Source: Wickerhamiella versatilis (lineage: Eukaryota). Taken from it: 64,000 bases of DNA. Below are positions 1 through 64,000 of the stretch, piece after piece. The stretch is taken from the NCBI GenBank assembly GCA_030867685.1, contig JAQOWU010000008.1:62001-126000 (forward strand). The letters run 5' to 3'. A program made the translations under genes and the position numbers. Position 1 is the stretch's first letter. Each line of letters begins with the position of its first letter. The notes beneath the pieces were generated by a model. The model was not told where the DNA came from. It saw only the letters and a list, made by a program, of their open reading frames with translations, and searched no databases.

Positions 1-2
1 AT

Positions 3-422
3 GTGATTCTTGGTCCATCGCGGCTATTCAAGAATTACCCTGTTCTGCCTTATGGGTTCCTGGTTGGTGCTGCAGCTCCTATTGTGTTCTATGGTCTCCA
101 TAGACTATTCCCGAAATCTCACCTTAGATTTGATTTGTGGAACACCACAGTATTCTTCTCAAGCATGGCTACTTTCTATGGAAACTTGTCCACTGGATAC
201 GTCTCCAAGTTTATCGGCGGAACAGTCACAATGTTTTGGGCTTATAGGTACCGTCACAACCTTTGGAAGACATATAATTATCTGTTGGCAGCAGCCTTGG
301 ATACGGGGTTTAATTTGAGCACGTTGTTGATATTTTTGTTTTTCTCCGCCGGTAAAACCGTTACTATGCCTAACTGGTGGGGAAATAATGCTGATAGCGT
401 CGAGCGTTGTTTTACTCTCTAG
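3..422 (+). CDS. OPT-family oligopeptide transporter, C-terminal part (5' end outside window)
   Basis: IGPxRLF, W..YNY.LAAALD.G and PNWWGN motifs typical of fungal OPT C-termini. Confidence 0.9.
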   Translation: MILGPSRLFKNYPVLPYGFLVGAAAPIVFYGLHRLFPKSHLRFDLWNTTVFFSSMATFYGNLSTGYVSKFIGGTVTMFWAYRYRHNLWKTYNYLLAAALDTGFNLSTLLIFLFFSAGKTVTMPNWWGNNADSVERCFTL

Positions 423-644
423 ACTTGAGATCATAGATTCAATTTAAATATCCATAAGTGGGAATATACAAATATAAATTTATGTTTAGGATCATTTGTG
501 AAGCGAAAGAAAATGCATTGGGCGTATGAAAAGAAAGATAAGGTACTATTTGCATATTTGTACTATGCGCTAACCTTAATCTTCGAATTTATCAGTCTTA
601 AAGACTTGTAAATGCGGTAGCGGTGCCTGCTCCCGAATAAAAAG

Positions 645-652
645 TCACGTGA
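645..652. promoter_or_regulatory. TCACGTGA E-box (Cbf1-type site)
   Basis: GTCACGTGA about 50 bp upstream of the ATG at 703. Confidence 0.45.
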
Positions 653-702
653 GGTGATGTTTTCGTTACACTTCAAAGCTTTTCCTTCGCCGACAAGAGT
701 GA

Positions 703-1161
703 ATGGTCACAAAGATCACAATGGATATCGAAAAGAACAAGTCACTACAAAATATAGCTCTATTAGATGATGGTGATTTCATGGATAATGATATCGATCC
801 ACATGATGCCACCCTTCGTTACAAGACGCTCACCTGGCCCAAGGCAACCGTTCTCCTCTTATCAGTGTATATTTGCCTACCATTAATGTCTTTTCCTTGG
901 GCTTTCTCGATTTTGGGCCTCGTCCCAGGCATAATAATCACAGCATTCATCACGTTCATCACATGGTACACAGGTCTCACTATTACAGAATACTCGATCG
1001 CTAATCCAGGAGTAACAGATGTTTGTGACATTGAAATACTCATGGGGCTTTACTTCTTTGGGCCGGGAGTCTATTCAACTGTACAGAGTATAGTCTGGAA
1101 CTACCAATCAGGAGAGTACGGCAGTCCCTTCAGTTGCGCAAGTACTGCATTTATACCATAA
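703..1161 (+). pseudogene. Mtr/AAAP-type neutral amino-acid transporter with a large in-frame internal deletion
   Basis: N-terminal family motifs (YKTLTWPKA..., SFPWAFSILGLVPG, PGVTDVCDI) join near 1032 directly to the family's last helix and tail (GLYFFGPGVYSTVQSI...GSPFSCA); only 152 aa. Confidence 0.75.
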
Positions 1162-1421
1162 GTATTGAGAGGCTGATAAGTAGCTGAGCTCAGTGGCTGG
1201 TGCTCAGTGCACTTGATATTGCAGTGTATATCTAAATCGTTGGTAACTAATATTAATATCGCCTGACTGGGCAGATCACATGCGTGCCATTGTTTACATA
1301 ATTACGGGTGCTAGTAAACGAAACCTTATAAAGTAGGGCAGGTGCCGCGATACCATGTGAATATATCATCAAATCTTCTCCTCATGAATTTTTATAATTT
1401 CATCTTGTGAAGTGATGTAAG

Positions 1422-1455
1422 CCTAACTTGCATTTTCCAACCATTCTCTAAAGTA
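1422..1455 (+). repeat. Dispersed 34-bp element copy
   Basis: CCTAACTTGCATTTTCCAACCATTCTC..., 24/34 to consensus, ungapped. Confidence 0.65.
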
Positions 1456-1610
1456 GACTCACCGCGCAGAACAGTAATCCTTATCAGATAGTGTAAGTTC
1501 ATTATGCCCGTAAAGTTAGTCAAGTATGAAACTTTTCAGATGTGAAGAGAATATAATAATATTAAGACCCAGAACAACTATCAAATCTGCCACCAACTTA
1601 AGACTATCTT

Positions 1611-3269
1611 TTATTTCTTGCGACCAAAAAAATTTGCAACACTTTGAAGATTTTTACGGACCAACTCGTGCGTAGGCATCTCAAATACTTCATCCATCTC
1701 CTCCAGAGTTTTGTTCTTAGTTTCTGGCATGAAAAAAAGTTGATACAGAAACCCAAGAGCTGCGATACCCCCATAGAAACCTATCATTAGCCCTGTGGGC
1801 CTAAAATGGTTTTGCATATCATGAAAGTTGTAAGTTGCAATGAAAGAGAATAAATTCAGGCAGGTCAGTGTGACAGCCATGCCAGCCCCCCTAGTCCGGA
1901 TGTCAAAGCTCTCAGATGGTACTATCCATGACAAGCACCCATAGGCCCCAATAAAGCCCATATAGAGAACAAGCCCAGTGAAGAATAAGCCGAGTGCTAA
2001 GGGTTTATGTAACTGGAAGTACTCCTCACCTGACTGAGTATATAGATATGATACGCCCATAAGCACTAATCCAATGAAGTACATCGCGATTAGTTGGGCC
2101 CATTGGCGTCGGGGAAACCTATCTACAAATAAACCACCCAATGATCCCAGAAATAGTGCTCCTCCGCCTACCATCGACATCAATACTGACTTTTTGTCAG
2201 AAAAGTTCAATATCCCAACCAGATCTGAGACATTATACATTACTGCATTGATGCCAGTCAATTGAGCGAGAAGGGCCATCATTATCGCAAAAACGAGCGC
2301 GCGTCGGTTACGCTTGTGAGTCACAAGCTCGAGGTATCTCACATACCACGGTTCGTTAAGAGCATCCTTCTCTTTTTCACGAGCAGATACTTCGATTTCG
2401 AGAAACTCCATTCGAGAGGCTATGTCAGACGAGTTTCGAAGGTATTTCCAGTTATACCAAGCCCATTCATTTTTACCCCTCGAAACTAACCATCGTGGAG
2501 ACTCTGGTAGAAAGAACATGCCAATGAGTAGAATTAACGAAAATGGTAGTGGAGTCCCCAGCATAAAACGCCAATCGCCGGCAACCGTGTCGAAAAAGAT
2601 AGCACCAGCAGCATATCCCATTACCTGCCCAAGTTCAATCATTACTTGATAAACTGCGATGAAGTTACCTCTTAAACGTGGCGGGACGCATTCTGCGATA
2701 TACATTCCAACGCAATTCTCTACACCAACACCAATACCTACAAAGAACCTGCCTGCGAGTAGCATTTGAGTCTCACGAGACCCTGCACAAAGGCTTGATC
2801 CCAATAAATATGATAAACAGGAGACAATTATCGCGCCTCTCCTTCCGAATACATGATTTATGGGCATAACCAGCACAGAGCCAGTTATAGCACCAAGGGG
2901 AACGAACGAGGATACCATCGACATATCATGTGGTGATGGATCAAACTCTGAGTTTCTGATCTTTATTTGAGCTGCAGATATCACAGACTGATCCATTCCA
3001 CATAGTAGCCCATTGAAAGCGGCAAACAAGCCAAGAAACATTGTCATGTGGCGGGGTCCTCCGAAAGATAATGGTATCCTAGCAAAAAGAATCCTATCCC
3101 AGAGTGATTCATTTTGAAAGTACTCTGTTTCCTTAGACTCGTGTAATTGAATCTCTTTATCAACCTCTTCTTCAGTCAAAAGCGACGTACTATTGTTGCC
3201 CTTGGCTTCGCTGCCATCCTGGCCAGCTTCCTCGACGTGATAAATTTCATATTTTTTATTGTCATTCAT
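1611..3269 (-). CDS. FSY1: Sugar porter, Fsy1-like fructose/H+ symporter family (divergent)
   Basis: GMDQS, FGRR, PESPRWL, RNRRAL, QLTGINAVMY, W.VPSESFD.RTR, GFYGGIA.LG..YQ.FFMPETK match Fsy1-family signatures; first ATG at 3269. Confidence 0.75.
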   Translation of the reverse strand: MNDNKKYEIYHVEEAGQDGSEAKGNNSTSLLTEEEVDKEIQLHESKETEYFQNESLWDRILFARIPLSFGGPRHMTMFLGLFAAFNGLLCGMDQSVISAAQIKIRNSEFDPSPHDMSMVSSFVPLGAITGSVLVMPINHVFGRRGAIIVSCLSYLLGSSLCAGSRETQMLLAGRFFVGIGVGVENCVGMYIAECVPPRLRGNFIAVYQVMIELGQVMGYAAGAIFFDTVAGDWRFMLGTPLPFSLILLIGMFFLPESPRWLVSRGKNEWAWYNWKYLRNSSDIASRMEFLEIEVSAREKEKDALNEPWYVRYLELVTHKRNRRALVFAIMMALLAQLTGINAVMYNVSDLVGILNFSDKKSVLMSMVGGGALFLGSLGGLFVDRFPRRQWAQLIAMYFIGLVLMGVSYLYTQSGEEYFQLHKPLALGLFFTGLVLYMGFIGAYGCLSWIVPSESFDIRTRGAGMAVTLTCLNLFSFIATYNFHDMQNHFRPTGLMIGFYGGIAALGFLYQLFFMPETKNKTLEEMDEVFEMPTHELVRKNLQSVANFFGRKK

Positions 3270-4222
3270 TATATTCAATGAATTGGGTGATAGTTATCTC
3301 TTTTTAGTGTACTGGAGGTAACATTACTAAAGACTTACGATCATATATTTATGCAGATAGTGTGAGACATGCGGCTCCACTAGAAAAGAGGGAAATATCA
3401 TAGATTTACGGTCTTCAGGTAGCATATGGCTCCTTGATGTGAATTTAATCCCCTTTTTTGATAAAAAACGCGTAGAATTGGTCTGATATGTACGTAGTTA
3501 CTTGGTATGCGCGATGACAAACGATATTGTCTCATGGGAGTAATGCGGGGTATTGGGTAAATAAGCGGGGAAATGATTATTTTCGCATATTTATCTTTGG
3601 TATTTGGCTCTACCACGTCAAAACCAGTTAAGGAATGATCAATAACTTTACTTAAGTGATTTCCAGCCATTTAACCGGCAAGATTGTTGAATATATAATA
3701 GATTAATCCGATGGTCCGCAAGCCCTTGTGGCGCTCAATACCCTGATAATACTGAGAGAAATTGACATCTTATATGACGTCAAATCTCAAGTCATAAATT
3801 TGTCAAATGCTCACAGATCTCGCACATAACTCGACTGTTTAGACTAATAACAGTGTCATTAATAACAAATAGGCTTGTTCGTTGCATGGAGGACATAACC
3901 GTCAAAGTATGATGTGGCTCCAACGCAAAGTCACCTCACCACGTTACCTTTCGGCCCGCACCCTTGAGCAAGTGGATCGATTCCGCCACAATAGATAGCC
4001 CACTGTAATGATAAAAGGGTGAAGCCAAGTCTTGGTTGAGTACCAGCCTCTCGTTGGTCAATTTAAGATAGTCTACTACAACATGGTAGATCGAATTGCC
4101 TTCTAAATTACTATTTGTGTCTCTTTCTGTTAAGCACTTTATGTATTTTCTTTTGCGGTCACAGCACGGTACAGCACAAAACATTAGGCTAACTTCTATC
4201 AATCAACAGACCAGGCTTACAA

Positions 4223-4254
4223 GGGTCGTCTCGTTGTCCAGCCAGTCTCAGGTG
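4223..4254 (+). repeat. Dispersed 34-bp element copy
   Basis: CGTTGTCCAGCCAGTCTCAGGTG ends about 10 bp from the stop codon of the acyltransferase gene. Confidence 0.7.
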
Positions 4255-4263
4255 TTGACTGGA

Positions 4264-5766
4264 CTACACTGCTGGACGATTTTCAGAATAACACTCGCGA
4301 AACTTAGCGTCCTCATCAAGATATCGCCAAAGAGGCTCACTTGCCGTAACATGGACATCAAGTGCTCTTCTTTCACGTTTCTCAATTGACTCTGACCATC
4401 CATCGAGTACCAAAGCCAACGCATCAACCCGAGAAATGATCGTGTAAGGAGGCCCTGATAATGACGGCAGAACCGGATTACCGGCTCTATCAGTGTCGAA
4501 GTCGCACCCTTGGTACATATCAAATGCTGACCATTGACTCACAGTGAAATTTCCGTAGGCAAATGAAAAATCCATAGAGATTAACCCTTTCTGTGGCTGA
4601 GCTGCAATCCACCGCGGGGTTTTTCTCATCAATTCTCTATCCACAGAGCGTATCAAATCGTGCATTGCCTGTGCGACTTTCCACAATGGTTGATTCATGA
4701 GTAGATCATGACTGAACTGGGTGTACACCGGATGTACGCCATTTCCAAAGTACTGGTTAGAAAGGCCTAATCTCTCAGGTTTCCTCATGTCAACTGAGGC
4801 AAAAAAACCCCGGAAAAGTTCTTCTGCAGCCTGGCTCTCACTTTTGCCTCTTGATATTAGGAACTTGACACGTGATCGATAAATAGACTGGTCTAGGTAT
4901 GCACATAGTGCCTCAAACGTAGATATCCAACGATCTTCTTGAGGGTTTGTAGCCTCTTTCTTTATTGTGAAAAGGTCATCTTCACTAAAATGCAACGTGC
5001 GGGCCAGAATAGGAAATTCAGCTTGACTTAACGCGACCGGGCTTTCGCCTTCTTTCCTCAAGCAGTAAAAACGTGGATTGTATTGCAACGCCTCGTTTAG
5101 CTCCTGCGCTGACATGTCACTTTTCTCTTGGAGATATAATCTCGTTATAGGTGGATCCGAAAGCGAAGCCGTAGAAGCATGAGATAAGTCACGATAGAGC
5201 TCTGCAAGGTGTCTTGATAACATAAAAAAACCACCAGCATCCGTAGCAGTATGGTGTATGCGGATACCGAGTGCTACTGATCCGCAGGCGAATCGTGTAT
5301 GTTGAATACTAAAGATCGGGTCACGGAGAAACCCCTCGAATGAAGGATCAAAGGGGGGCGTGAGACTATCTCCTGAACCCGGTAGCATCTCCATTATGAT
5401 TCTTCCAGAACTGGAGCGGAACTCTTCCAATTTTCTGGTACATTTGGCTTCCAACACAAGCGTACCTTTACCGATGTCAACGATGGACCGCCTGCCATCA
5501 TCTTGTGCGCAAACACGCCCCGTTAGATGTGGGTAGTAGTCCAGTAGAAATTCTGTGGCTTTTGCAAGACGCTCCACTGGCATAAAGTCAGAAGTATCAA
5601 TATCTTGTGGCTTAGTGTAGACGAACACATTGTCAACCGGTACTGCATGAAATGCGAGGAGGTCCAGCGGACCCAAGTTGAAAGGGCTCTGTAACTTTTC
5701 GACTACCTCCCTGCTCGCACAGCTTACAGGATGTTCGCCGATGATAAGGACTTCAGAGGGTGCCAT
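4264..5766 (-). CDS. BAHD/transferase-family CoA-dependent acyltransferase
   Basis: LLDYYPHLTGR, QHTRFACGSVALG, catalytic HxxxD (HTATD), divergent DFGWG-like DFDTD. Confidence 0.85.
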   Translation of the reverse strand: MAPSEVLIIGEHPVSCASREVVEKLQSPFNLGPLDLLAFHAVPVDNVFVYTKPQDIDTSDFMPVERLAKATEFLLDYYPHLTGRVCAQDDGRRSIVDIGKGTLVLEAKCTRKLEEFRSSSGRIIMEMLPGSGDSLTPPFDPSFEGFLRDPIFSIQHTRFACGSVALGIRIHHTATDAGGFFMLSRHLAELYRDLSHASTASLSDPPITRLYLQEKSDMSAQELNEALQYNPRFYCLRKEGESPVALSQAEFPILARTLHFSEDDLFTIKKEATNPQEDRWISTFEALCAYLDQSIYRSRVKFLISRGKSESQAAEELFRGFFASVDMRKPERLGLSNQYFGNGVHPVYTQFSHDLLMNQPLWKVAQAMHDLIRSVDRELMRKTPRWIAAQPQKGLISMDFSFAYGNFTVSQWSAFDMYQGCDFDTDRAGNPVLPSLSGPPYTIISRVDALALVLDGWSESIEKRERRALDVHVTASEPLWRYLDEDAKFRECYSENRPAV

Positions 5767-6266
5767 GTGTGCGTAAAGAGACTCATTACTAATTTATCGG
5801 TCTGCTTATATGGTCAAACTATATGCGGTCATATTGCGTCTGTTACTTCACTAAAGCTTGAGCTTCTATGGGTGGTATGGTCCTTTTTTCGAAAGTTTAA
5901 AGGATGCTGTGGCATCAAAAAGCTTTTTTCCTATTGTTCTTCATACTATAGTAAGTTAGTAGCTCACTATTCTGACAAGCACTCAAGTCACCTTGCCCAC
6001 ACTTCAGCTTATAAATATACAAAATGATTGTGCCGTCTAAGATAATCAAAATCAAAAGTAACATCATTTCCACAGAGACTGGAAGCTAGCACTACTATTA
6101 AAGCAAGCACACATAACTAAGATACCAGATATTTTTGGAGCAAAGCGTCCTTTTACTCGTTCACGCGGTACAGCTTCTGCATTGCTTTTGTATGCCCGAA
6201 GGCTATCTGAATCTCGGCATCAGCGCAATATAGACGATCAACCATAGCAACGCTCGCATTATCCTG

Positions 6267-6848
6267 CTACCTCCTATTATATTCCATCAGAGGCGAACTT
6301 CGACATGTAAGTTGAAGAATAACCTCTATCTGCCTTATCGCTTCTTTGCTCCACTCAGCTGAGAAAATAACCCCGGTGCAAACATTCACTATTTGTTCAG
6401 CAAGATCACGCGGACTAATATTCACTGACCGCCAACGCTCGGCAATCTCTGTATTCTCGAGTAGTTCAGATACAGCTTCAATATATTTTGTAGTGACCTG
6501 CTCGGTCAACTCTGGTCTTAAAGCCGCAACAGTAACAGAAATTTCTCTGTAGTTCTTGAAGGCACTGATAATCTCACCTGTCCTGACGATCGAGTTTAGA
6601 AGCCTGTTCTCTATTGGCAGTGTATCAACTGAGATATTACTGAGAAACTCACACCAAAGTATGTCTCTATGATATTCGATCGTTGTTAAAAGTAAGTCTT
6701 CTTTTCCGTGAAAATAAAAGTATACAGCCTGCCGCGAGTAGCCTGCCGCCATGGCCACGTCATCGATACTTGTCCCTTTGAACCCCTTTTCAGCGAACAG
6801 ATTATATGCTGCAAGCATTATCAATTCTTTAGATGACCGGCTTTCCAT
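6267..6848 (-). CDS. TetR/AcrR-family transcriptional regulator (bacterial type)
   Basis: Canonical TetR HTH ILxAAxxLFAEKGFKGTSIDDVAxAAGYSRQAVYFYFHGKEDL followed by a helical ligand domain; 193 aa; intronless. Confidence 0.9.
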   Translation of the reverse strand: MESRSSKELIMLAAYNLFAEKGFKGTSIDDVAMAAGYSRQAVYFYFHGKEDLLLTTIEYHRDILWCEFLSNISVDTLPIENRLLNSIVRTGEIISAFKNYREISVTVAALRPELTEQVTTKYIEAVSELLENTEIAERWRSVNISPRDLAEQIVNVCTGVIFSAEWSKEAIRQIEVILQLTCRSSPLMEYNRR

Positions 6849-7591
6849 CAGGAAACATCCTTGGTGTCTGTTACGTAAGGCATCCCCTGGTTTTTGACCA
6901 CTCTTTCCAGCAGAACTAAATTGCTATGTATTAAAGTATATAAAAGCTAGGTGTTGTTTTTATGATTGCATCTGAGAGAGAAATTTATGGTTCGCCTCTA
7001 TATGGCTTTCTTTTAATTTTCGAATGGGTGCCACATTGTCGATAGTTTATGCATATATATCACCCCAGGGCTGGAAAACAGTTAAAAGCCACCAAATTTG
7101 GGAAAATTCGCCCGAGAAAATAATAGCGGAATTCGAAATCGAGATATCCCAAACATCATCATCTTGTTAATTTTACGTTGGCGTCAATAGAGTACTGAGC
7201 ACATGGTCTAATGACGGACCCCGTACAGCGGAAATAGTGTCAAATTTGTGACTGTCTGGATAGAAAGAACCCAGAATTTAGTGGCCCATTCTAGCCCTGT
7301 CCCATTCTGGTTGTGCATACTACCACTGATTACCTTATTTGGTCATCTCGCCAAAAAAACCTTATCGAGGTCCATTCTCATATCCTTTAAACAAACATTC
7401 TTACCTAAGATGTTCTCGAGACTAGATTTTGATAGCCCACTGAGAAAAACTTGAGCCACCTTCCATAGTTCCGCGAAGTGAAGTAGAAGTAGAATAGCTT
7501 GCGAAGATAATTAAGCGTGTGTATCCAGGATCAACTTAAATGAAGTCGTACGGCTGGCGATGATAAACCATCTGAGACCAATTGCAATTTA

Positions 7592-7599
7592 TCACGTGA
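7592..7599. promoter_or_regulatory. TCACGTGA E-box (Cbf1-type site)
   Basis: ATCACGTGAT 70 bp upstream of the ATG at 7669. Confidence 0.5.
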
Positions 7600-7668
7600 T
7601 CAATATGTCAGTATGGTAAAACGCAATTAGTAGATATAACTTGTGCCACAAAAGCTTTTTGACTCTAG

Positions 7669-9100
7669 ATGTCGTTCAGGGAGACAGAAGTTATAACTGA
7701 TAATCCACAAAAGGGGTTTCAGCAGCACATTTTTCCAGCAAATGTTACATCTGATGATGTGGTCGTGCCGCCAAAAAACCCCAAATTTTTGAGCACGATA
7801 CCCTTCCAAATAGCCGTAGCATGTGGTGTCTCCTTCACGGCCCCTGGAATGTGGGATGCTCTGAATAACCTGGGCGCAGGTGGTGCCGCTGAGCCAACCG
7901 CAGTTTCCGCAGCAAATGCTTTATTATATGGTCTATTTACGGTGATATGTATAGCTGCAGGTGCCATTAACAATAGAATAGGATTACGGTTTGGCCTAGC
8001 CCTTGGGGCCATTGGTTATCCGATCTATGGTGCTGGGCTGTACACCAACAACAACCATTCAACTACATGGTTTTTGCTCTTTGGGAGCGCCCTCAATGGT
8101 ATATCTGCTGGATTCTTCTGGGCTTCCGAGGCTGCTATAATCATTGGGTATCCCAGCCCTCAAGAGCGTGCTTTCTACCTTGCTTTATGGCAAACAGCAA
8201 AAGCTGCAGGGCCTATTGTTGGCGGTGCTATCAACCTAGGCTTGAATGCCCAGTCTTCGACTAAGGGTTCAGTGAGCAATGGAACCTATATTGTATTTAT
8301 TGTAATAATGTGTCTCGGCCTCCCTATCTCGTTATTGCTTTCCCCTGCAGAGAAGGTACAGCGTAAGGATCACACCTTGGTTATCGTGAATAGACAACCT
8401 AGTTGGAAAAAAGAGTTTCAGGCAGTGTTTTCTGTGCTTAGAACTCGTCGGATGTTACTTCTCATTCCAGCATTCTTTATCAGCTACTTCTATAATGGTT
8501 TCTCTAGCACTTGGCTCACTACTTACTTCACTGTAAGGTCACGGGCATTCTCATCATTTTTCTCCAATTTTGCTGGGATCTTCAGCTCCTTTATAATTGC
8601 CGCACTTCTTGACCACCAGTCCATCTTTATAAAGACGCGGGCGAAGATAGCCTTCTCATGCATCTTAGTGATACTTATCGGTACCTGGATATGGGCCACC
8701 ATTCTTCAGAAACAATTCTATGATGCATCCCAGCCACCAATCTTTGACTGGTTCCAAGGTGGATTTGGGAAAGCTTATGCGTTAGTCTTTTTTTTGGCAA
8801 TTTGGTGGCCAAGCATTTCAGCAATTCCTCTACTGGATCATAGGCCAATATGCCAGTGACATTTCAGCGCTGTCATACTACTCTGGCATTCTGCGAGGAT
8901 TTGAGGCACTGGGTCAAACAGTTGCTTGGGCCATTCAATCGAATGGTAATGCCAACCATTTCATCAGCATTGGTCTCAATTTTGGAATTACAGTTTTGTG
9001 TATCTACCCCACCTGGATTGTGCTTTCAGAGCTTGAGCATAGCCATGAAGTGACAATTACTGCTGACGAGCACTCTAACGAGAGCACGCCTGATGTGTAA
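7669..9100 (+). pseudogene. UNC-93-like (DUF895) MFS transporter with a +1 frameshift in a T8 run (pseudogene or assembly error)
   Basis: PGMWDALNNLGAGG and GFFWASEAA motifs; removing one T at 8788-8795 restores FFWQFGGQAFQQFLYWIIGQY...GILRGFEALGQ through to TAA at 9098-9100. Confidence 0.8.
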
Positions 9101-9624
9101 ACAGCACCCATTATTTACCATTAATTATTCTCGTTAGCTTTTTTTCCTTTTTCTTCATACTTGAATCAATTAAGAAGCTTTCCCGGATTAATACTCCACC
9201 CTCTGTCTTTGGCTCCACGATAGTCATCACGCAGCACATAACTCTTAGAGCCAGGTTCTCTACACATTTCAGTCCTCTATGTGTTATCACTGACCAGTAT
9301 GTACTACTATGTACCTCAGTATACTGGAAGACGCAATGATGAGTCCCTGGAAACCCGAGAAGAAACCCATTTCTTAGAGCATGTTCGCGATGGAGGAGGA
9401 CTTCTCATTGCCATCATTCTCCTTCTGATTTTCTGCCATTTTATATCCGGTCTTCGGTTGATTATTTCTCTCATTCCTTATATTTGCCAAAATCGTAATG
9501 TGGCACTTTTAATCACTATAGGGGTGGTTTACTAAACGAGAAATTGCGCCATATGGAGCGTTAGTTGCGCTACAAACGTATGTCATACCTTTGTAAGAGC
9601 GACGAGTCTCATCAAGTGATGATG

Positions 9625-9657
9625 GCTACTTACATTATCAAGCTAGTCTCAGATAGT
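9625..9657 (+). repeat. Dispersed 34-bp element copy
   Basis: GCTA-CTTACATTATCAAGCTAGTCTCAGATAGT, 28/34 with one gap. Confidence 0.75.
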
Positions 9658-9968
9658 GAGGGGGCACTTGCGTGGCTCAACTAGAATATGTTGCTGGATC
9701 AGACAAATTCCCAAGTAGATCCTGCGCACCGATCGTTAGTCATAACAATATTGGCAAGCAACGCTTTTCGGAACGGCTCCGAACCTCAACCAGAGCTCCT
9801 TGTAAGTTGCGCTTTTGCCTGATCAGCTACAGAGCTAAATTATTTCCAACCATCATACTCCGATAAATCATCAACGGTGAATCTGCAGTTTACATCGCAA
9901 TTCAACGTATCTAGATCTTTGACTAACCATCCTTTGCAGAATTTTCCTGTCCACTTCACAGATCTCAT

Positions 9969-11558
9969 ATGGCAGGACTGACATATCAGGAAAATCTCAA
10001 CAGCAAGGAGCCCAATACTGAGCTCTTTGATAAAGAGGGTCCTGAGAGCTATGAACACTCGCTCACTGGCAGTGCTCCTCCTATAGATGAAAAACCAGTG
10101 GAGTTGACCCCGGTCGAGTACAGAAATTTAAAGTACAAGTCTATATTTTTCTTCCTGATAAGTGGTATTGCTTTTGGTGCTCAAGCGATGGATAAGTCTG
10201 TGACATCAGCGGGATCTGTTATGGGTCTCCGAGCGGACTCTCCCCTAGGGCTCTCAATGAAAGGCAGCATGTTCAGTTACGTTAATATATCATATTGGAT
10301 CGGGTACGTAGTAATGAACATTCCTTTCTCAATACTACTACTAGAGAAGGTTGGAGCCCGTTATAACGGGCTTATTCTTGCTGCCAGCGGTATGATAGTT
10401 GCATGTAGTGGTGCCGCACAAAATTATGCAGGGTACATCAGCACTCGGACTTTGCTCGGAATCTTACAGAGTGTTTGCGAGCCTACAGTGGCCATAACTA
10501 TCCACCAGTGGGCTCATGGTGGTGATCACTATGGTTGGGCCCTTACGTGGATAACCTGGAATGGTGTTGGCCAGATTTTCCTTCAAGCCCTCGGCTACGG
10601 ATTATATTTACATGGACACAGCAGCTCAATGGGTGAATATGGGATTTACAGCATTGCACCTTGGCGTATTTTTTTCATAATCGTGGGTCTCATGACGTTC
10701 CTTTATGGCCTTATTTTCTATTTCCTTGTGCCTAATAGCCCCCAGCAGAGCGTATTTTTCACTGAAAAGGAAAAATCTTATATGAGGAATAGGTCTGTGA
10801 ACCGTTTGAACCGACCGTTTCATCGTATTGAAGTCAAACCCCATCAAATAGTGGAGGCATTCACCACCGGTATCCACCACTCTGCGCTGTTGTTCCTCGC
10901 CGTGTTTGCCAATGCCCTCAACGGTTCAGCTGTTAATACATTCAACAATATCTGGTTGAAGCAGTTCATTAGCGAAGCACATCCAAAAATGTCCTCAGTA
11001 GAGTCCAATGAGCAATCACTTCTGTATGGAATGATTGCTCCCGCCATCAAGATAGTGCTGTCAATACTTATAGCAGTATTCAGCTTGAAGGGTCTATTTC
11101 GCAACTACAGATGTGTCTATGTCTTATTCTTCATGGTCATTCATCTTATAGCCACGTGCTTATTGGCCTACGGTCCCAGTCCCTATTCACGGTACGGTGG
11201 TCTGTTCCTCTATAATGCTACTGTCGAAGTTGCTCATGCGGGTATGTTTTCTATTGTTGCTTCCAACATTGGTGGGCTCTCTAAGAAGATCACAGTGAAC
11301 GGTCTACTCCTAATCGCCCAGGGTGTTGGTGGCTGCGTTGGTCCTAAGATTTTCCAGAATGTCTCGAAACAGAGTGCTTCTCGTGCTGGAGCGATGGTAG
11401 GGCTCTCTGCTGCCTCATTAGCCTGTCTTGCTGGCCTATTCCTTAGTTTTTTCATTGAAAACAAATTGCGGGATAGGAAGGATGAAAAGCTTCCTGAAGG
11501 TGTTGATCGTCTTGAGCTCACTGATCGAGAAGACCCAGAATTCCGCTATCATCTGTAG
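9969..11558 (+). CDS. MFS anion:cation symporter (Dal5/Yct1 allantoate-permease family)
   Basis: QAMDK, RTLLG..., PWRIFF..VG, SNIGG.SKK, ENK.RD and LTDREDPEFRY terminus. Confidence 0.85.
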   Translation: MAGLTYQENLNSKEPNTELFDKEGPESYEHSLTGSAPPIDEKPVELTPVEYRNLKYKSIFFFLISGIAFGAQAMDKSVTSAGSVMGLRADSPLGLSMKGSMFSYVNISYWIGYVVMNIPFSILLLEKVGARYNGLILAASGMIVACSGAAQNYAGYISTRTLLGILQSVCEPTVAITIHQWAHGGDHYGWALTWITWNGVGQIFLQALGYGLYLHGHSSSMGEYGIYSIAPWRIFFIIVGLMTFLYGLIFYFLVPNSPQQSVFFTEKEKSYMRNRSVNRLNRPFHRIEVKPHQIVEAFTTGIHHSALLFLAVFANALNGSAVNTFNNIWLKQFISEAHPKMSSVESNEQSLLYGMIAPAIKIVLSILIAVFSLKGLFRNYRCVYVLFFMVIHLIATCLLAYGPSPYSRYGGLFLYNATVEVAHAGMFSIVASNIGGLSKKITVNGLLLIAQGVGGCVGPKIFQNVSKQSASRAGAMVGLSAASLACLAGLFLSFFIENKLRDRKDEKLPEGVDRLELTDREDPEFRYHL

Positions 11559-11661
11559 GGTAATAGTGAATTCATGGAAACATCAGCTGGGTAACATATC
11601 AGGCATCGAACGATGTCGCCGCTCGTTAATATATACCACGTAATGATTTTTTGCAGGATGA

Positions 11662-11691
<30 letters not shown>
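11662..11691 (+). repeat. (AAT)10 microsatellite
   Basis: Ten perfect AAT units. Confidence 0.95.
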
Positions 11692-11692
<1 letters not shown>

Positions 11693-12718
11693 TATGATTT
11701 CAATAAGAAAGAATTTGAATGGACACAACTCTTAAAGTGCACTGTTTGGCTTGTGGCGGACCACCATATCCGCTTCCATGAAGTCCGATATCAGAAACAT
11801 CTACTTCTCCTGTACAGGCTTGTGATCATCTAGCTCATCATTGACACTTAGGCTTTTTTTTTCGGTTCATAGAGAATCTAATGTGACGTTTTTCCAAATC
11901 ATATATATGGTCAGCACCACCGTATTGCCCATCTTTTCCTTCCACTTTAATTAACTGTTGTGCCCTCAGAGGCTAATGGATGCGAGATGCCTCTCTCAAT
12001 GGCCGGTCTACTAAAATAGTTAAATATATCGCTTATTCATGATAGCCCACACTGGACAGAATAGAAAATTACAAATAAGCACTTAAGATTTCTTATAGGT
12101 TGTTTCCTATCTTATTATCTTTGACAACGAACCTACCCTCCGACATCAACTAATACTCTTATCACGTAGATGCATTGTATAGGATGAAGTGATTGTTATG
12201 TAATTTAGGATCGCGGTCAACATCACCGCCCGTTGCTAATGACCAAGGCCTTCGACGGCTAAAACTCACCTCATAAAGAGTTGCAGCATTAAAAATTTTG
12301 TTATTGTGGTTTTAGCGTAGAAAAAAGTTTTATATACGTTTCCAGCTCGTGTACGGAAAGAGATAAATAAGCCACAAAACGAGTTTGGCGCACCGTGCGC
12401 GACGCTTGAAGACGGCATCGAACCTTGCGATCGGCGAGATATTGCGCCATAAGATGCCCTTATCGGATATGGATTATCTCCGCGGAGTACGTCATCCGTT
12501 TTTTGGGAATATCTTGCCGATGTTATCTTTTCTCCGCGCCGAGGATGGTGACAGCTGATCCTTGCTGTACCACGAGAAGCGTAAGGCTGTCACCTGACCA
12601 TTAGCACTGATGGCGTAATCGACTGGCGTGCTTGTCATGGGATCTCGTCCAGGAGAAACGGCATAGTTAAAGCTAAGCTAAAATATCTGTTCAACTTTTT
12701 TTTTCATTGGCAGTAATA

Positions 12719-13963
12719 ATGTCGGTAAATGTAACTGAATCTCCACTTGCAAACCTTCAATTTGCTCGCTTCACGCAAGATAGTTCTGCCTTCCGCAATA
12801 TACCTCAGGCCAAACACCAGGGCCCTTCCCCATGGGCTGATAAGCAAACCGAAGGACCGTCTGTTTTGCGTGGCTACAAGCCACTTAAGAAATCTGGAAT
12901 TCTAGACAAGACTTACAAGTACACAGAGGTCACTCCGGGACTGGGTCGAGAATTCTACGATGATGCAAGACTTAGCGATATATTGAACAATGAGGACCTT
13001 CTACGGGATCTCGCAATAACAATCAGCGAGCGTGGCGTTGTGTTCTTTAAGAACCAATACGACCTTACCATCGAGCAGCAGAAACAGCTAGCTGACCGTT
13101 TGGGCCGAGCTGCTGGCAAGCCGAAGAGTGCAGGACTTCATATCCACCCAACTGCTTTCACAAACGCGGCTGTAGATTCTAAGACTGGCGAAGCAATACC
13201 TGAGGTTTTGGTGCTCGATTCTTACCGTAACCAGATCCTTCTAAGAGATAAGGTGGGAAGAGGGCTTTCTGGTGGTGGATACCACAGTGATATCACCTTC
13301 GAGCCCGTTCCCGCGAGCTACGCAGTTCTACGTCTCAAGGAAACCCCAAGTAAAAAGCCAAATGAGGCAGAGTTGGCAAAAACCCAATCGGGCCCTGTTG
13401 GTGGAAGTGGTGGAGACACTACTTGGGCTTCTGGGTACGGCCTCGCCGAGAAGGTGAGCCCAGAGTTCCTCCGGTATCTTGAATCACTGAATGGTCACTA
13501 CTCTCAACCATCGTTTGCAAAGGTAACGGATGGAGAAAGTGTCCCATTTTGGTCTGGTGAGAGGGGCTCACCAGAAAACGTCGGCAGCGAGTTGACTGCT
13601 ACTCATCCTCTCGTGCGCACAAATCCGGTCACCGGATGGAAATCCATTTTCGCCATTGGACCTCATTTCACAGGTTTGAATGGCGTGGGCGTGCAGGAGA
13701 GCAACTACGTGAAGAACTATCTTCAAGAATTGCTCTATACCAGCCCAGACATTCAGTTGCGGTACAAGTGGAACCAATACGATGTGGCCATATGGGATAA
13801 TCGCGCTACCTACCACAACATTATATCCGACTTATCCTACTACGATGGCCAGCTACAAAACCGTATAGGATTACGCACGCTGTCATTAGGCGAAAGGCCA
13901 TTCTTAGACCCCAAATCGAAGTTACGGAGTGAGGATTTGGCGGAACGTGACAAACGTCGATAG
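12719..13963 (+). CDS. TauD/Jlp1-family 2-oxoglutarate-dependent sulfonate dioxygenase
   Basis: ERGVVFFKNQ, HSD, GGDTTWASGY, HPLVRTNPVTGWKS, WDNRATYH; ATG at 12719. Confidence 0.92.
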   Translation: MSVNVTESPLANLQFARFTQDSSAFRNIPQAKHQGPSPWADKQTEGPSVLRGYKPLKKSGILDKTYKYTEVTPGLGREFYDDARLSDILNNEDLLRDLAITISERGVVFFKNQYDLTIEQQKQLADRLGRAAGKPKSAGLHIHPTAFTNAAVDSKTGEAIPEVLVLDSYRNQILLRDKVGRGLSGGGYHSDITFEPVPASYAVLRLKETPSKKPNEAELAKTQSGPVGGSGGDTTWASGYGLAEKVSPEFLRYLESLNGHYSQPSFAKVTDGESVPFWSGERGSPENVGSELTATHPLVRTNPVTGWKSIFAIGPHFTGLNGVGVQESNYVKNYLQELLYTSPDIQLRYKWNQYDVAIWDNRATYHNIISDLSYYDGQLQNRIGLRTLSLGERPFLDPKSKLRSEDLAERDKRR

Positions 13964-14240
13964 TGGACTATATGTATTCATCCTGAACTATATAACCATT
14001 AGGAATTTTAATTCTTAGGACTTAAATCAACAAAAAGTTGGTGATGATTTCTATAGCATTTGGTATTTAAACTCCTGATTCTATACAAATTTACTCGACT
14101 TCCTTCCATACTCAGCACTAGTATTTGTTCATAAAGTTTTCAATTGCTTGATCTCACTAAGTAAAGCTTTGATAGATACTCTCCATGATAACAGTTCTCT
14201 TTTTGTCTCAGTATCAGTTAGTGAAATATCAATATTGTTA

Positions 14241-14258
14241 TCCAACCGGTCTCAGATA
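14241..14258 (+). repeat. Dispersed element, right part
   Basis: TCCAACCGGTCTCAGATA, 20 bp from the stop of the serine hydrolase gene. Confidence 0.7.
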
Positions 14259-14278
14259 AAGGTAAATTCCTCACGAGA

Positions 14279-15445
14279 TCACACATATACTTTGGCATCT
14301 GACCACCCATACTTAATTGCCACGCGATTGATTATCTCCTCAAATAAATCTAGGTTTGTGTCTTCATCATTTACAAATAATGCAAGACCGTGGCCCTTCG
14401 AAACATGTGCTACTGTCATGGCGGTAAAGCCAAAATTTCGACCACTATGACCAAAATAAACATCAGGCCCCGTATCGTAGGGCAAACCAAAAACCGGAGG
14501 AACATCGCGCGTATACAGTTGAAAGCCCACGCCATACCTTCCAACACCCACTGGGCTAATCATTGACCGAATAAGACCACTATCATCACTAGATAGAGCC
14601 TTCTGAAGGCCTATAAGAAATCGCGCATAATCAGAGGCCGTTTTCCATAGTCCAGCTGCGGCTAGCTCAGGGTAAACCTTGAATGGCACATGGAAAGGCT
14701 TTCCGTCGCGATGGGCATGTGCTGCTCTCTCTAGTTTCTTCTGATCGCTCAATGGCTGCTCAAACTGTGAGCTATTCATTTGAGAAGGTTCAAAAACCCA
14801 CTTTCGCGCGAGATCTTCTAGTTTTGTGCCTGTAGTTACCTCTAATGCTAACTGTTGTACCAGACAGCCACCACCAGAATACAGCCACCGTGAACCGGGC
14901 TCAAAATGCAACACTTCAACTTTTTCGGAGTTCCCTTTCCCGTCTAATACCCCCAGCAAGTCTGGTGCATCCCTAGCGTACTCATATCCTTCAAAGCCCC
15001 ACACCGACGTGCCAGCCGTATGACTGAGAAGCATTCTAGGAGTTACTTTCCAAGAGGAATCATTTGAAATTCTATTTTCCAAATTCCAATACTCTAGTAG
15101 TTCATTTATATCATCATCCAAATTGAAATAACCGTGCTTAGCTGCAATAACACTAGTAAGAGCCGCGACTGGTTTAGAAGTAGAGGCGGCTTGAAACAAC
15201 GTGTCTGAAGTAACCACTTCAGATTCATGGGAATAGCCCCAAGAATGGGTCCACTCGATCTCGAAATTATTGAACACAGCCAGACTAGCACCCTTAACAC
15301 CAAGCAAAGAACCTATTCCAAGGTCAGCCTCATCTGACCAGCTCTTAGAAAAGCTCTCACACGAAAATGCCGGTACAATCCATTTCTTGCCCCATATCAA
15401 CAAGACAAATACCACAATGGGGCAAAGCAACCTCGCCTTCCACAT
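14279..15445 (-). CDS. Beta-lactamase-fold (class C/AmpC-like) serine hydrolase with N-terminal signal or anchor
   Basis: FQAASTSK (SxxK), LLSHTAG, YSGGG, GHSG; hydrophobic N-terminus. Confidence 0.88.
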   Translation of the reverse strand: MWKARLLCPIVVFVLLIWGKKWIVPAFSCESFSKSWSDEADLGIGSLLGVKGASLAVFNNFEIEWTHSWGYSHESEVVTSDTLFQAASTSKPVAALTSVIAAKHGYFNLDDDINELLEYWNLENRISNDSSWKVTPRMLLSHTAGTSVWGFEGYEYARDAPDLLGVLDGKGNSEKVEVLHFEPGSRWLYSGGGCLVQQLALEVTTGTKLEDLARKWVFEPSQMNSSQFEQPLSDQKKLERAAHAHRDGKPFHVPFKVYPELAAAGLWKTASDYARFLIGLQKALSSDDSGLIRSMISPVGVGRYGVGFQLYTRDVPPVFGLPYDTGPDVYFGHSGRNFGFTAMTVAHVSKGHGLALFVNDEDTNLDLFEEIINRVAIKYGWSDAKVYV

Positions 15446-15809
15446 TTCTCCTCAGAGCTTAGATAATGCCAAATTATAGGCTACTATATTGTACTGCTTA
15501 ACATATATTGGTTTAGATAAGTATATCCCTTGCCATTGACAGGTTTTCGGGAATTGCTTGGATGGTCATGGTTCAATTCTATGAGCCACCAGCATATATA
15601 GCTACACCAGTAGACGTCTGGAAGCCTATAGTCATCTCTCAGACAACTTTCAAAAGCGGCGTAAGCTCAAATTTTATCGTGAAAAACTCTTTTTTTCGAT
15701 AGAAGGGTGCGCATAAAGGCATTAGTCTAAAAGCATGGTAATTCAAGGCAGCATTTTCTTTCTCATTAAATCAATTTGACTAATAAATTAACTTACATGC
15801 TTTCTTAAA

Positions 15810-17269
15810 TCAACAGAAAAATCTCCACCTTGGGTCCTTGTCTCCACAATAATCACCCTTCAGCACATAACTCTTATCGTCAGGCTCTTCACAGATTCTT
15901 GCTTTCAGTGTATTATCCCTGACTAAAATATACCTTAGTATAATAGAAGAAATAATTGTGAGCGCTATGAATCCCAGGGAAAATCCATTCCCCAGAGCAT
16001 AACGTGGTGCTTGATCCGGACGGTATACCTGGGTGCCGATGATTGCTCCAATATCGCCAATTGATATCTGGATTGCAGTGGCGACTGCACGTTTAACCTG
16101 CCCCGAAACATTGCTGGCTAACCAGGTGTAGGCAATCGAAGCTGCTGGATAAAGGCCGCCGGTGGCAAAAATAGTGCCGAGGTATTGTATTCCTGGTCTC
16201 AAGTCCGAAATTAGAAGAATGAATCCAATGGCTCCGACCATTGCCGAGAGTGAAATTGCATAGCTACGTGAGAAACTTGTTTTTTCCACGGTCACGGCAA
16301 CCAACAGAGATGCCACGAATGCTACGGCATAAGGTGGCACGCTCAACAATTGCGCACGAGCAGACGAATATCCCATATTTTTGATTATAGTAGGAAGAAA
16401 TAGTGACATAGAATAAAATGGTAATGCAATCCCCATCCATACGAGTGTATACAGCCAAATTCGGAAATCCTTGAACGTCTCTCGAACCTCTGACCATGTA
16501 AATTCGTCATTTCTCAGAGAATCATTACCCACAGATAACCTTTGTAGTAAAATAGCCTGCTCTTGCTCTGAAAGGAACTGACCATAAAAGCCACCAAGAC
16601 GGTAGCACATCCTTCGATAACAAATATCCAGACCCAGCCGCTCTGTCCAGAGACTCCGCCCATATGTCCTATTGCCCAGGCGAGTATACCACCAAAGCCA
16701 CCCGCTAGTGATGTACTCACGAAAAACAGTGTTAGCCTGGACAGCAATTCATTACGTGGATACCACATAGACAAATAGAAAATACAGCCAGGGAATATCC
16801 CTGCCTCCGTAGCACCTAGAGCAAACCGTACACCAAGCAGCCCTCCATAATTCTTCACACGACCCATCAGCGTCATAGCAATGCCCCATGCCAGCATTAG
16901 CGTGGGAAGCCATATTCTTGGACTAGTTTTCTTTAATACGATGTTCGAAGGGATTTCAAAAATACAGTATGCGATAAAAAATATTGTTAAGCAAAGCAAA
17001 TAACCTTCTGAAGAAATTTTTAAGTCTTCAGTGAGATTCTCCAACTTTGCGTTCCCAATGTTAGATCGGTCCAGGAACGAAAGAAAAAAGAAAAGCGTTA
17101 TAGGGGGGATAATACGTATATCAATTTTGCACTTCAAGGTTCTAACCTCTGGGTCCCCATAATTCAGCTTTCTACTTTCATTCGCCGCATCTTCTATGTT
17201 CACGACGGAAAAGGACTTCTCATTGTCATGATTTTCCGTGTAATTTTCTGCCACGTTATATCCGGTCAT
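15810..17269 (-). pseudogene. ACS-family MFS transporter (Tna1-like) broken by an out-of-frame deletion
   Basis: FLDRSNIGNAK...WIFVIEG in one frame and FLSEQE...KDPRWRF in another; the usual LPDxP segment is missing at the junction near 16581. Confidence 0.8.
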
Positions 17270-17420
17270 AGGTTGATTATTTCCTTCGACCCCCTATATC
17301 TGCCACACCCGTAATCCCATGCTTTTTATCAGCAAATTGCTGGATTGCGAGACGAGAAATTTCGCAATCTGACACATAAATCGCGCGATCAGCGTATCGT
17401 ATCTGAGATTACTAAGAGAC

Positions 17421-17440
17421 CAGGGGGCTATCTTGCAGTG
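17421..17440 (+). repeat. Dispersed element, left part
   Basis: CAGGGGGCTATCTTGCAGTG. Confidence 0.65.
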
Positions 17441-18690
17441 GAGGAGCCCAGCGTGGATATTAATGAAAAGCTTTATTGGACAAACAGTATGTCTAGGTAT
17501 ATATTTGCATACCGTGGCGGCTAGTCGCAGCTAAGTTTGTTGCTGATGTGCCGACTTGGGTACGTAATTGATCTCTGGATGCATCTTAAGCAACTGATTT
17601 TCATCTGTTCTCTGGCATAAATTTTGAAGAAGAACCTCCAGAAAAACGACCGATGTTTTGCCGCTTCTCTAAGCTTTAGGCTAAATAAGGCATCAGAAGT
17701 ATGTTTATGTAATATTGTCAACTAATTCAAGGCAGCTACGGCCATATCCAGCAGGTAACTGGGCTTCCCGTCCGATCAGCCATACATAAGCTGCTGAGAG
17801 CCTGATTCAGTATTACGGTGGGAGACCACGTGAGAACGGCAGGTGCTGTAGTTTTTTTTGCATCTTTTTTTACCGTCTATTGTCGCGTTGTTTTTTGCCT
17901 CTTTTTCTTGTATCTGGCTTAATTTTGATGCGAAACATTTAACCTTTTTTGTAAACGCGGTGATCGAACCTCAAACATTGGTAAGATTTGACAAGCACGA
18001 TTACTTTCAACGTACAGAGTCAAATCTCGCAACTAACTAGCAACGCTCTTAAGAGTGCTATCAAGTAGATTTAGTGATGTATAATGCTCTTTTCATGTCG
18101 AGAAGTTTCTGCCTTGTAATGACCACCTAGTCTTGAACAGTGGCTTAGCCTCTTTTCCAACATATGCCCAGCTCCAGCTTTGAGAGATTTCCAGTTGTTA
18201 TCTATCCTGAATGTGTTCGATTAATCTACGTAATACCACATTGTAACTTGGATGGGATCAATTTATTTGTAGTGCCAAATTAGATAGTATATTTTAAAAT
18301 GACAGTTATTCAATCCTGTACCAACGATACATTTTTAATAGCATACAGTTAAGTCATTTAGATTGCTGGCCGAACGTTTAATAAGAAGAGTGGCGTTGAG
18401 GAATGACTTACTTTGTATATATATTGTCCGGACACACGTGTACATATATGACAAATTGGATAAAGTTGGTAGCTATCAATATACACGAAAAGGAGATGTA
18501 CATGACCTAGTCATAGTGAAAGGTATTAGGTTCATTTTACTGATACATTGAGGCCTCGAAGCGACATTAGCCGATATAACCCTAAAGCTTAAGAAATTTG
18601 GATGATTGTTTCAGGGGTATGAGCTAATTTTGCAGTGGTCGCTTAAATAAAGTGGCAAAATTCACCAAATGATTCATCATTCACTCGCTC

Positions 18691-19248
18691 ATGCAATTTA
18701 CCACTCTTTCCCTACTCGTCTCTGCCGTCCTTGCTGCCCCTTCAAACTTCGACAACACTGTTGAGGATTGCTTCGACCAGAGCGACTATGATTCCAACTC
18801 CAATCCTAACATGGCTGGCCTCCACAATGCCATAACAAACTCGAAGCAAGTCGTTGACACTCTAGCAGGACAAATCAAATCTGGAGACGGCCATGCAGTT
18901 GCCAGCTCCCTCAACGCCTTGATTACTGGGACTGACTCCCAGATTGACAATGTTCTGGGAATGCTCACGGACTCCAAGGTATTGACATACGCTTCCCTCG
19001 GTATCAACAAAGACATTGGCAACTTCCTTCTCGGCGACTTCTTCCAGTCGGTGACCAACGGTGTCGAAGTTCTGATCGGTAACATCGGTGGTGGTGCTAT
19101 TGACTTGATCACCGACGGTGGGGTCAAGGATCTCTCAGAAGCCATTGGCAAGCTGAGTGACATGGCATCCAAGGACTACCATGTTAGTGATAACAAGGTT
19201 AATGCGCTGACCAATGCCAACACTCAGCTCATGCAGCTCAAGCACTAG
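18691..19248 (+). CDS. Small secreted helical protein, unknown function
   Basis: Signal peptide MQFTTLSLLVSAVLA-AP; C-ending codon bias suggests high expression. Confidence 0.8.
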   Translation: MQFTTLSLLVSAVLAAPSNFDNTVEDCFDQSDYDSNSNPNMAGLHNAITNSKQVVDTLAGQIKSGDGHAVASSLNALITGTDSQIDNVLGMLTDSKVLTYASLGINKDIGNFLLGDFFQSVTNGVEVLIGNIGGGAIDLITDGGVKDLSEAIGKLSDMASKDYHVSDNKVNALTNANTQLMQLKH

Positions 19249-19327
19249 ACTGCGAAATAGACCTGTACTTTGCATAGACATAAAATATTGCCCAAAATAC
19301 ATTCATTGGTAACCCATCACGACAAAA

Positions 19328-19361
19328 GCTGCCGTGCATCGCCCAGCCAGCCTTAGGTAGT
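19328..19361 (+). repeat. Dispersed 34-bp element copy
   Basis: GCTGCCGTGCATCGCCCAGCCAGCCTTAGGTAGT, 25/34 ungapped, mismatches mostly transitions. Confidence 0.65.
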
Positions 19362-19774
19362 GAAGTAGACATAATGATAACTACTTCCTGCACGAGGATG
19401 CGGCTTATCTTACTGATTAGAACTCACGCCATTTAAATAGCATTTAAACAATCAAATGATACCGCATTGCACTTACCAAACACCAGTAATACTGGCATGT
19501 CTGCTCAGATGGACTAGAAGGTTTTCACGGCAGGGTGATAAAGAAGAAAAAACTTAATATTGAGAGGGTAGCCACTCAACTCATCGGGTTGCTAGTAATT
19601 ATTTCAGACCTAATTGCTTGACCATTTCTCTGTTCGTAAGTGCTATCACATAGATAGACCATGGTAAGTCATCACGCATGTCAAATCACATGTTGTTGCA
19701 CCATCGATAGAGATTAGGCGAATAAGCAGACTAGAGATTAATATTCGCATTTTTACTCACTATAAAGCAATGTT

Positions 19775-20266
19775 ATGGCCGCTGTGTTCTCAGAAATTGA
19801 AATTGGTGGCCGAGTAGTCGATAATCGCGTTGTTCACGCATCGTCTGATAATCGACGAGCCCCTTGGGGGAGACCATCTCAATTAGCCAGAAAGTTTTAC
19901 ATTGAAAGGTCTCAAGGTAAGTCTCTCACCATTTCAGAACCTGTGGGGGTTGGATATAGTGCTGGCACATCGTTATTCGCTCCTCTCATTGCAAGTTCAG
20001 AACAGATAACAGCATGGAAGGCAATCGTTGATTTAATTCACCAATTAGATGGCAGGTTCTATATTAAGTTATTTCATCGTGGGCGAATTACCACTAAAGG
20101 CGTTCTGCTACGCAACCAGGTCTATTACCAGGCAATAAAACCGAAATTCCATATTGGAAAAATCAATGAGGAAGTAAAAGCATTCCGAGATTCCGCAGTG
20201 TGCTCACTCGTATATATATTGAAAGATCTAAAAAACCAAGATATATCCCACATAATACTTAAATAA
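19775..20266 (+). pseudogene. Truncated, degenerate Old Yellow Enzyme (N-terminal half)
   Basis: VFSEIEIGG..DNRVVHA, FY.ERS, ISE, AWK.IVD.IH..DGR.YIKLFHRGR; ends before the catalytic HxxNGY motif. Confidence 0.7.
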
Positions 20267-20326
20267 TCTCTAATAGCAGTGTTTCAAGCAATTCAAATCT
20301 AAAAGATAGATATGAACGGGACCAGT

Positions 20327-21613
20327 TTAAGGATTCGGTAGGCCCAGGGTATCCCTCTGAGATTGCGAATTCGGATCAAAAAAAGTCTTATCTGCGAGAG
20401 AGGTAACACGTGTACCATGACGGGCGATACTTTCATCTTCTATGCCATCTGCAGAAGATTCGTTCGCGTAGTCCCATACGGCAAAGTGTTGGGATATGCG
20501 ATTGTCCCATAATGCGGAAGTACCAAGACCTTCCACGGTGGGCTTCCAATTAAAACGTACTTGAATATCAGGATTGCCCTCATAAACTTCGTAGAGTAGC
20601 TCCAGTATTGTATTTGATTCTTTCGGCTCGAGACCGATAATTCTCACGGTCATTCTTCGGTTCACAAACAGAGACTTCCAGCCAGTAACAGGATGGGTCC
20701 GAACTAGATAGTGCTCACGTTCAATATACTTAGGTCCTGACAATGGATCACTGCGGTCCACGTATGGGTGTGAAGACCGGTAAACAGCTTTCTTACCATC
20801 AAGAAATCTTTGGAAGGGCCTAGACAACTTGTCATACGCAGCATATCCCGATGCCCACACAGTGTCACCACCAACAGAAGGAATGGTGTCATTGTGGAGG
20901 TGTGTGATCCCAGCTGGTTGGCTTTCGTGCACCAGATCGGTATGCCAGTATGCCGTACCTGCCGGATGTTTGAAGCTGAATTTATTCTTTGCTGAAAGAT
21001 TTGCCAGCTTGGGCCAAATAACGGTTGTTCCAGAAAGCCCAGGCACAAAGGGAACCTTCGGATGGACCTCAACTTTTCCGTAATAGTGGCCCAATTCGAG
21101 TTGTTTCTGGGGCGACAAGTCCTGGTCGCGGAAGAATACTACAACTCTTTCAGCGATAAGCCGGGCTAATTCATCTTTCTGCTGGTCAGTAAGTTCGGAG
21201 ATCTGAAGACCCACAATCTCAGTTCCAATGTATTTAGTAAGATGTTTTACTTCCTTAGCCGCCCCAAAAAGAGCTTTCTTCTCAGGGTCTGCATTTTTCC
21301 CGCGCTCGATGTGTGTCCATGGCTCACCGCGAATCGCATATCCTTCATCCAAGTAAAACGGAGGGTTTTCAGGATACTCAGGGTATCCTTTTGAAAGGTC
21401 CACCCCATGCCGCTGGAATCTAGATCTGGCTTGTTTCGGCAGATGTTTCACCGCGTTCACATTATTTGGTGACGGCTTGGGTATAGTGAGTGTATTTGCT
21501 CCATCTTTATAGGAAGGTGAATTAATGTTCAAGGTTAGCTTGCCAATCGAATTGGAATCGATAGATTCCAGTGCAGGTTCTGGTTCTGCCTTAAGAGCTG
21601 CTGGAGGTACCAT
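20327..21613 (-). CDS. JLP1: Jlp1-like TauD-family sulfonate dioxygenase
   Basis: GVDLSKGYP, ADPEKKALFGAA, WHTDLVHE.QPAG.THLHND.IP..GGDT, VRTHPVTGWK, WDNR; ATG at 21613 with TATATAA about 35 bp upstream. Confidence 0.88.
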   Translation of the reverse strand: MVPPAALKAEPEPALESIDSNSIGKLTLNINSPSYKDGANTLTIPKPSPNNVNAVKHLPKQARSRFQRHGVDLSKGYPEYPENPPFYLDEGYAIRGEPWTHIERGKNADPEKKALFGAAKEVKHLTKYIGTEIVGLQISELTDQQKDELARLIAERVVVFFRDQDLSPQKQLELGHYYGKVEVHPKVPFVPGLSGTTVIWPKLANLSAKNKFSFKHPAGTAYWHTDLVHESQPAGITHLHNDTIPSVGGDTVWASGYAAYDKLSRPFQRFLDGKKAVYRSSHPYVDRSDPLSGPKYIEREHYLVRTHPVTGWKSLFVNRRMTVRIIGLEPKESNTILELLYEVYEGNPDIQVRFNWKPTVEGLGTSALWDNRISQHFAVWDYANESSADGIEDESIARHGTRVTSLADKTFFDPNSQSQRDTLGLPNP

Positions 21614-22268
21614 ATCGGTCGACTTGTTCGGCGATAATTCGAGCTTATATAAAATACGCCAACTATGGTGAAATTTCACGAGGGTTCATGGGCAAGGATC
21701 ATTGGTGGCGCGGCTTTATCAGTAATTTGGGGCGAAGTCACTAATATGCCACCACTGAGAAAGAGACGTTAAATTTGGTCTAAGCTCCATCTGGTATTTC
21801 CCAAAGTTTTTCTTTTGGTTCCAAAAACAAAGAGTTCGTGCTATGTGGATATAAGGGTTTGTACTACACTATTGCGTGATCCCTCGTATTTCCCCACAGT
21901 AAACCAAGCAACATAATTAATAAAAGATTGGGCTGGATTACTAATGCATATATCCTTATCTTTAGAAGTAAATGCACTGCAAGGATGACAAGATCATAGA
22001 AACATAGAAGCATGCTTGGTAGATAGATTACTTTAGGATGCGCTATAAGCATGAAATCTCAGCAAATACGAAAATATCTGCGTCTCTACTGGTCTATTAG
22101 CCGTCTACTTATTTATCTTATCTTGACAGACGCATCACCTCAATTTGTGTCAGTGTACGCGACTAATAATGGCTTGATGGTGAAGCTTTGCAGCTTATAA
22201 CTATTTATTCACCGTATGGCATAAGCAAAGCTAGATTAATGCATGTGTGCTAGCGTATACTAAATGAG

Positions 22269-22631
22269 TCAATATTCCAGAATAAAATAGTTAATTGCAG
22301 CTAAAACTCCTGCTGCTTCAATATAATATGCCGGCTGAACTGTGATAGTGGTATCCTCTTCCCTAGATTCTATAATCTCATCACGATCACTATCAGATTC
22401 GTCAGTCTTCAGCGTGCCATGTATTGCCCCTGTACCGCCAGGAACACCATTTCTCCGAGCGAAGATCGCAAGAGTTATCAGAGGAATTGCAACGAAGTTT
22501 ATAGCATTATTTAGGATAATTATTAGGTTATTAACCGCATTAAGACCATAGCTTACTGCTTCAGATGCAGATGCAGATCCTCTCATAATTGCAGAAAGCC
22601 TTATGATTTCCTGAGGGCTATTAGCTAGCAC
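22269..22631 (-). pseudogene. C-terminal relic of an UNC-93-like MFS transporter
   Basis: LANSPQEIIRLSAIMRGSASASEAVSYGLNA parallels the GILRGFEALGQTVAW region of the 7669 gene; no ATG or N-terminal part. Confidence 0.55.
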
Positions 22632-22947
22632 CGAGAAAGCTCATAGCGTTCCAAAGACCAAGAGCTGTGAAGTCACAAATTCCTAGACTTGTGGCGTTAA
22701 AAAATGTTGAATGATACCACTTTGTTTAGTTGGCTGTCTCGCTTGACTCTGTCTTCCTATCATTTAATTTTTTGTCTTCTCTTCCAAACTTTTTCAGCAG
22801 GAAGATTTCCATCAATCTCTCTTTGAGCTCAAGAATGGAATCAGAGACGAAAGAATTTTTCAAAAGAATGATAATATCACTACAATTCACGTGACCATTG
22901 TAAATTGGATGGGTGATACAGAATGCTGCTAAATGCCGTGTATTTAG

Positions 22948-22981
22948 GCTATCTTGCGTTGTACAGCCAGTTAAAGTTAGT
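22948..22981 (+). repeat. Dispersed 34-bp element copy
   Basis: GCTATCTTGCGTTGTACAGCCAGTTAAAGTTAGT, 27/34 ungapped. Confidence 0.8.
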
Positions 22982-23123
22982 GTAGTGCAAATTTTCGAGA
23001 TCACCTTTTCATCAATCCGGATTGGATTGATCTATGACGATAATTTATATAATTGATGTGTGAAGCAAAACTACGATAATTATTTGTGAAAATGCTATTA
23101 ATTCGAAGATAATATAAGAAAGA

Positions 23124-24812
23124 TTAGTAAGAAAAGCGGAAATCCAACCGCTTGTTACCAATATCTTTGGTATGCAGCGTGTAATCAAGTTGTTCCTCTT
23201 CTGACATACTGGCCCACTTACGATCACGCCATTTGTTTTTCAGTATATAATAGAAAACTCCTAGTATTACAGCGGCAATAGCCCCAATAGAAATACCAAA
23301 ATCTTGTTCCAAGCCACGATGATATTTAGGTTTATCGTCTTGGCGGAACAGTTCAGAACCAATGATGGATCCTGCTTGCGAGAACATATTTACCAATGCC
23401 GCAGACACCGATCGAGTACGGACACTATTTGAGTTTTCTGATGTCCAAGAGATTGAAATAGCCCATGACGGGGGATAACCCAGCGCGAAGAAAAGTATAA
23501 TGTAACTTTGCCAAGTATAGCCTTTCTCAGCGTAATCAGGCCACCATCTCATGGCAACTATACATGGCATAAGCCAAAGAGGTGAAAGGACAAGAAACCA
23601 CCCAAACTTTTTGAAATATTGCGCTCCATGGCTAGCGCTTACCAGCGTAATAATGGATAAACAGGACCATGGCACTTGAAGAAGATTATTGATTGCAGCT
23701 GAGAATCCCTGCTGTTTCAAAATAATGGAAGAATACTTTGATAGGGGGGTGGAAATGATGTCTATCAGGACACGAATGAAATACAATGGCCACAGATCAT
23801 AGTCAGTAAGTGAATGCCATAACATTTTGGGACTGATGGCCTGGCGGTTGTTCATTGTACCTTTAGAAGGATCATCTCGGATTACTCGATTCACCATGAT
23901 TTTTTCTTCCCTCTCTGTGAACCAACCCTCACGGCGGAACCATTTTCTCGTTTGCGCAACGGATGCCGGCATCTTAAAAAATGAACAAAGCCCAATTACA
24001 AGAGTAATCAGTCCTTCAACAAGGAACGTCCATTGCCAGTTATACATCCCAAGGTGCTTTACACCGGGTCTGTTTTCTATGGGGAAGATTGCTGCCGATA
24101 ATAGCCCGGTTATCGCCTGAGTGAACGGGTTACTGATATAAAACCATGCAAACCGTACCGTTAGCTCTTTGTTAGTGTAAAAGTATGACATCCATAGACT
24201 GACATCTGGTATGAACCCTCCTTCGAGTCCACCTATGAGCGCACGGGTAGCCAAAAAAGCGCCTCGTGAGTGCATTTTGCATTGTGAGATCGAAACAATC
24301 CTCCAAAGTGTGAGTTGCGCAGGAATCCAGCGGTCGGGCCCCAGCCACTTCGAAATCAGCTGCGAAGGAAGCTCGCACCCAAGGAAACATACAAGATTGA
24401 CCACATTACCTGTATTGTAATCGTTGGTGGAGATTCCAATGTCTTTGAGCATATTAGTAGCTGTGAGAAAAGTCAAATTATATCTATCAAGGTTCAAACC
24501 ACAGAACATGATGAATGCCCAGAATGTGACGTACCAGTCGGTTTTTCGCACCAGCTTCCGCTCCTCCTCTTTTGTCCAGCGGAAGTCTGGGTCCACGAGA
24601 TGACGGCACTCATAATTGGCATTTTCATAAAGACTCATATAGTATTTAGCAGTCTCAGGATGTTGGAATACATTTATTGTTTGATGGTTATTCTCTTCAT
24701 ACTCCTCAGCCACATCCGAGCTAACTTCCACATTAGCATCCTCCTTCTTCTCTGTAGAGTCCGAAGACGAGAATATGGATTCACCACGCTTCAAAATTTC
24801 TTTGAATCCCAT
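23124..24812 (-). CDS. SOA1: Soa1 (YIL166C)-like sulfonate/sulfate ACS permease
   Basis: YECRHLVDPDFRWT.EEE..LV.K.DWYVTFWAF.MF, ELPSQLISK, NRVIRDDPSKG.MNNRQ. Confidence 0.85.
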   Translation of the reverse strand: MGFKEILKRGESIFSSSDSTEKKEDANVEVSSDVAEEYEENNHQTINVFQHPETAKYYMSLYENANYECRHLVDPDFRWTKEEERKLVRKTDWYVTFWAFIMFCGLNLDRYNLTFLTATNMLKDIGISTNDYNTGNVVNLVCFLGCELPSQLISKWLGPDRWIPAQLTLWRIVSISQCKMHSRGAFLATRALIGGLEGGFIPDVSLWMSYFYTNKELTVRFAWFYISNPFTQAITGLLSAAIFPIENRPGVKHLGMYNWQWTFLVEGLITLVIGLCSFFKMPASVAQTRKWFRREGWFTEREEKIMVNRVIRDDPSKGTMNNRQAISPKMLWHSLTDYDLWPLYFIRVLIDIISTPLSKYSSIILKQQGFSAAINNLLQVPWSCLSIITLVSASHGAQYFKKFGWFLVLSPLWLMPCIVAMRWWPDYAEKGYTWQSYIILFFALGYPPSWAISISWTSENSNSVRTRSVSAALVNMFSQAGSIIGSELFRQDDKPKYHRGLEQDFGISIGAIAAVILGVFYYILKNKWRDRKWASMSEEEQLDYTLHTKDIGNKRLDFRFSY

Positions 24813-25064
24813 GGTTTCAGATGACCCTGAAAATTACCTGATAATCCTTTTGGGGCGATCACCCGTGGTCACGTTATATGACGATGACGATTCATGACTT
24901 TTGCTCCATGTCTCCAGATGCTATGCTATGTTATGTCATAAACCTTAAACTCGAAGGCTTCAGAAAGCTATATATATAGGGGACAGCAGTATGACTTGCA
25001 TTTCAAAAGCTATATAGCAATGTGTGCGAGGACATAAATATATTTTAAGTTCTACCAGTTGATA

Positions 25065-26252
25065 CTAGTCTGCGAATGCAGGAGGTTTGGCACAATCTTT
25101 CTCGAAACTATGAAGCCCGAGAGTTGCGTCAATCGTTTCTTGTTCCGACTTACCTCCATCAAAGTATGGAACTTCGCCATGGGTAGTTACTCTTACTGCA
25201 TGCCTGCGATGTGGATAAAAACCATAGGAGGCTGCATGCACAGTTGACCGGTTATCCCACAGAGCAACATCCTGCGGGTCCCAGTGCCAGCGCGCGGTAT
25301 GTGTCACATTTTCCTCAATCAGCTTGAACAGATACTTAAGCACAAAGTCAGATTCGGCTCCTGGTACTCCGACTATACGACGAGTAAACCCGGGATTAAC
25401 ATACACCCCCTTGTAACCAGTCACAGGATGGGTTCGAACAATTGGGTGCTCAGTAACAACTGGCTCCCTCCTTACAGTCTTACCAAGCCTGCGTGCACCA
25501 TCTGCCTGCTCAACAGCTGAGTGGAGTGCTGTGAGACCTTCAAGGTAGCGTTGGAAACGGGGGGAAAGGCTGTCGTATAGACCATAAGCACTACCCCAGG
25601 CGGTATCACCACCAGTCGGTGGACCATGAAGTAGTTTGAGCGTAGTATACGATGGCGGCTGTTTTTCGTATGATACATCCGAATGCCATGGTGACCCTCC
25701 CCCCAGGCTAGTTGCGCGCTTTTCCGATGCATATACCACATGGACATCAAGCAAGTTAGGATCATTTTCAGCTTCTCGGGGAATTCCAGTTGTAGCATGG
25801 CGATGCAATTTCCCCCAATGTCGGCCTAACTCTAACTGCTTCTTGATATCAAGGTTTCTCTGATCTTTAAAGAACACGACCCCTCGGTAAGCAGTGAATA
25901 GCGCAAGCTCATCCTTTTGAGAATCAGTCAACTTCGAGAGATCAACTCCATGGAGAACTGATCCGAACTTGGGGGTTAGATGCTCCACCCGAGTCACACT
26001 TTTGAATAGTGTGGGGAACGTGGGGTCAGCACTAAGCGCTCTATCCTTGTATTCATGAACAGGGAGCGGCTCCCACTTGAGATCAGGAAATGTTGGCAGC
26101 AAATTCTCAAATTCGTAATTATCCAGTGAATTCGACTGCGAATCTTCCAGATACAATTTCTGGATGTCTAGACCGGTGATAGGACCATGTGAAACCTTGA
26201 ACCCATCAATTTCGGTTGGGATAGCTTCAGCCTGTGTAGATATTGGCGCCAT
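25065..26252 (-). CDS. TauD-family 2-oxoglutarate-dependent dioxygenase (third copy)
   Basis: RGVVFFKDQ, WHSDVSYE.QPPSYT, GGDT, HPIVRTHPVTG, WDNR..VH. Confidence 0.92.
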   Translation of the reverse strand: MAPISTQAEAIPTEIDGFKVSHGPITGLDIQKLYLEDSQSNSLDNYEFENLLPTFPDLKWEPLPVHEYKDRALSADPTFPTLFKSVTRVEHLTPKFGSVLHGVDLSKLTDSQKDELALFTAYRGVVFFKDQRNLDIKKQLELGRHWGKLHRHATTGIPREAENDPNLLDVHVVYASEKRATSLGGGSPWHSDVSYEKQPPSYTTLKLLHGPPTGGDTAWGSAYGLYDSLSPRFQRYLEGLTALHSAVEQADGARRLGKTVRREPVVTEHPIVRTHPVTGYKGVYVNPGFTRRIVGVPGAESDFVLKYLFKLIEENVTHTARWHWDPQDVALWDNRSTVHAASYGFYPHRRHAVRVTTHGEVPYFDGGKSEQETIDATLGLHSFEKDCAKPPAFAD

Positions 26253-26312
26253 TCTCTATTTTGAGGTTAGAAATCGGCAGAGCCTATGCTAAATACTGTG
26301 TCTTGCCCAATG

Positions 26313-26321
26313 GCACGTGAC
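26313..26321 (-). promoter_or_regulatory. GTCACGTG E-box (Cbf1-type site)
   Basis: 60 bp upstream of the TauD ATG at 26252. Confidence 0.55.
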
Positions 26322-26635
26322 ATCACGAACCTCATTATCAGAAAGCCGCCGAATCTTTCTTAGGTGGCTGAGAACAATTGTACAATGAAGAAGACGAACA
26401 AAAACTCGCTGATTTATTTCATTTCTGGTATTTTTTTGTTACCTGATTTTCTAGACAACCTATTTCCTTATACTCGACTATCGAATTTGCTATTACGTGA
26501 GAATATGTCTTATCTCCTGCACGGTGTCTCCAACCTAGTCTTTGACTTCATCGTATAGCCGTATAATCATTTTAATTCGCGAAATAATTGCTGGAATATT
26601 ATTTGAATATCTGGATTGAAACAAGTCGTGAACCT

Positions 26636-26675
26636 CAATTTGAGTGTCGTGTAAACAATGCAGGATAGGCCAGTG
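26636..26675 (-). repeat. Dispersed element copy (reverse)
   Basis: Minus strand CACTGGCCTATCCTGCATTGTTTACACGACACTCAAATTG. Confidence 0.55.
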
Positions 26676-26939
26676 TGTATTTATATACGTACCATGCAAT
26701 CACATAAATTCAAGAAAAGTCCTGGGGCAAAAGCTGAAGAGTTTAGACTCGTCAATTGTAAAGCTGTCTGTCTTGTTGGCCTATCTTCAGTAGCTTGATA
26801 CATTAGTCATGACCTCTCTGATATGGCGTGATCACTGAGCCTTTGTTGCAATCCTTTGTGACTAAAGTGAGATACATTTAAAAATGCCTAAGGCCGAGTA
26901 TATAGTTCTGCAGATAGGGCAAAGAAAAGAAAAGTTACA

Positions 26940-28027
26940 GTGCCGGTTGAATTTATCAGCTTGGCGTTTCCAAATGCGTCTACTGAGATCAATCCACAGC
27001 CCAAAGCAGGTGTGGATCCCGATTATCTGGTCCGCTACGCTCGAAAAATAAACGACTACGGATTCAATCACACACTGCAGCTATATGATTCTGGTGGATT
27101 TGATCCTCTCACCACAGCAGCTACAATCGCCTCGGTGACGAAACAGCTAAAGGTCATTGTCGCACTTCTCCCCAACACTCTATATCCAACAGTGGCTGCT
27201 AAGGCTCTTGCTACTCTAGACCAGCTCAGCAAAGGCCGGGCGGTCGTGCATTTCATTGCTGGTGGAAGTGATGCCGAGCAGGCCAGGGAGGGCGACTTCT
27301 TGACCAAGGATATGCGGTATGCTCGTCTAGAGGAATACATCAAGATCCTTGAGAGGGCTTGGCAGTCATCGGAGCCCTTCGACTGGGACGGCAAATTCTA
27401 TCAGTTCAAGCAATTTAGCAACAGAGTTCTACCTGTGAATGGCAAGATTCCAGTCTCAGTGGGCGGCTCCTCCCCAGAGGCATACAGGATCAGGGGGGAT
27501 CATTAGCAGATATTTTCGGTCTTTGGGGTGAACCACTCAAAGAGACCAAGGAGCAAATTGATCGTATCTACGCGGAGGCAGAGAAGGCCGGTAGAACAGA
27601 CAAACCAAGAATCTGGGTTACATTCCGCCCAATTACCGCTGAAACTGATGAATTGGCCTGGGAAAAGGCTCATAGAATGCTTGAAATACTTATGAAGAAT
27701 CGGACTGCTGGCGAGTTGGTTAAGACTCCCGCGAATGCGCCTCCCCCTCAGAATGTAGGTTCGCAGCGCCTTCTCGAGATCGCAGCGAAGGGGGAGATCC
27801 AGGATCGGGCACTTTGGTACCCAACTGGTCAGGAAACTAATGCCCGTGGAGCTTCCACTGCCCTAGTGGGTTCTTCAAAGACTATCGCTGACTCGATTCT
27901 TGACTATGTTGATCTTGCTGCCGACCTCATATCTATTAGAGGCTATGACAATCTTAACGATGTGATCGACTACAGGGGGGTGATATTACCACGAGTCTGT
28001 CGTGTTTTGGAGGAAAAGGGGGTCTAA
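26940..28027 (+). pseudogene. Luciferase-like alkanesulfonate monooxygenase (SsuD/MsuD-like), degenerate
   Basis: LATLDQLSKGR..., GEPL, GASTALVGS; starts at GTG rather than ATG; frameshift at the G6 run 27493-27498, after which SLADIFGLWGEPL continues in another frame. Confidence 0.85.
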
Positions 28028-28423
28028 AATTAGGTTTCTAGCTCCACGGGTGATACTGTGGTTCTTTCCACACTTATGATAGCAGCATGGCACATATTAC
28101 TCTTATCTAACTTACGATAAAAGGTAGGCAAAACAATACAACGCAGCTCAGATCGACTTTTATTGCCGTGCGCGACTCTAATTCCCTCAGACTCTTGTTT
28201 TACTTTCATCTCCTCCGTAGCTTTTCCTCATATCGCTATCAGGGATACGCAGCGGCTTTATCTCTAATCCTTTGTGATTTCCTGTAATTGGGCGGCCTTT
28301 TTACCCCACTCGTGAAACTATATGCATCAGTCAGAGGATTATACAATCATCACGCAATATATGGTGAGCAGCTTATATGTATGTCCTTGGCCGGAGTTTC
28401 GTTAATAGAGTCAACAGCCATAA

Positions 28424-29512
28424 ATGACATCTGTCACGGGAAACTCGACGATTCCCGACTGGGAGAGTCCACCAGGCACAGCTTATGAGCTTGACTACGC
28501 TCAGTTAACTAAGATAGATCTGTCGAATTTCGACAAGCCAGGCGGCAAGCAGCAATTAGCTGAAGTTCTCAAGGATGCATTGAACAAAGACGGATTTTGG
28601 GCCGTGGTAGGCTCTGGAATCGGCAAAAGGGAAGTAGAAATCCAGCTTGCTCTGGCCCAAGCGTTTTTCAATCAACCCTTGGAGGAAAAAACTGCCCTCG
28701 AATGTGACTTTCCAAACGGTAATTATTTTGGCTACAAGCGTCTGAATCGACGGCCAGTTTTTGGAACATCAGTCCTAGAGAACTCAGAGCTTATAAACAT
28801 TCCAAAGTTTGCGACTCATCAGGAAGAGTATGTCAACAAGCACAGCTTCATCAGGCAACACCGTGCCAAAATCGAGGACTTTTCTCGCAAGGCCTTCGAA
28901 GTGGCACGCAAACTTTTTGTCCTGTTTGCCATTGTTCTTGAGCTGGAAGATGAGAAATACTTTGTTGAGCGACATCTATATGAGGACCCCAGCGATGATC
29001 ACTTACGCTATATGAAGTATCACCCTCGATCCGTGGAGGACGATCAATTGGTTGAGAATATTTGGGCCCGTGCCCACACCGACTTTGGTAGCCTAACTTT
29101 GCTCTGGAGCCAAGTAGTTAGGGGGCTTCAACTGAAAACTAGGACTGGTGAATGGAAATATATCCCACCGGTTGATGATGGGATAATTTGCAACATTGGA
29201 GACACGCTGTCATTTTGGTCAAATGGTTACTTTAAGAGCACCGTACATCGTGTGGTTAGGCCTCCTCCGGATCAGGCCGATCGACCTCGAATCGGTCTTT
29301 TCTATTTTGTGCGGCCCGGCCAGGCAGCAATCGAGACTGCACCATCGCCCCTTCTCCAGCGACTAGGCTTGGACCAGAAACATAATCCCGTTACAGGGAC
29401 AGAGTATGTACGTCAACGCGTGAAGAACTACCATGACAACGCGTCTTATGAAAAGCGTGCGGGTGAAAGGTTTCGTGTAGGTGACTATGAGATTGACGAC
29501 GGGTTCAACTGA
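28424..29512 (+). CDS. IPNS-like 2OG-Fe(II) oxygenase
   Basis: IDLS, LRYMKYHP, HTDFGSLTLL, CNIGD, KSTVHRV, R.GLFYF. Confidence 0.9.
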   Translation: MTSVTGNSTIPDWESPPGTAYELDYAQLTKIDLSNFDKPGGKQQLAEVLKDALNKDGFWAVVGSGIGKREVEIQLALAQAFFNQPLEEKTALECDFPNGNYFGYKRLNRRPVFGTSVLENSELINIPKFATHQEEYVNKHSFIRQHRAKIEDFSRKAFEVARKLFVLFAIVLELEDEKYFVERHLYEDPSDDHLRYMKYHPRSVEDDQLVENIWARAHTDFGSLTLLWSQVVRGLQLKTRTGEWKYIPPVDDGIICNIGDTLSFWSNGYFKSTVHRVVRPPPDQADRPRIGLFYFVRPGQAAIETAPSPLLQRLGLDQKHNPVTGTEYVRQRVKNYHDNASYEKRAGERFRVGDYEIDDGFN

Positions 29513-29792
29513 TTGAAGCTCAGAATGCCATCAGAAGTAGCACCTTTTTGAAACTTCATGTACTACTAGTAATGAAATTTGGAGGTAGTCATGTTGAGTA
29601 CAGTACTATCTGTGGGGTGCGTCTAGCGACTACATATATCAATTCACGAATTAGGGCTTTTCATATATAATTATCAAAATTAGCGGGCAAAATTAGTATT
29701 TATACAAATCCACCACCCTTATTCCACACTACTACTATAAAAAATAAACAACTAAAATATACCTACCAGGTTACCAGGTTTCGATCCCACAT

Positions 29793-29836
29793 CAGTAGGT
29801 TATCTTGCATTGCTATCTTGCAATCAGTCTACAGAC
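29793..29836 (+). repeat. Dispersed element with a duplicated left arm
   Basis: CAGTAGGTTATCTTGCATTGCTATCTTGCAATCAGTCTACAGAC. Confidence 0.7.
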
Positions 29837-29941
29837 AATATCATAATGTGTATTGAATTATTATACTTATTGAATCTATCAGTGTGTGAAATCTATATGG
29901 GAACTTTGGGACCACTCAGGAAAACTTAGATGTGTCCAATA

Positions 29942-32005
29942 CTAATTCCTTTTCTTAAGATGCAGCTCTTTCAATAGTCCTACCAGCCCCTTCCAGAGCG
30001 CATTTCGCCCATCATAAACTGGAAATACCACAACCGCCGCTAGCGCAAAAAACTGCCAAATAATAGCAACGACAATCCATCCCTTAAAAAAGGGCTTATT
30101 AAAAATCCAGTTACGGTATAAAGGCATGGGCCACAACACGAAAGTTAGGAGAACAATGACGACAAAGAAAATCGATGAGACTACAAGCCACTCTCGAAGC
30201 TCCTTCAGCTCTTGAGCAGAAAATGGGTGCAAGCTATCAGATTCCTGGGGCGCGGTAACCCATTGGAAATACTTGAAAAACTTATTACTGGAAACAGAAG
30301 ATTCATCGAAGTGAGAAGTACCCTTCGCCTCTTCAATACTTGTTTCAAATGCCTTTTCTCCATTCTCTGTGGAGTCTACCTCGTCTGACCGAGAGGAGGG
30401 TACATCATCCAGAGTTTCAAGGTGCAGAAACTCTTTCCAGTTGTAATTTTGCGGTCTCATAAGAGAAAATACCAGCGAGTATATTGCTGGAGTGAAAAAA
30501 CATGTTATTGCACCATAAAGACACACAACCGGCTGCTGGGTCGTCTGGAGATTGATAGCACCATACATATACCAAGATAATGAAAGCCACACGGCTAATC
30601 CAGATGCAAGACCCAGGTACATGGAAGTAATGAATGCGAATTTAGATTGGTCCTTCCAGAAGAGGGTTAGTATTATGGGTATGATTCCTGGGACAGTAAT
30701 TACAGCATAGGAATAATTAACCCAATTAATATCGGCACCAACATATTTGAGCATTATCGTAAAACCTGTTAGAAATACCCCAAATATAACAACCGAAATA
30801 TGTGAAGCTCTTACAGTGTGCTTGTCGTTTGCCAGGGGATGGAAATACGTACGATAGAGGTCGAACGATAAGATGCTGCCAACACCAATAAATGTGGAGG
30901 AAAGACTACTGGTAACTGCCATAAATATCAGAACTATGACACCACCTGCGGATCCCTTCCCCAGAACCGCATAAACTGTGTATGGCATGACTAGTCCATT
31001 ACCTAGATCTTTTGCACTCATGCCGTGAGTCGGAAATATGGGAGTAAATTCAATGGCCCTGCAGGTCAACCCTATCACAGTTCCAAGGCCCCACGGTATC
31101 GCAAATATAGCTATAGAAGCTAAGTCATAAGCAGGTACAGTTGATCTTGCCTCCGAAGCAAATGACTTCTGCCAGAATGAGGTATCCATGACAACCAATG
31201 CTAAGTTTCCGAACTTCAACATCAATCCCCAAATGGCCGATTGCTGGGATCTGAACGTCAAAAGTGAACCCTTGTAATTTCCATCGATATATTGATTTGG
31301 TGCAGTAGCTACCAATTTGTCGTAAAGCCCAGAAAGCCCACCAACATGATCACTGGTAAGTACTGCAATAGTAAAATATATTATCAGTATCAAAGCAATG
31401 GTGGTATGAAGAAAGTCAGTCAAAAAAGTAGCCTTAATACCACCGAGCACTGTGTAAACCACCACACCCGCTGGTAGTAAGATAGTAGATGCTACGAAAT
31501 GCATACCCGTCATGGCACTCAGAACTGACGATCCAGTGAAAAGCAAATTCGAACACCCAAGTATGTTCAAGACTAAACATAAGATCATGAACGCAATATG
31601 ACCCAATCGCCCATATCTTATTCGCACGATTTCCAGGGAAGTATGTGCATGTGGGATTCTAATTTTCGCCAAGACACCCAAGACAGCCATTAAAGCTATC
31701 TGGAAACTAAGTCCGCCACCCCACCAAATTGGTAGCGCAATCCCGTAATTGTAAGTCTGAAGAGCACAGTATATTGTCTCGTTAACCCACATCCAGGAAG
31801 AAAACACAGCTGAGGTGGTGAGTCCTGTACCAACAGATCGATTGGCGACCATAAACATTTCTGTGTGCTCAGAATCTTCACTCAAGTACACTTTCTGCAG
31901 ATAGACCGCCAGCACAATAACGAGGGCAAATGCCACGCCTAGACCAACTGTGACACCATAGCCTTCAGCTAGACTTAGGATCGCCGATCCACTCTGACCA
32001 GACAT
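29942..32005 (-). CDS. DUR3: Dur3-like urea/polyamine transporter (SSS family)
   Basis: EMFMVANRSVGTGL, SSW.W, P.AHT.LE...RYG, GGIKATFLTDF.HT, LWPMPLY. Confidence 0.85.
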   Translation of the reverse strand: MSGQSGSAILSLAEGYGVTVGLGVAFALVIVLAVYLQKVYLSEDSEHTEMFMVANRSVGTGLTTSAVFSSWMWVNETIYCALQTYNYGIALPIWWGGGLSFQIALMAVLGVLAKIRIPHAHTSLEIVRIRYGRLGHIAFMILCLVLNILGCSNLLFTGSSVLSAMTGMHFVASTILLPAGVVVYTVLGGIKATFLTDFLHTTIALILIIYFTIAVLTSDHVGGLSGLYDKLVATAPNQYIDGNYKGSLLTFRSQQSAIWGLMLKFGNLALVVMDTSFWQKSFASEARSTVPAYDLASIAIFAIPWGLGTVIGLTCRAIEFTPIFPTHGMSAKDLGNGLVMPYTVYAVLGKGSAGGVIVLIFMAVTSSLSSTFIGVGSILSFDLYRTYFHPLANDKHTVRASHISVVIFGVFLTGFTIMLKYVGADINWVNYSYAVITVPGIIPIILTLFWKDQSKFAFITSMYLGLASGLAVWLSLSWYMYGAINLQTTQQPVVCLYGAITCFFTPAIYSLVFSLMRPQNYNWKEFLHLETLDDVPSSRSDEVDSTENGEKAFETSIEEAKGTSHFDESSVSSNKFFKYFQWVTAPQESDSLHPFSAQELKELREWLVVSSIFFVVIVLLTFVLWPMPLYRNWIFNKPFFKGWIVVAIIWQFFALAAVVVFPVYDGRNALWKGLVGLLKELHLKKRN

Positions 32006-32309
32006 CGTGGGGGATAGTCGAAAAAATCGCTAAATTAAATGCATTGATAGCCCATTATTAAATTCAATGGCGTGATCATCATATCTTTGTAATAATGCGG
32101 CTAAAACTATTGTAAATCCGAATGAGCGCAGTTCGATAACGATGCAAATACTTTTAAATACGGGGATTTGACCCTTTTTTGTAGTTTGGATGTTGACTAT
32201 GGACTATACTTCATTGCTTCACGAACCTTATTTTTGTTCAACGTAGAGGACCCCGATCAAAGCTTGGTTGCTAAATTAAATCTAGGGTTTTAAAAAAAGA
32301 TATATATAT

Positions 32310-32347
32310 TGCGCACCAAACTGGTTAGAGAATGCAAGATAGCCCAC
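32310..32347 (-). repeat. Dispersed element copy (reverse)
   Basis: Minus strand GTGGGCTATCTTGCATTCTCTAACCAGTTTGGTG. Confidence 0.75.
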
Positions 32348-32377
32348 GGTTGGAGTCAAGCCAACGGTCTCGGCTAT

Positions 32378-32405
32378 TCACGTGACCATTCCCAATAACA
32401 CGTGA
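32378..32405. promoter_or_regulatory. Two CACGTG E-boxes
   Basis: TCACGTGAC at 32378 and CACGTGA at 32399, upstream of the Dur3-like gene. Confidence 0.45.
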
Positions 32406-32816
32406 GATGATGAAGGCTGTCTTCAATGCAGAGTTGGACATTGAGCTCTCATTGTAGAGGATAATGTTTTAAATTTCTATATCAACTCGTTCCGCGGCCC
32501 TAGTTCTCCTTCAAGCGCCGAAATGAAAGATCCCAAATTCATGCCAATAAAATATATAGATCTTTTAAAAAGCCCAGAGATTTTCATCCACTGAAATAGT
32601 TTCTTAATAAAGGATATTTTCTGGAGGGAACTGTCACTCCATTGACCGGCCAGAGACAGTTCTTAAATGATAAATATGCATATACAGAAGTGCCTATTCC
32701 TGGAAAAAAAATGAAGTATCAAATCAGATTGACTATGCAGCTACAGATCAAATGACAATGTTTCTCCCTATATAATATCTATAAATGATTATAGCTTAGA
32801 CTAGCTACACCTAGGC

Positions 32817-35225
32817 TCAATCAAGCCACTTGTACTGATACCCTGGGTGATCGCTTGGCAAATGATCATGGCCAAAAACCTGGCCTCTTGCGGTTTCAGT
32901 GCTGTCATAGTCATCGTGAAATATGCCGCGCCGCTGGAGCTCCGGCACAAGCAAGTTAACGATATCCTCAAAAGACCCAGGAGATGTAATATGGGCAAGA
33001 TTGAACCCATCAAGATCTGATTCGGTCGCCCAACGTTCCAACTCATCTGCAACAGTAGTTGGGCTACCGACTATCTTGCGGCTAAAGCCGCCAAGAATCA
33101 ATTCCTTGGCAATATCTGCTTTAGTCCACCGTCTGGAATCGTCAATACTAAGTACAGTTGACTGAATGGCGGGCGGACCTTCGAAACGAAAGTCATCATC
33201 GTCACGAAATTTCGCCAGATCACTCCCTGTCCATCCACCAAAAAGGGTAAGAGCACCCTCAACATCCGCATAAGACAAGAAATCATTATACTTCTGCTGC
33301 GCCTCTTCATCTGTTTCTCCTAAAATCAAAGCAACGCTAACTACGATCTTGATTTGGTCGGCACCGCGCCCCTGCTCTTCAGCTTGTTTTCTGAGGTCCG
33401 CTACCGTTTGACCTGTACGAGCAGAATTAAATCCGGATATAAAGATCAGCTCGCTGTGCTTTGTACCAAATTCACTTCCGCGCTTCGAGGTCCCTGCTTG
33501 GAAAAGTAAGGGTGTACGCTGAGGAGATGGCTCATTGATATGCACACCATCAACCTTGAAATACTTTCCTTCATGGTGGATAGGCCTTACTTTATTCACA
33601 TCAGCAAATATCCCTTGAGCTTTATCGCGGATGACAGCGTCGTCCTTCCAGCTGGATTCCCAGAGCTTATAGCAGACTTCTAGGAACTCTTCTCCTTTGC
33701 CATACCTTTCATCATGATCAATCTGCGTTTCCAGACCATACATTTGGGCTGCACTTTCTAAGTAAGAAGTTACTATATTCCAGATAACCCGTCCATTTGA
33801 CAAATGATCTAAGGTCGAAAACCTTCGAGCTACGGTGTAGGGATGCTCATAAGTTGTGCTTGTTGTCACACCAAAGGCAAGTTTTTCTGTCACATTAGCC
33901 ATTGCAGATACGGCTAGAGCAGGATCCCCAACTGGAAACTGAGTACCAGTTGTGACAGCAGGCCTAATGTTCCTTGGACCTCCATATACATCGTAGGGTC
34001 CAAGCGTATCAGCGATAAAAAGTGCATGTATTTTTCCCCGTTCAAGCAATTTCGCTAAGTTCACCCAGTATTCAACCTTGTTATAGTTGGAGGTGTCACT
34101 ACTTGGATGCCTCCATAAACCGGGTGACAGATGGTTTGGCGTCGTCATTGCAAACGCATTTAAAATGAGCTTTTTCTGCAGGCGGGATTTCTTCGGTTGA
34201 TGTAACCGTTCCCGCTCCACCTGTTCGTCGTAATTTGGATAATCGGTATAGCCTTTTGCATCCTGACTGTATAACGTACTTCTATCGTATTTGGCGAGAG
34301 GGAGATTATCCTGCAAGCGCCTTACAAGGTCAGGATTCGATATGAAATACCTACCAAAAGCTATCAGTAGCTCAGGATCATCCTTCACGGCTTCTGCTGC
34401 TGTCTTTGGAGTGAAGCCACCAGCCCTAATAAGTGCTCCCGACCAAATATGGCGGATAAAGTCCGAGTTCTCAATGGAATTCCGAGGCTCTACGAGATGC
34501 ACATATGCGATTTCTCTCCCCTCCTTCTTCTTTTGTTCCAACCTTGCTAGTAAGTAAGAAAATATGGGGATAGGGCCATAGGCATAGTTGCTATCAAATG
34601 GAGAAAGGCGCAATCCCACTTTTGAGGACCCTATGGCATCTGATACCGCGTCTATGATGTCAAAGAATACCCTCACTTTGTTCTCGATTGAGCCACCATA
34701 TTTATCGTCCCTATTGTTATCGTCATAGAGGAATCGATTTAACAAGCAGCCGTGAGCTCCGTGAATCTCGACACCATCAAATCCAGCAGCAATGGCATTC
34801 CTAGCAGCCCTTACATGGTCCTTCACAACATCGTTTATATCGGCTGTGGAAAGCTCATCTATTGGGGCACCTACTGGCTCAGCTTTACCTCCATAGTTTT
34901 TACCAGCCGAATACCTTCCAATCGACCACAGTTGTAGAAATATTAAAGATTTCTGCTGATGTACAGCACCAGTGACTTTCTTCCAACCTTTTATCTGATC
35001 ACTAGTGTATATGCCTGGTGTCGACGAATGTGCCTCGTCATCATCATTAATTAAGGCACCCGCAATTAGCAGGGTTCCGGCGGCTTGGGCTCGCTGCCTG
35101 TAGTACTCCGTATCCAATCCGCTTGGAACTCCTTTCTCGTTGGCTCGCAATCGGGTGAGTGGTGGCAAGACAATTCTATGGCCTAGCTCGACGTCACCTA
35201 GACCCACCGGCTCAAAAAGAGACAT
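32817..35225 (-). CDS. Fusion of Old Yellow Enzyme (aa ~1-335) and NtaA/DszA/DmoA-type FMNH2-dependent monooxygenase (aa ~350-802)
   Basis: OYE motifs PLTRLRA, AGFDGVEIHGAHGC, YGGSIEN, FGRYFISNPDL, GYTDYP; then LNAF...GLWRHP, LFIAD, ARRFSTLDHLSNGRVIWNIVTS, PSPQRTP.LFQAG.S, VPELQRRG; one uninterrupted ORF. Confidence 0.9.
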   Translation of the reverse strand: MSLFEPVGLGDVELGHRIVLPPLTRLRANEKGVPSGLDTEYYRQRAQAAGTLLIAGALINDDDEAHSSTPGIYTSDQIKGWKKVTGAVHQQKSLIFLQLWSIGRYSAGKNYGGKAEPVGAPIDELSTADINDVVKDHVRAARNAIAAGFDGVEIHGAHGCLLNRFLYDDNNRDDKYGGSIENKVRVFFDIIDAVSDAIGSSKVGLRLSPFDSNYAYGPIPIFSYLLARLEQKKKEGREIAYVHLVEPRNSIENSDFIRHIWSGALIRAGGFTPKTAAEAVKDDPELLIAFGRYFISNPDLVRRLQDNLPLAKYDRSTLYSQDAKGYTDYPNYDEQVERERLHQPKKSRLQKKLILNAFAMTTPNHLSPGLWRHPSSDTSNYNKVEYWVNLAKLLERGKIHALFIADTLGPYDVYGGPRNIRPAVTTGTQFPVGDPALAVSAMANVTEKLAFGVTTSTTYEHPYTVARRFSTLDHLSNGRVIWNIVTSYLESAAQMYGLETQIDHDERYGKGEEFLEVCYKLWESSWKDDAVIRDKAQGIFADVNKVRPIHHEGKYFKVDGVHINEPSPQRTPLLFQAGTSKRGSEFGTKHSELIFISGFNSARTGQTVADLRKQAEEQGRGADQIKIVVSVALILGETDEEAQQKYNDFLSYADVEGALTLFGGWTGSDLAKFRDDDDFRFEGPPAIQSTVLSIDDSRRWTKADIAKELILGGFSRKIVGSPTTVADELERWATESDLDGFNLAHITSPGSFEDIVNLLVPELQRRGIFHDDYDSTETARGQVFGHDHLPSDHPGYQYKWLD

Positions 35226-35297
35226 TCAGACCGTTGACACTAAACGTGGCTTTTACGAGATTGAAATGTTATATCTTCGAAAGGAAATGCGTTATAC

Positions 35298-35304
35298 CAC
35301 GTGA
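35298..35304 (-). promoter_or_regulatory. TCACGTG E-box (Cbf1-type site)
   Basis: About 73 bp upstream of the fusion gene ATG. Confidence 0.55.
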
Positions 35305-35357
35305 TGTCACACCAGACATCATGCGGTTAGATTCCTAATCTTCGCTGGTTTGTCAGC

Positions 35358-35380
35358 GAGACTGGTTGGACAATGCAGAT
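35358..35380 (-). repeat. Dispersed element copy (reverse)
   Basis: Exact 20-nt core TGCATTGTCCAACCAGTCTC on the minus strand, 35358-35377. Confidence 0.8.
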
Positions 35381-35764
35381 TGATTTATCAGGGTTTCTCT
35401 TGGTATCGCATCATGTTTCGATGGCAGTGGCATTTGGCGGGCAGGATTTCCCGGGATAGCTTGCTTAACTGCCTATCGTTTCTCTATGGTTCGATATTGC
35501 TACGCCTATAGCGGCTATATTAATTTATTTTGGGATTCATTGTCATTATCCAAATTCGAAACTTTCAATAGCCCAATACTGCCTATATCTCCAAATTTCG
35601 AGCTTGTTACTACAACGTTATTGAATTGTCTTTAGAAATGCAACTATTTCTGTATCATCACATCGCTTATACAATGCAGCTAGTGGGGAAAACCTCGCTC
35701 CCAGAGTCCTTATCTGAAATTACTCAGCGTGAATGTCCAAACTGTGACAAATCCTGTAATTTTT

Positions 35765-35798
35765 GTCATCTTGCAGTGTCCAACCGGTCTCAGATAGA
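35765..35798 (+). repeat. Dispersed 34-bp element copy
   Basis: GTCATCTTGCAGTGTCCAACCGGTCTCAGATAGA, 29/34 ungapped. Confidence 0.85.
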
Positions 35799-35938
35799 GT
35801 GAAGGTCACTATAATATTCACCCTCGTGACGTGATGAACCTAAAAAAGCACAATCGTGACTTTAAGGGAATTGCTAATAAAGTATGGCGATAAGATTAAA
35901 TCATGTCGTGATTATTCTAAGTTCCGAACAGCAAGAAT

Positions 35939-35972
35939 GCTATCTTGAATTATTCAACCAGCCTCAAATAGC
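35939..35972 (+). repeat. Dispersed 34-bp element copy
   Basis: GCTATCTTGAATTATTCAACCAGCCTCAAATAGC, 28/34 ungapped. Confidence 0.85.
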
Positions 35973-36157
35973 GAGATGGTTCTAAGCAATTACTCCCTTT
36001 TCGAAACGTTTAAGGTATTACCGTCTCGGAAAACTGACAACATCTCACTTATGCAATTGGCTAAACGGACTTCTTGCATTGGTCTTACCTTCTCGTAGAC
36101 AGTTGATTAAACTTCTACCGTTGAAGACCTTTTCTTTCTCCCGCTAATGCAAGTGCT

Positions 36158-37690
36158 TCAATTCTTCAGATCTGAAAGATCCATACTGTTCTTGGAGGCC
36201 CCACGTATCTTTTCACCAAATATATAGAAGAGAATAGGCACAGGCGCCAATATCGCAGCTAAGCACCCAAGCAGGGTTCCTGCCCACTGTATCCCAAGAT
36301 TCTTGAACATTGCAGTGGCAAATATTGGGAATGCAGCGCCCATTCCTGAACGGAGAAACGTGTTAGCCGCAAGCGCAGACGCAGCATTCATCAGGTAGGT
36401 ATCAATAATATAATTAAATCCTGCCAAGAAAATTCCTATCAGCCCGAAACCTATCAATGCAAGTCCAATTGTTGGTGCTATCCAATGCACTCCGTATGCC
36501 CCCGACCAACAGAGCAAAAATATTCCTGAGGGGAATACAAATCCTGACACCATCATTGCAGGAAGCCGCCCTTCCGGCCAAACGGGCACACCACGGGCCT
36601 CGAGTCCGTCATAAAATATTTTCTCAAAGAAGAGTACCTGAACAATTACGACTATGATAGCCCCTGTAACCATACCGAGATATGGCAAGAACACATTGCC
36701 TCCCTTCCATTGGTATACTCCTTGGAAGATTAAAGGTTCAGCCTCTAGGCACAAGTACAATATCCCATATACTAATCCCATGTATACCGAAAGTAGAAGG
36801 AGAATCGGCTCGACTACAAGCATCTTGATAGGCTTAACAAGGACTTTTTGCGCGATACTTTTAACATCCAGAGTTTCTTTGTCCATAGCAGAGTGCAGGG
36901 GCCACACACCTGTTTCTTCCCGAAGGCGGTTAGCTTTGTACTGGAGGATCCTAGGGCAGAAACTCTCCTCTTGCGTGAAGGTTACGAGAACAAGGATTGC
37001 CGACGACATAAACCCTGTAATATACATCGTCCACCTCCAGTGAAGATAAGAGGCAGCAATATAGCCTCCAACAACAGGGGCAATCATTGGTCCCGCAACG
37101 ATTACTGCCGAAACGATAGCCATAATCTTGCCTCTTGTCTTTGTGGTAAATAAATCGGATATGGTGGCGGGCGCAACAACAAGGACACAGGAGCCAAGAG
37201 TTCCCATGAAGAAACGAGAAAGCGCAAATGTTTGGAAATCTTTGCAGGTAGCAGTGGCAAAAGTAAAGCATGTAAATCCAAAGAGCCCTAAAATTAGAGG
37301 AAGTTTTCGGCCAACAAGTTCGGAGCTGGGGCCCCACACCACTGGACCAGCAGCAAACCCTACTACATAGAGAGATATTCCTGCAAGAGTGGCCACCACT
37401 GTGCCTACGTGAAATTGCTCGGCAACTTCTTCTACACCGGCAGCTAATACCGCAGAGCCCCATGCCACTACCAGCGTGGACAAAGTCATGACCACAGACA
37501 GGTAAGCTTTCTCCCCCAAGGACCAATTAGTAGGTCTATCCGGATCATCTGGACCAAGAAACTCTACCATGTAGTCATTTTCAGGCGTTTCGGGAACGGG
37601 TGGAAGATAACGACCTGGTGCAATTGCAATTCCTTCACTCACTCTATCCATATCACTCCCCTTAGCGGAGGACTGAGAATTCTCGTCCAT
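36158..37690 (-). CDS. DHA1-family MFS drug:H+ antiporter (Tpo/Flr1/Mdr1-like)
   Basis: GPDDPDRPTNWS, WGPSSE.VGRK, WRW, EPIL, PEGRL, YIIDTY...AASALAAN...RS. Confidence 0.9.
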   Translation of the reverse strand: MDENSQSSAKGSDMDRVSEGIAIAPGRYLPPVPETPENDYMVEFLGPDDPDRPTNWSLGEKAYLSVVMTLSTLVVAWGSAVLAAGVEEVAEQFHVGTVVATLAGISLYVVGFAAGPVVWGPSSELVGRKLPLILGLFGFTCFTFATATCKDFQTFALSRFFMGTLGSCVLVVAPATISDLFTTKTRGKIMAIVSAVIVAGPMIAPVVGGYIAASYLHWRWTMYITGFMSSAILVLVTFTQEESFCPRILQYKANRLREETGVWPLHSAMDKETLDVKSIAQKVLVKPIKMLVVEPILLLLSVYMGLVYGILYLCLEAEPLIFQGVYQWKGGNVFLPYLGMVTGAIIVVIVQVLFFEKIFYDGLEARGVPVWPEGRLPAMMVSGFVFPSGIFLLCWSGAYGVHWIAPTIGLALIGFGLIGIFLAGFNYIIDTYLMNAASALAANTFLRSGMGAAFPIFATAMFKNLGIQWAGTLLGCLAAILAPVPILFYIFGEKIRGASKNSMDLSDLKN

Positions 37691-38243
37691 TATATTTCCT
37701 TTTATAGAAAGTTTCAGAGCTGGAGTGAAGTTTTGTTTTGCTTACCTAGCTTTATCCTCGGGTCGGAAAAGGTTCTCCCGAGTCCTTGGCCCAGAAAGTA
37801 TTGTGTTGCTGATTCAGATTGTATACTTAGTCATGATTAAAATCCAAACATGGTAATTAAGGTATTATGATAAATCCTGAACGGCACATTGTCAACCACC
37901 TTAGGCGACTGGCTAAATATTTTATGAGAATGGTTGTGTTGAGAGGACAGTATAGTGGCTCAGTGCCTACATAATACGAAGTAAGAGCCGACTAATGGAA
38001 TAAATTTAACTGGTATAAGTATATGCAAGAAGGAGAATAATGCGATACAAAGAAACAACGCTAGGTGAAAGTGAAAAGTAGTGGGCTCATTCTCGCGAAT
38101 GCAATAACGTCTCAAAGCGCTACTAAACGATAAAAACCCCAAAGCTTGTGAAATCCCGATTGATATCTGAGGATGATGAACTCGGGTATCGAACTAGTTA
38201 AATACAGTAGCTACACACCAAATTAGCCACCATTTATCCTCTC

Positions 38244-38300
38244 ATGCAGCTCGCTACTCTTTTCCTCGCCTCTGCCGTTCTTGCTACCCCACCAGCATAA
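38244..38300 (+). pseudogene. Isolated signal-peptide relic homologous to the start of the 18691 gene
   Basis: MQLATLFLASAVLATPPA* versus MQFTTLSLLVSAVLAAPS; nucleotide similarity CTCATGCA...TCTGCCGT.CTTGCT.CCCC. Confidence 0.55.
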
Positions 38301-38569
38301 GAAGGAGAAGATAATAATTGTGCTGGTTCATTCGTGAATTCAATAATAGCGGGAGTAAATACATTATATTATATTAGAGCAATTATCAAGTTCGTGAGCC
38401 ACTAACAGTAGTACATTGAACAAGAGTGTATCGATGATGGTTCAGGTCTTATAGCCTGATAGATATTACCTATACGAAACAACCAATAATATAAACTCTT
38501 GACATTTAAGTTCTGCTAAAACCAAAATAGAAAAACTTAAGGTGATAAGCATTATGATCCATAATCCTA

Positions 38570-39301
38570 CTAGTCCATTCCGCCGTCAACCCTGAAATCA
38601 ATTCCGTTGACGAAACTTGCTTCCTTAGAAGCCAAAAAGGTGACAGCACTCGCTATTTCCTCAGGTCTGCCAGGACGCCCAAGAGAAACCCTGGACGCTA
38701 CATATTTTAAAGTGTCCTCGTCCAAGGATTCTAGCATGGATGTCTGAACTGGACCCGGACTCACGGTGTTAATACGGATTCGTCTCGACTTTAGTTCAAA
38801 AGACCAAATTCTAGCCAAGTGAATCACAGCAGCCTTAGTAGAGGCGTATACTGATCCGCCCTCGACGACAGAAGTGCCACCCGTGGAAGCGTTAATGACT
38901 ACAGATCCCCCATCCACTAGCAGTTTGAGGGCCTTCTGAACGGTTAAAACTACGCCCTTTACATTGATGGAATACATTTTGTCAATGGAATCTTCAGTTA
39001 CAGCTCCAAGCGGAGCCATAGCTGCAACACCAGCATTCACAAAGAGGACATCTAATTTTCCGTGCTTTTCTTGGATAAGTTTGAATACTTTATCAAGGTC
39101 AGTGGCATCAGACGAATCAGCGGTGATTGGAACCACTCTTCCACCTATATCGGATGCAGCCTTCTCCAATTTTTCCGATCTCCGGCCAGTTATGAAAACT
39201 GCGCTAGCACCTTCCTCCACGAAGCGCTTAGCCGTGGCAAAACCAATACCTTCACTTGCGCCAGTAACAAGTGCAACTTTGTTCAAAAGCAATTCACCCA
39301 T
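38570..39301 (-). CDS. Classical short-chain dehydrogenase/reductase (bacterial-like)
   Basis: VTGASEGIG, NAG, YASTK, VSPGP, GRPEEIA, VDGG; ATG at 39301. Confidence 0.92.
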   Translation of the reverse strand: MGELLLNKVALVTGASEGIGFATAKRFVEEGASAVFITGRRSEKLEKAASDIGGRVVPITADSSDATDLDKVFKLIQEKHGKLDVLFVNAGVAAMAPLGAVTEDSIDKMYSINVKGVVLTVQKALKLLVDGGSVVINASTGGTSVVEGGSVYASTKAAVIHLARIWSFELKSRRIRINTVSPGPVQTSMLESLDEDTLKYVASRVSLGRPGRPEEIASAVTFLASKEASFVNGIDFRVDGGMD

Positions 39302-39532
39302 GTTTTGCAATCAATGTGACTTTCTAGCCTCGCAGGTTTAACGATTTGGACGAAGTCTTATACGGTACTCTGATTATGAAACGAATTACTTTGACCTGCA
39401 ACCTTGGTAAGCTTAATAATCAACATCATACTGTCGCAAGTATGAGCCACTAATCATGATTGTGCTCGAATCTGGCCAAAATGCACATCATAAAGTAGAG
39501 TAGATTATCAGGTTCCAATTTACAGCAGGACA

Positions 39533-39551
39533 TATCTCGCATTGTCGAATC
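39533..39551 (+). repeat. Dispersed element, partial copy
   Basis: TATCTCGCATTGTCGAATC, 16/19 to consensus. Confidence 0.55.
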
Positions 39552-40099
39552 TGGCAACGTCTTCTATTTCTCTGCGGGTGCTTCGAAGAATCTTCTAAAA
39601 GAAATCAATCTGCAATCAAACCTTACGTTCATTATTCCACTGTCCTTCGGTTGGTCCTGATTGTATGTGTCATTATGGTAGCTACGAAATCATCGCCACG
39701 GAAAAATCATTTGTCGTCCTTAGACTAGCTCATTTCAATTTATCGCCTCTCGGAATTATCCCTCGAACAAACACGCATTAGTCACAATTGACTAACATAT
39801 TTAGAATGACGCGTCACGCGTAGCGAAGTAGATATCGCATTCTTCGCTTTAGGGTAAGGTGAGACATTCTCAGCAAACATGGCAGCTTTGTAGCTGTGCT
39901 TTTATGGGACATCTTACGTTTTTTTTAAGGAGGTTTGGTCAACTGAATCTAGACTTGTCTTGTCGAGTGATTCTCGACATCATAACTTCCTCTGCGAGTG
40001 AGACCCACACCCACACACCACGCGTCTCGATCGCTAGTCACTTTTCCTCTTATTAACTTACGGAATTCAAAAGCGTTTACATTCAGCCTAGTTCGACAC

Positions 40100-41095
40100 A
40101 TGGACGTTTCAAAGATCTCGATAACAGCCATCTGTGTTCTACTAAGCCTCGTAAGATGTTTTGAAATAAGTTTTGAGACCATTGCCCCTTATACTAAAAC
40201 TCAAGAGCCTGGGCCAGCAGCGACTCCATCAGCTATCGCCAGTCTACCTTGGGAAGAGTCGTATTTTACCAAAACAGTTGCTTCTGTGCAGAACGCCTAT
40301 TGTTCGTCAGAGTTCAATCAAATTGGTATGCAAATTGGTGATCAGACTCTCCTAAACTCAATCACATACCAAGGGAACGATAGTATGCGGGTGAACATAT
40401 ATCATTCACAAAGCCTTGGCATAATCTTGGCGTATATGGGAACAAATGGGAAGAGTATTGCATCTGTTTTAATTGACGTTGATCTCTTACTTGTTGAGCC
40501 GGATGAGGCATTGGGAATTCCTTCAAATGTGAGGGTGGGCCAGGGCTGGCAGCAGCAGTGGAACAATTCTTGGCCACAGGTAGAGTCAGCACTTGAAGAT
40601 ATACTTCAGACTTACCAGAATGTTTCCATTCAGGTTATAGGTCATAGTCAAGGCGCAGCGGTAGCTCAGCTCGCTGCTCTTGCCATCAACAAGAGCTTCC
40701 CGCAGAAGATAGATCGCGTGGTTGGTTATGGATGCCCTAGAGTTGGGAATGCAGATTACGCACAAGCATTTGACAGCATTTTTAAAGGGCGCTATACTGA
40801 TGTTACCAATGGTGCGGACCCTGTTTGGTACTATGTTCCAAGGCTGGGTTACACGCATCCCTCAGGGGTGGTATGGATAAATCCCGCGAATTCCACAAAC
40901 TACTTCTACTATGTTGATGGCGAGGATAATGGGCCTTCTCATAGTCTACCAGAGTATTTTAGCCCTGCTAGTGTTCAAAGATTTCCTTACGTTGACCTAA
41001 GCGACCACGAGGGCATTTACATGCACTCGTCATTAGGGGGAACCAGCAACGAATACGGAGATGGCCCTTGTCCGGCGGAGATAGGAGGCTATTGA
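40100..41095 (+). CDS. Secreted class 3 lipase, Malassezia SMG1-like
   Basis: Signal peptide, RVNIYHS.SLGI, GTN, GHSQG, PRVGN, GY.HPS..VWI.P.NST, DH.GIY, CPA.IG. Confidence 0.85.
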   Translation: MDVSKISITAICVLLSLVRCFEISFETIAPYTKTQEPGPAATPSAIASLPWEESYFTKTVASVQNAYCSSEFNQIGMQIGDQTLLNSITYQGNDSMRVNIYHSQSLGIILAYMGTNGKSIASVLIDVDLLLVEPDEALGIPSNVRVGQGWQQQWNNSWPQVESALEDILQTYQNVSIQVIGHSQGAAVAQLAALAINKSFPQKIDRVVGYGCPRVGNADYAQAFDSIFKGRYTDVTNGADPVWYYVPRLGYTHPSGVVWINPANSTNYFYYVDGEDNGPSHSLPEYFSPASVQRFPYVDLSDHEGIYMHSSLGGTSNEYGDGPCPAEIGGY

Positions 41096-41554
41096 AAGCT
41101 CTTGGTTATAAATGCTTCAGCAGCTTGCCGTCAGAGAGGAACCTAATATAGACAAAGCATTGAATGGTGGCTATCCCTTATTTCCGCACTGCACGATGCC
41201 AAGACTAAGGGGCAAAGTAACGGTTTACGCTGTTGTAGAAAGCAAGCCCACTACGGGCGTTCGCCTGCAGAAGTGAAAAATTAGCATTTTAATAATGGAC
41301 GCAAGAGGCGGAAGTGCAATAAAACATGCTAATCTTCTAACTGCTGCGTGTGCATCGATTAAATAAACAATAGGAATCATATACTCGAGCCACTTGACTT
41401 AAATTAGTAAGTATCATAATTTTCGTCAATAAAGTCCACAGCGGAATGTTTTCGGTAGGAACATTGAATATAGATTATGCTTAGGAATGACATCATATAG
41501 ATTCGAATAGGTTACCAGCAATCTCCCAACCAAATAGGTTCAAATATACATCAA

Positions 41555-41590
41555 GGGCGACATTATATAACCCAACCAGTCTCAGGTGGT
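41555..41590 (+). repeat. Dispersed element copy
   Basis: GGGCGAC...CCAACCAGTCTCAGGTGGT. Confidence 0.7.
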
Positions 41591-41889
41591 GAAATAATAT
41601 CTCGAGATGCCCATGGCGTCCATGAAGCACAAATGAATCTCGCTTTAAACGCGACCTAATTCCTAGTACCCTTTGCAATCCAGAATGCACCTTACTAAAG
41701 ACATTAAGGGGTCTTGCATGAGATCGGAAGTTTCCTGCCCTATCCCAGACACATGCAGCAATAGTACAGCCGGTTTCGGAATGCTTGAGGGAGACAGTCA
41801 CGCGCGCAAGAGCTTCACTTACCTAGATAATCTCACAGGAAATCTACCAATGTATAATATTAAACTTAAAAATATCGAAAATACTAGGC

Positions 41890-42615
41890 TCACAGTATAC
41901 CGGTTGTCACGTTCTTCAATGAGTCCAGAACGGATTCGAGGTCGTTCAAAGAATTAACCAGGGTAGCATTGAAGAAAGGGGCATGGGAAATTATTGGTTT
42001 AGCAATCTCGATCGTATCCTCGACGATACCAGTGCTCTGATCCACGAATATTTTGAATCCCGTGTTGGCCAAAGAGATCTGACTTTTCTCTGCAGAGGAA
42101 ATGATATGGATAATTCCATTACCAAATTTTGAAACCTCCTTCATGGTAAAATCAAGTGCAGGCCAAACAGCCGTGATTATCGGGTCAGATATGCAGGAAG
42201 CAGGGATCTCTCCGGTTAACTGCAAAGCGTCTCCAGTTACTTGAGCAGCTTTCGCTACAACATCTGCAACGACTGAAATGAATCCAGTGTTCCCTAGTAA
42301 AGATGTGCACGCAGCAAGTGTACCACAGGTCTCACCACCAGTTGTGAGGGTCGAAATACAGGAGACTACAGCAGCTCCACAACCACCATCAGAAAAAAGG
42401 GTGGTAGATATAGTGGTTATATCCTTCCCAATATCAGTGAGCAACGGTATGACCTGGTTTAAGTCGCCTATTAGGTCGCCGATGATGCCCCCGATGGAGC
42501 CGGCAATATTGCAAGTTTCACGCTTAAGCTCATCATTTGCAAAGACTGGCAACGCTACCGCGGTCGTGGTGACAAGGAATACTAGCAGACTCCAACGAGC
42601 AATGTTGCTTAGCAT
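41890..42615 (-). CDS. Secreted Cys-containing amphipathic protein, unknown function
   Basis: Signal peptide from the ATG at 42615, KR (Kex2-like) site, six Cys. Confidence 0.75.
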   Translation of the reverse strand: MLSNIARWSLLVFLVTTTAVALPVFANDELKRETCNIAGSIGGIIGDLIGDLNQVIPLLTDIGKDITTISTTLFSDGGCGAAVVSCISTLTTGGETCGTLAACTSLLGNTGFISVVADVVAKAAQVTGDALQLTGEIPASCISDPIITAVWPALDFTMKEVSKFGNGIIHIISSAEKSQISLANTGFKIFVDQSTGIVEDTIEIAKPIISHAPFFNATLVNSLNDLESVLDSLKNVTTGIL

Positions 42616-42881
42616 GTTGTAAAGAAATGGTTCGGTGGCCGTCAAATGCTAACTTGCAGGTGCGGATCTGCGGAGAGGCGATTACAAATACCTCGGGCCG
42701 GGCCGGAGCGCATAAGTGAAGCGTGATCGACGACAAAGTCCTCAATTTATAATTTTAGTGAACTTAGAGAAGGACAAGTATCCCTCATTTTGTTAATCTC
42801 GCCTCTATATGACCGTTAACACATATACACACTTAACTTTGTACGTGATCTTCGCTATACCCTTAACCTGACGCTTACTGT

Positions 42882-42891
42882 GCTATCTTGC
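42882..42891 (+). repeat. Dispersed element, left arm only
   Basis: GCTATCTTGC between the two divergent secreted genes. Confidence 0.5.
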
Positions 42892-43122
42892 TGGAATGCC
42901 GTATACTTGCATATAATGGCAACTGTAACCAGTATTAGACACGCATTTGACGCGTTTTCTCATTCTAGCCAGCAATTTGTTAGGTATCATCCGGTAACAA
43001 TGAGGATTTAACACCAACCCAAGAACCTGATGAAGATCGGCCTAACCCTACGCTTTTGAATCATAATCATACTTATAGCTAATATATCTTAGTAAAGAAA
43101 TCTGTTCGGACCGCTACTTTCC

Positions 43123-43797
43123 ATGAGATATTTTACGATTCTTTGTTTAGCTCTGTGCAGGGCTGACGACAAGTCTTGTCCGCCAGAGGACACCATCAAG
43201 AAGCTCGTCGCCGACGTTGGAAATAACGTCCAGAACTCTCTGCCCCAGATCGCCGATATTGTCAAGGATATTGCAGATATCGTGGGGGTTGCAACTGGCG
43301 TTACTACTTGCTTCTCCGACAATGTTGGTAGCTGCATTAGCCAACTCTTGCAATCAGGTGGCGTGGTGAGTGACATTGTGGGCCTTGTCGGCGACGGAAC
43401 TGGGCTTTTCTCCGATTTGGTATCTGGTATTGAAGGCGTTCCATGGGCCTGTCTCGCTGAGGACGGCACTGAATTCGCAAGCCAGTGTATTAAGGACTTA
43501 GAACCTGCGTTCTCGCCATTTCTTGATGAGCTGAAAAAGCTTCTGGAGGTCGACGAGCAGTTAGTCAAGGAAATAGTTAAGCTTCTGTTTTCGAAAATTC
43601 CGGGACCAATAAAAAACGAGATAAAGTCGCCAATCTCCGTGTTTTCTCAAAATATTACCGATGGAGTTTATCCCCTTGTCAATGAACTTAACTCCATAAA
43701 ATCTGTATCTCCAGTAAATGATGCATTTGGAGCTCAAATTTATGATGTTGCATCCGCTCTCAACAACCTTACGGGAAGCCTCAGCGCATTGCTCTAA
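43123..43797 (+). CDS. Secreted Cys-containing amphipathic protein, probable distant paralog of the 41890-42615 gene
   Basis: Signal peptide; shared P.I.DI.KDI and C.....SCIS.L...GG patterns. Confidence 0.75.
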   Translation: MRYFTILCLALCRADDKSCPPEDTIKKLVADVGNNVQNSLPQIADIVKDIADIVGVATGVTTCFSDNVGSCISQLLQSGGVVSDIVGLVGDGTGLFSDLVSGIEGVPWACLAEDGTEFASQCIKDLEPAFSPFLDELKKLLEVDEQLVKEIVKLLFSKIPGPIKNEIKSPISVFSQNITDGVYPLVNELNSIKSVSPVNDAFGAQIYDVASALNNLTGSLSALL

Positions 43798-44421
43798 TTT
43801 CGTTTAGCCAGCTAATCTTATTGCCCCTACCTGATCAACCCCAGTTATGATATTGGTTCTGCTGGTTCCAGGCTGTTATTCTCATTTTACCAAAGTAGCT
43901 TCGCATCTACCCGCCCATAATGTGGTTAGGACATATGCCTAGAGATTCCTTAATTTTGCTTTCGTAGTGCTAGACAAACTGATATAAATATATGAGTGGG
44001 CTGTCTTTTTCTTATAATGACCATCTCCTTTAGGCATTCTGTACTGACTAGCACTGAACCCTTTCGCCGCACTTTCCGTCAAACAAGCGCTCAGCAAATG
44101 TACCAACTGACGCTGCACATGATGTTACACAGATCACAACAAGGGAGTAACAAAGTGTTTCAGGTGATTCTAACAGCGTTGGGTGTTCAAAAGGTCGTCT
44201 TTGATTAGCGTAATAATTTCCGAAATGCGGGTACTTCTGAGTAATTGTGAATGTGAAAGACTACAATAGGACTATTAAATACCGTTCTGAGTATCTGTAT
44301 CTCCTCCTACAGAGTATTCCCGTATTTTCCCATCTACAAACCCTATTTCCTCTTATGGATTTATAAGCACCCCCGCACAACCGTAATTATAATTTCTGTA
44401 ATTGAACGCCTGAATCCCCTC

Positions 44422-47400
44422 ATGATTTATAAATGCCCATTTGGTGATTTCAGGCAATTTTCCGAAGGAAATGCTGTCAATGGACTCTTCGAGTCCCCCT
44501 TTCAAACTTCAGAAAGACTAAACCGAGTGCTTTACGTTGATGGTATAACGTCAGATAGCATAACATTCAGCGAGTACAAAAAGCTCATTTTCCGTATTGC
44601 TGCACTTTTCCGCAGTGATTATGGTATTTCACAAGGAGATATTGTTTGTTTGTACGCACCAAATTCAATTTACACGGCCGGAATTCATTTGGGCACAATC
44701 GCGTTGGCTGCCATAGTGAGTCCTGCTAGTACTATGTACAATGCAACAGAGCTCGCTCATCAGATCAGGATGACTCGTCCTCGTGTTCTTATAACATCTG
44801 ACGAGGGGTCTCAAACGGCAAGGGAAGCTATCAGAGAGAGTAGTGTCAGCGAGATACAGATAGTCACATTTAGTGAGCTGCTGCCAAAACTTGAAGCACT
44901 TGCTAAAGCTCCCTCAGCAGCTATGGTTTCGCCAGTTGAAGTAGATGCTGCCCACTATCCTGCATATTATACTTTCTCGTCAGGGACTTCAGGATTACCC
45001 AAAGGTGTGATAACTACTCATAGAAATATTTTGACAAATATCCTTCAACAATTTTTCAACCATGACACCCCATATGTTGCAAATGATCATTGTGTTGGTG
45101 CTGTACTACCAATGAGCCACATATTTGGTCTTAACACCTTCATTTGGGCTGCTATTTATCGAGTACACACAATCGTGGTTTTTCCCAAATTTGACCTTGT
45201 AACGTTTCTCGAAAAGTGCTCAAAATATGATGTGGATGTAGTTACGCTCGTGCCTCCTATTGTGCTGCTTTTTGGAAAACATCCATTACTGGATAGCTAT
45301 CCGAAACTCAAGCAGAACCTGCGATATTTGAGGTGTGGTGCCGCACCACTGTCAGTATCTACACAAGCACTTGTTAAGAAGAGATTGCCTAATTGCTTTA
45401 TTCTGCAAGGATATGGGCTTACCGAAACATCCCCTTCTACCCATTCAGGGTCTCAGTTTGAGGCAGAACACAACTCTGCAACAGTTGGCTGGCTCATACC
45501 TGGGACTGAGGCTCGCCTTGTCGATCCTGAAACAGGTAAGGACTCAAGCAGGGGTGAATTGTGGGTTCGAGGCCCCCAGATCACGAAAGGATACTTGAAT
45601 GATGAGAAAGCAACAAAAGAGGCGTTCAGTGAGGGTGGGTGGTTCAAGACAGGCGACGTTGCCGTTGTGGATGAGTCGGGGCAATTCGAAATTGTGGACC
45701 GTATCAAGGAGCTTATCAAGTCAAAAGGACACCAAGTGGCACCAGCAGAGCTTGAAAGTGTGCTACTTTCGCATCCTAATGTTTTAGATGCTGCTGTCAT
45801 TGGAATTCCAGATGAGAACCAGACTACTGAGCACCCCCGGGCATTCTTGGTGTTAAAACCAGACACAGACATCAAAGAGATACTTGGGTGGTTCAACGAA
45901 AAGGTTGCACAACATAAACGCCTTTCAGGTGGGGTTATCGCTGTTGATAAGGTACCCAAGTCCTCGTCGGGTAAGATTTTACGTCGGGTTCTTCGAGATG
46001 CCAGTATCACTCCCCAAGAAATCAAGGGGGCGGTTCCTGATGGGGACCGAGAGAAGTTAGTATATGCTCTCAAACATGATGCAGAGCAGAAATCAATACT
46101 GACAACTGTGATCCGTGTATCCTCTGGGATCTTAGGTTCCATGGAAAATTTGAGCGGTTCATCGAATTTTACTGAAATTGGTGGTGACTCGCTTTCTGCC
46201 TTGACGTTTTCTAACATGCTTCAAGAAATATATGACATATCTGTGCCCGTCGCCTTGATCATTTCTCCTACTTCTGATTTCAAGTCACTTGCGAATTATA
46301 TCGAAGGTCAGCAAAGCGGTAAAGCAGGAAAGCCGACATATGCGAAAATTCATGGAAGGAATGTAGAAAAAGTTTCTCCCACAGATCTAGCCTTAAATAA
46401 GTTCGTTGATAGCGCTACTCTTTCGCGTGCCTCGTCTTTGCCTGACGTTAAAGGCGAACCTCGCACAGTCCTGTTGACCGGAGCCACGGGATTTCTTGGT
46501 CGACACCTTGCCTTAGAATTATTGCAACGGTTGGCAAAAATTGGTGGTAAGCTTATTTGCTTGATCCGGGCAAAAAATGCTTCAGAGGGATTCGACCGAC
46601 TCTATCGGTCGTTTGATAAGGGCGATCCTAGTCTACTAGCACATTTTCGTGATTTAGCGGCTAGTAATCTTGAGGTGGTAGTCGGTGATAAGTCTGAGGA
46701 GCAACTTGGCTTGAAAAATGATACCTGGCAAAGGCTATCACGCGATGTCGATATGATTGTCGATTCAGCTGCTATGGTAAATCATGTACTGCCCTATGAT
46801 CAGCTCTTTGAACCAAACGTCGTAGGTACAGCTGAATTGATTCGGTTTGCAATTACCTCAAGGCTCAAGCAATTTGTCTATGTTTCAACAGTGGCGGTTG
46901 GAAAAGGCGTGTCGCGTGAAAAATTCACGGAGGATATTGACGTGAGAGACATGTGTCCTTCGCGAAGAATAGACAATAGTTATGCGAGTGGCTATGGTCA
47001 TAGTAAATGGGCGGGAGAAGTCTTGCTAAGACAAGCACATGACCAATTCCGGCTTCCTGTGTCAGTATTTCGGTGTGGAATGATATTGGCAAATACGACG
47101 TACTCAGGTCAGCTAAATGAACAGGACATGTTTACTCGCCTAGTTTTGAGCTTGATTGCTACAGGCAAAGCACCAAAATCTTTCTACGAATTGGATACTG
47201 AGGGAATGAAGCAGCGGACTCACTATGATGGGTTACCGGTTGATTTTGTCTCAAAAGCCATTTGCTCCCTGACATTACCACGAGAAGGATATGCTACATA
47301 TCATGTGATGAACCCCCACGACGACGGGATTGGGCTAGATGAGTACGTTGATTGGCTGATCGCATTTGGCTACAATATAGACCGTGTTGATGAGTATTCG

Positions 47401-47649
47401 GACTGGCTTCAGCAATTTGAAAACAGCCTTCATGATCTGCCGCCTTGGCAGCAATCTGCATCGTTATTGCCACTTTTACACAGCTATAGGGAACCATTAA
47501 AACCTACCTGTGGATCCATTGCTTCGACGAAGCGCTTTTGGGAAGCTTTACATCAGAAAAAGTTTACTTCAGATTTTGAGAGCCCCTATATAAATCAGCC
47601 CTTGATCGGTAAGTATGCCAATGACCTGCATCTTCTTGGACTGATATAG
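44422..47649 (+). CDS. Chimeric carboxylic acid reductase / NRPS-like enzyme (4CL-like A domain, T domain, R domain)
   Basis: A domain: FSSGTSGLPKGV, QGYGLTETSP, GWFKTGD, DRIKELIK.KG.QVAPAELE, PKSSSGKILRR. T domain: IGGDSLSAL (Ser590). R domain: TGATGFLG, VNHVLPY..LF.PNV.GTAELIR, GYGHSKWAGE, HYDGLPV, HVMNPHDDGIGLDEYVDWL. Confidence 0.93.
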   Translation: MIYKCPFGDFRQFSEGNAVNGLFESPFQTSERLNRVLYVDGITSDSITFSEYKKLIFRIAALFRSDYGISQGDIVCLYAPNSIYTAGIHLGTIALAAIVSPASTMYNATELAHQIRMTRPRVLITSDEGSQTAREAIRESSVSEIQIVTFSELLPKLEALAKAPSAAMVSPVEVDAAHYPAYYTFSSGTSGLPKGVITTHRNILTNILQQFFNHDTPYVANDHCVGAVLPMSHIFGLNTFIWAAIYRVHTIVVFPKFDLVTFLEKCSKYDVDVVTLVPPIVLLFGKHPLLDSYPKLKQNLRYLRCGAAPLSVSTQALVKKRLPNCFILQGYGLTETSPSTHSGSQFEAEHNSATVGWLIPGTEARLVDPETGKDSSRGELWVRGPQITKGYLNDEKATKEAFSEGGWFKTGDVAVVDESGQFEIVDRIKELIKSKGHQVAPAELESVLLSHPNVLDAAVIGIPDENQTTEHPRAFLVLKPDTDIKEILGWFNEKVAQHKRLSGGVIAVDKVPKSSSGKILRRVLRDASITPQEIKGAVPDGDREKLVYALKHDAEQKSILTTVIRVSSGILGSMENLSGSSNFTEIGGDSLSALTFSNMLQEIYDISVPVALIISPTSDFKSLANYIEGQQSGKAGKPTYAKIHGRNVEKVSPTDLALNKFVDSATLSRASSLPDVKGEPRTVLLTGATGFLGRHLALELLQRLAKIGGKLICLIRAKNASEGFDRLYRSFDKGDPSLLAHFRDLAASNLEVVVGDKSEEQLGLKNDTWQRLSRDVDMIVDSAAMVNHVLPYDQLFEPNVVGTAELIRFAITSRLKQFVYVSTVAVGKGVSREKFTEDIDVRDMCPSRRIDNSYASGYGHSKWAGEVLLRQAHDQFRLPVSVFRCGMILANTTYSGQLNEQDMFTRLVLSLIATGKAPKSFYELDTEGMKQRTHYDGLPVDFVSKAICSLTLPREGYATYHVMNPHDDGIGLDEYVDWLIAFGYNIDRVDEYSDWLQQFENSLHDLPPWQQSASLLPLLHSYREPLKPTCGSIASTKRFWEALHQKKFTSDFESPYINQPLIGKYANDLHLLGLI

Positions 47650-47905
47650 AAGAACATTTCTTATCGCAGCTTATCGTATTTTGGGCTGCAATAAGTCGGT
47701 TATCAGCTGGGTTCTGTAAGGTACAGAACATAGGAGGTCTGCATCATAGCAACTTTTTTTCACAACATAGTTAGAAAACTAGCGAAATACGATGGCCAGA
47801 TAACTAGCAAGTAAGAATGACCGAGACGAACCAAGATATATGCGTTACCTGTGAATATAATCTTACCCCGGTTGTTTTTAGTAGTAAGCGCAATGAGAAA
47901 AGCAG

Positions 47906-48313
47906 TCAAACCAGCAAATAGCTAAGGATATCACACAAGAATTAAGTGCTTTAATGTCGTTTGCACCGTTAAAGAACCCAGACGCAGCCCAATGCAGGAT
48001 AGCCCACTGGCAATAACACCCATTTAGGTAATGAGTATATCTTAGAAATCCTCCCGTTTTCCCCGCACAAAAGAACTTGGGAACAAATTGATACTCATTA
48101 AATCAAACCAGCAAATAGCTAAGGATATAACACAAGAATTAAAATGCTTTAATGTCGTGTCGTGTGCACCTCATCTATCGTTCAAGACCCCAGGCGCAAC
48201 ACGGTCGAAAGTTGCGTTAATTCCCATTTAGGTAATGTGTATATCTTAAAGATCTTCGGGATAGGCAACCCCCAGTCGCACATTAGAGGTGGGGAACGAA
48301 TCGACGCTCATTA
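47906..48313 (+). repeat. Degenerate tandem duplication of a ~200-bp non-coding unit
   Basis: TCAAACCAGCAAATAGCTAAGGATAT.ACACAAGAATTAA at 47906 and 48103; both units contain CCCATTTAGGTAATG and end ...CTCATTA. Confidence 0.85.
47991..48009 (-). repeat. Dispersed element, left part (reverse)
   Basis: Minus strand CAGTGGGCTATCCTGCATT. Confidence 0.7.
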
Positions 48314-48544
48314 GGTATGAATAACGATAAAAAAAATCCAGGTTTAGCAGTACTGTGAGAACATGCCGAGATACAAATAAGAATATTTAGGTCATAAGCT
48401 TCTTAATGGACCTGATAAATATCAAAGCATTCGCTACGGTCGTATTAATCGGATAAACTGCAGCGCGATTTTAGTATATTATAGATCCATGAGTAATAAA
48501 TAGTCGTCTTGAATTTTCGTCTTGAACAACAATCAAAAAGCGTA

Positions 48545-49638
48545 ATGGTGAGAGAGATAAAGAAAATAACATTGCTCTTATTCCTATCCGGGGAGTAATG
48601 GCCAGTATTGAGGCGTCTACAATAGCGCCCTACGATTCATCCACAACCGATATACCTAGCGCCTATAGCGGTGCTGTTTCCCAGAGTTATGTCGAGTCTC
48701 ACGGTCAACATATTTCTTATTATGAGTATGGAAACTCGTCAAATCCTACGGTGATCATGACAGGCGGGTGGCCCTCAGGGGCAAGCGCACTTAGCGCTTT
48801 CGCTGTGGGGTTGGCCAATGCCGGCGCCCATGTAGTGCTTTATGATACGCTTGGATCAGGAAGTAGCTCACATCCATGGGGATCATGGGCCTATAGTATA
48901 ACAGACTTAGCTGATGAAATGGGTGCTGTTATTGAGGCGGCTGCACCGAACAAGAAGGTTGCTACTTTTGGTGAGGCTTGGACGCCATTTATCTCCTCAG
49001 AATATTGTGCTATGCACCCAGATGATGGTGCTATCGATACAATATTTTCGATAGGGGTCCCGTGCTTTGACTTGAGCAATCAAGCGTTGATAAATCAAAC
49101 CAGAAACCTCGTCAACGACCAGCAGAACCTCACGCGAGTTATATCGCAGTGGGCATCTCTCGCTTACATGGGTTTGATCTCATTCCCTGCCGTTCCAGAA
49201 GCACTTATAGATAGTGGTGTTCCACAATGGATCGTTAACGAATTGAATGATGTTTTCAAGGCTTTAAACACCTCTGATTCAGAAGTTTTGAGTAGTATTT
49301 TGGGCCAAAGTCTGGCGGATGGTTTGTTGGAGTCCTTAAAATATGATAAGTCTGATACAAGTCATGGGATGCAGAAATATGAGTGGTATGTCCAGAACCG
49401 CCTTGTTCCTGGAATCATTAGCGGCAAGATGTATCGGCAGTATTTGCCCGTGGACAGGCTGAAGGTGTGGATGCTGAAAAATGATAACATCGAGACTGAC
49501 ATTATGCTTGAAGGCCTCGGAGAGCACATTTCCGCGGAACCTAATATCACTTACTTGGATAGTGGGCATTTCGGCTGGGGAGCGCATGGAAATTCCAAAA
49601 TAATGCGATCTACCATCATAGAGTGGATAGGGGCATAG
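48545..49638 (+). CDS. Alpha/beta hydrolase (EphD-like N-terminal domain type) with altered catalytic motif; signal peptide is out of frame
   Basis: ORF 48598-49638: PTVIMTGGWP, VVLYD..GSG.S, Y....LAD....VI, GH near the C-terminus. Upstream ATG 48545 gives MVREIKKITLLLFLSG, which joins the ORF if one base is added at the G4 run 48590-48593. Confidence 0.7.
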
Positions 49639-49773
49639 GAGAAGGAACTTGGAATTGAACGCCTAAAACTCAGCTGCGCTGCTTTAATTATTTTTTGGTA
49701 TTTTATGTATAGTAGACATTGTAGCTTTTCGTTTTTTTGGCCGACTATATTATACTGTACCAGAACTATGCAG

Positions 49774-49789
49774 ATCTTGCATTGTCCAG
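49774..49789 (+). repeat. Dispersed element, partial copy
   Basis: ATCTTGCATTGTCCAG. Confidence 0.65.
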
Positions 49790-50389
49790 TCAATTCGGAT
49801 GTTCTTGTAATTTTGAAGCATTCTACAGCGATCGCTGAGGCGGTAGAAGGAGGCTAGATTAATGCCACTGATAGTGATTTCCCGTAACTTATTTATCTAA
49901 AAGTAGGTGATTTCGGCGGAGTTACCTAACCTCATTAAAAATCACCTTGGCATGCCCAAAGAGATACCATGGAGCATTTTTCCCTCATGATAAAGGAGAT
50001 TACTTTAAATGATTTTGTTAAAGAAAGAGGCGATGTGATGGGCGGCGATTTATTACGCAAAAGTTGAAGCGATCTCGTTCACTACCTTCACCTTAATCAA
50101 GAAGAATTTCCAGAAAAAGAGATGTTGAAAGAGAATCTCAATGATGCTATTTTGGCTGTTTTAACCTTATAGCGATATTTAAGAGCACATTTGTTATGCT
50201 TTCGATTTACTTCATCTAAGAATATTGCATGAGGTACCTAATATTCTGACCGAAATGTATTACTGGCGTGATATTCGACTCCAAATCTGCTCTTATCGAC
50301 TTTATATCATACTCCAGGTGATTTTATACTTATTATACATTGCGAGACATGGCTTATATCTTATTAACAGGTCTGATTACAAACTAGAT

Positions 50390-50851
50390 ATGATGGTCGA
50401 AGACAATAGTGACGAGAGGTTCTTCTCGCTGGCAGTAGAGCAGGCTTATGCGAGCTATGAAGAAGGCGGGATTCCTATTGGTGCAGTTCTGGTCACTGCA
50501 GATGGCAAAGTCATAGGGAGTGGGCGCAACGAAAGGGTCCAGAAGCGCTCTGCTATCCTGCACGCTGAAATGGAGGCTATTGAAAATGCAAGAGAGCTTC
50601 CTGCGGCATGTTTAAAGGGTTCCACAATGTATACCACACTTAGCCCCTGCGACATGTGCACGGGTGCCTGTTTGCTCTATGGCGTTAGTAGGGTTGTTCT
50701 GGGTGAAAATCATACCTACCTAGGAGGAGAGCAGCTACTAAGGGATAAGGGTATTGAGGTAAAAAACATGAATAATGATGAATGCTGTAAACTAATTCAG
50801 AACTACGCTGCTAGCCATCTGGAAATTTGGAATGAACAGGCGTGGTCATAA
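50390..50851 (+). CDS. FCY1: Cytosine deaminase (Fcy1-like)
   Basis: EGGIPIGA, G.GRN.RVQ..SAILHAE, TMYTTLSPCDMCTGAC, WNE; ATG at 50390. Confidence 0.9.
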   Translation: MMVEDNSDERFFSLAVEQAYASYEEGGIPIGAVLVTADGKVIGSGRNERVQKRSAILHAEMEAIENARELPAACLKGSTMYTTLSPCDMCTGACLLYGVSRVVLGENHTYLGGEQLLRDKGIEVKNMNNDECCKLIQNYAASHLEIWNEQAWS

Positions 50852-52488
50852 ATCGTTACTATTTGAACTTAGTCTAGATGAAATACTGGCGGGATACGAA
50901 CAATATGAGAAAGTGGTTCCCTATAGAGTACAAACGTGGATGTATGCATATTCTTTGGAGTTGTGGAAGAAGGACTAGATTCGCGATGATCGGGAATCAG
51001 TATAATGCCGCACACTACTTCCATTCCGTAATAGGGGCTTAATATCATACAATTGCTGGAAGCTGCCCAAGGGCTGTCTGTAACATAATACATACAGCTG
51101 TCTAGCTAATGCAGCAATGAACAACAGCATTATTTCAACTAAGACCCTAGGGAGAATCTCCATAGAATGTCCTTCGTCAATACTCTTCATTTGATACTGC
51201 AAATTGGCCTCAGCAGTTGGAGGTGTCCTTTAGCATATAAGGAGCTTAATCATACTAAGTCACCTGCAAGGTTTGCTCAAGCTCTCAGGAGACTAGATGA
51301 TGTGCCCGTAAGGCCAATACTTTAGCCGGATTCTTGTTATATTTCGTAGACAATCATCGAGTGGCCTTTATAATGAGCGACACATCTCTGAGATAGACGG
51401 TGCTGGTTTTATTTCCATTTGGTGTTTTAAACAAAGGGTTATATCTTCCTCGGATAAAGGTAACTAGATCGGCATTAGTCGCGTTATCAGGCATCGATTT
51501 ATCTAATCTACAACCTGACGAGCAGCTTAGATAGCATGCATGCCTTAAAAACTGCGATCGCCTAGTTCGCTGAACTTTCGATATCAGAGTGTATAAGACG
51601 TCTTTATCCGAAGGTTTATTCAGATGCAGACTTTGCTCCAACTTTCGCTAGACACTATGGTGCCATCAGGCAATTTGTGGCACTAAATGTCTGTAAACCT
51701 GAAAAGTATATCAGGTGTCACAAATTTATAGGTTATAAAGCACCTCAACCTGAAATAGCTCTTGACTGGTTAGTATAATCACTCGGAGAATGACATTTTT
51801 CAAAGTCAGTGATGAATCTCTAAGAGTGCTAGTGAACACAGCGTGTGATGCCCTGATTCCGTATCTCGAGTTAGCTTTATCTGGACAACCGTGGTGTCTG
51901 GTTGCCACAGTTTCTTTTCAGCTGCTGTGCATGGCTCTCAACATTGGTAGCAACGTCTACACTCCATTGACTAGATTTAATGAAGATTTAAGAATGGGCC
52001 GTTACAATCAAATTAGCCTTCCACGTACCACCAATAGGCCGGATATTGTATTGTAACCAATGATCTGCTTGTATAGCAGCGTTTAATTTTGTCTTTTGGG
52101 CAGTATCTCCGAATAAGTACTTACACTGCTTTGTGATTTTATAGCCATTATATAATCATCCGGATGTACCGTTGTTCCGGCGGATGACGTCGCGCAAGCT
52201 ATTTTTTGGCGGCAGTTCTTCAGCTATTTTACTCACAGTGGATTGATTAGAATATACAGACATCGGAATGATCAGCATGTGAAAAATATGGAGCACAATA
52301 GAACCGGAGCCATTAGTGTATACGGAGGTGGAGGCACATCTGCGCCTGCGTCCTGGCTAGCCGTTTTTCCGCTGTGGTGAAATGACGGGCCCGGATCATT
52401 GGTAATCATCTGAGCCTCGACGCGTTGTGTGGATCGACGGTGACTCGGGTGATTGCTACAATAATTACGTAGAGGAAGTTGTGCTTTG

Positions 52489-52522
52489 GCTATCTTGCGA
52501 TCTCAAACTTGTCTGGGGTAGT
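52489..52522 (+). repeat. Dispersed 34-bp element copy
   Basis: GCTATCTTGCGATCTCAAACTTGTCTGGGGTAGT, 25/34 ungapped. Confidence 0.7.
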
Positions 52523-53302
52523 AGATATCTCTATTTAAAACTTAGCTGAAGTAGTCCTCACAGCTTAAAGCACTTCTTTTCTTCTTGTTCTCAGATCATG
52601 ATGTTAGAGGTTATACACCGAATATAATCCTGCCCTAGCTTGTCAAACAGGTATGCTTCCGAACCGAATCGTGCATCCGATCGAATTACTCATCACATCA
52701 TCACGGACGAAACCATTCGCAAATCAAGTTTTGACGGGAGTTTTTCGGGAATTTTTAATTTTTAATATGAGGATAAGATATGAGGAACCCAAATGGATAC
52801 ACCAATTCGTAGATCAGAGCCAGAAACTCCGTGCGTGATGTTATCAGGATTAGGGCATCATGTGTACTCCACCTTCCTTATTGAAGATGATCTTTAGTGC
52901 ACGAAGAGCAAGTTTTCCAAAAGTAAAGCTTTTTTATTTTCTTAAATCTTCCTCCCAATGCAGAAATTATGGGTACTAGGCTAAGAACCCCGACAAAGTA
53001 AAAAGAGAGAGTGTATATATGAACTCGTCACTATTTCGTTGATCCACACCTAATCCAAACAGAGCAATGATCGCTGGTTGGAATTAAGTCTTTTACATTA
53101 AGAAAAAAAACACGAACCGTGAGAGTATCTTACTGTCAAGAGCTTGAACCATAATTATTGTATTGCAACCATTCTCGATCAACCGTATCACGATTTGCGT
53201 CACATACGCAAACATTCTGTGTTATTTAAGGTAAGCAGCCTGCATGTAACCCCGCACTGTTGATGTATTTAAGCAGTAACTTTTGGTACTCACCTACTTG
53301 AA

Positions 53303-54436
53303 ATGCTCTTCTCATCGCTAATTGCTATCTCTCTTACTGCTGCTGCACCTGCGGGTGAAGAAGCGCTTTTAGAGAAGAGGTCTTCTTTCCCTATTCCTTA
53401 TATAGGAGAATCGTTGAGGGACTATATGCAACAGTTGGTGGGATGGGTAGTTCAACTGCCGCTCATAACCGACGTTGGTAATTTTGATCGCTTAGTATCG
53501 GCAATTCCCACCACTGACATCAGCTTCAACCTCAATTTCTTGCAGCATACATCAAAGACGGATGATATTCCAGGTTATAACACTGACTTTGAACCGGTTG
53601 ATGGTATCGACTCAGCATCGGTTAGATGGTTGGCTGAGGTTGACGGGCGCACAAAGGATGACCCCGTTGTCTTGTACTTTCATGGCGGGGGGTATGTTTT
53701 AGGCTTCAACCCTGCTTTCGCCTCATTTTGGGAAAACGTGTGGAAGGACTACAATACTAGAAGTGACAGGCTCTCCGTCCTTCTTGTTGACTACGCGATA
53801 GCGCCGAATGAAGGCGTTTGGCCGAAGCCTCTACAGCAAGCTGCTGGTATCTATAACAAACTAAGTGAAACTTCAGACAACGTTATTTTAGCGGGTGACA
53901 GTGCTGGTGGACATCTCGCCTTGAGCCTTTTGCGTCATATCAAGTACCCGTGGGAAAATGTCCCCGAGATATCGGCTGGTAAGCCACAGGGACTCGTAGG
54001 CCTTAGTCCTTGGGTGAACATATGGCCTGATCAAGGCAAGGGCATAAAGAACGGCACCTATGCCACCTATGATGGTCTGGATATTTTGAATGCAGGTCTC
54101 TCGTCAGCCATGGGGAACATTTCTGTCCCCGATCTTGAAACACGCAACTCTTCTCAGATGAACTTTTTCAAGGACTATATTAACTGGGAGGAGATTCTTC
54201 CAGACTCCGCGAAAACATTCATTTCTTACGGTGATCAAGAGGTGTTGAAAGGGGATATCGAGACATGGTTAAACATCACCAATCTGCAGGATTCTCAGGC
54301 CACTATTTACCGGGACCTAGCTGGAAATGATAAAGCAATACTCTCCTCGGGGACCCACGATAATGTGGTTGTAAGCGCAAAGAACTCCAAGGGATATGAT
54401 AATCTTGTCGATTTCTTGACCTCCAACTTCGCGTGA
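53303..54436 (+). CDS. Secreted HSL-family esterase (Say1/Mug180-like), copy 1
   Basis: Signal peptide with EKR site, LYFHGGGY, GDSAGG, LSPWV, E.L, H near the C-terminus. Confidence 0.88.
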   Translation: MLFSSLIAISLTAAAPAGEEALLEKRSSFPIPYIGESLRDYMQQLVGWVVQLPLITDVGNFDRLVSAIPTTDISFNLNFLQHTSKTDDIPGYNTDFEPVDGIDSASVRWLAEVDGRTKDDPVVLYFHGGGYVLGFNPAFASFWENVWKDYNTRSDRLSVLLVDYAIAPNEGVWPKPLQQAAGIYNKLSETSDNVILAGDSAGGHLALSLLRHIKYPWENVPEISAGKPQGLVGLSPWVNIWPDQGKGIKNGTYATYDGLDILNAGLSSAMGNISVPDLETRNSSQMNFFKDYINWEEILPDSAKTFISYGDQEVLKGDIETWLNITNLQDSQATIYRDLAGNDKAILSSGTHDNVVVSAKNSKGYDNLVDFLTSNFA

Positions 54437-55146
54437 TTTGTTTCATAGCGATTTACTGAAGTGGAGAACACTAAAATACATGAAATCTCGTTTAATAGAA
54501 GCGTAGACTGCAGCCTGGTGTTTGTTCTTTTAATATCTGTAATCTTCAGTCAAAGTGCATAATGACGTGCTCCAAAATCTCACTGCATCAAGCAATGAGA
54601 AGGGGCTGTAAGATAGTACTACTTGTAGATGCTTTAGATATATCGGCTCTCTTGTTGCTTCTTGATTATTTTCTTTCACGGCTGTTTCTTCTTAATATGA
54701 CCATCAAAGATAGTACCTCTACTTCTCTGTCCTTACTATTGGTATAAAGAAGCAATACGCGATCTTCCTCTGTGATATATGCTACCAGTTTGATGCGATA
54801 ACATGAAGCATTCTAACAAGCAATCTCCGAGGGCCAAGGTTGCTATCAACTAAGACGACTAGTCTACGTCGATTAATGCGAATGTCGCCTGCGATAAGTC
54901 GACGGATTATATCAGACGGGAAATTAAGGCCACCTGCATCTTAGACACGTCGCAATCATTGATGGGTACTTAGCTGACAGATCAACATCCATACTTCAAC
55001 CGACGCAGTTCTTCTATTGACTGCACCTAGCAAGGTCTAAGCTATATCTAGCGAGCTCATAGCCAACAATTAAGTACTCATTATGCATAGTATGTCGACT
55101 TAACTGGCGTAGATTGCACTCCATATCAACATAAATTTGTATGCGA

Positions 55147-55181
55147 GGGCTATCTTGCGTTAGCACCCCAGCCTCGCGTTG
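55147..55181 (+). repeat. Dispersed element copy
   Basis: GGGCTATCTTGCGTTAGCACCCAGCCTCGCGTTGT. Confidence 0.7.
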
Positions 55182-55887
55182 TCAAGTCGAAAATCGAAAA
55201 TAGCAGCTGCATTGTGTGCCCACCCTCTTCCGACTTCACTATATTGCATAGATGGCACTGGCCTGAGTCGTGCTTTGACTTTTCTAATCCATCGAACAGG
55301 ATAGTCACTGCATAATTCTAGTGACTATATAATTGCGAGTATACATGTATGAGATGGGATCTGCGGTCGGAAGAACCTCGTATTAAAAACTCCTTACGTA
55401 CTCTTCGTCCGATTCGGACTAATCAATATGCTTATCCCGGGTTCAGGGTTCACTGTCTCATCCTTCTTTGAATGGAAAATCTCGATTTACTAGGGGCGAG
55501 TCTTCAAAAAAGTATACTTACATCATATTCTTCAGCCCCCAACTTCGAAAAAAATATGAGTATTAGGCTAAGTACTCTAGCAAGGTTAAAAGCGATAGTA
55601 TATACACCGAAACTCATCACTAATTGGTTGATCTACAACGGAATCCAAACAGAATGAAGATCATTGGCTAGAGTCGGGTTTCCGACGCCACAATAGTGAA
55701 GACGAACCATGAGGATATTATTCTGTAAAGGGCTTCCAATTATAATTCTTATCTCGCAATGATTTTCGATCGGCTCTATCGCGACTCACGTTGCAGAAAT
55801 ATAAAATTCACGTTATATGAAGTAAGCAGCAAGCAGGCGTTTGCACACCGTTGAGCAGTGGGTCTGAGTAAGTAGCTGCCTATACGA

Positions 55888-57018
55888 ATGCGCGCCTCGT
55901 CTCTAATTGCTATCGCTTTCACTGCTGCCGCACCTGCAAGTGAGGCGCTAGTAGAGAAGAGATCTTCTTTCCCTATTCCTTATATAGGAGAATCTTTGCG
56001 AGATTACCAGCAAAAATTCGTGGGATGGATAGTTCAGCTGCCACTCATAACAGACGTTGGTAATTTTGATCGCTTAGTATCAGCAATCCCCACCAATGAC
56101 ATCAACTGGAACCTTAATTTCTTGCAGAATACATCAAAGACGGATGATATGCCAGGTTATAACACTAACTTTGAACCGGTTGATGGTATCGACTCAGCAT
56201 CGGTCAAATGGATGGTTGAGGTTGATGGACGCACAAAGGATGACCCCGTTGTTTTGTACTTCCATGGCGGCGGATATGTTTATGGCTTTGAACCTTCTTC
56301 TGCATCGACTTGGCAAGAAATATGGGAAGATTTCTCTACGAAGAGTGAGAGGTTGTCCATCCTTCTGGTCGACTACGCGATAGCGCCAAAGGAAGGCGTT
56401 TGGCCAAAGCCTCTACAGCAAGCTGCTGCTATCTACAACAAACTAAGTGAAACTTCAGACAATATTGTTTTGGTGGGTGACAGCGCTGGTGCACATCTCT
56501 CGCTGAGCCTTTTGCGTCATATGAAGTATCCATGGGAAAGTGTCCCCGAGATATCGGCCGGTAAGCCACAGGGGTTTATAGGCTTCAGTCCCTGGGTAAA
56601 CATATACCCTAATCAAGGCAATGGCACAAAGAACGGCACGTATGTCACATATGAAGGTCTGGATATTTTGAGTGCAGATCTCTTGTCAGCCATGGGGAAC
56701 ATTTCTGTCCCCGATTTTGAGACACGCACGTCCTCTCAGATGAACTTCTGGAAGGACTATATTAATTGGGAGGAGATTCTTCCAGACCCTGCCAAAATAT
56801 TCATTTCCTACGGTGACCAAGAAGTGTTGAAAGGGGATATCCTGACATGGCTAAACATCGCAAATTTGCAGGATTCTCAAGCGACCATCTACCGGGACCT
56901 AGCTGGAAATGAGAATACATCAACTCCCTCGGGGACCCACGATAATCTGTTTCTGAGCGGAAGAACTTCCAAAGGATACGGTGAGCTAATCGATTTCTTG
57001 ACGCACAACTTTGCATGA
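55888..57018 (+). CDS. Secreted HSL-family esterase (Say1/Mug180-like), copy 2
   Basis: Colinear with copy 1 along its whole length; HGGG, GDSAG. Confidence 0.88.
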   Translation: MRASSLIAIAFTAAAPASEALVEKRSSFPIPYIGESLRDYQQKFVGWIVQLPLITDVGNFDRLVSAIPTNDINWNLNFLQNTSKTDDMPGYNTNFEPVDGIDSASVKWMVEVDGRTKDDPVVLYFHGGGYVYGFEPSSASTWQEIWEDFSTKSERLSILLVDYAIAPKEGVWPKPLQQAAAIYNKLSETSDNIVLVGDSAGAHLSLSLLRHMKYPWESVPEISAGKPQGFIGFSPWVNIYPNQGNGTKNGTYVTYEGLDILSADLLSAMGNISVPDFETRTSSQMNFWKDYINWEEILPDPAKIFISYGDQEVLKGDILTWLNIANLQDSQATIYRDLAGNENTSTPSGTHDNLFLSGRTSKGYGELIDFLTHNFA

Positions 57019-57257
57019 CTTTTTTATAGAAATTGAATCTAGTAGACTATATACAATGCCTTTTATTTAATTTGATCAACAATATAGTCTAGAAGCTCAG
57101 ATTCCGATCTGGTTTTCACTGTATCTTAGATCTCACAGAAATCTTAACGTCTTGATATTGCTTATTACAGTATTATCTATAGTGATAAGCCAAAGTGTGC
57201 AACTTTATAGCCCAAGCACTATGATTTTTATTGTGGGATGAGCTGCAGAACTAGAAA

Positions 57258-57285
57258 GCTATTGCATTGTCCAACCAGTCTGGTG
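57258..57285 (+). repeat. Dispersed element copy
   Basis: GCTA then exact TTGCATTGTCCAACCAGTCT (57262-57281), 30 bp from the permease stop. Confidence 0.8.
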
Positions 57286-57310
57286 GGTTATGAGTTGATG
57301 TTTTAATCCT

Positions 57311-59361
57311 TTACTCTGTATTAAGGCTGTGGTTGGGCTTCAAATAACTTTCTCTATCCGACTTAATGCTCCCTTCACGCTGCATCCTGCCTTGATGGTA
57401 AGCTTCCACAGGCGACTCTAAGTGATATAACCACCACTTCAGTTTTCCGACAATCGTGTTTCTCTGACGGTGAAGTTTAAGGTATGACTCAGCCTTTTCT
57501 GAAGCCATACACTGCTTTCCAGTACCCACTGGCCACACTGCATCCGTGGTGAGATCGATCTCGTCTAATGAACGAACCTTATCTGTCTTCCAATGAGTCA
57601 ATTTCCAACCACACATGCAAACAACCCAAACAATGCATCCCAGCAAGGTCCCAAATGGTTCTGTCCAAGCACAGGAGCCGGTTGGGCATGAGCCATATAT
57701 TTCAGCGGCGAATAGGAATAACCCTAAAACAATAACAATTATGGGAAGCACCGGAAAAAGATACTGTCTGAATGGCAGGTCGCTCTCAGGTATATTTTGA
57801 CGACGCATCGCTAGTCGAAACCGAAGAGAAAGTACCCCTATCGATGTCCATGTCAGGATTGCACTGCAAGATGTAACGTTCATGAACCATGTAAAGACTG
57901 TGGATGTGGGGAAGGCTGCAGCGATGAAAACAAGGCCACCTAAAGCTGGATATGTTAGTACGTCCGTTCAGAGCATTCAAAGTGCTTGTGCTTCGACTTA
58001 CCAGTTGTGCAAAGTTCTGACATGACCGGCACTCCCCAAGAATTTGTCCATGAAAAGACAGAAGGAAGCATGCGGTCTTGGGCCATAGCCATGAGCATGC
58101 GCGATGCAGCATAAAAGCATGCATTTAACGCTGATATGATAACCACAAGTAGTATTGCGTTAATAAGCTGATCTGCAGCTTTAAAACCTGCCCATCTAAA
58201 TACGAGCGTAATAGGTGATACTGCCGTTAGCATTCTGTGATTTCAAATCTGGAATTGAGAAAACTTACCTGTTACATCTGAATCGTCGCTTGCTTGTACC
58301 AAATTAGGGTCGTTGGCATTGACTGTCAATGCGATTACAAAAACTGTAAGCATTATTAAAAAAATTATACGGTAAAAAGTCATTTTTGCCGCTGCTGGGA
58401 TATATTTGTGGGGCTTCTTTGTCTCTCCTGCCGTCAAGGCAACCATCTCCGTGCCCCCAAAGCTGTAAAACGCGTAGCCTCCAGCAAACAGACCGGGGAA
58501 CCCCCCTTTGAAGTTCAGGCCGCTATGGAAATTAGATAGGCCTGGGCCTTCCTTAGCAGCGGTCGCCACTCCGTTGAAAGCCCAAACCAAGCCTGTCACG
58601 ATATACGCAAGAAGTAGGGATACCTTTATCGCGCTGCACCAATACTCTACCTCACCATACCATTTCACATTCATAAATTGTAATAATACAACAGGGAAAA
58701 GCACGGGAAATATCCATACCCATGCTGGAGGAGACTGGTCCCAAAATGCAATGATAAAAGTACAAGCGCTCAATTCGGAAGGAATACTCTGTAAGTGTTA
58801 GCAATGATCAGTGAATCGAGGTTCTCCAAATACTTACTAATGCCCATTGGAGGTAATAATTAATTCCAACGCTGAATCCCTGAGGCAGTTAGTATGATGA
58901 TACGCATAAATATATCTTTCCTTTTTAATACTTACGAATCCTGGTGACACAAGACGCTCTGCGTAATGCTGAAACGCACCTGAATGGGGAAGATAAGCTG
59001 CCATCTCAGTCAGACAAGTTACCACGGCAAGAACAAATACAGCAGTGATCCCGTATATCACTAGAGCCCCGCCTGGCCCTGCCTGTGCAACTGTCGCACC
59101 GACTGAGAAAAAGAGCCCTACGCCTATAGATCCACCAAGAGCTAGGAAGGAAATATGGCGAGGCTTTAAAGTCTTTTGCGTCTCTTTATTGCCATCTCCA
59201 AGCAAGCGACGCCAAGCAGGCACGGCCTTATTTTCTGGCAACTCAGAATCGGGTTCGCTATGGATGATGGCTTCTTTTTTTTCGAATTCTTCATCATGAG
59301 CATTATTATGAGGCGTGGATCCCGTTCGCGGGGGCCCTTCCTCAAAAATTATGGTGGACAT
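57311..59361 (-). CDS. APC/YAT-family amino-acid permease with 4 introns (58880-58935, 58789-58837, 58221-58268, 57946-58001)
   Basis: LKPRHI..LALGGSIGVGLF, V..YGE.EYW...IKV, FSFGGTE...TAGE. Each intron has GTAAGT, a (T/G)CTAAC-type branch site and CAG; splicing joins all exons in frame. Confidence 0.9.
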
Positions 59362-59415
59362 GCTATGGGTAAAAATGTGACTAAGAAAAAAAAAGACTAG
59401 TTCCCTCACGCAGCA

Positions 59416-59423
59416 TCACGTGA
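59416..59423. promoter_or_regulatory. TCACGTGA E-box (Cbf1-type site)
   Basis: 55 bp upstream of the permease ATG. Confidence 0.5.
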
Positions 59424-59866
59424 TATTGACAACATCGTGTCCCTGCATTATTCTCCTCCATTCACGTCCTGTGGTCACTGTTGGTATCGATATGGAAGCA
59501 TACGTGAGTCACTTGCAATTGAATTTCTTTTCGATTATACGTTAGGTGCGTAAAACCATAACTAGTAACTTCACCTAGTCTGTTTAGTTGACGAACATTA
59601 ATTATAACGAGAAATCTTATTTATCATAATTGTACTGAATGTGCAAGCCAGCCCATATAGCAAATTGATCGCGGCATAGCCACACTATGCGTAGTACAAA
59701 ATGAGGGATTTTACGGTGACATGCAAGGATACCTGCATCGCCTGCATATGTGATCATTAGTGCATACAGCCCTGCAGACCAACTTGGTCAAGCGAGCTAT
59801 CCCGCGTTGTGCTCTTCTTATCAAAGAAATATTGTAATATTAACTACAAGGAGCCATTTTATTTCA

Positions 59867-59887
59867 TGGACAACGCAAGATAGCCCC
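59867..59887 (-). repeat. Dispersed element, left part (reverse)
   Basis: Minus strand GGGGCTATCTTGCGTTGTCCA. Confidence 0.75.
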
Positions 59888-60333
59888 ATACTTTCCACAT
59901 AAAGTGCATATCTTTTATCAAACCGCTCCAACCAAGAGTTGTGGTGTCTATTTATCACCCAGCTCCTCATTGTTAGTTATCCAGGCCTGATTATCGTATG
60001 GTGCTGAGGATTTACGGAACAGTGTGATATCAATGGTTATTGTCTTGATAGCAATTTATGCAATACCTTGCACACCTACGGATCGCTATTCTATTTGGCT
60101 TACCGATAAAGATACATTTAGTTGGGAGCGCATTATACAGAATCATACTGCGGGTAGGTAGCCGTTTGGATTCCAATTGAGGCAAAATGGTTTGGTTGGA
60201 TCATGCAACATTTATGTGGGGCGATATGGCACCATGACATAGAAAAAGGGCTCTGGTAGTGACTTTTTTTTTAATTGTGCGCTGATATTACAGAAGAAAC
60301 GTCTCTTGATTTCGCTTGAAATCTACCGTTTGC

Positions 60334-61419
60334 CTAGGTTTTGGAGTCCCATACCAAGGCCTCTTTCTCACTGTACCCAGCCTTTTCATTACTAGATACG
60401 TAGTCTGGCAATTGGTCACGAGGGACTCCATTCCAAATATCGATGGGAGTACGGATTTTCAATTCCGTCTTGTGTCTTTTAGCATGCACGGACGTGATTT
60501 TCACTTTAACAATCAAGTCATTACTTACTTCATGGAGGCTGGTGAAAAAATTAGCAGGAACGGATTCTGGGATCTTTGTTTCGGTTAAGTAGTGATTCAG
60601 GTCGTTCATCGCGTCCATAAGTGGAACGTGATCCATCGTCCCTTTATAAATGGGGTGGTATCGAGTATGTAGAGCACTATGTGTGTTTGCGTGTACATAG
60701 GCTTGCTCCTTGATCTTCACTTCAACCCCCAGTACAGCAACTAGTTCAGGCCGACTGCATGAAAGGGAAATCACTAAGGGGTTTGCTGCCTCCAAAAAGG
60801 AATAGGGCGTAGGCACCTGCGCCTGTAGCCGAAGATTGACCGGCTGCTTTTTGTCTCCACGAATCCTTCCAATCAGATTGAACCCATTATACCCGGGAAG
60901 ATGCGAGCGATATTCTTTCTCCGAGGTGAGTACTTGACCAAGTCTAGGAGCCACAGGTTCTATTGGCTGGTACCGTCTTAGTGCGAATGGCTCAATTACG
61001 CGAATACTCGATTTAAAGGCTGATCTTCGTATAACTAATTTGATATACCATGTTACTCCTCCTCCAAGAAATCCCTCAAAGCTGCTGAGCTGGGCACTAA
61101 GAAACATTGGAATCTGAAATTCGAACGGGAAAACTCGAGACCCTTCAGGCAAAATATGCTTTTGATCAGCGTCAGAATCACCGATAATCCTCGATTTTTC
61201 GGTGAAAATCTTCCTCTTCCTGATATCTCGTTGCGTTGTTGTTGTTGTCCCGTTAGAAGTAGTATACAGCACGATCGCTATTTCACGACAGCACAATTTG
61301 ACATCCACCGCCTTGGTAACTAGATCCTTATGCAGATTTAGCACAACATGTCCTGTAATCCTATCACCATTTGTATAATAGTGCTTCTTGTTATCTATAC
61401 AGATTGCGTGGTGGGGCAT
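60334..61419 (-). CDS. Alpha-arrestin-like protein
   Basis: Y.NGD.I.G.V.L, LP.G...FPFEF.IP...SSFEG..GG.V.W.IK; C-terminal LPDY PY-like motif. Confidence 0.8.
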   Translation of the reverse strand: MPHHAICIDNKKHYYTNGDRITGHVVLNLHKDLVTKAVDVKLCCREIAIVLYTTSNGTTTTTQRDIRKRKIFTEKSRIIGDSDADQKHILPEGSRVFPFEFQIPMFLSAQLSSFEGFLGGGVTWYIKLVIRRSAFKSSIRVIEPFALRRYQPIEPVAPRLGQVLTSEKEYRSHLPGYNGFNLIGRIRGDKKQPVNLRLQAQVPTPYSFLEAANPLVISLSCSRPELVAVLGVEVKIKEQAYVHANTHSALHTRYHPIYKGTMDHVPLMDAMNDLNHYLTETKIPESVPANFFTSLHEVSNDLIVKVKITSVHAKRHKTELKIRTPIDIWNGVPRDQLPDYVSSNEKAGYSEKEALVWDSKT

Positions 61420-61888
61420 TAGTACACTTCATGACTAACGTTGCTCGCGTATTTGTAAAGTGCCAATACTTACGTAATCACTGTAAATTGCTTTTCCATG
61501 ACAGAATAACAGGGTGCTTCAATTTCCACTATTTCTTTGAAGTTCTGCAACATTTTCAGAGCCGTGACCTGAGCTTCCAGGACGCACAATATCAGCAGCA
61601 TGTCTGTGTAGCCTTTTCCTGTGTCAGAATTCTTACAGCACATACGTCATATTTGTCAGCTGACGTAGGATTGCTCCACGGACAGTGGAAGCAGAAACGG
61701 AAAATCTGCAGTTGCTTGCAGTGCATTTGGGACGTAAAACAATGACGAGTATATAGATGTACGGCTTTGCTTGTTATATGGAGAGGGAGCAGAGAGTATT
61801 GCATAATAATGAGCTTTGAAGTACATGCGCAGTTCATTTTAAAACATAACATAATATCCAACTGATTTAAACCAGGAGCTCCGATGCC

Positions 61889-62860
61889 TTAAAGTGACAA
61901 TTGCGAGCCAAGCAAAAATTCTTTTTTAACTAGTCCGGTTGGATCTTCGTCAGTTAAGTCATACTTGTAAACATAACCAGCCCCATCACCTCCGGCACCG
62001 TGAGCGGATGTGAAAAACAGGGTTCTTCCATCCTTACTCCACGTGGGACAGGTAACTCCCTTAGTAGGGATGCTAATCTCTTTGGATATGTTGCCGGTAG
62101 GATCCAGGCGGATCGCCTTGCCTGCGGCATAAAGTGCAATCCAAATATTACCCGCAGAGTCGACGACTGCGCCATCTACACAATCAGGCGGCTCGTGATC
62201 CCTTAGCGTTCGTTTGTTACTTATAGTCCCAGCTTCAGCATCAAAGTCATAAGCGTAGGTTTTACCACATAAAGTATCATTCACGTACATGACTGTATTG
62301 TCAGGGCTCCAGTTGAGTCCATTGGCACAAAGGAAACCTTTGTCCATAAGGTGAAGGGAACCATCTGGATCGTACCTCCACAGATTTCCTTGACCTGATT
62401 CTGGTGCGGAAAACACATAAACTCCCCTCTTAGCCTCCTCTATTTTGGTAAACACAGGCACGATATCCAGCTCACCACCCCAAAGGCGACCCTTACAATC
62501 CACAGCACCATCATTGAGACGTTTCAGCTCTTTTTCACTGTCAGGTAATATTTTTTTCAATAATTTTGCCTGAAAGGTTGTGCAATCGAGTAGAGCCACA
62601 CCCTGATGGTACAGGCCCACAGCGGTTTGGGGCTTGCCTTTCACAAACGCATGCATCGTCAGACTGACTTCAGTATCAAAGCATTTCGTAGGCCTCGACT
62701 CATCAACAGAGCCTGTTGCAGGATCAATTGGTAACACGAAAGACTTACTACGTACGAAGTCATGGAATTGTAAAGTATTATCCGACGGGGAATAGATAGG
62801 GCCTTCACCGATCTCTGTCGGCGGGTTTGGTATGAAAAACAGTTCTGCACTGGCAACCAT
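61889..62860 (-). CDS. SMP-30/gluconolactonase (regucalcin) family protein
   Basis: GEGP, RLNDGAVD.KGR.W.G, NGLNWSPD, DG..VD..GN.W.A. Confidence 0.9.
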   Translation of the reverse strand: MVASAELFFIPNPPTEIGEGPIYSPSDNTLQFHDFVRSKSFVLPIDPATGSVDESRPTKCFDTEVSLTMHAFVKGKPQTAVGLYHQGVALLDCTTFQAKLLKKILPDSEKELKRLNDGAVDCKGRLWGGELDIVPVFTKIEEAKRGVYVFSAPESGQGNLWRYDPDGSLHLMDKGFLCANGLNWSPDNTVMYVNDTLCGKTYAYDFDAEAGTISNKRTLRDHEPPDCVDGAVVDSAGNIWIALYAAGKAIRLDPTGNISKEISIPTKGVTCPTWSKDGRTLFFTSAHGAGGDGAGYVYKYDLTDEDPTGLVKKEFLLGSQLSL

Positions 62861-62956
62861 AGATGCGTCTTGTAATGACTGTTGTGGAGCAAAATCCCAG
62901 TTTATGTTCCTTCATTCCCCGCACAGAGCCCCACCCTGCCCAGATGATTCAGCTAG

Positions 62957-62974
62957 CAACCAGTCTCAGGTAGT
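62957..62974 (+). repeat. Dispersed element, right part
   Basis: CAACCAGTCTCAGGTAGT. Confidence 0.7.
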
Positions 62975-63560
62975 TTAAAATTTAGCAATAACTAGTGCCT
63001 TTGAGTCTCCTTGTTTTTAGTTATTCAAAATCTACAATATAGGAGCGTTAGAAATTGCTTTGTTATTTTGTATCAGAAATAACCCTTAGTATTTCGAGAG
63101 TTCAGTCGTGACAAGGATATCGAAGCACTCCTACCGTTTGATATAGTATTCGCTCTTATGATTTATCTATTTATCTCCACTATCAAAAGCAAATTAGACT
63201 TTATAAATGCCGCATGACTTAGAAGTACCGATATTAGGCCAATATTTATAAGGCTTCTGATCAGGGATAGTGTAGTTTGGTGCTCAGAAAGCGTTCTTAC
63301 AACACTTTTTCTTTTCTCCACTCACTTGAAGCTGGCCGATAGTCAGTATGGTGAATGCTGTGTTATGCTCCGGCATCTTGGGGCACATGCCCCCGGTCAC
63401 ATCCCTTACCCATGGAACGCTGGCTCAGAGAAACCCTAGCTATAGCGAAGCTACTACGAATTGTCTCATCAATCGAGATATCAGAATTGAACGGTAGTTT
63501 TTTTACTATGAGTTTATTATTGTAAGTTAAAGTTGACGCTTAATGAAGTTAGAAAGCTCA

Positions 63561-64000
63561 TTAGCTCAATACAGTAAGATTTACTTCATTTCCCGAGATA
63601 CCCCCGGTTGAAATAGGCGACAACTCGCAATCGTAATGTGATAAAAACTCAATGTAGAACTCAGATTTACCATTAAATGTGATTGATCCGTCATCAGTTA
63701 CTGCCCAGGTTGACTTAGTTGAATTGAAATCAGTTAGCATAAAAGCTTCCTGATATCCACCTGAGGCTTCAACGTAATTTTTTGGTCCAGGTTGTGACAG
63801 ATCGACTAGCCTTCCTTTATAAATTGCAAATTCATCTCCATAATCAGAAAAGACGCTAAAACTTGCTTCGTCGTAACGGAGTTTTGCTGATGAGACCGAA
63901 TTCGCGGCGCAGGCTACATAACCCCTGTAACTGCTCACGGAAATGTTGAACGGACTAGTAGTCCAATTTCCCGTCGCACCAGCACAGGAATTCAAGGTGA
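63561..64000 (-). CDS. C-terminal part of a probable secreted or cell-wall protein (5' end outside window)
   Basis: Frame is open to the window edge; Ser/Thr/Asn-rich with N-glycosylation sequons; W.V..DGS..FNG...FY pattern. Confidence 0.5.
   Translation of the reverse strand, partial: TLNSCAGATGNWTTSPFNISVSSYRGYVACAANSVSSAKLRYDEASFSVFSDYGDEFAIYKGRLVDLSQPGPKNYVEASGGYQEAFMLTDFNSTKSTWAVTDDGSITFNGKSEFYIEFLSHYDCELSPISTGGISGNEVNLTVLS

Follow-up and report, generated by a model that had tools for sequence, protein, structure and literature searches.

A directional 41-nucleotide intergenic repeat in an accessory gene region of a yeast-like eukaryote, and its possible origin in tandem arrays

An accessory gene region of a yeast-like eukaryote contains a non-coding repeat of 41 bases, present as about 20 worn copies in a 64-kb window (the whole stretch of DNA analysed here). 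The copies lie between genes, most point the same way along the chromosome, and elsewhere in the genome the same unit forms head-to-tail arrays. We tentatively read the copies as relics derived from such arrays, or as joints between gene blocks, in a subtelomere-like region, and give this reading a probability of roughly 0.4; an element that works at gene boundaries, a promoter element, a mobile element, and a recombination site are weighed below.

The repeat unit and its copies

The repeat was found by a repeat search, a position weight matrix (PWM), and local alignment, at the positions where an earlier sequence-only reading had placed it. An unguided repeat search of the window caught pieces of the element (families D5, D9, and D20; inverted pairs I3, I21, and I23), the PWM gave a strong set of 16 copies at 21.8 bits or more, and local alignment against five joined consensus units added four weak or partial copies (Table 1). 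These compare with about 0.4 chance matches (mean 0.35–0.5 above 10–12 bits in 20 simulated sequences), the consensus having been derived from the same window copies that it then scored. On the plus strand the unit reads approximately GGGCTATCTTGCATTGTCCAACCAGTCTCAGGTAGTGAAGT, with a left half, GGCTATCTTGCR, and a right half, CCAACCAGTCTCAGGTAGTGA. Copies are 57–78% identical to the consensus and 0.4–2.1 units long; 13 of the 20 start at unit phase 1–9 (a post hoc statistic), and their end points vary. Five are worn arrays in register, marked as such in Table 1, and 11 of 32 copy flanks are unit-like beyond random, at the 95th percentile of the null.

Table 1. Copies of the 41-nt repeat in the 64-kb window, with length in units, neighbouring genes, and means of detection.
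Positions	Strand	Copy	Setting	Evidence
1411..1456	+	strong, 1.05	convergent gap, Aa_trans gene fragment / sugar transporter; 154 nt beyond transporter stop	PWM 29.7–30.6 bits; local alignment score 23
4187..4266	+	strong, worn array in register, 2.12	right end touches stop codon of BAHD-type transferase gene (-)	PWM, alignment
9602..9684	+	strong, worn array in register, 2.12	284 nt 5' of MFS gene (+); adjoins MFS pseudogene relic	PWM, alignment
14209..14258	+	strong, worn array in register, 1.29	convergent gap; 20 nt beyond stop of beta-lactamase-family hydrolase (-), 245 nt beyond TauD (+) stop	PWM, alignment
17422..17440	+	weak partial, 0.46, only left half	place equivalent to copy 9602–9684 in duplicated MFS upstream region	alignment
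18093..18133	+	strong, ~1.0, weakest of the 16	238 nt downstream of 5S rRNA gene	PWM, alignment
19328..19366	+	strong, 0.95	79 nt beyond stop of 185-aa ORF (+); 408 nt upstream of OYE gene fragment	PWM, alignment
22947..22987	+	strong, 1.00	136 nt beyond stop of Soa1-like MFS gene (-); TCACGTGA site 52 nt to left; X15 contig end at 23012	PWM, alignment
29794..29834	+	weak, 0.83, left half doubled internally	convergent gap, 2OG oxygenase (+) / Dur3-like symporter (-)	alignment
32320..32347	-	strong, 0.68	314 nt upstream of Dur3-like gene (-); TCACGTGA site 30 nt off; anchors read and contig joints	PWM, alignment
35358..35380	-	strong, 0.59	132 nt upstream of OYE-luciferase-like fusion gene (-)	PWM, alignment, repeat search (I23)
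35734..35804	+	strong, worn array in register, 1.63, top score of all		PWM 41.3–42.7 bits; alignment
35939..35979	+	strong, 1.00	178 nt beyond stop of MFS gene 36158–37690 (-)	PWM, alignment
41555..41613	+	strong, worn array in register, 1.49	convergent gap, lipase (+) / 241-aa ORF (-)	PWM, alignment
49774..49788	+	weak partial, 0.37, only left half	135 nt beyond stop of alpha/beta hydrolase gene (+)	alignment, repeat search (D20)
52488..52522	+	strong, 0.85	780 nt upstream of Say1-like gene a (+)	PWM, alignment
55147..55187	+	strong, 1.00	700 nt upstream of Say1-like gene b (+)	PWM, alignment
57258..57281	+	strong, 0.63	convergent gap; 29 nt beyond end of amino-acid permease pseudogene (-)	PWM, alignment, repeat search (I23, D20)
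59867..59886	-	weak partial, 0.49, only left half	505 nt upstream of permease pseudogene	alignment
62957..62974	+	strong-set partial, 0.44, only right half	96 nt upstream of SMP-30/gluconolactonase-like gene (-)	PWM, alignment

Mismatches tend to bunch within a single half of the unit (left-share variance 0.050 vs 0.015, with none of 5000 permutations as high; correlation -0.56), though indels and truncated copies push this statistic upward. The core of the left-half motif, GCTATCTTG, is exact at eight loci, and the full 12 nt, GGCTATCTTGCR, is present at six of them (22947, 32320, 52488, 55147, 59867, and 17422); these left 12 nt are the same (12/12) in the copies upstream of two Say1 paralogs, 52488 and 55147, amid flanks that cannot be aligned. 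This uneven decay looks like selection on two separate modules. Such modular conservation, with the left half kept at the paralogs and the motif exact at so many loci, favours a functional boundary element, the main rival to the relic reading, which we nevertheless consider doubtful: the two halves would be bound by one or two putative proteins that recognise specific DNA sequences, acting between genes as an insulator, a roadblock to read-through, or a direction-dependent barrier (e.g., to replication forks). Of the five TCACGTGA sites in the window (0.68 expected), the two that lie within 60 nt of a copy also speak for a boundary element; against it, no known factor or motif matched the element. 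Presumed resemblances to GATA, APSES, HMG, and Ace2 sites were noticed and are not consistent from copy to copy.

Placement and direction relative to genes

The window holds transporters, sulfur-scavenging enzymes, pseudogenes, gene fragments, and bacterial-like genes. Pseudogenes or fragments of OPT, Aa_trans, MFS, OYE, a luciferase-like gene, and an amino-acid permease are present; the sulfur-scavenging genes comprise three TauD genes, a Soa1-like MFS gene, and an OYE fused to an NtaA/DmoA-type monooxygenase; and TetR, a carboxylic-acid-reductase-like gene, and a Dur3-like gene closest to Pezizomycotina look foreign. We use "subtelomere-like" on the strength of this gene content.

Although 62% of the window is coding, every one of the 20 copies falls between genes (p ~4e-9). 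The plus strand carries 14 copies of the strong set of 16 (p = 0.004) and 17 of the 20 overall (p = 0.0026). Since this bias coexists with an even split of gene strands (16 plus features vs 17 minus genes), copy direction tracks the chromosome and not the genes. A plus copy lies within 300 nt past the 3' end of 8 of the 17 minus-strand genes and past the end of 7 plus features out of 16, a total that includes gene fragments and the 5S gene; in the same 300-nt neighbour table no minus copy follows the stop of any plus feature (0 of 16). The consistent polarity described in the sequence-only reading therefore stands for chromosome direction and falls for direction relative to genes, plus copies being found behind minus and plus genes alike.

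That reading also set the copies just past gene 3' ends. Seven of its eight stop-codon distances were reproduced: -3 nt for the BAHD gene, where the alignment extends into the stop codon, 20 nt for the serine hydrolase, 29 nt for the amino-acid permease pseudogene, 107 nt for the Dur3-like gene, 136 nt for the Soa1-like gene, 154 nt for the sugar transporter it called Fsy1, and 178 nt for the MFS gene at 36158 it called DHA1. The eighth, a weak copy at TetR, is merely GGCTATCT near position 6203, below threshold in every scan. Closeness to stops is within chance, with 3 copies within 30 nt of a stop codon vs 1.3 expected (p = 0.14); as the element is moreover sense to some neighbouring genes and antisense to others, its proposed role as a 3'-end element is weak.

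Copies occupy all five convergent gaps in the window (p ~0.0015 under random placement, post hoc on the same data)—the four at 14241, 29793, 41555, and 57258 named previously, and a fifth at 1162–1610—and divergent, promoter-only gaps contain just 1 of the 20 despite accounting for 13% of the intergenic sequence. This makes a plain upstream activating sequence unlikely, in agreement with the original argument. A promoter element of a nutrient (sulfur or nitrogen) regulon, composite in structure and activating or repressing the scavenging genes from upstream, would suit a region rich in sulfur-scavenging genes with enriched TCACGTGA sites near two copies; ten copies lie 130–780 nt upstream of a like-facing gene (for one of them, the 5S rRNA gene), and three copies are upstream of the OYE-monooxygenase gene. 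We regard such an element as improbable: apart from the promoterless convergent gaps, the start codon closest to the copies at 4187 and 22947 is 917 and 1333 nt away, respectively; X15 contigs jointly cover six genes (23–35 kb), four of which have no copy in their upstream gap; and an upstream activating sequence would not be expected to keep one direction along the chromosome.

The filled convergent gaps and the wholly intergenic placement fit a boundary element. Gene-sized, transcript-like X15 contigs fit it too: one stops 25 nt short of the copy at 22947–22987 and another begins 86 nt downstream of the copy at 35358–35380, which would put the copies just outside transcripts if run X15 is, as we guess, RNA. 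On the same guess, the contig 28397–32053 tells against it, crossing the weak copy in the convergent gap 29513–29941 without a break. A direction-dependent barrier would account for the shared direction, but a roadblock or insulator needs no chromosome-fixed direction, and polar barriers are known at very few loci. Reb1/Rap1 "roadblocks" of Saccharomyces cerevisiae are intergenic sites at 3' ends and promoters that stop read-through transcription; they span 7–13 bp and have no chromosome-wide direction, whereas the 41-nt element is directional and its binding protein only putative.

Comparison with recombination sites and mobile elements

The copies had been likened to integron attC sites, and the two do have in common short intergenic repeats, mostly in one direction, some directly behind a stop codon, with small, partly foreign-looking blocks between them. 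The features tested—hairpin, paired core sites, and a recombinase in the window—are absent, and attC identity is not supported. No conserved pairing is predicted (0 pairs), and single-strand DNA folding is no stronger than in random intergenic DNA (-5.7 vs -5.0 kcal/mol, p = 0.22), unlike the imperfect-palindrome hairpin of attC. An RYYYAAC-like heptamer occurs singly, in mid-element, in 6 of the 16 strong copies, and is not paired at the ends; no integrase or other recombinase domain was found among 80 window ORFs scanned. Flanking genes lie in either orientation relative to the element, which comes from a eukaryotic host and has no match in 185,579 prokaryote species genomes.

The related idea of cassette boundaries is compatible with the blocks of 1–4 genes that lie between successive copies, without the attC likeness. 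Recombination sites of a cassette system, at which a recombinase encoded elsewhere would insert or excise blocks and leave direct repeats, would explain the direct orientation of 17 of 20 copies, the parting of blocks of which several look foreign, and the three copies close behind stop codons (a closeness that is not significant); recombinase target sites are typically about this size. We nonetheless hold such sites to be very improbable, given that the element has no inverted-repeat arms round a spacer and does not fold, that the window encodes no recombinase and the prokaryote search gave no match, and that partial copies and in-register arrays are not expected as products.

A mobile or self-propagating short element (MITE-like, Helitron-like, or retroposed), surviving at harmless intergenic sites, is a very improbable source. 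Scattered copies with unalike flanks, differently flanked copies elsewhere in the genome (below), and the preference for 3' sides would suit it, but target-site duplications are absent (mean best match 4.18 nt vs 3.93 in controls), as are terminal inverted repeats and a hairpin, and no transposase, reverse transcriptase, or recombinase domain was found in the window. A strand split of 17:3 would not arise from random insertion, and copies only 57–78% like the consensus speak against a recent burst. REP/BIME-type bacterial repeats are about 35–40 nt long and lie singly or clustered behind genes and between convergent genes; these bacterial REP sequences form palindromes and are found in either direction, unlike this non-folding element of a yeast-like eukaryote.

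Tandem arrays and the origin of the copies

In reads and contigs from public runs, head-to-tail 41-nt arrays found elsewhere in the genome are non-coding, transcribed, and at about single-copy DNA depth. Run X24 contains RNA reads in which the end of a unit is followed immediately by the beginning of another, giving a period of 41 nt; the joint 32347->32320, which steps back 28 with 13 letters between, has 58 reads with 30 start places, 52 of them sharing the same inserted letters and 3 having a variant. Further joints are 32347->35358 (53 reads), 32347->35357 (35 reads), and 35377->32320 (24 reads). DNA contigs of run X1 contain the same joint type at depth 16–51 (single-copy depth ~25), as well as inverted arrangements (32347->41572 and 22971->35358), and loose X1 contig ends at 32347, 35358, 35377, 35770, and 41593 are further copies with other flanks elsewhere in the genome. 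The family seems small, 16 of 161 X1 contigs lying partly on a 20-kb stretch; this small size, and spacer-free in-register units that suggest array dynamics instead of site clustering, count against a boundary element.

The window copies would then be single units or short, in-register, worn pieces of an arrayed repeat. Within the window, copy-bounded duplicated blocks follow one another in the order copy 52488, Say1a, copy 55147, Say1b, copy 57258. About 18 successive joints in 64 kb are many, and this number, the decay that is uneven across the unit, and the inverted-unit contigs tell against an origin as relics. S. cerevisiae has subtelomeric repeats of 35–45 bp, the X-element combinatorial repeats and the 36-bp repeats in Y', which lie near chromosome ends as single units or short arrays with an end-fixed direction, and some of which bind general factors and insulate. 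The 41-nt copies resemble them in unit size, fixed direction, and single or short-array form; unlike those repeats, which occupy the last one or two kb of the chromosome, they span at least 62 kb interleaved with genes.

A version in which the unit is itself a telomere repeat is weak. The unit has no G/T strand bias, no 8-mer in common with any motif of a yeast telomere table, and no significant likeness to Pichia telomere motifs; the sole modest match was to the Lachancea kluyveri motif on the opposite strand (p = 0.002 before correction, 14 tests), and X1 junction contigs have only about single-copy depth. Yeast telomere units reach 43 nt, as summarized in PMC7857110, and in Pyricularia subterminal regions internalised telomere relics are, as summarized in PMC8381367, oriented as former ends. 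The 41-nt copies resemble these relics and interstitial tracts, as outlined in PMC8381367 and PMC7367193, in being short tandem tracts, mostly in one (former-end) direction, at duplications and block boundaries; they differ in that the unit is only a candidate telomere repeat, with the depth, strand bias, and motif results just given.

If the copies are relics of arrays, they would mark joints between blocks of 1–4 genes in an accessory, subtelomere-like region. Blocks may have been added or duplicated successively beside such arrays, either where former chromosome ends were healed and later internalised or where direct repeats of the unit exchanged unequally, and a shared chromosome direction is what serial addition or duplication would be expected to leave. 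The relics would have survived where they do no harm—at 3' ends and in convergent gaps, and not in promoters.

Repeat family and uneven decay of its copies

The 41-nt units were detected by several routes. A weight matrix refined from 13 seeds places 16 copies in the window at 21.8 bits or more, set against a chance level of 0.35-0.5 matches on average above 10-12 bits in 20 simulated sequences; an nhmmer search with a 41-column profile returned these 16 strong copies and nothing new at E < 0.1. Local alignment to five consensus units added four further partial copies, and the best further nhmmer matches (49772-49789, E 0.25; 59867-59885, E 0.59) are two such weak partial copies. Pieces of the element were also found independently in a de novo repeat search of the window (families D5, D9, and D20; inverted pairs I3, I21, and I23). 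Patterns for the degenerate full element and for the unit-to-unit junction each gave 0 matches in metagenome contigs, the element pattern gave 0 in prokaryote genomes, and a literature string search with 12 unit substrings returned only chance primer matches—the element was not found in print.

Copies are 57-78% alike to the consensus, and when their flanks are compared with one another, similarity ends with the unit. A test of position-specific conservation (p = 0.008) was discarded as biased, because the copies had been seeded on the core motif. Three features of the decay would suit a functional boundary element, that is, a protein-bound site built of two modules: mismatches concentrate in one half of the unit or the other, making decay non-uniform; GCTATCTTG, the core of the left-half motif, is exact at eight loci, six of which have the full 12 nt GGCTATCTTGCR in common; and upstream of the two Say1-like paralogs only the 12 nt of GGCTATCTTGCR are kept, between unalignable flanks. 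Gene-sized contigs of run X15, whose identity as RNA is a tool's guess, also favour such an element, ending 25 nt short of one copy and beginning 86 nt downstream of another. Against it, the modularity statistic is inflated by indels and truncated copies, and a bound site needs a direction common to the whole chromosome only if it acts as a polar barrier; for these two reasons we consider a boundary element rather unlikely and rank it second.

Placement and direction of the copies

All 20 copies are intergenic (p ~ 4e-9). Gene strands in the window are balanced, and the copies share one strand: the + strand carries 14 of the 16 strong copies (p = 0.004) and 17 of 20 overall (p = 0.0026). The sequence-only reading had placed + copies just past the stop codons of minus-strand genes, with a consistent polarity resembling that of integron attC sites. 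Seven of its eight stop-codon distances were reproduced to within a few bases; its weak copy near the TetR gene proved to be an 8-nt resemblance that passed no scan, and closeness to stops is not significant (three copies within 30 nt, 1.3 expected; p = 0.14). The shared strand is real, and it is not relative to genes. Past the stops of eight minus-strand genes the + copies are antisense, past those of seven plus-strand features (gene fragments and the 5S gene counted with the genes) they are sense, a minus copy follows the stop of a plus-strand feature at 0 of 16 features, and each of the three minus copies is upstream of a minus-strand gene. Direction is thus a property of the chromosome and not of the neighbouring gene, which removes the main analogy with attC, where direction is fixed relative to the cassette gene.

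Further differences from attC lie in the element itself. Integron attC sites carry paired core sites, RYYYAAC and GTTRRRY, at their two ends, and consist of hairpin-forming imperfect inverted repeats. The 41-nt element, in contrast, has a single RYYYAAC-like heptamer, GTCCAAC, located mid-unit in 6 of the 16 strong copies and with no counterpart at the far end. With 14 of the 16 strong copies as input, RNAalifold predicted 0 conserved pairs (0 kcal/mol), and 80-mers centred on 17 of the 20 copies fold as DNA at -5.7 and -5.8 kcal/mol on the two strands, compared with -5.0 for a null of 300 random intergenic 80-mers (p = 0.22). Integrons also keep an integrase gene with its own attachment site nearby; none of the 80 ORFs scanned in the window (31 + 12 + 37) contains a recombinase, transposase, or reverse-transcriptase domain. 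The earlier observation was largely right and its attC interpretation wrong—a tempting label is removed. A recombinase cassette system, to which the missing recombinase domains also speak, ranks fifth and is the least probable explanation we considered. Mobile-element models rank fourth and are scarcely more credible: a target-site duplication search at 17 of the 20 copies gave a mean best match of 4.18 nt against 3.93 nt at 400 random sites, and no inverted ends or fold were found in the element. A DNA transposon or MITE, which would have target-site duplications and terminal inverted repeats, does not match these results.

A copy is found in all five convergent gaps (p ~ 0.0015 under random placement of 20 copies); one gap counts as convergent only if a gene fragment is taken for a gene, and one gap has a weak copy. 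Such gaps make up 9.6% of intergenic DNA and contain 5 of the 20 copies; divergent gaps make up 13% and contain one. All gap-position tests were run after the data had been seen. The counts, along with the 17:3 strand ratio, reveal no promoter-side enrichment, and an upstream activating sequence is unlikely on this basis; a plain nutrient promoter element is third in our ranking and improbable.

Tandem arrays and the telomere question

Four sequencing runs were aligned to 22.5-42.5 kb of the window. In X24 (RNA reads) and in the contigs of X1 (DNA), one copy's end runs into the next copy's start across 10-13 fixed letters, which gives a head-to-tail period of 41 nt. The joint from 32347 to 32320 is carried by 58 reads with 30 start places (one letter string in 52 reads, a variant in 3); X24 further supplies 53 reads for 32347 to 35358, 35 for 32347 to 35357, and 24 for 35377 to 32320. 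DNA carry-over does not explain the joint reads, since RNA depth is zero in most bins of 22.5-42.5 kb. The arrays themselves are transcribed, to a depth that we estimate at a fraction of the level of the expressed MFS gene (36158-37690)—the only well-covered gene in X24, a run that is 90-95% alike to the window and unstranded, as mate directions are equal in depth over that gene. The consensus has a stop in one frame per strand, so that no frame stays open through three units and the array is non-coding; a consensus fold of the kind an RNA-structure reading of the unit calls for was not found. Junction contigs in X1 have a depth of 16-51 relative to a single-copy level of ~25, hence the arrays are few and short in that genome, and X1 also has some units in inverted arrangement.

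Over 22500-42499, X1 contains a second version beside the window-identical contigs, several percent divergent and at lower depth (e.g., 18.8 vs 29.5). It skips from 30070 to 32069 and from 32453 to 32717, and has segment 36045-36142 replaced. This second version, which the X24 RNA run matches, comes either from a second, diverged haplotype or from a paralogous region.

Within the window, in-register sequence reaches 1.3-2.1 units at five loci, flanks are unit-like more often than random DNA (11 of 32 reach the 95th percentile of the null), and 13 of the 20 copies start at unit phase 1-9, with variable ends. Our preferred reading is that the copies are array-derived relics at joints between blocks of one to four genes, and we give it a probability of roughly 0.4; in its general form it would accommodate the shared direction, the in-register tracts, and the variable ends together. 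A precedent comes from Pyricularia, where telomere relics are internalised and oriented (PMC8381367). Such tracts point towards the chromosome end and lie in subterminal DNA; in the window, 17 of 20 copies share a direction and the gene content is subtelomere-like.

A strict version would make the unit itself a telomere repeat. Yeast telomere units vary widely, with a 43-nt motif reported for Pichia norvegensis (PMC7857110), so unit length leaves this identity possible. None of 12 8-mers of the unit, however, occurs in the yeast motif list of supplementary table 1 of that source. Of seven published telomere motifs, aligned circularly on both strands, only that of Lachancea kluyveri matched, and modestly, on the opposite strand and with an uncorrected p = 0.002 over 14 tests; three Pichia motifs gave no significant alignment, and the unit is without G/T strand bias. 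With no shared 8-mer, weak alignments, no G/T bias, and single-copy junction depth, the strict version is disfavoured, and we hold it improbable.

The accessory region and its proposed joints

The window has a G+C content of 40-47%, and long uninterrupted ORFs cover 62% of it; gene names are from Pfam and NCBIfam. Transporters include a sugar porter, several MFS members, a Dur3-like symporter, and fragments of OPT, Aa_trans, and amino-acid permease genes. A sulfur-scavenging set comprises three TauD dioxygenases, an OYE fused to an NtaA/DmoA-type luciferase-like monooxygenase, and a second, frameshifted luciferase-like monooxygenase that is probably a pseudogene. A BAHD-type transferase, a beta-lactamase-family hydrolase, two Say1-like hydrolases, a carboxylic-acid-reductase-like protein, and a TetR-family regulator are also present. 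The window's DNA occurs in sequencing runs of an ~11-Mb organism and in food-fermentation metagenomes. We infer that the window is part of an accessory region in a yeast-like fungus, which we call subtelomere-like from its gene content alone.

Features of the window, with coordinates
Feature	Position	Strand	Details
OPT gene end (fragment)	3-422		
Aa_trans gene, N-terminal piece	703-1161		
TetR-family regulator	6267-6848	-	TetR_N E = 8.6e-15; weak NCBIfam ScbR/MftR-type matches
UNC-93-like MFS transporter	7669-8859	+	divergent from TetR gene
MFS relic, internally deleted	9194-9581		
MFS gene broken into two ORFs	15810-17269		
5S rRNA gene, free-standing	17734-17854	+	77.6 bits (Rfam, gathering threshold)
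Intergenic pair, 19 kb apart	18450-18740 vs 37990-38290		300 bp, 64% identical
OYE gene, N-terminal piece	19775-20266		
Second luciferase-like monooxygenase	26892-28027	+	spread over two reading frames
Dur3-like sodium:solute symporter	29942-32005	-	protein search
OYE flavin reductase-NtaA/DmoA-family FMN-dependent monooxygenase fusion	32817-35225	-	802 aa
Carboxylic-acid-reductase-like protein	44422-47649	+	1075 aa; adenylation, carrier, thioester reductase domains
Tandem duplication in intergenic gap	47906-48100 vs 48103-48313		~200 bp
Say1-like gene pair, local duplication	52841-54496 vs 55432-57076		77% identity over 1.67 kb
Amino-acid permease in pieces	57311-59361		

For the carboxylic-acid-reductase-like protein, four records match at 50-95% identity; after them, cyanobacterial thioester-reductase proteins (30-35%) are its nearest named relatives over the full length, and these sequence matches suggest that its gene may have been acquired horizontally. 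Some relatives of the Dur3-like symporter are 76-80% identical; among the best 120 matches listed, Pezizomycotina account for every named one (50-57% identity) and budding yeasts for none. The TetR and UNC-93-like MFS genes have a regulator-pump layout that is bacterial in look, here within a yeast-like genome.

Chance would give 0.68 occurrences of TCACGTGA, presumably a Cbf1/Met4-type motif; the window has five (645, 7592, 22887, 32378, and 59416), each in intergenic DNA. At four of them a start codon follows within 380 nt, and at three of these within 80 nt; one site is 77 nt upstream of the UNC-93-like transporter gene. This placement fits a Cbf1/Met4-type sulfur regulon over the TauD, Soa1-like, and monooxygenase genes. 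The free-standing 5S gene means that 5S genes are dispersed in this genome and occur outside the rDNA unit; Rfam (gathering threshold) named no other RNA family in the window and ARAGORN no tRNA, which leaves the 41-nt element without a match to either.

The relic reading also fits the copies at block boundaries, as in the order copy, Say1a, copy, Say1b, copy across the Say1-like pair, and their persistence on 3' sides. A bolder proposal, which we regard as a long shot, is that a eukaryotic system for assembling or policing the accessory gene island works through the co-oriented units. Joints might be left each time a gene block, bacterial-like genes included, is captured at a chromosome end or recombination site, and the window would then be a readable record of stepwise gene acquisition; or the units might form an array of direction-dependent barriers to replication forks or transcription, present in every convergent gap.

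The analysis thus leaves a new, small family of 41-nt units with a shared direction, which may derive from arrays and which mark the gaps between gene blocks. A fixed chromosome-wise direction of short dispersed repeats is unusual in yeasts. If the copies are protein-bound, they would be a new boundary element, present in each convergent gene gap of the window. If they are block joints, they would offer a way to read how a food-fermentation yeast assembled an accessory region of transporters, sulfur-scavenging enzymes, and bacterial-like genes, among them those for a TetR regulator and a carboxylic-acid-reductase-like enzyme.

Follow-up and report, generated by a model that had tools for sequence, protein, structure and literature searches.

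An OYE fused to a luciferase-like monooxygenase in Wickerhamiella versatilis, a probable self-powered sulfur-scavenging enzyme

The window that we have analysed is a stretch of 64,000 nucleotides of contig JAQOWU010000008.1 of the yeast Wickerhamiella versatilis. Its minus strand carries an uninterrupted open reading frame that starts with an ATG, runs for 802 codons and ends in a TGA (Table 1), while the plus strand over the same interval is riddled with stops. Also encoded in the window are three dioxygenases of the Jlp1/TauD type, along with several transporters. The N-terminal part of the predicted protein gives a full-length match to the OYE family (Pfam Oxidored_FMN, PF00724; residues 2-310, profile positions 1-341 of 342, E 1.4e-77). 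The C-terminal part, a luciferase-like monooxygenase (LLM), is recognized by Pfam Bac_luciferase (PF00296; residues 374-732, E 4.8e-48) and by the NCBIfam model of the NtaA/DmoA family, TIGR03860, which scores 492.7 bits over residues 355-776 (profile positions 1-417 of 422) against a curated family cut-off of 279.7 bits. The original prediction, made from the DNA letters, was of a single 802-aa frame joining a full OYE barrel through a short linker to an LLM, and the frame, Pfam and NCBIfam all bear it out; the linker string EQVERERLHQPKKSR lies at residues 334-348.

Table 1. Coordinates of the fusion gene, its parts and the upstream box (window positions)
Feature	Position	Strand	Remarks
OYE-LLM fusion protein, whole ORF	32817..35225	-	802 codons; TGA stop 32817-32819
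OYE (Oxidored_FMN) domain, residues 1-336	34218..35225	-	Pfam PF00724; OYE1/2/3 alignment over residues 2-336
Active-site motif H155-G-A-H158-G-C160	34746..34763	-	OYE1 H191, N194, Y196 by alignment to yeast OYE2/OYE1
Inter-domain linker, residues 337-349, ERERLHQPKKSRL	34179..34217	-	About 13 residues; orthologues differ in length and sequence
NtaA/DmoA-family luciferase-like monooxygenase (LLM) domain, predicted FMNH2-dependent, residues 350-802	32820..34178	-	TIGR03860; DmoA and LadA alignment
CACGTG box, context ACATCACGTGGTATAAC	35298-35303	.	73 bases upstream of ATG; candidate Cbf1/Met4-type site

An AlphaFold model of the OYE domain is confident (pLDDT 88, pTM 0.90), and Foldseek aligns the modelled barrel with OYE1, OYE2 and OYE3 at TM scores of 0.88-0.91. 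The full-length model, built from a 19-row alignment of fused proteins, is too poor to inform domain packing (pLDDT 62.6, pTM 0.50), and docking of the OYE part (residues 1-338) against the LLM part (350-802), run without controls, returned a score of 0.00, which is evidence neither way.

The trivial explanation, that assembly or gene calling has misread two neighbouring genes as one, is highly improbable, and we dismissed it at the DNA level. The frame runs on through the linker without a stop codon. Contigs from four of four runs, belonging to four studies, span every one of the 30 bins with zero joints, and the listed contigs of three of these runs bridge the linker without insertion or deletion. 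Five further alleles of the same species all encode 802 amino acids. The search for proteins combining Oxidored_FMN with Bac_luciferase, proposed along with the original prediction, recovered seven clusters at 90% identity that share this architecture, with 27 member sequences from Logan, ENA and JGI. Six of the eight CTG codons lie at alignment positions where Leu is invariant, which indicates that the standard code applies. In a tree of LLM halves (55 rows) all seven fused clusters form one clade with an SH-aLRT of 100, and although their LLM halves are by now only 65-81% identical, the frame and the full barrel are retained in all seven. The OYE-LLM fusion is thus real at the DNA level and conserved in a small clade.

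The arrangement is rare: among 1.84 billion representatives a single cluster is an OYE-LLM fusion. The other long matches in the representative search (P0137, P0190, P0192, P0194, P0217 and P0225) are not fusions with an LLM but OYE proteins in tandem or extended form. Scanning metagenome contigs with the fused alignment yielded 71 loci, all of them unfused relatives that match from residue 327 onward; in the stored flanks of these 71 loci, tblastn at 1e-5 detected no OYE gene and no gene resembling the reductase domain of P0139, a fungal fusion discussed below (0/71 in both cases). Full-text literature searches turned up no description of an OYE-LLM fusion; the 2012 genomic survey of yeast PF00296 genes by Linder may bear on priority. 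Judging by these searches, only a few related yeasts are so far known to have the design.

Two-component flavin monooxygenases such as DszA, SsuD, DmoA and LadA depend on a separate flavin reductase, a requirement that complicates both their physiology and their biocatalytic use. The LLM half resembles two of them end to end, aligning at full length with DmoA of Hyphomicrobium sulfonivorans (PDB 6ak1; 485 bits, 2e-144) and with the long-chain alkane monooxygenase LadA (PDB 3b9n; 434 bits, 8e-129). Other characterized relatives score lower: HcbA 303 bits, riboflavin lyase 286 and DszA (5tlc) 232. By alignment score DmoA and LadA are closer relatives of the LLM half than DszA is, and the DszA-type label that it was first given is a loose one. 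DmoA and LadA are the two nearest relatives of solved structure, and their substrates differ widely; the host of the fusion, unlike theirs, is eukaryotic. DmoA receives its FMNH2 from another protein, the flavin reductase DmoB (PMC13352529), whereas in the fusion the presumed supplier is an OYE-family domain of the same polypeptide. For fungi, Linder's 2018 review (PMC5857272) describes PF00296 enzymes as uncharacterized, with no reductase partner shown.

In both sequence and fold the OYE half comes closest to the class I enzymes OYE1, OYE2 and OYE3 (E about 1e-82 to 1e-84), relative to which it is some 40-60 residues shorter owing to three loop deletions. We compared the seven fused clusters with 12 stand-alone OYEs. 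The window protein has the complete FMN-binding set T24, Q98, R206 and R292 (OYE1 T37, Q114, R243 and R348) as well as H155 (H191). Across the fused clusters Q98 and W116 are kept in 7/7, and H155, R206, R292 and Y319 (Y375) in six each; T24 is kept in five, being Gln in one cluster (P0006) and lost in another (P0005). Altogether 58 positions, flavin-binding ones included, are invariant in six fused proteins and in no fewer than 11 of the 12 stand-alone OYEs.

The residues around the substrate have fared differently. At the N194 position the seven fused clusters read H, H, F, Y, D, Y and F, whereas 11 of 12 stand-alone OYEs have Asn. The Y82 position reads H, H, E, K, A, N and K (His in the window protein) and is never Tyr, as it is in 8/12 stand-alone enzymes, and the Glu of the TEA/TEG motif, present in 12/12 stand-alone OYEs, is Gly in six of the seven. 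In the window protein the F250/N251 segment is absent, and P295/F296 are replaced by Ser/Ile in a loop that is 12 residues shorter; all seven clusters have cut-back loops at F250 and P295/F296. Shortened active-site loops had been suspected from the outset, and three are indeed shorter than in the 12 stand-alone OYEs: loop A has 25 residues in six of seven fused clusters versus 33-47 in 12/12 stand-alone enzymes, loop B 13-15 versus 16-19, and loop C 8-12 versus 10-21, the last with 2/12 stand-alone OYEs overlapping the fused range. By alignment, FMN and hydride residues are largely retained, but the enone-binding pocket is eroded in all fused orthologues.

The motif H155-G-A-H158-G-C160, with Cys in place of the proton-donor Tyr, was read correctly: codon 160 is TGC, and Cys stands at the Tyr196 position in six of six W. 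versatilis alleles. As a hallmark of the fusion, however, Cys160 fails, since it is confined to this species (one of seven clusters) and five of the other clusters have Tyr. Morphinone reductase, a free-standing bacterial ene-reductase and OYE homologue, is said to have Cys at the same position; in the OYE-LLM family the substitution is limited to a single species.

With Tyr196 in five of seven clusters and W116 in all, ordinary ene-reductase chemistry is possible for most orthologues. The OYE half could accordingly still be an ene-reductase or electrophile detoxifier of a response to sulfur starvation and redox stress, with the LLM half using FMNH2 from general cellular reductases and the fusion doing no more than ensuring co-expression of two co-regulated genes. 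Retention of Y375 in 6/7 clusters fits this account, as does the window protein's H155/H158, a normal His/His version of the substrate-activating His191/Asn(His)194 pair. Further in its favour, the unfused OYE2 and OYE3 of Saccharomyces cerevisiae already belong to the Met31/32 regulon, OYE2 being induced also through Cbf1, and are described there as antioxidants (PMC3408426). We nevertheless regard it as unlikely. The N194 position is Phe or Tyr in 4/7 clusters, the proton donor is Cys in the very species studied, and the pocket is altered at Y82, F250 and P295/F296, residues reported to be well conserved in class I fungal OYEs (PMC3915301). Fungal fusions of parallel design, described below, have a true flavin reductase at the same position.

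A second alternative, somewhat less probable still, takes the OYE half for the relic of an accidental fusion, decaying or purely structural, with the LLM half alone functional. The OYE half does evolve faster: mean pairwise identity among fused orthologues is 55% for the OYE half versus 73% for the LLM half, and among alleles of this one species the figures are 93-98% versus 98-99%. Allelic variation in loop C includes two single-base length changes at 34472-34478 that compensate each other. In the P0005 orthologue (four members, on contigs of up to 218 kb) the flavin site has been lost outright, with H155, R206, R292 and T24 all gone. Against decay stand the maintenance of the frame and the full barrel in all seven clusters in the face of LLM divergence, the 58 core positions that are invariant in six of seven, and the confident barrel model, whose predicted fold stays close to that of OYE1-3. 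Moreover, the OYE halves of the fused orthologues contain less sulfur (0-0.59% Met+Cys) than their LLM halves, suggesting that the domain is expressed, abundant and under selection.

The same P0005 protein bears on electron supply. Its LLM half is conserved, with 77% identity to that of the window protein, even though its OYE flavin site is lost, so that flavin supply in cis is not obligatory. In this lineage the LLM half must get its reduced flavin from another protein, if it gets any. A lineage that manages without a working OYE flavin site also fits the account in which FMNH2 comes from general cellular reductases.

Fusions of a different reductase to the same LLM family point to electron supply as the role of the N-terminal module. 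Pfam reported no match to the recognized flavin reductase types PF01613 and PF03358 in the W. versatilis fusion, the N-terminal domain of which is PF00724. In fungi, however, 22 clusters join a Flavin_Reduct domain to an LLM of this family, among them P0317 (annotated 'monooxygenase') of Trichosporon asahii CBS 2479, P0312 of Fimicolochytrium jonesii, and P0139. They share with the OYE-LLM proteins a eukaryotic host, the LLM family and the domain order, the reductase being N-terminal in 7/7 checked, and they differ in the nature of this module, a canonical flavin reductase (PF01613; HpaC/StyB/RutF type). P0139 scores 544.7 bits with TIGR03860, and its LLM half, 50% identical to that of the window protein, sits on a branch separate from the OYE-LLM clade in the 55-row tree. 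The two designs therefore have independent origins; the Flavin_Reduct-LLM fusions are not sulfur-poor (median Met+Cys 2.21%) and are apparently uncharacterized.

Our preferred reading, to which we give roughly even odds, is one of supply in cis, with reduced FMN passing from the OYE half to the LLM half. On this view the fusion would be a one-chain version of a two-component flavin monooxygenase, made under sulfur scarcity, in which an ene-reductase has been converted to an electron-supply module. The electron path that we infer begins with NAD(P)H reducing the FMN bound in the OYE half; through the widened, loop-trimmed pocket, the bound flavin would then reduce a second, exchangeable FMN. 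Alternatively, the OYE half may release FMNH2 itself. In either case the tether of about 13 residues would hold the reduced flavin near the LLM half, which, with reduced FMN and O2, would oxidize a carbon adjoining a heteroatom. The likely substrate is a small organosulfur compound, a dialkyl sulfide such as DMS being one candidate. OYEs are known for binding their FMN tightly, and this counts against supply in cis. Nor did the literature searches reveal any two-component monooxygenase that receives its reduced flavin from an OYE. The faster evolution of the OYE half, and the lack of an OYE or P0139-type reductase gene beside the 71 unfused loci, also weigh against this reading. Supply of FMNH2 in cis had been put forward in the original prediction; the idea gains from the parallel Flavin_Reduct-LLM fusions, but its obligatory form does not survive the loss of the flavin site in P0005.

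The composition and surroundings of the gene are consistent with a role in sulfur starvation. The very low Met and Cys content noticed in both halves holds up on counting: the fusion protein has 6 such residues in 802 (0.75%; OYE half 0.58%, LLM half 0.88%), and both halves are sulfur-poor in all seven orthologues, which range from 0.25 to 1.0% overall. Stand-alone fungal-type LLMs (n=112) have a median of 1.41% and stand-alone OYEs (n=12) one of 1.09%, which makes a low sulfur content in part characteristic of the families themselves. Within the window, the fusion, the three TauD/Jlp1-like genes and a 2OG oxygenase encode proteins with 0.24-1.1% Met+Cys, and 19 of the 26 window ORFs lie between 2.06 and 6.3%. 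Relatives of one neighbour carry the names Jlp1p or sulfonate dioxygenase.

The CACGTG box expected upstream is indeed there, as TCACGTG at -73 of the fusion ATG, and a second copy with a similar flank lies at -62 of the third TauD-like gene (TauD-3). Such boxes are in modest excess in the window (14 versus 8.2 expected; 2 of 100 shuffles reach 14). No Met31/32 site (CTGTGGC) occurs within 800 bases upstream of the fusion ATG. In Candida parapsilosis, PF00296 genes are Met4-dependent (PMC11502921), and S. cerevisiae induces OYE2 and OYE3 through Met31/32 (PMC3408426). From this setting we infer that the gene may be regulated with the sulfur-scavenging genes among which it lies, its upstream box being a candidate Cbf1-type site; the sulfur-starvation role first suggested fits the setting, and the fusion is probably a self-powered sulfur-scavenging enzyme.

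Natural fusions of two-component flavin monooxygenases with their reductase are already on record, and it is the presumed use of an OYE as the redox module that appears to set this one apart. StyA2B, a natural epoxidase-reductase fusion of a two-component styrene monooxygenase (PMC6017014 and PMC4460183), likewise has oxygenase and reductase on one chain; it is, however, bacterial and FAD-dependent, with a group E oxygenase fold and a C-terminal canonical StyB-type reductase.

Should the OYE half be no more than an ordinary ene-reductase, or a relic, what is left is a lineage-specific gene fusion. If supply in cis is true, it would offer a compact, naturally self-sufficient LLM biocatalyst, a ready-made single-chain oxygenase. 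The natural role of OYEs has been debated for about 90 years. As a tentative suggestion, which we hold with less assurance than supply in cis itself, the fusion may be a Rosetta-stone clue to that role: here a two-component monooxygenase would have an OYE as its physiological NAD(P)H:FMN reductase, and some OYEs, perhaps including the unfused OYE2 and OYE3 of the Met regulon, might supply reduced flavin to sulfur-scavenging LLMs during sulfur starvation. A natural OYE-LLM fusion, retained in one yeast clade and set amid sulfur-starvation genes, provides a directly testable hypothesis both for the role of OYEs and for the reductase partner of fungal LLMs.

The original prediction, made from the sequence alone, was an old yellow enzyme (OYE) fused to a DszA/NtaA-type luciferase-like monooxygenase (LLM) and supplying it with FMNH2 in cis. 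Analysis confirms the observation and supports the interpretation in part. The window reads like a budding-yeast chromosome arm, with 40-47% G+C and widely spaced, single-exon ORFs. Within the fusion ORF six of the eight CTG sites are invariant Leu columns, indicating that the standard genetic code applies, and the opposite (plus) strand is rich in stop codons. The Oxidored_FMN domain is complete (residues 2-310, profile positions 1-341 of 342, E 1.4e-77, Pfam) and is followed by Bac_luciferase (PF00296; residues 374-732, E 4.8e-48). The best matches of the N-terminal half are yeast OYE2, OYE3 and OYE1 (E about 1e-82 to 1e-84), and its confident AlphaFold model (pLDDT 88, pTM 0.90) superposes on OYE1-3 with a TM of 0.88-0.91; the quality of the full-length model is too poor to reveal domain packing. 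The ORF encodes a single 802-aa protein joining a full OYE to an LLM. The linker string originally quoted is present (residues 334-348), but the OYE fold ends at about residue 336 and the LLM starts with the motif KKLILNAF, as do stand-alone DmoA and LadA, so the true tether is about 13 residues.

The C-terminal half passes the cut-off of the NtaA/DmoA family (TIGR03860, 492.7 bits versus 279.7, NCBIfam). Among solved structures it aligns end to end with the dimethylsulfide monooxygenase DmoA (6ak1; 2e-144, 485 bits) and with LadA (3b9n; 434 bits), and more weakly with HcbA, riboflavin lyase, DszA (232 bits) and YtnJ. DmoA and LadA are nearer than DszA, and the DszA part of the predicted label is loose. 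The substrates of the two nearest solved relatives are DMS and alkanes, respectively.

At the level of DNA an assembly or gene-calling artefact can be rejected: contigs from four runs and four studies span every one of the 30 bins of 32600-35500 without joints, and contigs listed for three of the four runs bridge the linker. Contigs from all four runs sort into two classes of allele, some matching the window exactly and others carrying 9-19 differences per 190-440 bases. Besides substitutions, two single-base length changes that compensate each other, at 34472-34478 within OYE loop C, distinguish the classes. Such a pattern suggests that the genome is heterozygous or hybrid, or that strains were mixed. 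Six sequences, each of 802 aa and 96-98% identical, make up the 90%-identity cluster of the protein.

When 5.8 billion proteins were searched with a word index, seven clusters had both domains on one chain (P0001-P0007; 27 member sequences, 61-76% identical), and the next matches were stand-alone LLMs only (475-500 aa, 52-59% identical to the C-terminal half, names mostly Pezizomycotina). When 1.84 billion 50%-cluster representatives were scanned exhaustively with HMMER, one OYE-LLM cluster emerged, represented by P0004; the other long matches examined were either OYE-OYE proteins or LLMs extended in some other way. A tree of 55 LLM halves groups all seven fused proteins in one clade (SH-aLRT 100), nested in a fungal clade of 36 rows (support 97) and adjoining a 28-row clade with most of the stand-alone Pezizomycotina-named proteins. 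This monophyly points to the fusion having arisen once, in a single yeast lineage, and within the databases searched the architecture appears limited to one small yeast clade. Homologues of a neighbouring gene have their best named matches in Blastobotrys, Trichomonascus and Sugiyamaella (59-62%), which suggests that the yeast is of Dipodascales type.

The representative search also returned a second architecture. P0139 (817 aa) has an LLM half 50% identical to that of the window; like the OYE-LLM proteins it carries an N-terminal flavoprotein module, but here this is a canonical Flavin_Reduct reductase (PF01613, HsaB/HpaC/StyB/RutF type). A follow-up search found 22 such clusters (P0139, P0300-P0320), all fungal and some with names from Trichosporon asahii or from the chytrid Fimicolochytrium jonesii, with the reductase N-terminal in 7/7 proteins examined. 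In the LLM tree P0139 lies on a branch apart from the OYE-LLM clade, adjoining an Arthrobacter protein, and is thus an independent fusion. The LLM family in fungi has thus twice acquired an N-terminal flavoprotein module, the other one being an undoubted flavin reductase. The Flavin_Reduct-LLM proteins, which look uncharacterised, are candidate natural self-sufficient LLM monooxygenases.

We aligned the OYE half to OYE2, in which residue numbers are shifted by one relative to the customary OYE1 numbering. Kept in the window protein are T24 (T37 in OYE1), Q98 (Q114), W100 (W116), H155 (H191), R206 (R243), R292 (R348) and Y319 (Y375). Altered are H158 (N194), C160 (Y196) and H66 (Y82); P295/F296 are replaced by S250/I251, and the F250/N251 segment is absent. 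In a survey of 424 fungal OYEs, H191, N194, Y196, F250 and Y375 are described as well conserved in class I, and term counts there give no occurrence of 'fusion' or 'luciferase' (PMC3915301). The predicted shortening of active-site loops is borne out when the seven fused proteins are set against 12 stand-alone OYEs that the representative search had returned: loop A has 25 residues in 6/7 versus 33-47 in 12/12, loop B 13-15 versus 16-19, and loop C 8-12 versus 10-21, the last two ranges overlapping. The Glu of the TEA/TEG motif (12/12 stand-alone OYEs) is Gly in six of the seven; the N194 position (Asn in 11/12) reads H, H, F, Y, D, Y, F; and none has Tyr at position 82 (8/12). That 58 positions, flavin-binding ones included, do not vary across six fused proteins and at least 11 of the 12 stand-alone OYEs indicates that the barrel and flavin site are under constraint. 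The enone-binding and activating pocket is not.

The predicted Cys160 is real (codon TGC, fixed in 6/6 alleles of the species), but five of the seven fused clusters, including the 76%-identical sister P0002, have Tyr; the Cys is thus a species-level change and not a property of the fusion. Evolution is also faster in the OYE halves, with a mean pairwise identity of 55% versus 73% for the LLM halves. In the orthologue P0005 (four sequences, contigs up to 218 kb) H155, H158, the Tyr, R206, R292 and part of loop A are lost, yet the LLM half still shares 77% identity with that of the window protein. P0005 is a natural 'OYE-dead' variant, useful as a control.

Features of the window; positions are window coordinates
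Feature	Position	Strand	Remarks
OYE-LLM fusion ORF	32817-35225	minus	ATG, 802 codons, TGA stop
TauD/TfdA-type (Jlp1-like) dioxygenase, first	12707-13963	+	domain match
TauD/TfdA-type (Jlp1-like) dioxygenase, second	20327-21679	-	domain match
TauD/TfdA-type (Jlp1-like) dioxygenase, third	25065-26252	-	domain match
2OG-Fe(II) oxygenase	28424-29512	+	
Second LLM, SsuD-like	26940-28027	+	two frames; break near G run ~27493-27500
163-aa OYE fragment	19775-20266	+	first 150 positions of OYE profile only, E 4.5e-11; abuts TauD gene
CACGTG box (TCACGTG)	35298-35303		candidate site; 73 bases before fusion ATG
CACGTG box	26314-26319		-62 of third dioxygenase; GTGAYRTCACGTG flank similar to fusion box
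CACGTG box	7593-7598		-76 of MFS/UNC-93 gene
Say1/Mug180-like hydrolase, tandem	53303-54436	+	Met+Cys 1.06%, no Cys
Say1/Mug180-like hydrolase, tandem	55888-57018	+	Met+Cys 1.60%, no Cys
193-aa ORF	6267-6848	-	bacterial-type TetR_N DNA-binding domain, E 8.6e-15
Amino-acid permease	57311-59409	-	broken into three ORFs
MFS transporter	15810-17269	-	broken into two overlapping ORFs

We inventoried the neighbours over 25 kb upstream and downstream of the fusion, within the window. Three dioxygenases, the third with relatives named Jlp1p or alpha-ketoglutarate-dependent sulfonate dioxygenase, and a 2OG oxygenase are interleaved with several MFS and SSF transporters. These oxygenases and the fusion form a sulfur-scavenging gene neighbourhood. 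Either a frameshift has made the SsuD-like LLM a pseudogene or its break is a sequencing error in a homopolymer, and the OYE fragment is probably a truncated relic. The broken permease and MFS genes look pseudogene-like and fit a fast-evolving, subtelomere-like region. The TetR_N domain is unusual for a yeast-like chromosome, and its ORF may be horizontally acquired.

Met+Cys content sets these enzymes apart: it is 0.24, 0.47 and 0.51% in the three dioxygenases, 0.75% in the fusion and 1.10% in the 2OG oxygenase; 19 of the 26 window ORFs of at least 200 aa have 2.06-6.3%. The predicted paucity in both halves recurs in all seven fused orthologues (0.25-1.0%; OYE 0-0.59%, LLM 0.44-1.32%). Medians are 1.41% for 112 stand-alone fungal-type LLMs, 1.09% for 12 stand-alone OYEs, 2.03% for 98 bacterial-type LLMs and 2.21% for 22 reductase-LLM fusions. 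The sulfur-poor signal is real, yet part of it is a family trait.

The predicted CACGTG box upstream of the fusion is present. The window has 14 such boxes versus 8.2 expected, a count reached by 2/100 shuffles; three lie 62-76 bases before an ATG, where far fewer than one would be expected (a rough post-hoc estimate), and two of these share the GTGAYRTCACGTG flank. No CTGTGGC (Met31/32) site occurs within 800 bases of the fusion. The pattern is only suggestive of sulfur regulation. In the literature, sulfur-linked motifs are described in the promoters of fungal PF00296 genes, which are uncharacterised, with no reductase partner shown (PMC5857272); four are Met4-dependent in C. parapsilosis (PMC11502921); they are induced by sulfur limitation in C. 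albicans (PMC13170222); and in S. cerevisiae Met31/32 mediate induction of OYE2 and OYE3, OYE2 also involving Cbf1 (PMC3408426).

We put at roughly one half the probability that the OYE half uses NAD(P)H to supply the LLM half with electrons. NAD(P)H would reduce the FMN bound to the OYE half, the residues for this step being kept; the trimmed, opened pocket would pass electrons to exchangeable FMN; and the tethered LLM would use this reduced FMN with O2. A dialkyl sulfide substrate, with a thiol product usable for methionine synthesis, is an attractive guess and no more. The decayed OYE of P0005, the Tyr196 retained in most orthologues and the faster evolution of OYE halves count against electron supply in cis. 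Also against it, our literature searches gave no documented OYE feeding a two-component monooxygenase, and no OYE gene lies beside unfused relatives at 71 loci. A bifunctional enzyme with two independent activities is an unlikely alternative, and that the OYE half is a passenger domain strikes us as improbable. The feature amounts to a fused two-component flavin monooxygenase, presumably self-sufficient, whose reductase-type module is unprecedented. It makes two questions accessible to simple enzyme assays: which partner serves the LLM monooxygenases of fungi, and what role OYEs have.

Follow-up and report, generated by a model that had tools for sequence, protein, structure and literature searches.

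An uninterrupted reading frame of 1075 codons plus stop lies at 44422..47649 on the forward strand of the window, that is, the whole 64-kb stretch of DNA that was analyzed. Its translation, a hybrid protein of 1075 amino acids with the domain order adenylation (A), carrier (T) and reductase (R), does not need an intron, and its N-terminus, MIYKCPFGDF, agrees with the starts of stand-alone homologues. The protein first displays an adenylation core of the 4CL/luciferase type, encoded at 44521..45597 (+) (residues 34-392; Pfam AMP-binding, E 8.9e-72), which contains the A3 motif SSGTSGLPKG (residues 186-195) and the A5 motif YGLTE (residues 331-335). It is followed by the adenylation C-terminal subdomain at 45748..45975 (+) (residues 443-518; Pfam AMP-binding_C, E 5.6e-16), which is closed by the A10 lysine K518 in PKSSSGK. 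This lysine is invariant in our alignment A1, and the A3, A5, A8 and A10 motifs are all retained in the A half. The preliminary description of this locus had recognized here a eukaryotic 4CL/luciferase-like part of about 525 residues ending at PKSSSGKILRRVLR; the Pfam, tree and solved-structure matches agree with this assignment, and the proposed end is found at residues 512-525 (nt 45955-45996).

In alignment A1, the yeast-type sequence stops after GKILRRVLRD and sequence of the type found in bacterial carboxylic acid reductases (CARs) begins at about LKHDAEQKSILTTV. Between them, alignment A1 and the C-termini of the homologues delimit a linker at 46000..46053 (+) (residues 527-544), which occupies the place of the PTS1 tail of about 20 residues observed in the stand-alone enzymes and for which the AlphaFold pLDDT is below 50 at residues 529-544. 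The carrier (T/PCP) domain is encoded at 46129..46302 (+) (residues 570-627; Pfam PP-binding, E 4.7e-07). Its phosphopantetheine serine S590 (codon 46189-46191) stands in GGDSL, within FTEIGGDSLSAL, and G587, G588, D589 and S590 are invariant throughout the alignment. The thioester reductase domain, of the bacterial CAR type, extends over 46465..47643 (+) (residues 682-1074; Pfam NAD_binding_4, E 2.5e-63) and scores 304.4 bits over residues 682-1074 against the thioester reductase model TIGR01746, above the cutoff of 213.35. It keeps the Rossmann motif TGATGFLGR (686-694), T823, the Y858-x3-K862 pair and NPHDDG (964-969). All the CAR-like motifs previously listed for this half could be located: the carrier motif as FTEIGGDSLSALTFSNMLQEIYDISVPVALIISP (residues 583-616), PT.A..HG as PTYAKIHG (637-644), the Rossmann motif as TVLLTGATGFLGR (682-694), GDK.E..LGL as GDKSEEQLGL (755-764), HYDGLPV (934-940), HVMNP and the residues after it as HVMNPHDDGIGLDEYVDWL (961-979), SLLPLLH.Y as SLLPLLHSY (1014-1022) and KY..DL.LLGL as KYANDLHLLGL (1064-1074). 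The protein ends in -GLI and therefore has no PTS1, as had also been proposed.

Separate affinities of the two halves

The nearest relatives of the A half (residues 1-526) are stand-alone yeast enzymes, 43-60% identical to it, the best at 60%. Those that could be named come from Trichomonascus, Sugiyamaella, Geotrichum and Magnusiomyces, all Dipodascales-type yeasts, and are 43-45% identical. In the trees, the A half nests in a yeast clade with an SH-aLRT of 99 (48 rows) and a support of 100/100 in the more careful reconstruction (34 rows), bacterial proteins and cyanobacterial A-T-R proteins being placed on the opposite side. Compared with the A domains of bacterial CARs, it reaches at most 26% identity and 110 bits. 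Among solved structures, its best relatives are of the 4CL and luciferase kinds, with 4CL2 (5bsw, E 7.7e-83, 282 bits) and CG6178 (280 bits) in front, and CAR A domains are not among the best 60 of its 218 structure matches. The stand-alone homologues are 536-573 amino acids long with PTS1-like C-termini (-AKL, -ARL, -SKL and similar). The PTS1 consensus is [SAC][KRH][LM]; it is matched by 8 of 17 inspected homologues, another 8 are one residue off and the last one is two off. These data support a yeast origin of the A half, in the lineage of the stand-alone peroxisomal 4CL/Pcs60-like acyl-activating enzymes. The designation of this domain as fungal stands, and the tree narrows it to peroxisomal acyl-activating enzymes of a budding-yeast lineage.

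The T-R half (residues ~545-1075) is 56-60% identical over about 525 residues to CARs from Mycobacterium, Mycolicibacterium and Nocardia. Among the 120 listed matches to it, 118 are bacterial proteins of the CAR/FadD9 type at 55-60% identity and the other two are the chimeras P0002 and P0003. When prokaryote genomes were searched with alignment A1, at least 594 of the 596 matched stretches were relatives, and the best 80 belonged to Mycobacterium, Mycolicibacterium, Mycolicibacter, Nocardia, uncultured Mycobacteriaceae and unclassified Actinomycetota. The NCBIfam model of type I CARs (NF041592, EC 1.2.1.30) gives 884.4 bits, below its equivalog cutoff of 1300 bits, its best stretch aligning residues 546-1075 with model positions 629-1160. 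The T-R half matches the Mycobacterium marinum CAR 5mso with 636 bits (E 4.5e-190) and the reductase domain of an M. tuberculosis NRPS, 4dqv, with 517 bits. Its predicted fold superimposes on the PCP-R didomain of the Segniliparus rugosus CAR (5msv) with a TM-score normalized to the target of 0.96-0.97, an rmsd of 1.7 Å and 50% identity (Foldseek).

In the careful T-R tree, the eukaryotic rows form one clade (100/99) nested in successive bacterial CAR clades. It is sister (94/85) to a clade of Mycobacteriaceae and Nocardia, and both lie inside clades supported at 98/98, 97/95, 98/97 and 98/92; these values come from a bootstrap that was not fully settled (correlation 0.983) and from alignments in which the amino-acid make-up of the eukaryotic rows differs from the remainder. 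Five of the ten neighbors looked up could be named, among them CARs of Mycolicibacterium arabiense, Gordonia aichiensis and M. farcinogenes. The sister clade includes terminal T-R modules of NRPS-type proteins of 1850-4462 amino acids, and the successive outgroups are proteins of 1135-1177 amino acids with the CAR architecture. Altogether, an origin of the T-R half from a Mycobacteriales CAR is supported. A transfer from yeast to bacteria was also considered and is rejected because the eukaryotic clade is nested within a wide bacterial diversity, with at least 594 relatives in the genomes of prokaryote species against four eukaryotic clusters. The comparisons and trees made for each half, as the preliminary description had advised, thus lead to a yeast clade for A and to Mycobacteriales CARs for T-R, and this separate placement supports its idea of a transferred T-R module grafted onto a host acyl-activating enzyme.

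Integrity of the gene and origin of the hybrid architecture

The same architecture, joined at the same position, is observed in four protein clusters comprising seven sequences, 50-99.8% identical to the protein of the window. Even the relatives at only 50-52% identity retain a length of 1072-1075 amino acids and all the catalytic residues. Within the host DNA, the two halves look alike: GC and GC3 are 0.448 and 0.389 for the A half, 0.442 and 0.403 for the T-R half, and the GC of 19 other reading frames of the window ranges from 0.436 to 0.494. The correlation of codon usage with the window background is 0.92 for A, 0.88 for T-R and 0.70-0.89 for the other frames, and CTG codons are used at invariant leucine positions in the bacterial-type half. 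The genes around it belong to eukaryotic types (Say1_Mug180, Arrestin_N, MFS), and no tRNA gene was found in the 64-kb window. Eight neighboring reading frames compared with the flanks of 80 bacterial CAR loci gave no matches, so there is no sign of co-transfer. Allele differences fall at third codon positions in 28 of the 40 listed cases, and on the strength of such patterns the hybrid gene is considered to be under purifying selection. In one RNA run, of which about 24% was read (11.0 million records), we observed one partly fitting read of 90-95% likeness, which carries no weight either way on expression.

How did this architecture arise? We read it as an intact, vertically inherited gene of a budding yeast, the host being judged from the relatives, and consider it probable that a fragment of a Mycobacteriales CAR has been fused in it to a resident enzyme, with an aldehyde-forming mechanism that we infer from its domains. 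This fragment would have begun at the A-T linker, included the carrier and reductase domains and ended at the natural C-terminus. Its in-frame attachment to the 3' end of a peroxisomal 4CL/Pcs60-like gene already present in the yeast would have replaced about 20 C-terminal residues of the yeast enzyme, PTS1 included.

An artefact is hardly credible. The possible source runs of the window are metagenomes, which could suggest that a contig derived from them was misassembled or contaminated with bacterial DNA, but the two halves both resemble the host in composition and codon usage, and the architecture recurs in the seven proteins of four clusters on contigs of up to 1.35 Mb. Of the words sampled from the stretch, 83% are present in sequencing runs of an isolate, and these runs have depth in 30 of the 30 bins examined. 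The join itself, for which independent confirmation had been thought desirable, is bridged by an independent metagenome contig that covers 45699-46788 with one differing letter. Composition, codon usage and this contig effectively refute mis-assembly and contamination. We also regard as very improbable, if slightly less so, that the whole gene was acquired from a bacterium in which a 4CL-like A domain already preceded a CAR-type T-R. FadD/4CL-like A domains do occur in bacterial A-T-R proteins, for instance those of cyanobacteria, whose A halves are 35-43% identical to that of the hybrid, about as close as chytrid or Mucorales enzymes. Their T-R halves, however, are merely 25-30% identical, and the A half of the hybrid nests among stand-alone yeast enzymes, away from all bacterial rows. 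Full-length bacterial homologues, which would indicate a single origin of both halves, were sought among 182 fetched proteins whose T-R reaches 40% identity or more, and a 4CL-like A domain was found only in the seven eukaryotic ones. Likewise, among the matches listed from protein and prokaryote-genome searches there was no bacterial protein with both halves: these were present in one of 105 assessable HMMER representatives, the eukaryotic P0005, and in two of 95 assessable matches to the T-R half, P0002 and P0003.

A fusion of the CAR fragment to a yeast enzyme could, on the other hand, have had a more complicated history. In the careful A tree, the stand-alone enzyme P0246, which bears a PTS1 and ends in -AKL, is sister (99/98) to the group P0001-P0003 to which the A domain of the window belongs, and P0004 and P0005 branch apart from them within this clade of 14 rows; the best A tree therefore does not show a single simple fusion. 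One may imagine several separate fusions of the T-R module to yeast A domains, or a gene conversion in which a stand-alone paralogue later overwrote the A domain of one chimera lineage. We nevertheless find this unlikely. Indeed, all chimeras fall into one clade by their T-R halves (100/99; SH-aLRT 100), and the alignment position of the join does not vary among them, being identical in P0003, P0004 and P0005 in alignment A1. Moreover, forcing the chimeric A domains together costs 13.9 lnL, and the AU test does not reject their monophyly (p-AU 0.127).

Predicted activity and relation to known CARs

Since the catalytic residues are intact in all three domains, an ATP/NADPH-dependent reduction of acids to aldehydes is the likely function of the hybrid protein. 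We propose that the yeast-type A domain would adenylate a carboxylic acid with ATP and that the acyl group would be loaded on the phosphopantetheine arm at S590 of the bacterial-type carrier, rather than on free CoA. The bacterial-type R domain would then reduce the thioester with NADPH, through T823, Y858 and K862, and release the aldehyde. The carrier is assumed to be activated by an Sfp-type PPTase of the host, for example the one serving Lys2. As PTS1 is lost, the enzyme is probably cytosolic.

A real chimera could also be something other than an aldehyde-releasing CAR: its R domain may proceed to the alcohol, the protein may belong to a dedicated pathway for a single metabolite, or the gene may be unexpressed and subject to drift. 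Terminal R domains of mycobacterial NRPSs are reported to perform a four-electron reduction to the alcohol, and both the NRPS-type T-R modules in the sister clade and the 517-bit match to 4dqv are consistent with such a role. Other points in favor of these possibilities are the RNA run mentioned above, in which support for expression was not seen, and the fact that the substrate is not readable from the sequence, the A half scoring 282 bits with 4CL and a nearly equal 280 bits with a long-chain fatty-acyl-CoA synthetase. We consider these possibilities together to be rather improbable, a little more so than a repeated fusion. The successive outgroups of the eukaryotic T-R clade have the CAR architecture, and the hybrid retains the NPHDDG aspartates and the T/Y/K residues seen in bacterial CARs. 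Drift is opposed by reading frames that are intact in lineages about 50% identical and by the surplus of differences at third codon positions.

The closest parallel for the second half of the protein is found in the type I bacterial CARs, such as those of M. marinum (5mso/5msu), Nocardia iowensis (5msc) and S. rugosus (5msp/5msv). The hybrid shares with them the A-T linker helix, the carrier and the reductase, and also the GGDSL serine, TGxxGxxG, the Thr/Tyr/Lys residues, NP(H/Y)DDG and the C-terminus ...DLxLLGL. It displays the features by which a CAR-type R domain was recognized here, namely TGxxGxxG, Thr and not Ser, YxxxK and the Asp of NPxDDG. In contrast, the A domains of type I CARs contain extra stretches that are absent from the A domain of the hybrid in alignment A1, and passages of a published description present such an extra stretch as specific to type I CARs (PMC5826065). 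These CARs also have bacterial hosts, whereas the hybrid gene is in a yeast genome. For the A half, the tree points to the stand-alone yeast peroxisomal 4CL/Pcs60-like enzymes, such as the protein of Sugiyamaella lignohabitans labelled Pcs60p and those of Trichomonascus and Geotrichum. They share AMP-binding and AMP-binding_C with the hybrid, and the plant 4CL2 (PDB 5bsm) also scores 282 bits with this half. The stand-alone enzymes differ in having a PTS1-like tail and are presumably acyl-CoA makers, while the hybrid carries, over its 1075 amino acids, a T-R didomain in the place of the tail. The cyanobacterial A-T-R proteins (Nostoc, Calothrix, Scytonema; 1024-1057 amino acids) have the same domain order and a FadD/4CL-like A domain with AMP-binding_C, but their A domains group with bacterial ligases and not with the yeast clade. 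They are a separate construction on the same general layout.

Fungal CARs of types II-IV, or NRPS-like A-T-R proteins (NcCAR, AtCAR, TvCAR), and Lys2 have in common with the hybrid the A-T-R order and a fungal host. The need of fungal CARs for a PPTase is stated in part of a published account (PMC6813634), and passages of another ascribe to them a Ser in the triad, a Gly at the regulatory Asp position and a hydroxylic residue instead of the A10 Lys (PMC5826065). The hybrid differs from fungal CARs as so described by its T823, D967/D968 and K518 (PMC5826065). An identity with the alpha-aminoadipate reductase Lys2 was considered and rejected, the model TIGR03443 giving 180.5 bits against a cutoff of 1030.1. 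One survey arranges 84 fungal CARs in seven clades, and the word 'bacterial' occurs nowhere in its main text (PMC9605436). In literature consisting mostly of listings and abstracts, we found no description of a yeast CAR whose T-R half is bacterial, nor of a natural 4CL-CAR hybrid; the supplementary tables of yeast HGT surveys may list the gene.

In our opinion, there is an even chance that an interkingdom transfer at the level of domains has created in budding yeasts a fifth, previously undescribed type of CAR. A mycobacterial T-R cassette would have taken the substrate of a peroxisomal acyl-CoA ligase to cytosolic aldehyde formation, and the resulting gene would have been kept by selection across lineages about 50% identical. 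Bacterial genes occur in yeasts; to our knowledge, it is uncommon for a cassette of bacterial domains to be transferred, fused in frame to an enzyme of the eukaryotic host and then conserved. CARs are widely used for the production of aldehydes, and much effort is devoted to swapping their domains. If our reading is true, the hybrid would be a natural proof that the T-R didomains of type I CARs work with a foreign and compact A domain of the 4CL type. Its conservation in several lineages would mark an A-T boundary tolerant to exchange, just after the A10 motif GKILRR.LR, and it would provide a compact A domain whose substrate preferences may differ, so that the enzyme may have biocatalytic value. 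With regard to evolution, it would illustrate that a transfer can do more than add a gene and can give rise to an enzyme of new architecture, with a targeting signal removed in the same step.

Architecture of the hybrid gene

The hybrid gene (44422-47649, forward strand) has one uninterrupted reading frame of 1075 codons, and all the motifs quoted in the preliminary description were found in its translation where that description had placed them. Pfam recognizes four domains in the product: AMP-binding at residues 34-392 (E 8.9e-72), AMP-binding_C at 443-518 (E 5.6e-16), PP-binding at 570-627 (E 4.7e-07) and NAD_binding_4 at 685-947 (E 2.5e-63). The adenylation (A) half scores about 300 bits against FadD/4CL-type ligase models. 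The NCBIfam model of bacterial carboxylic acid reductases (CARs), NF041592, gives 884 bits, below its cutoff of 1300, and its best stretch is confined to residues 546-1075 (model positions 629-1160), that is, to the carrier and thioester reductase (T-R) half.

In an alignment of the chimeras with stand-alone yeast enzymes and bacterial CARs, the chimeras match the yeast enzymes up to GKILRRVLRD, where the A10 lysine K518 is invariant, and match the CARs from about L545 (LKHDAEQKSILTTVIRVSSGILG, opposite the CAR consensus LRxxGAxxPVLxTVxRAAxALLG). The chimeric relatives P0003, P0004 and P0005 are joined at this same position. Stand-alone yeast homologues run about 20 residues past this point and end in tripeptides resembling PTS1, the peroxisomal signal of consensus [SAC][KRH][LM], which is fitted by 8 of 17 inspected homologues, missed by one residue in 8 and by two in 1. 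The last three residues of the chimeras are -GLI, -NLI or -ELL; the hybrid protein itself has -GLI, and thus no PTS1. Since the stand-alone homologues bear such ends and the chimeras do not, the fusion removed a peroxisomal signal.

In the AlphaFold model (mean pLDDT 77.3, built on a 15-row alignment), inter-domain confidence is lowest at residues 529-544. Foldseek overlays the T-R half on the PCP-R didomain of S. rugosus CAR (5msv) with a TM-score normalised to the target of 0.96-0.97, an rmsd of 1.7 A and 50% identity. For the A half, the structures overlaid are CG6178, luciferases and 4CL, and no CAR A domain stands among the ranks listed for it.

Phylogenetic origin of the two halves

A whole-protein search gave 1825 matches among 7994 scored candidates. 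Only four of the best 120 examined were full-length relatives, namely P0002 (95% identical), P0003 (91%), P0004 (52%) and P0005 (50%), all of 1072-1075 aa, whose clusters hold together 7 member sequences, all from Logan/ENA. It had been proposed that the halves differ in origin and, searched separately, they do retrieve two different sets of relatives, stand-alone yeast enzymes for A and Mycobacteriales CARs for T-R. The T-R half had 5540 matches; P0002 and P0003 head the best 120 examined, and the other 118 are CAR/FadD9-type (55-60% identity, 93-100% query coverage), the organisms named being exclusively Mycobacterium or Mycolicibacterium. Searching the A half against shorter proteins gave 7864 matches, and the top ones among the best 120 examined are stand-alone proteins of 536-573 aa, led by the PTS1-bearing yeast enzyme P0246 (60%), with further ones at 51-45%. 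Named organisms among the best are Trichomonascus vanleenenianus (45%), Sugiyamaella lignohabitans ('Pcs60p', 45%), T. ciferrii, Geotrichum candidum, Magnusiomyces paraingens, Limtongia and Dipodascopsis; chytrids, Mucorales and bacteria come after the yeasts (38-44%).

In local BLAST, mycobacterial CARs are at most 26% identical to the A half (at most 110 bits) as against 56-59% for T-R, cyanobacterial A-T-R proteins show 35-43% and 25-30%, respectively, and P0004 and P0005 47-48% for A with 58% and 53% for T-R. A 4CL-like A domain was found in 7 of 182 fetched proteins with a T-R at least 40% identical, all 7 eukaryotic. A HMMER search of 1.84 billion representatives with the T-R half gave 12705 matches; among the best 150 examined, 105 had at least 450 residues before T-R, and only one of these, P0005, carries such a domain. 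Counted likewise, the listing of the T-R search gives two of 95, P0002 and P0003.

Trees built separately bear out the proposed double origin. The eukaryotic T-R sequences form one clade, both in a quick tree (96 rows, six eukaryotic, SH-aLRT 100) and in a careful one (52 rows, five eukaryotic, 100/99), the bootstrap of the latter being incompletely settled (correlation 0.983). In the careful tree its sister group (94/85) has 19 rows (99/94) and unites Mycobacteriaceae and Nocardia CARs with the T-R modules that terminate long NRPS-type proteins; both lie within clades of 30 (98/98), 37 (97/95), 41 (98/97) and 46 rows (98/92). Of 10 clusters looked up there, 5 have names, and the named CARs are from Mycolicibacterium arabiense, Gordonia aichiensis and M. 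farcinogenes. The mycobacterial NRPS-type proteins with terminal T-R modules (P0366, P0369, P0372, P0375, P0377, P0385 and P0392) measure 2549-4462 aa; among the named sources of the long proteins are Mycobacterium sp. MUNTM1 and M. insubricum. A scan of prokaryote genomes, one per species, found at least 594 T-R relatives, the best 80 belonging to Mycobacterium, Mycolicibacterium, Mycolicibacter, Nocardia, uncultured Mycobacteriaceae or unclassified Actinomycetota. The successive outgroups of the eukaryotic clade are built like CARs (1135-1177 aa), which makes a Mycobacteriales CAR gene the most likely donor. Unusual amino-acid make-up was flagged for the eukaryotic rows in all trees of both halves; such bias would probably separate the AT-rich sequences of yeasts from the GC-rich ones of actinobacteria rather than bring the two together.

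The chimeric A domains are placed within yeasts, inside a 48-row clade in the quick tree (85 rows, SH-aLRT 99) with basidiomycetes adjoining and bacteria and cyanobacterial A-T-R proteins on the opposite side; in the careful subtree (37 rows) the yeast clade has 100/100. There, P0246 and the window's A domain are sisters (99/98) and P0004 and P0005 branch apart within the same 14-row clade (98/98). However, constraining the chimeric A domains to monophyly costs 13.9 lnL with p-AU 0.127, and thus monophyly is not rejected. A single fusion event for all chimeras is the simplest reading, since their T-R halves form one clade and share the join position; a second fusion, or gene conversion of the A domain by a paralogue, is less likely.

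The gene in its locus

An assembly artefact is argued against by host-like composition and codon usage, neighbours of eukaryotic type (two Say1_Mug180, Arrestin_N, MFS, class 3 lipase) and an independent food-fermentation metagenome, whose 1090-nt contig spans 45699-46788 with one letter different. GC/GC3 is 0.448/0.389 for the A half and 0.442/0.403 for T-R, both in line with the GC of 0.436-0.494 in the window's 19 other long ORFs; codon-usage correlation with the window background is 0.92 and 0.88 (0.70-0.89 for other ORFs), and CTG codons occur at positions where bacterial CARs have an invariant Leu. The stretch is present in sequencing runs from 13 studies, and isolate runs of one organism show read depth throughout the part examined.

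Isolate and metagenome contigs are paired over 44000-48100 in runs X6 and X5, one copy with 0-1 differing letters and the other with 22-30 per ~300 nt. The pairing points to two diverged alleles or to a hybrid genome, and either would agree with the 91-95% identity of the proteins P0002 and P0003. Two observations speak for selection on the gene: of forty listed allele differences, 28 fall at third codon positions against 9 at first positions and 3 at second, and relatives at only 50-52% identity retain the length and all catalytic residues.

Ester and lipid hydrolases surround the gene: a class 3 lipase (39998-41095), an alpha/beta hydrolase ~950 nt downstream (48598-49638, +) and two adjoining Say1_Mug180 steryl acetyl hydrolase paralogues (53303-54436, +, E 1.7e-30; 55888-57018, +, E 5.3e-29). 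Over its first 220 residues the alpha/beta hydrolase is similar to the N-terminal portion of the bacterial model PRK05855 (at 84.9 bits, far under the cutoff of 455), and no counterpart of it was found in the flanks of 80 bacterial CAR loci. Directly upstream, a 224-aa ORF (43123-43797, +) with a hydrophobic N-terminus (MRYFTILCLALC...) has neither a Pfam nor an NCBIfam match and is overlapped by an antisense ORF (43089-43568). A 208-aa ORF (50225-50851, +) has a match of cytidine/deoxycytidylate deaminase type (TadA model 61 bits, under the cutoff of 150). An 802-aa ORF (32817-35225, -) joins an Old Yellow Enzyme-type domain (Oxidored_FMN, residues 2-310, E 1.4e-77) to a bacterial-type NtaA/DmoA family FMN-dependent monooxygenase (residues 355-776, TIGR03860, 492.7 bits, cutoff 279.7), and may be a second fusion with a bacterial-type domain.

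Predicted activity and relation to known reductases

Judged from its conserved residues, the hybrid protein would work like a CAR. In place are A3 SSGTSGLPKG, A5 YGLTE, the A8 hinge and K518 in the A domain, S590 within GGDSL in the carrier, and TGATGFLGR, T823, Y858/K862 and NPHDDG in the R domain. The enzyme would form an acyl-adenylate, pass the acyl group to a phosphopantetheine arm on S590 and not to CoA, and release an aldehyde upon reduction of the thioester by NADPH; it is probably cytosolic and could be activated by the host's Lys2-serving PPTase. Among solved structures, the A half is no closer to 4CL (282 bits) than to a long-chain fatty-acyl-CoA synthetase (280 bits), and oxalate-CoA ligase is farther (188 bits).

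Lys2 identity is ruled out (180.5 bits, cutoff 1030.1). PMC5826065 gives the triad Thr, the Asp and the A10 Lys as marks of bacterial rather than fungal CARs, and the hybrid protein has all three; not matching the residue signatures of fungal types II-IV, it falls outside them. It also stands outside type I, because its A domain is of another type and its score is under the curated cutoff. No description of such a hybrid was found in the literature searched, supplementary HGT tables of yeast surveys aside. The cyanobacterial A-T-R proteins have the same plan, built independently. Terminal T-R modules of NRPS-type proteins lie inside the CAR T-R clade, and therefore bacteria too moved this cassette between architectures.
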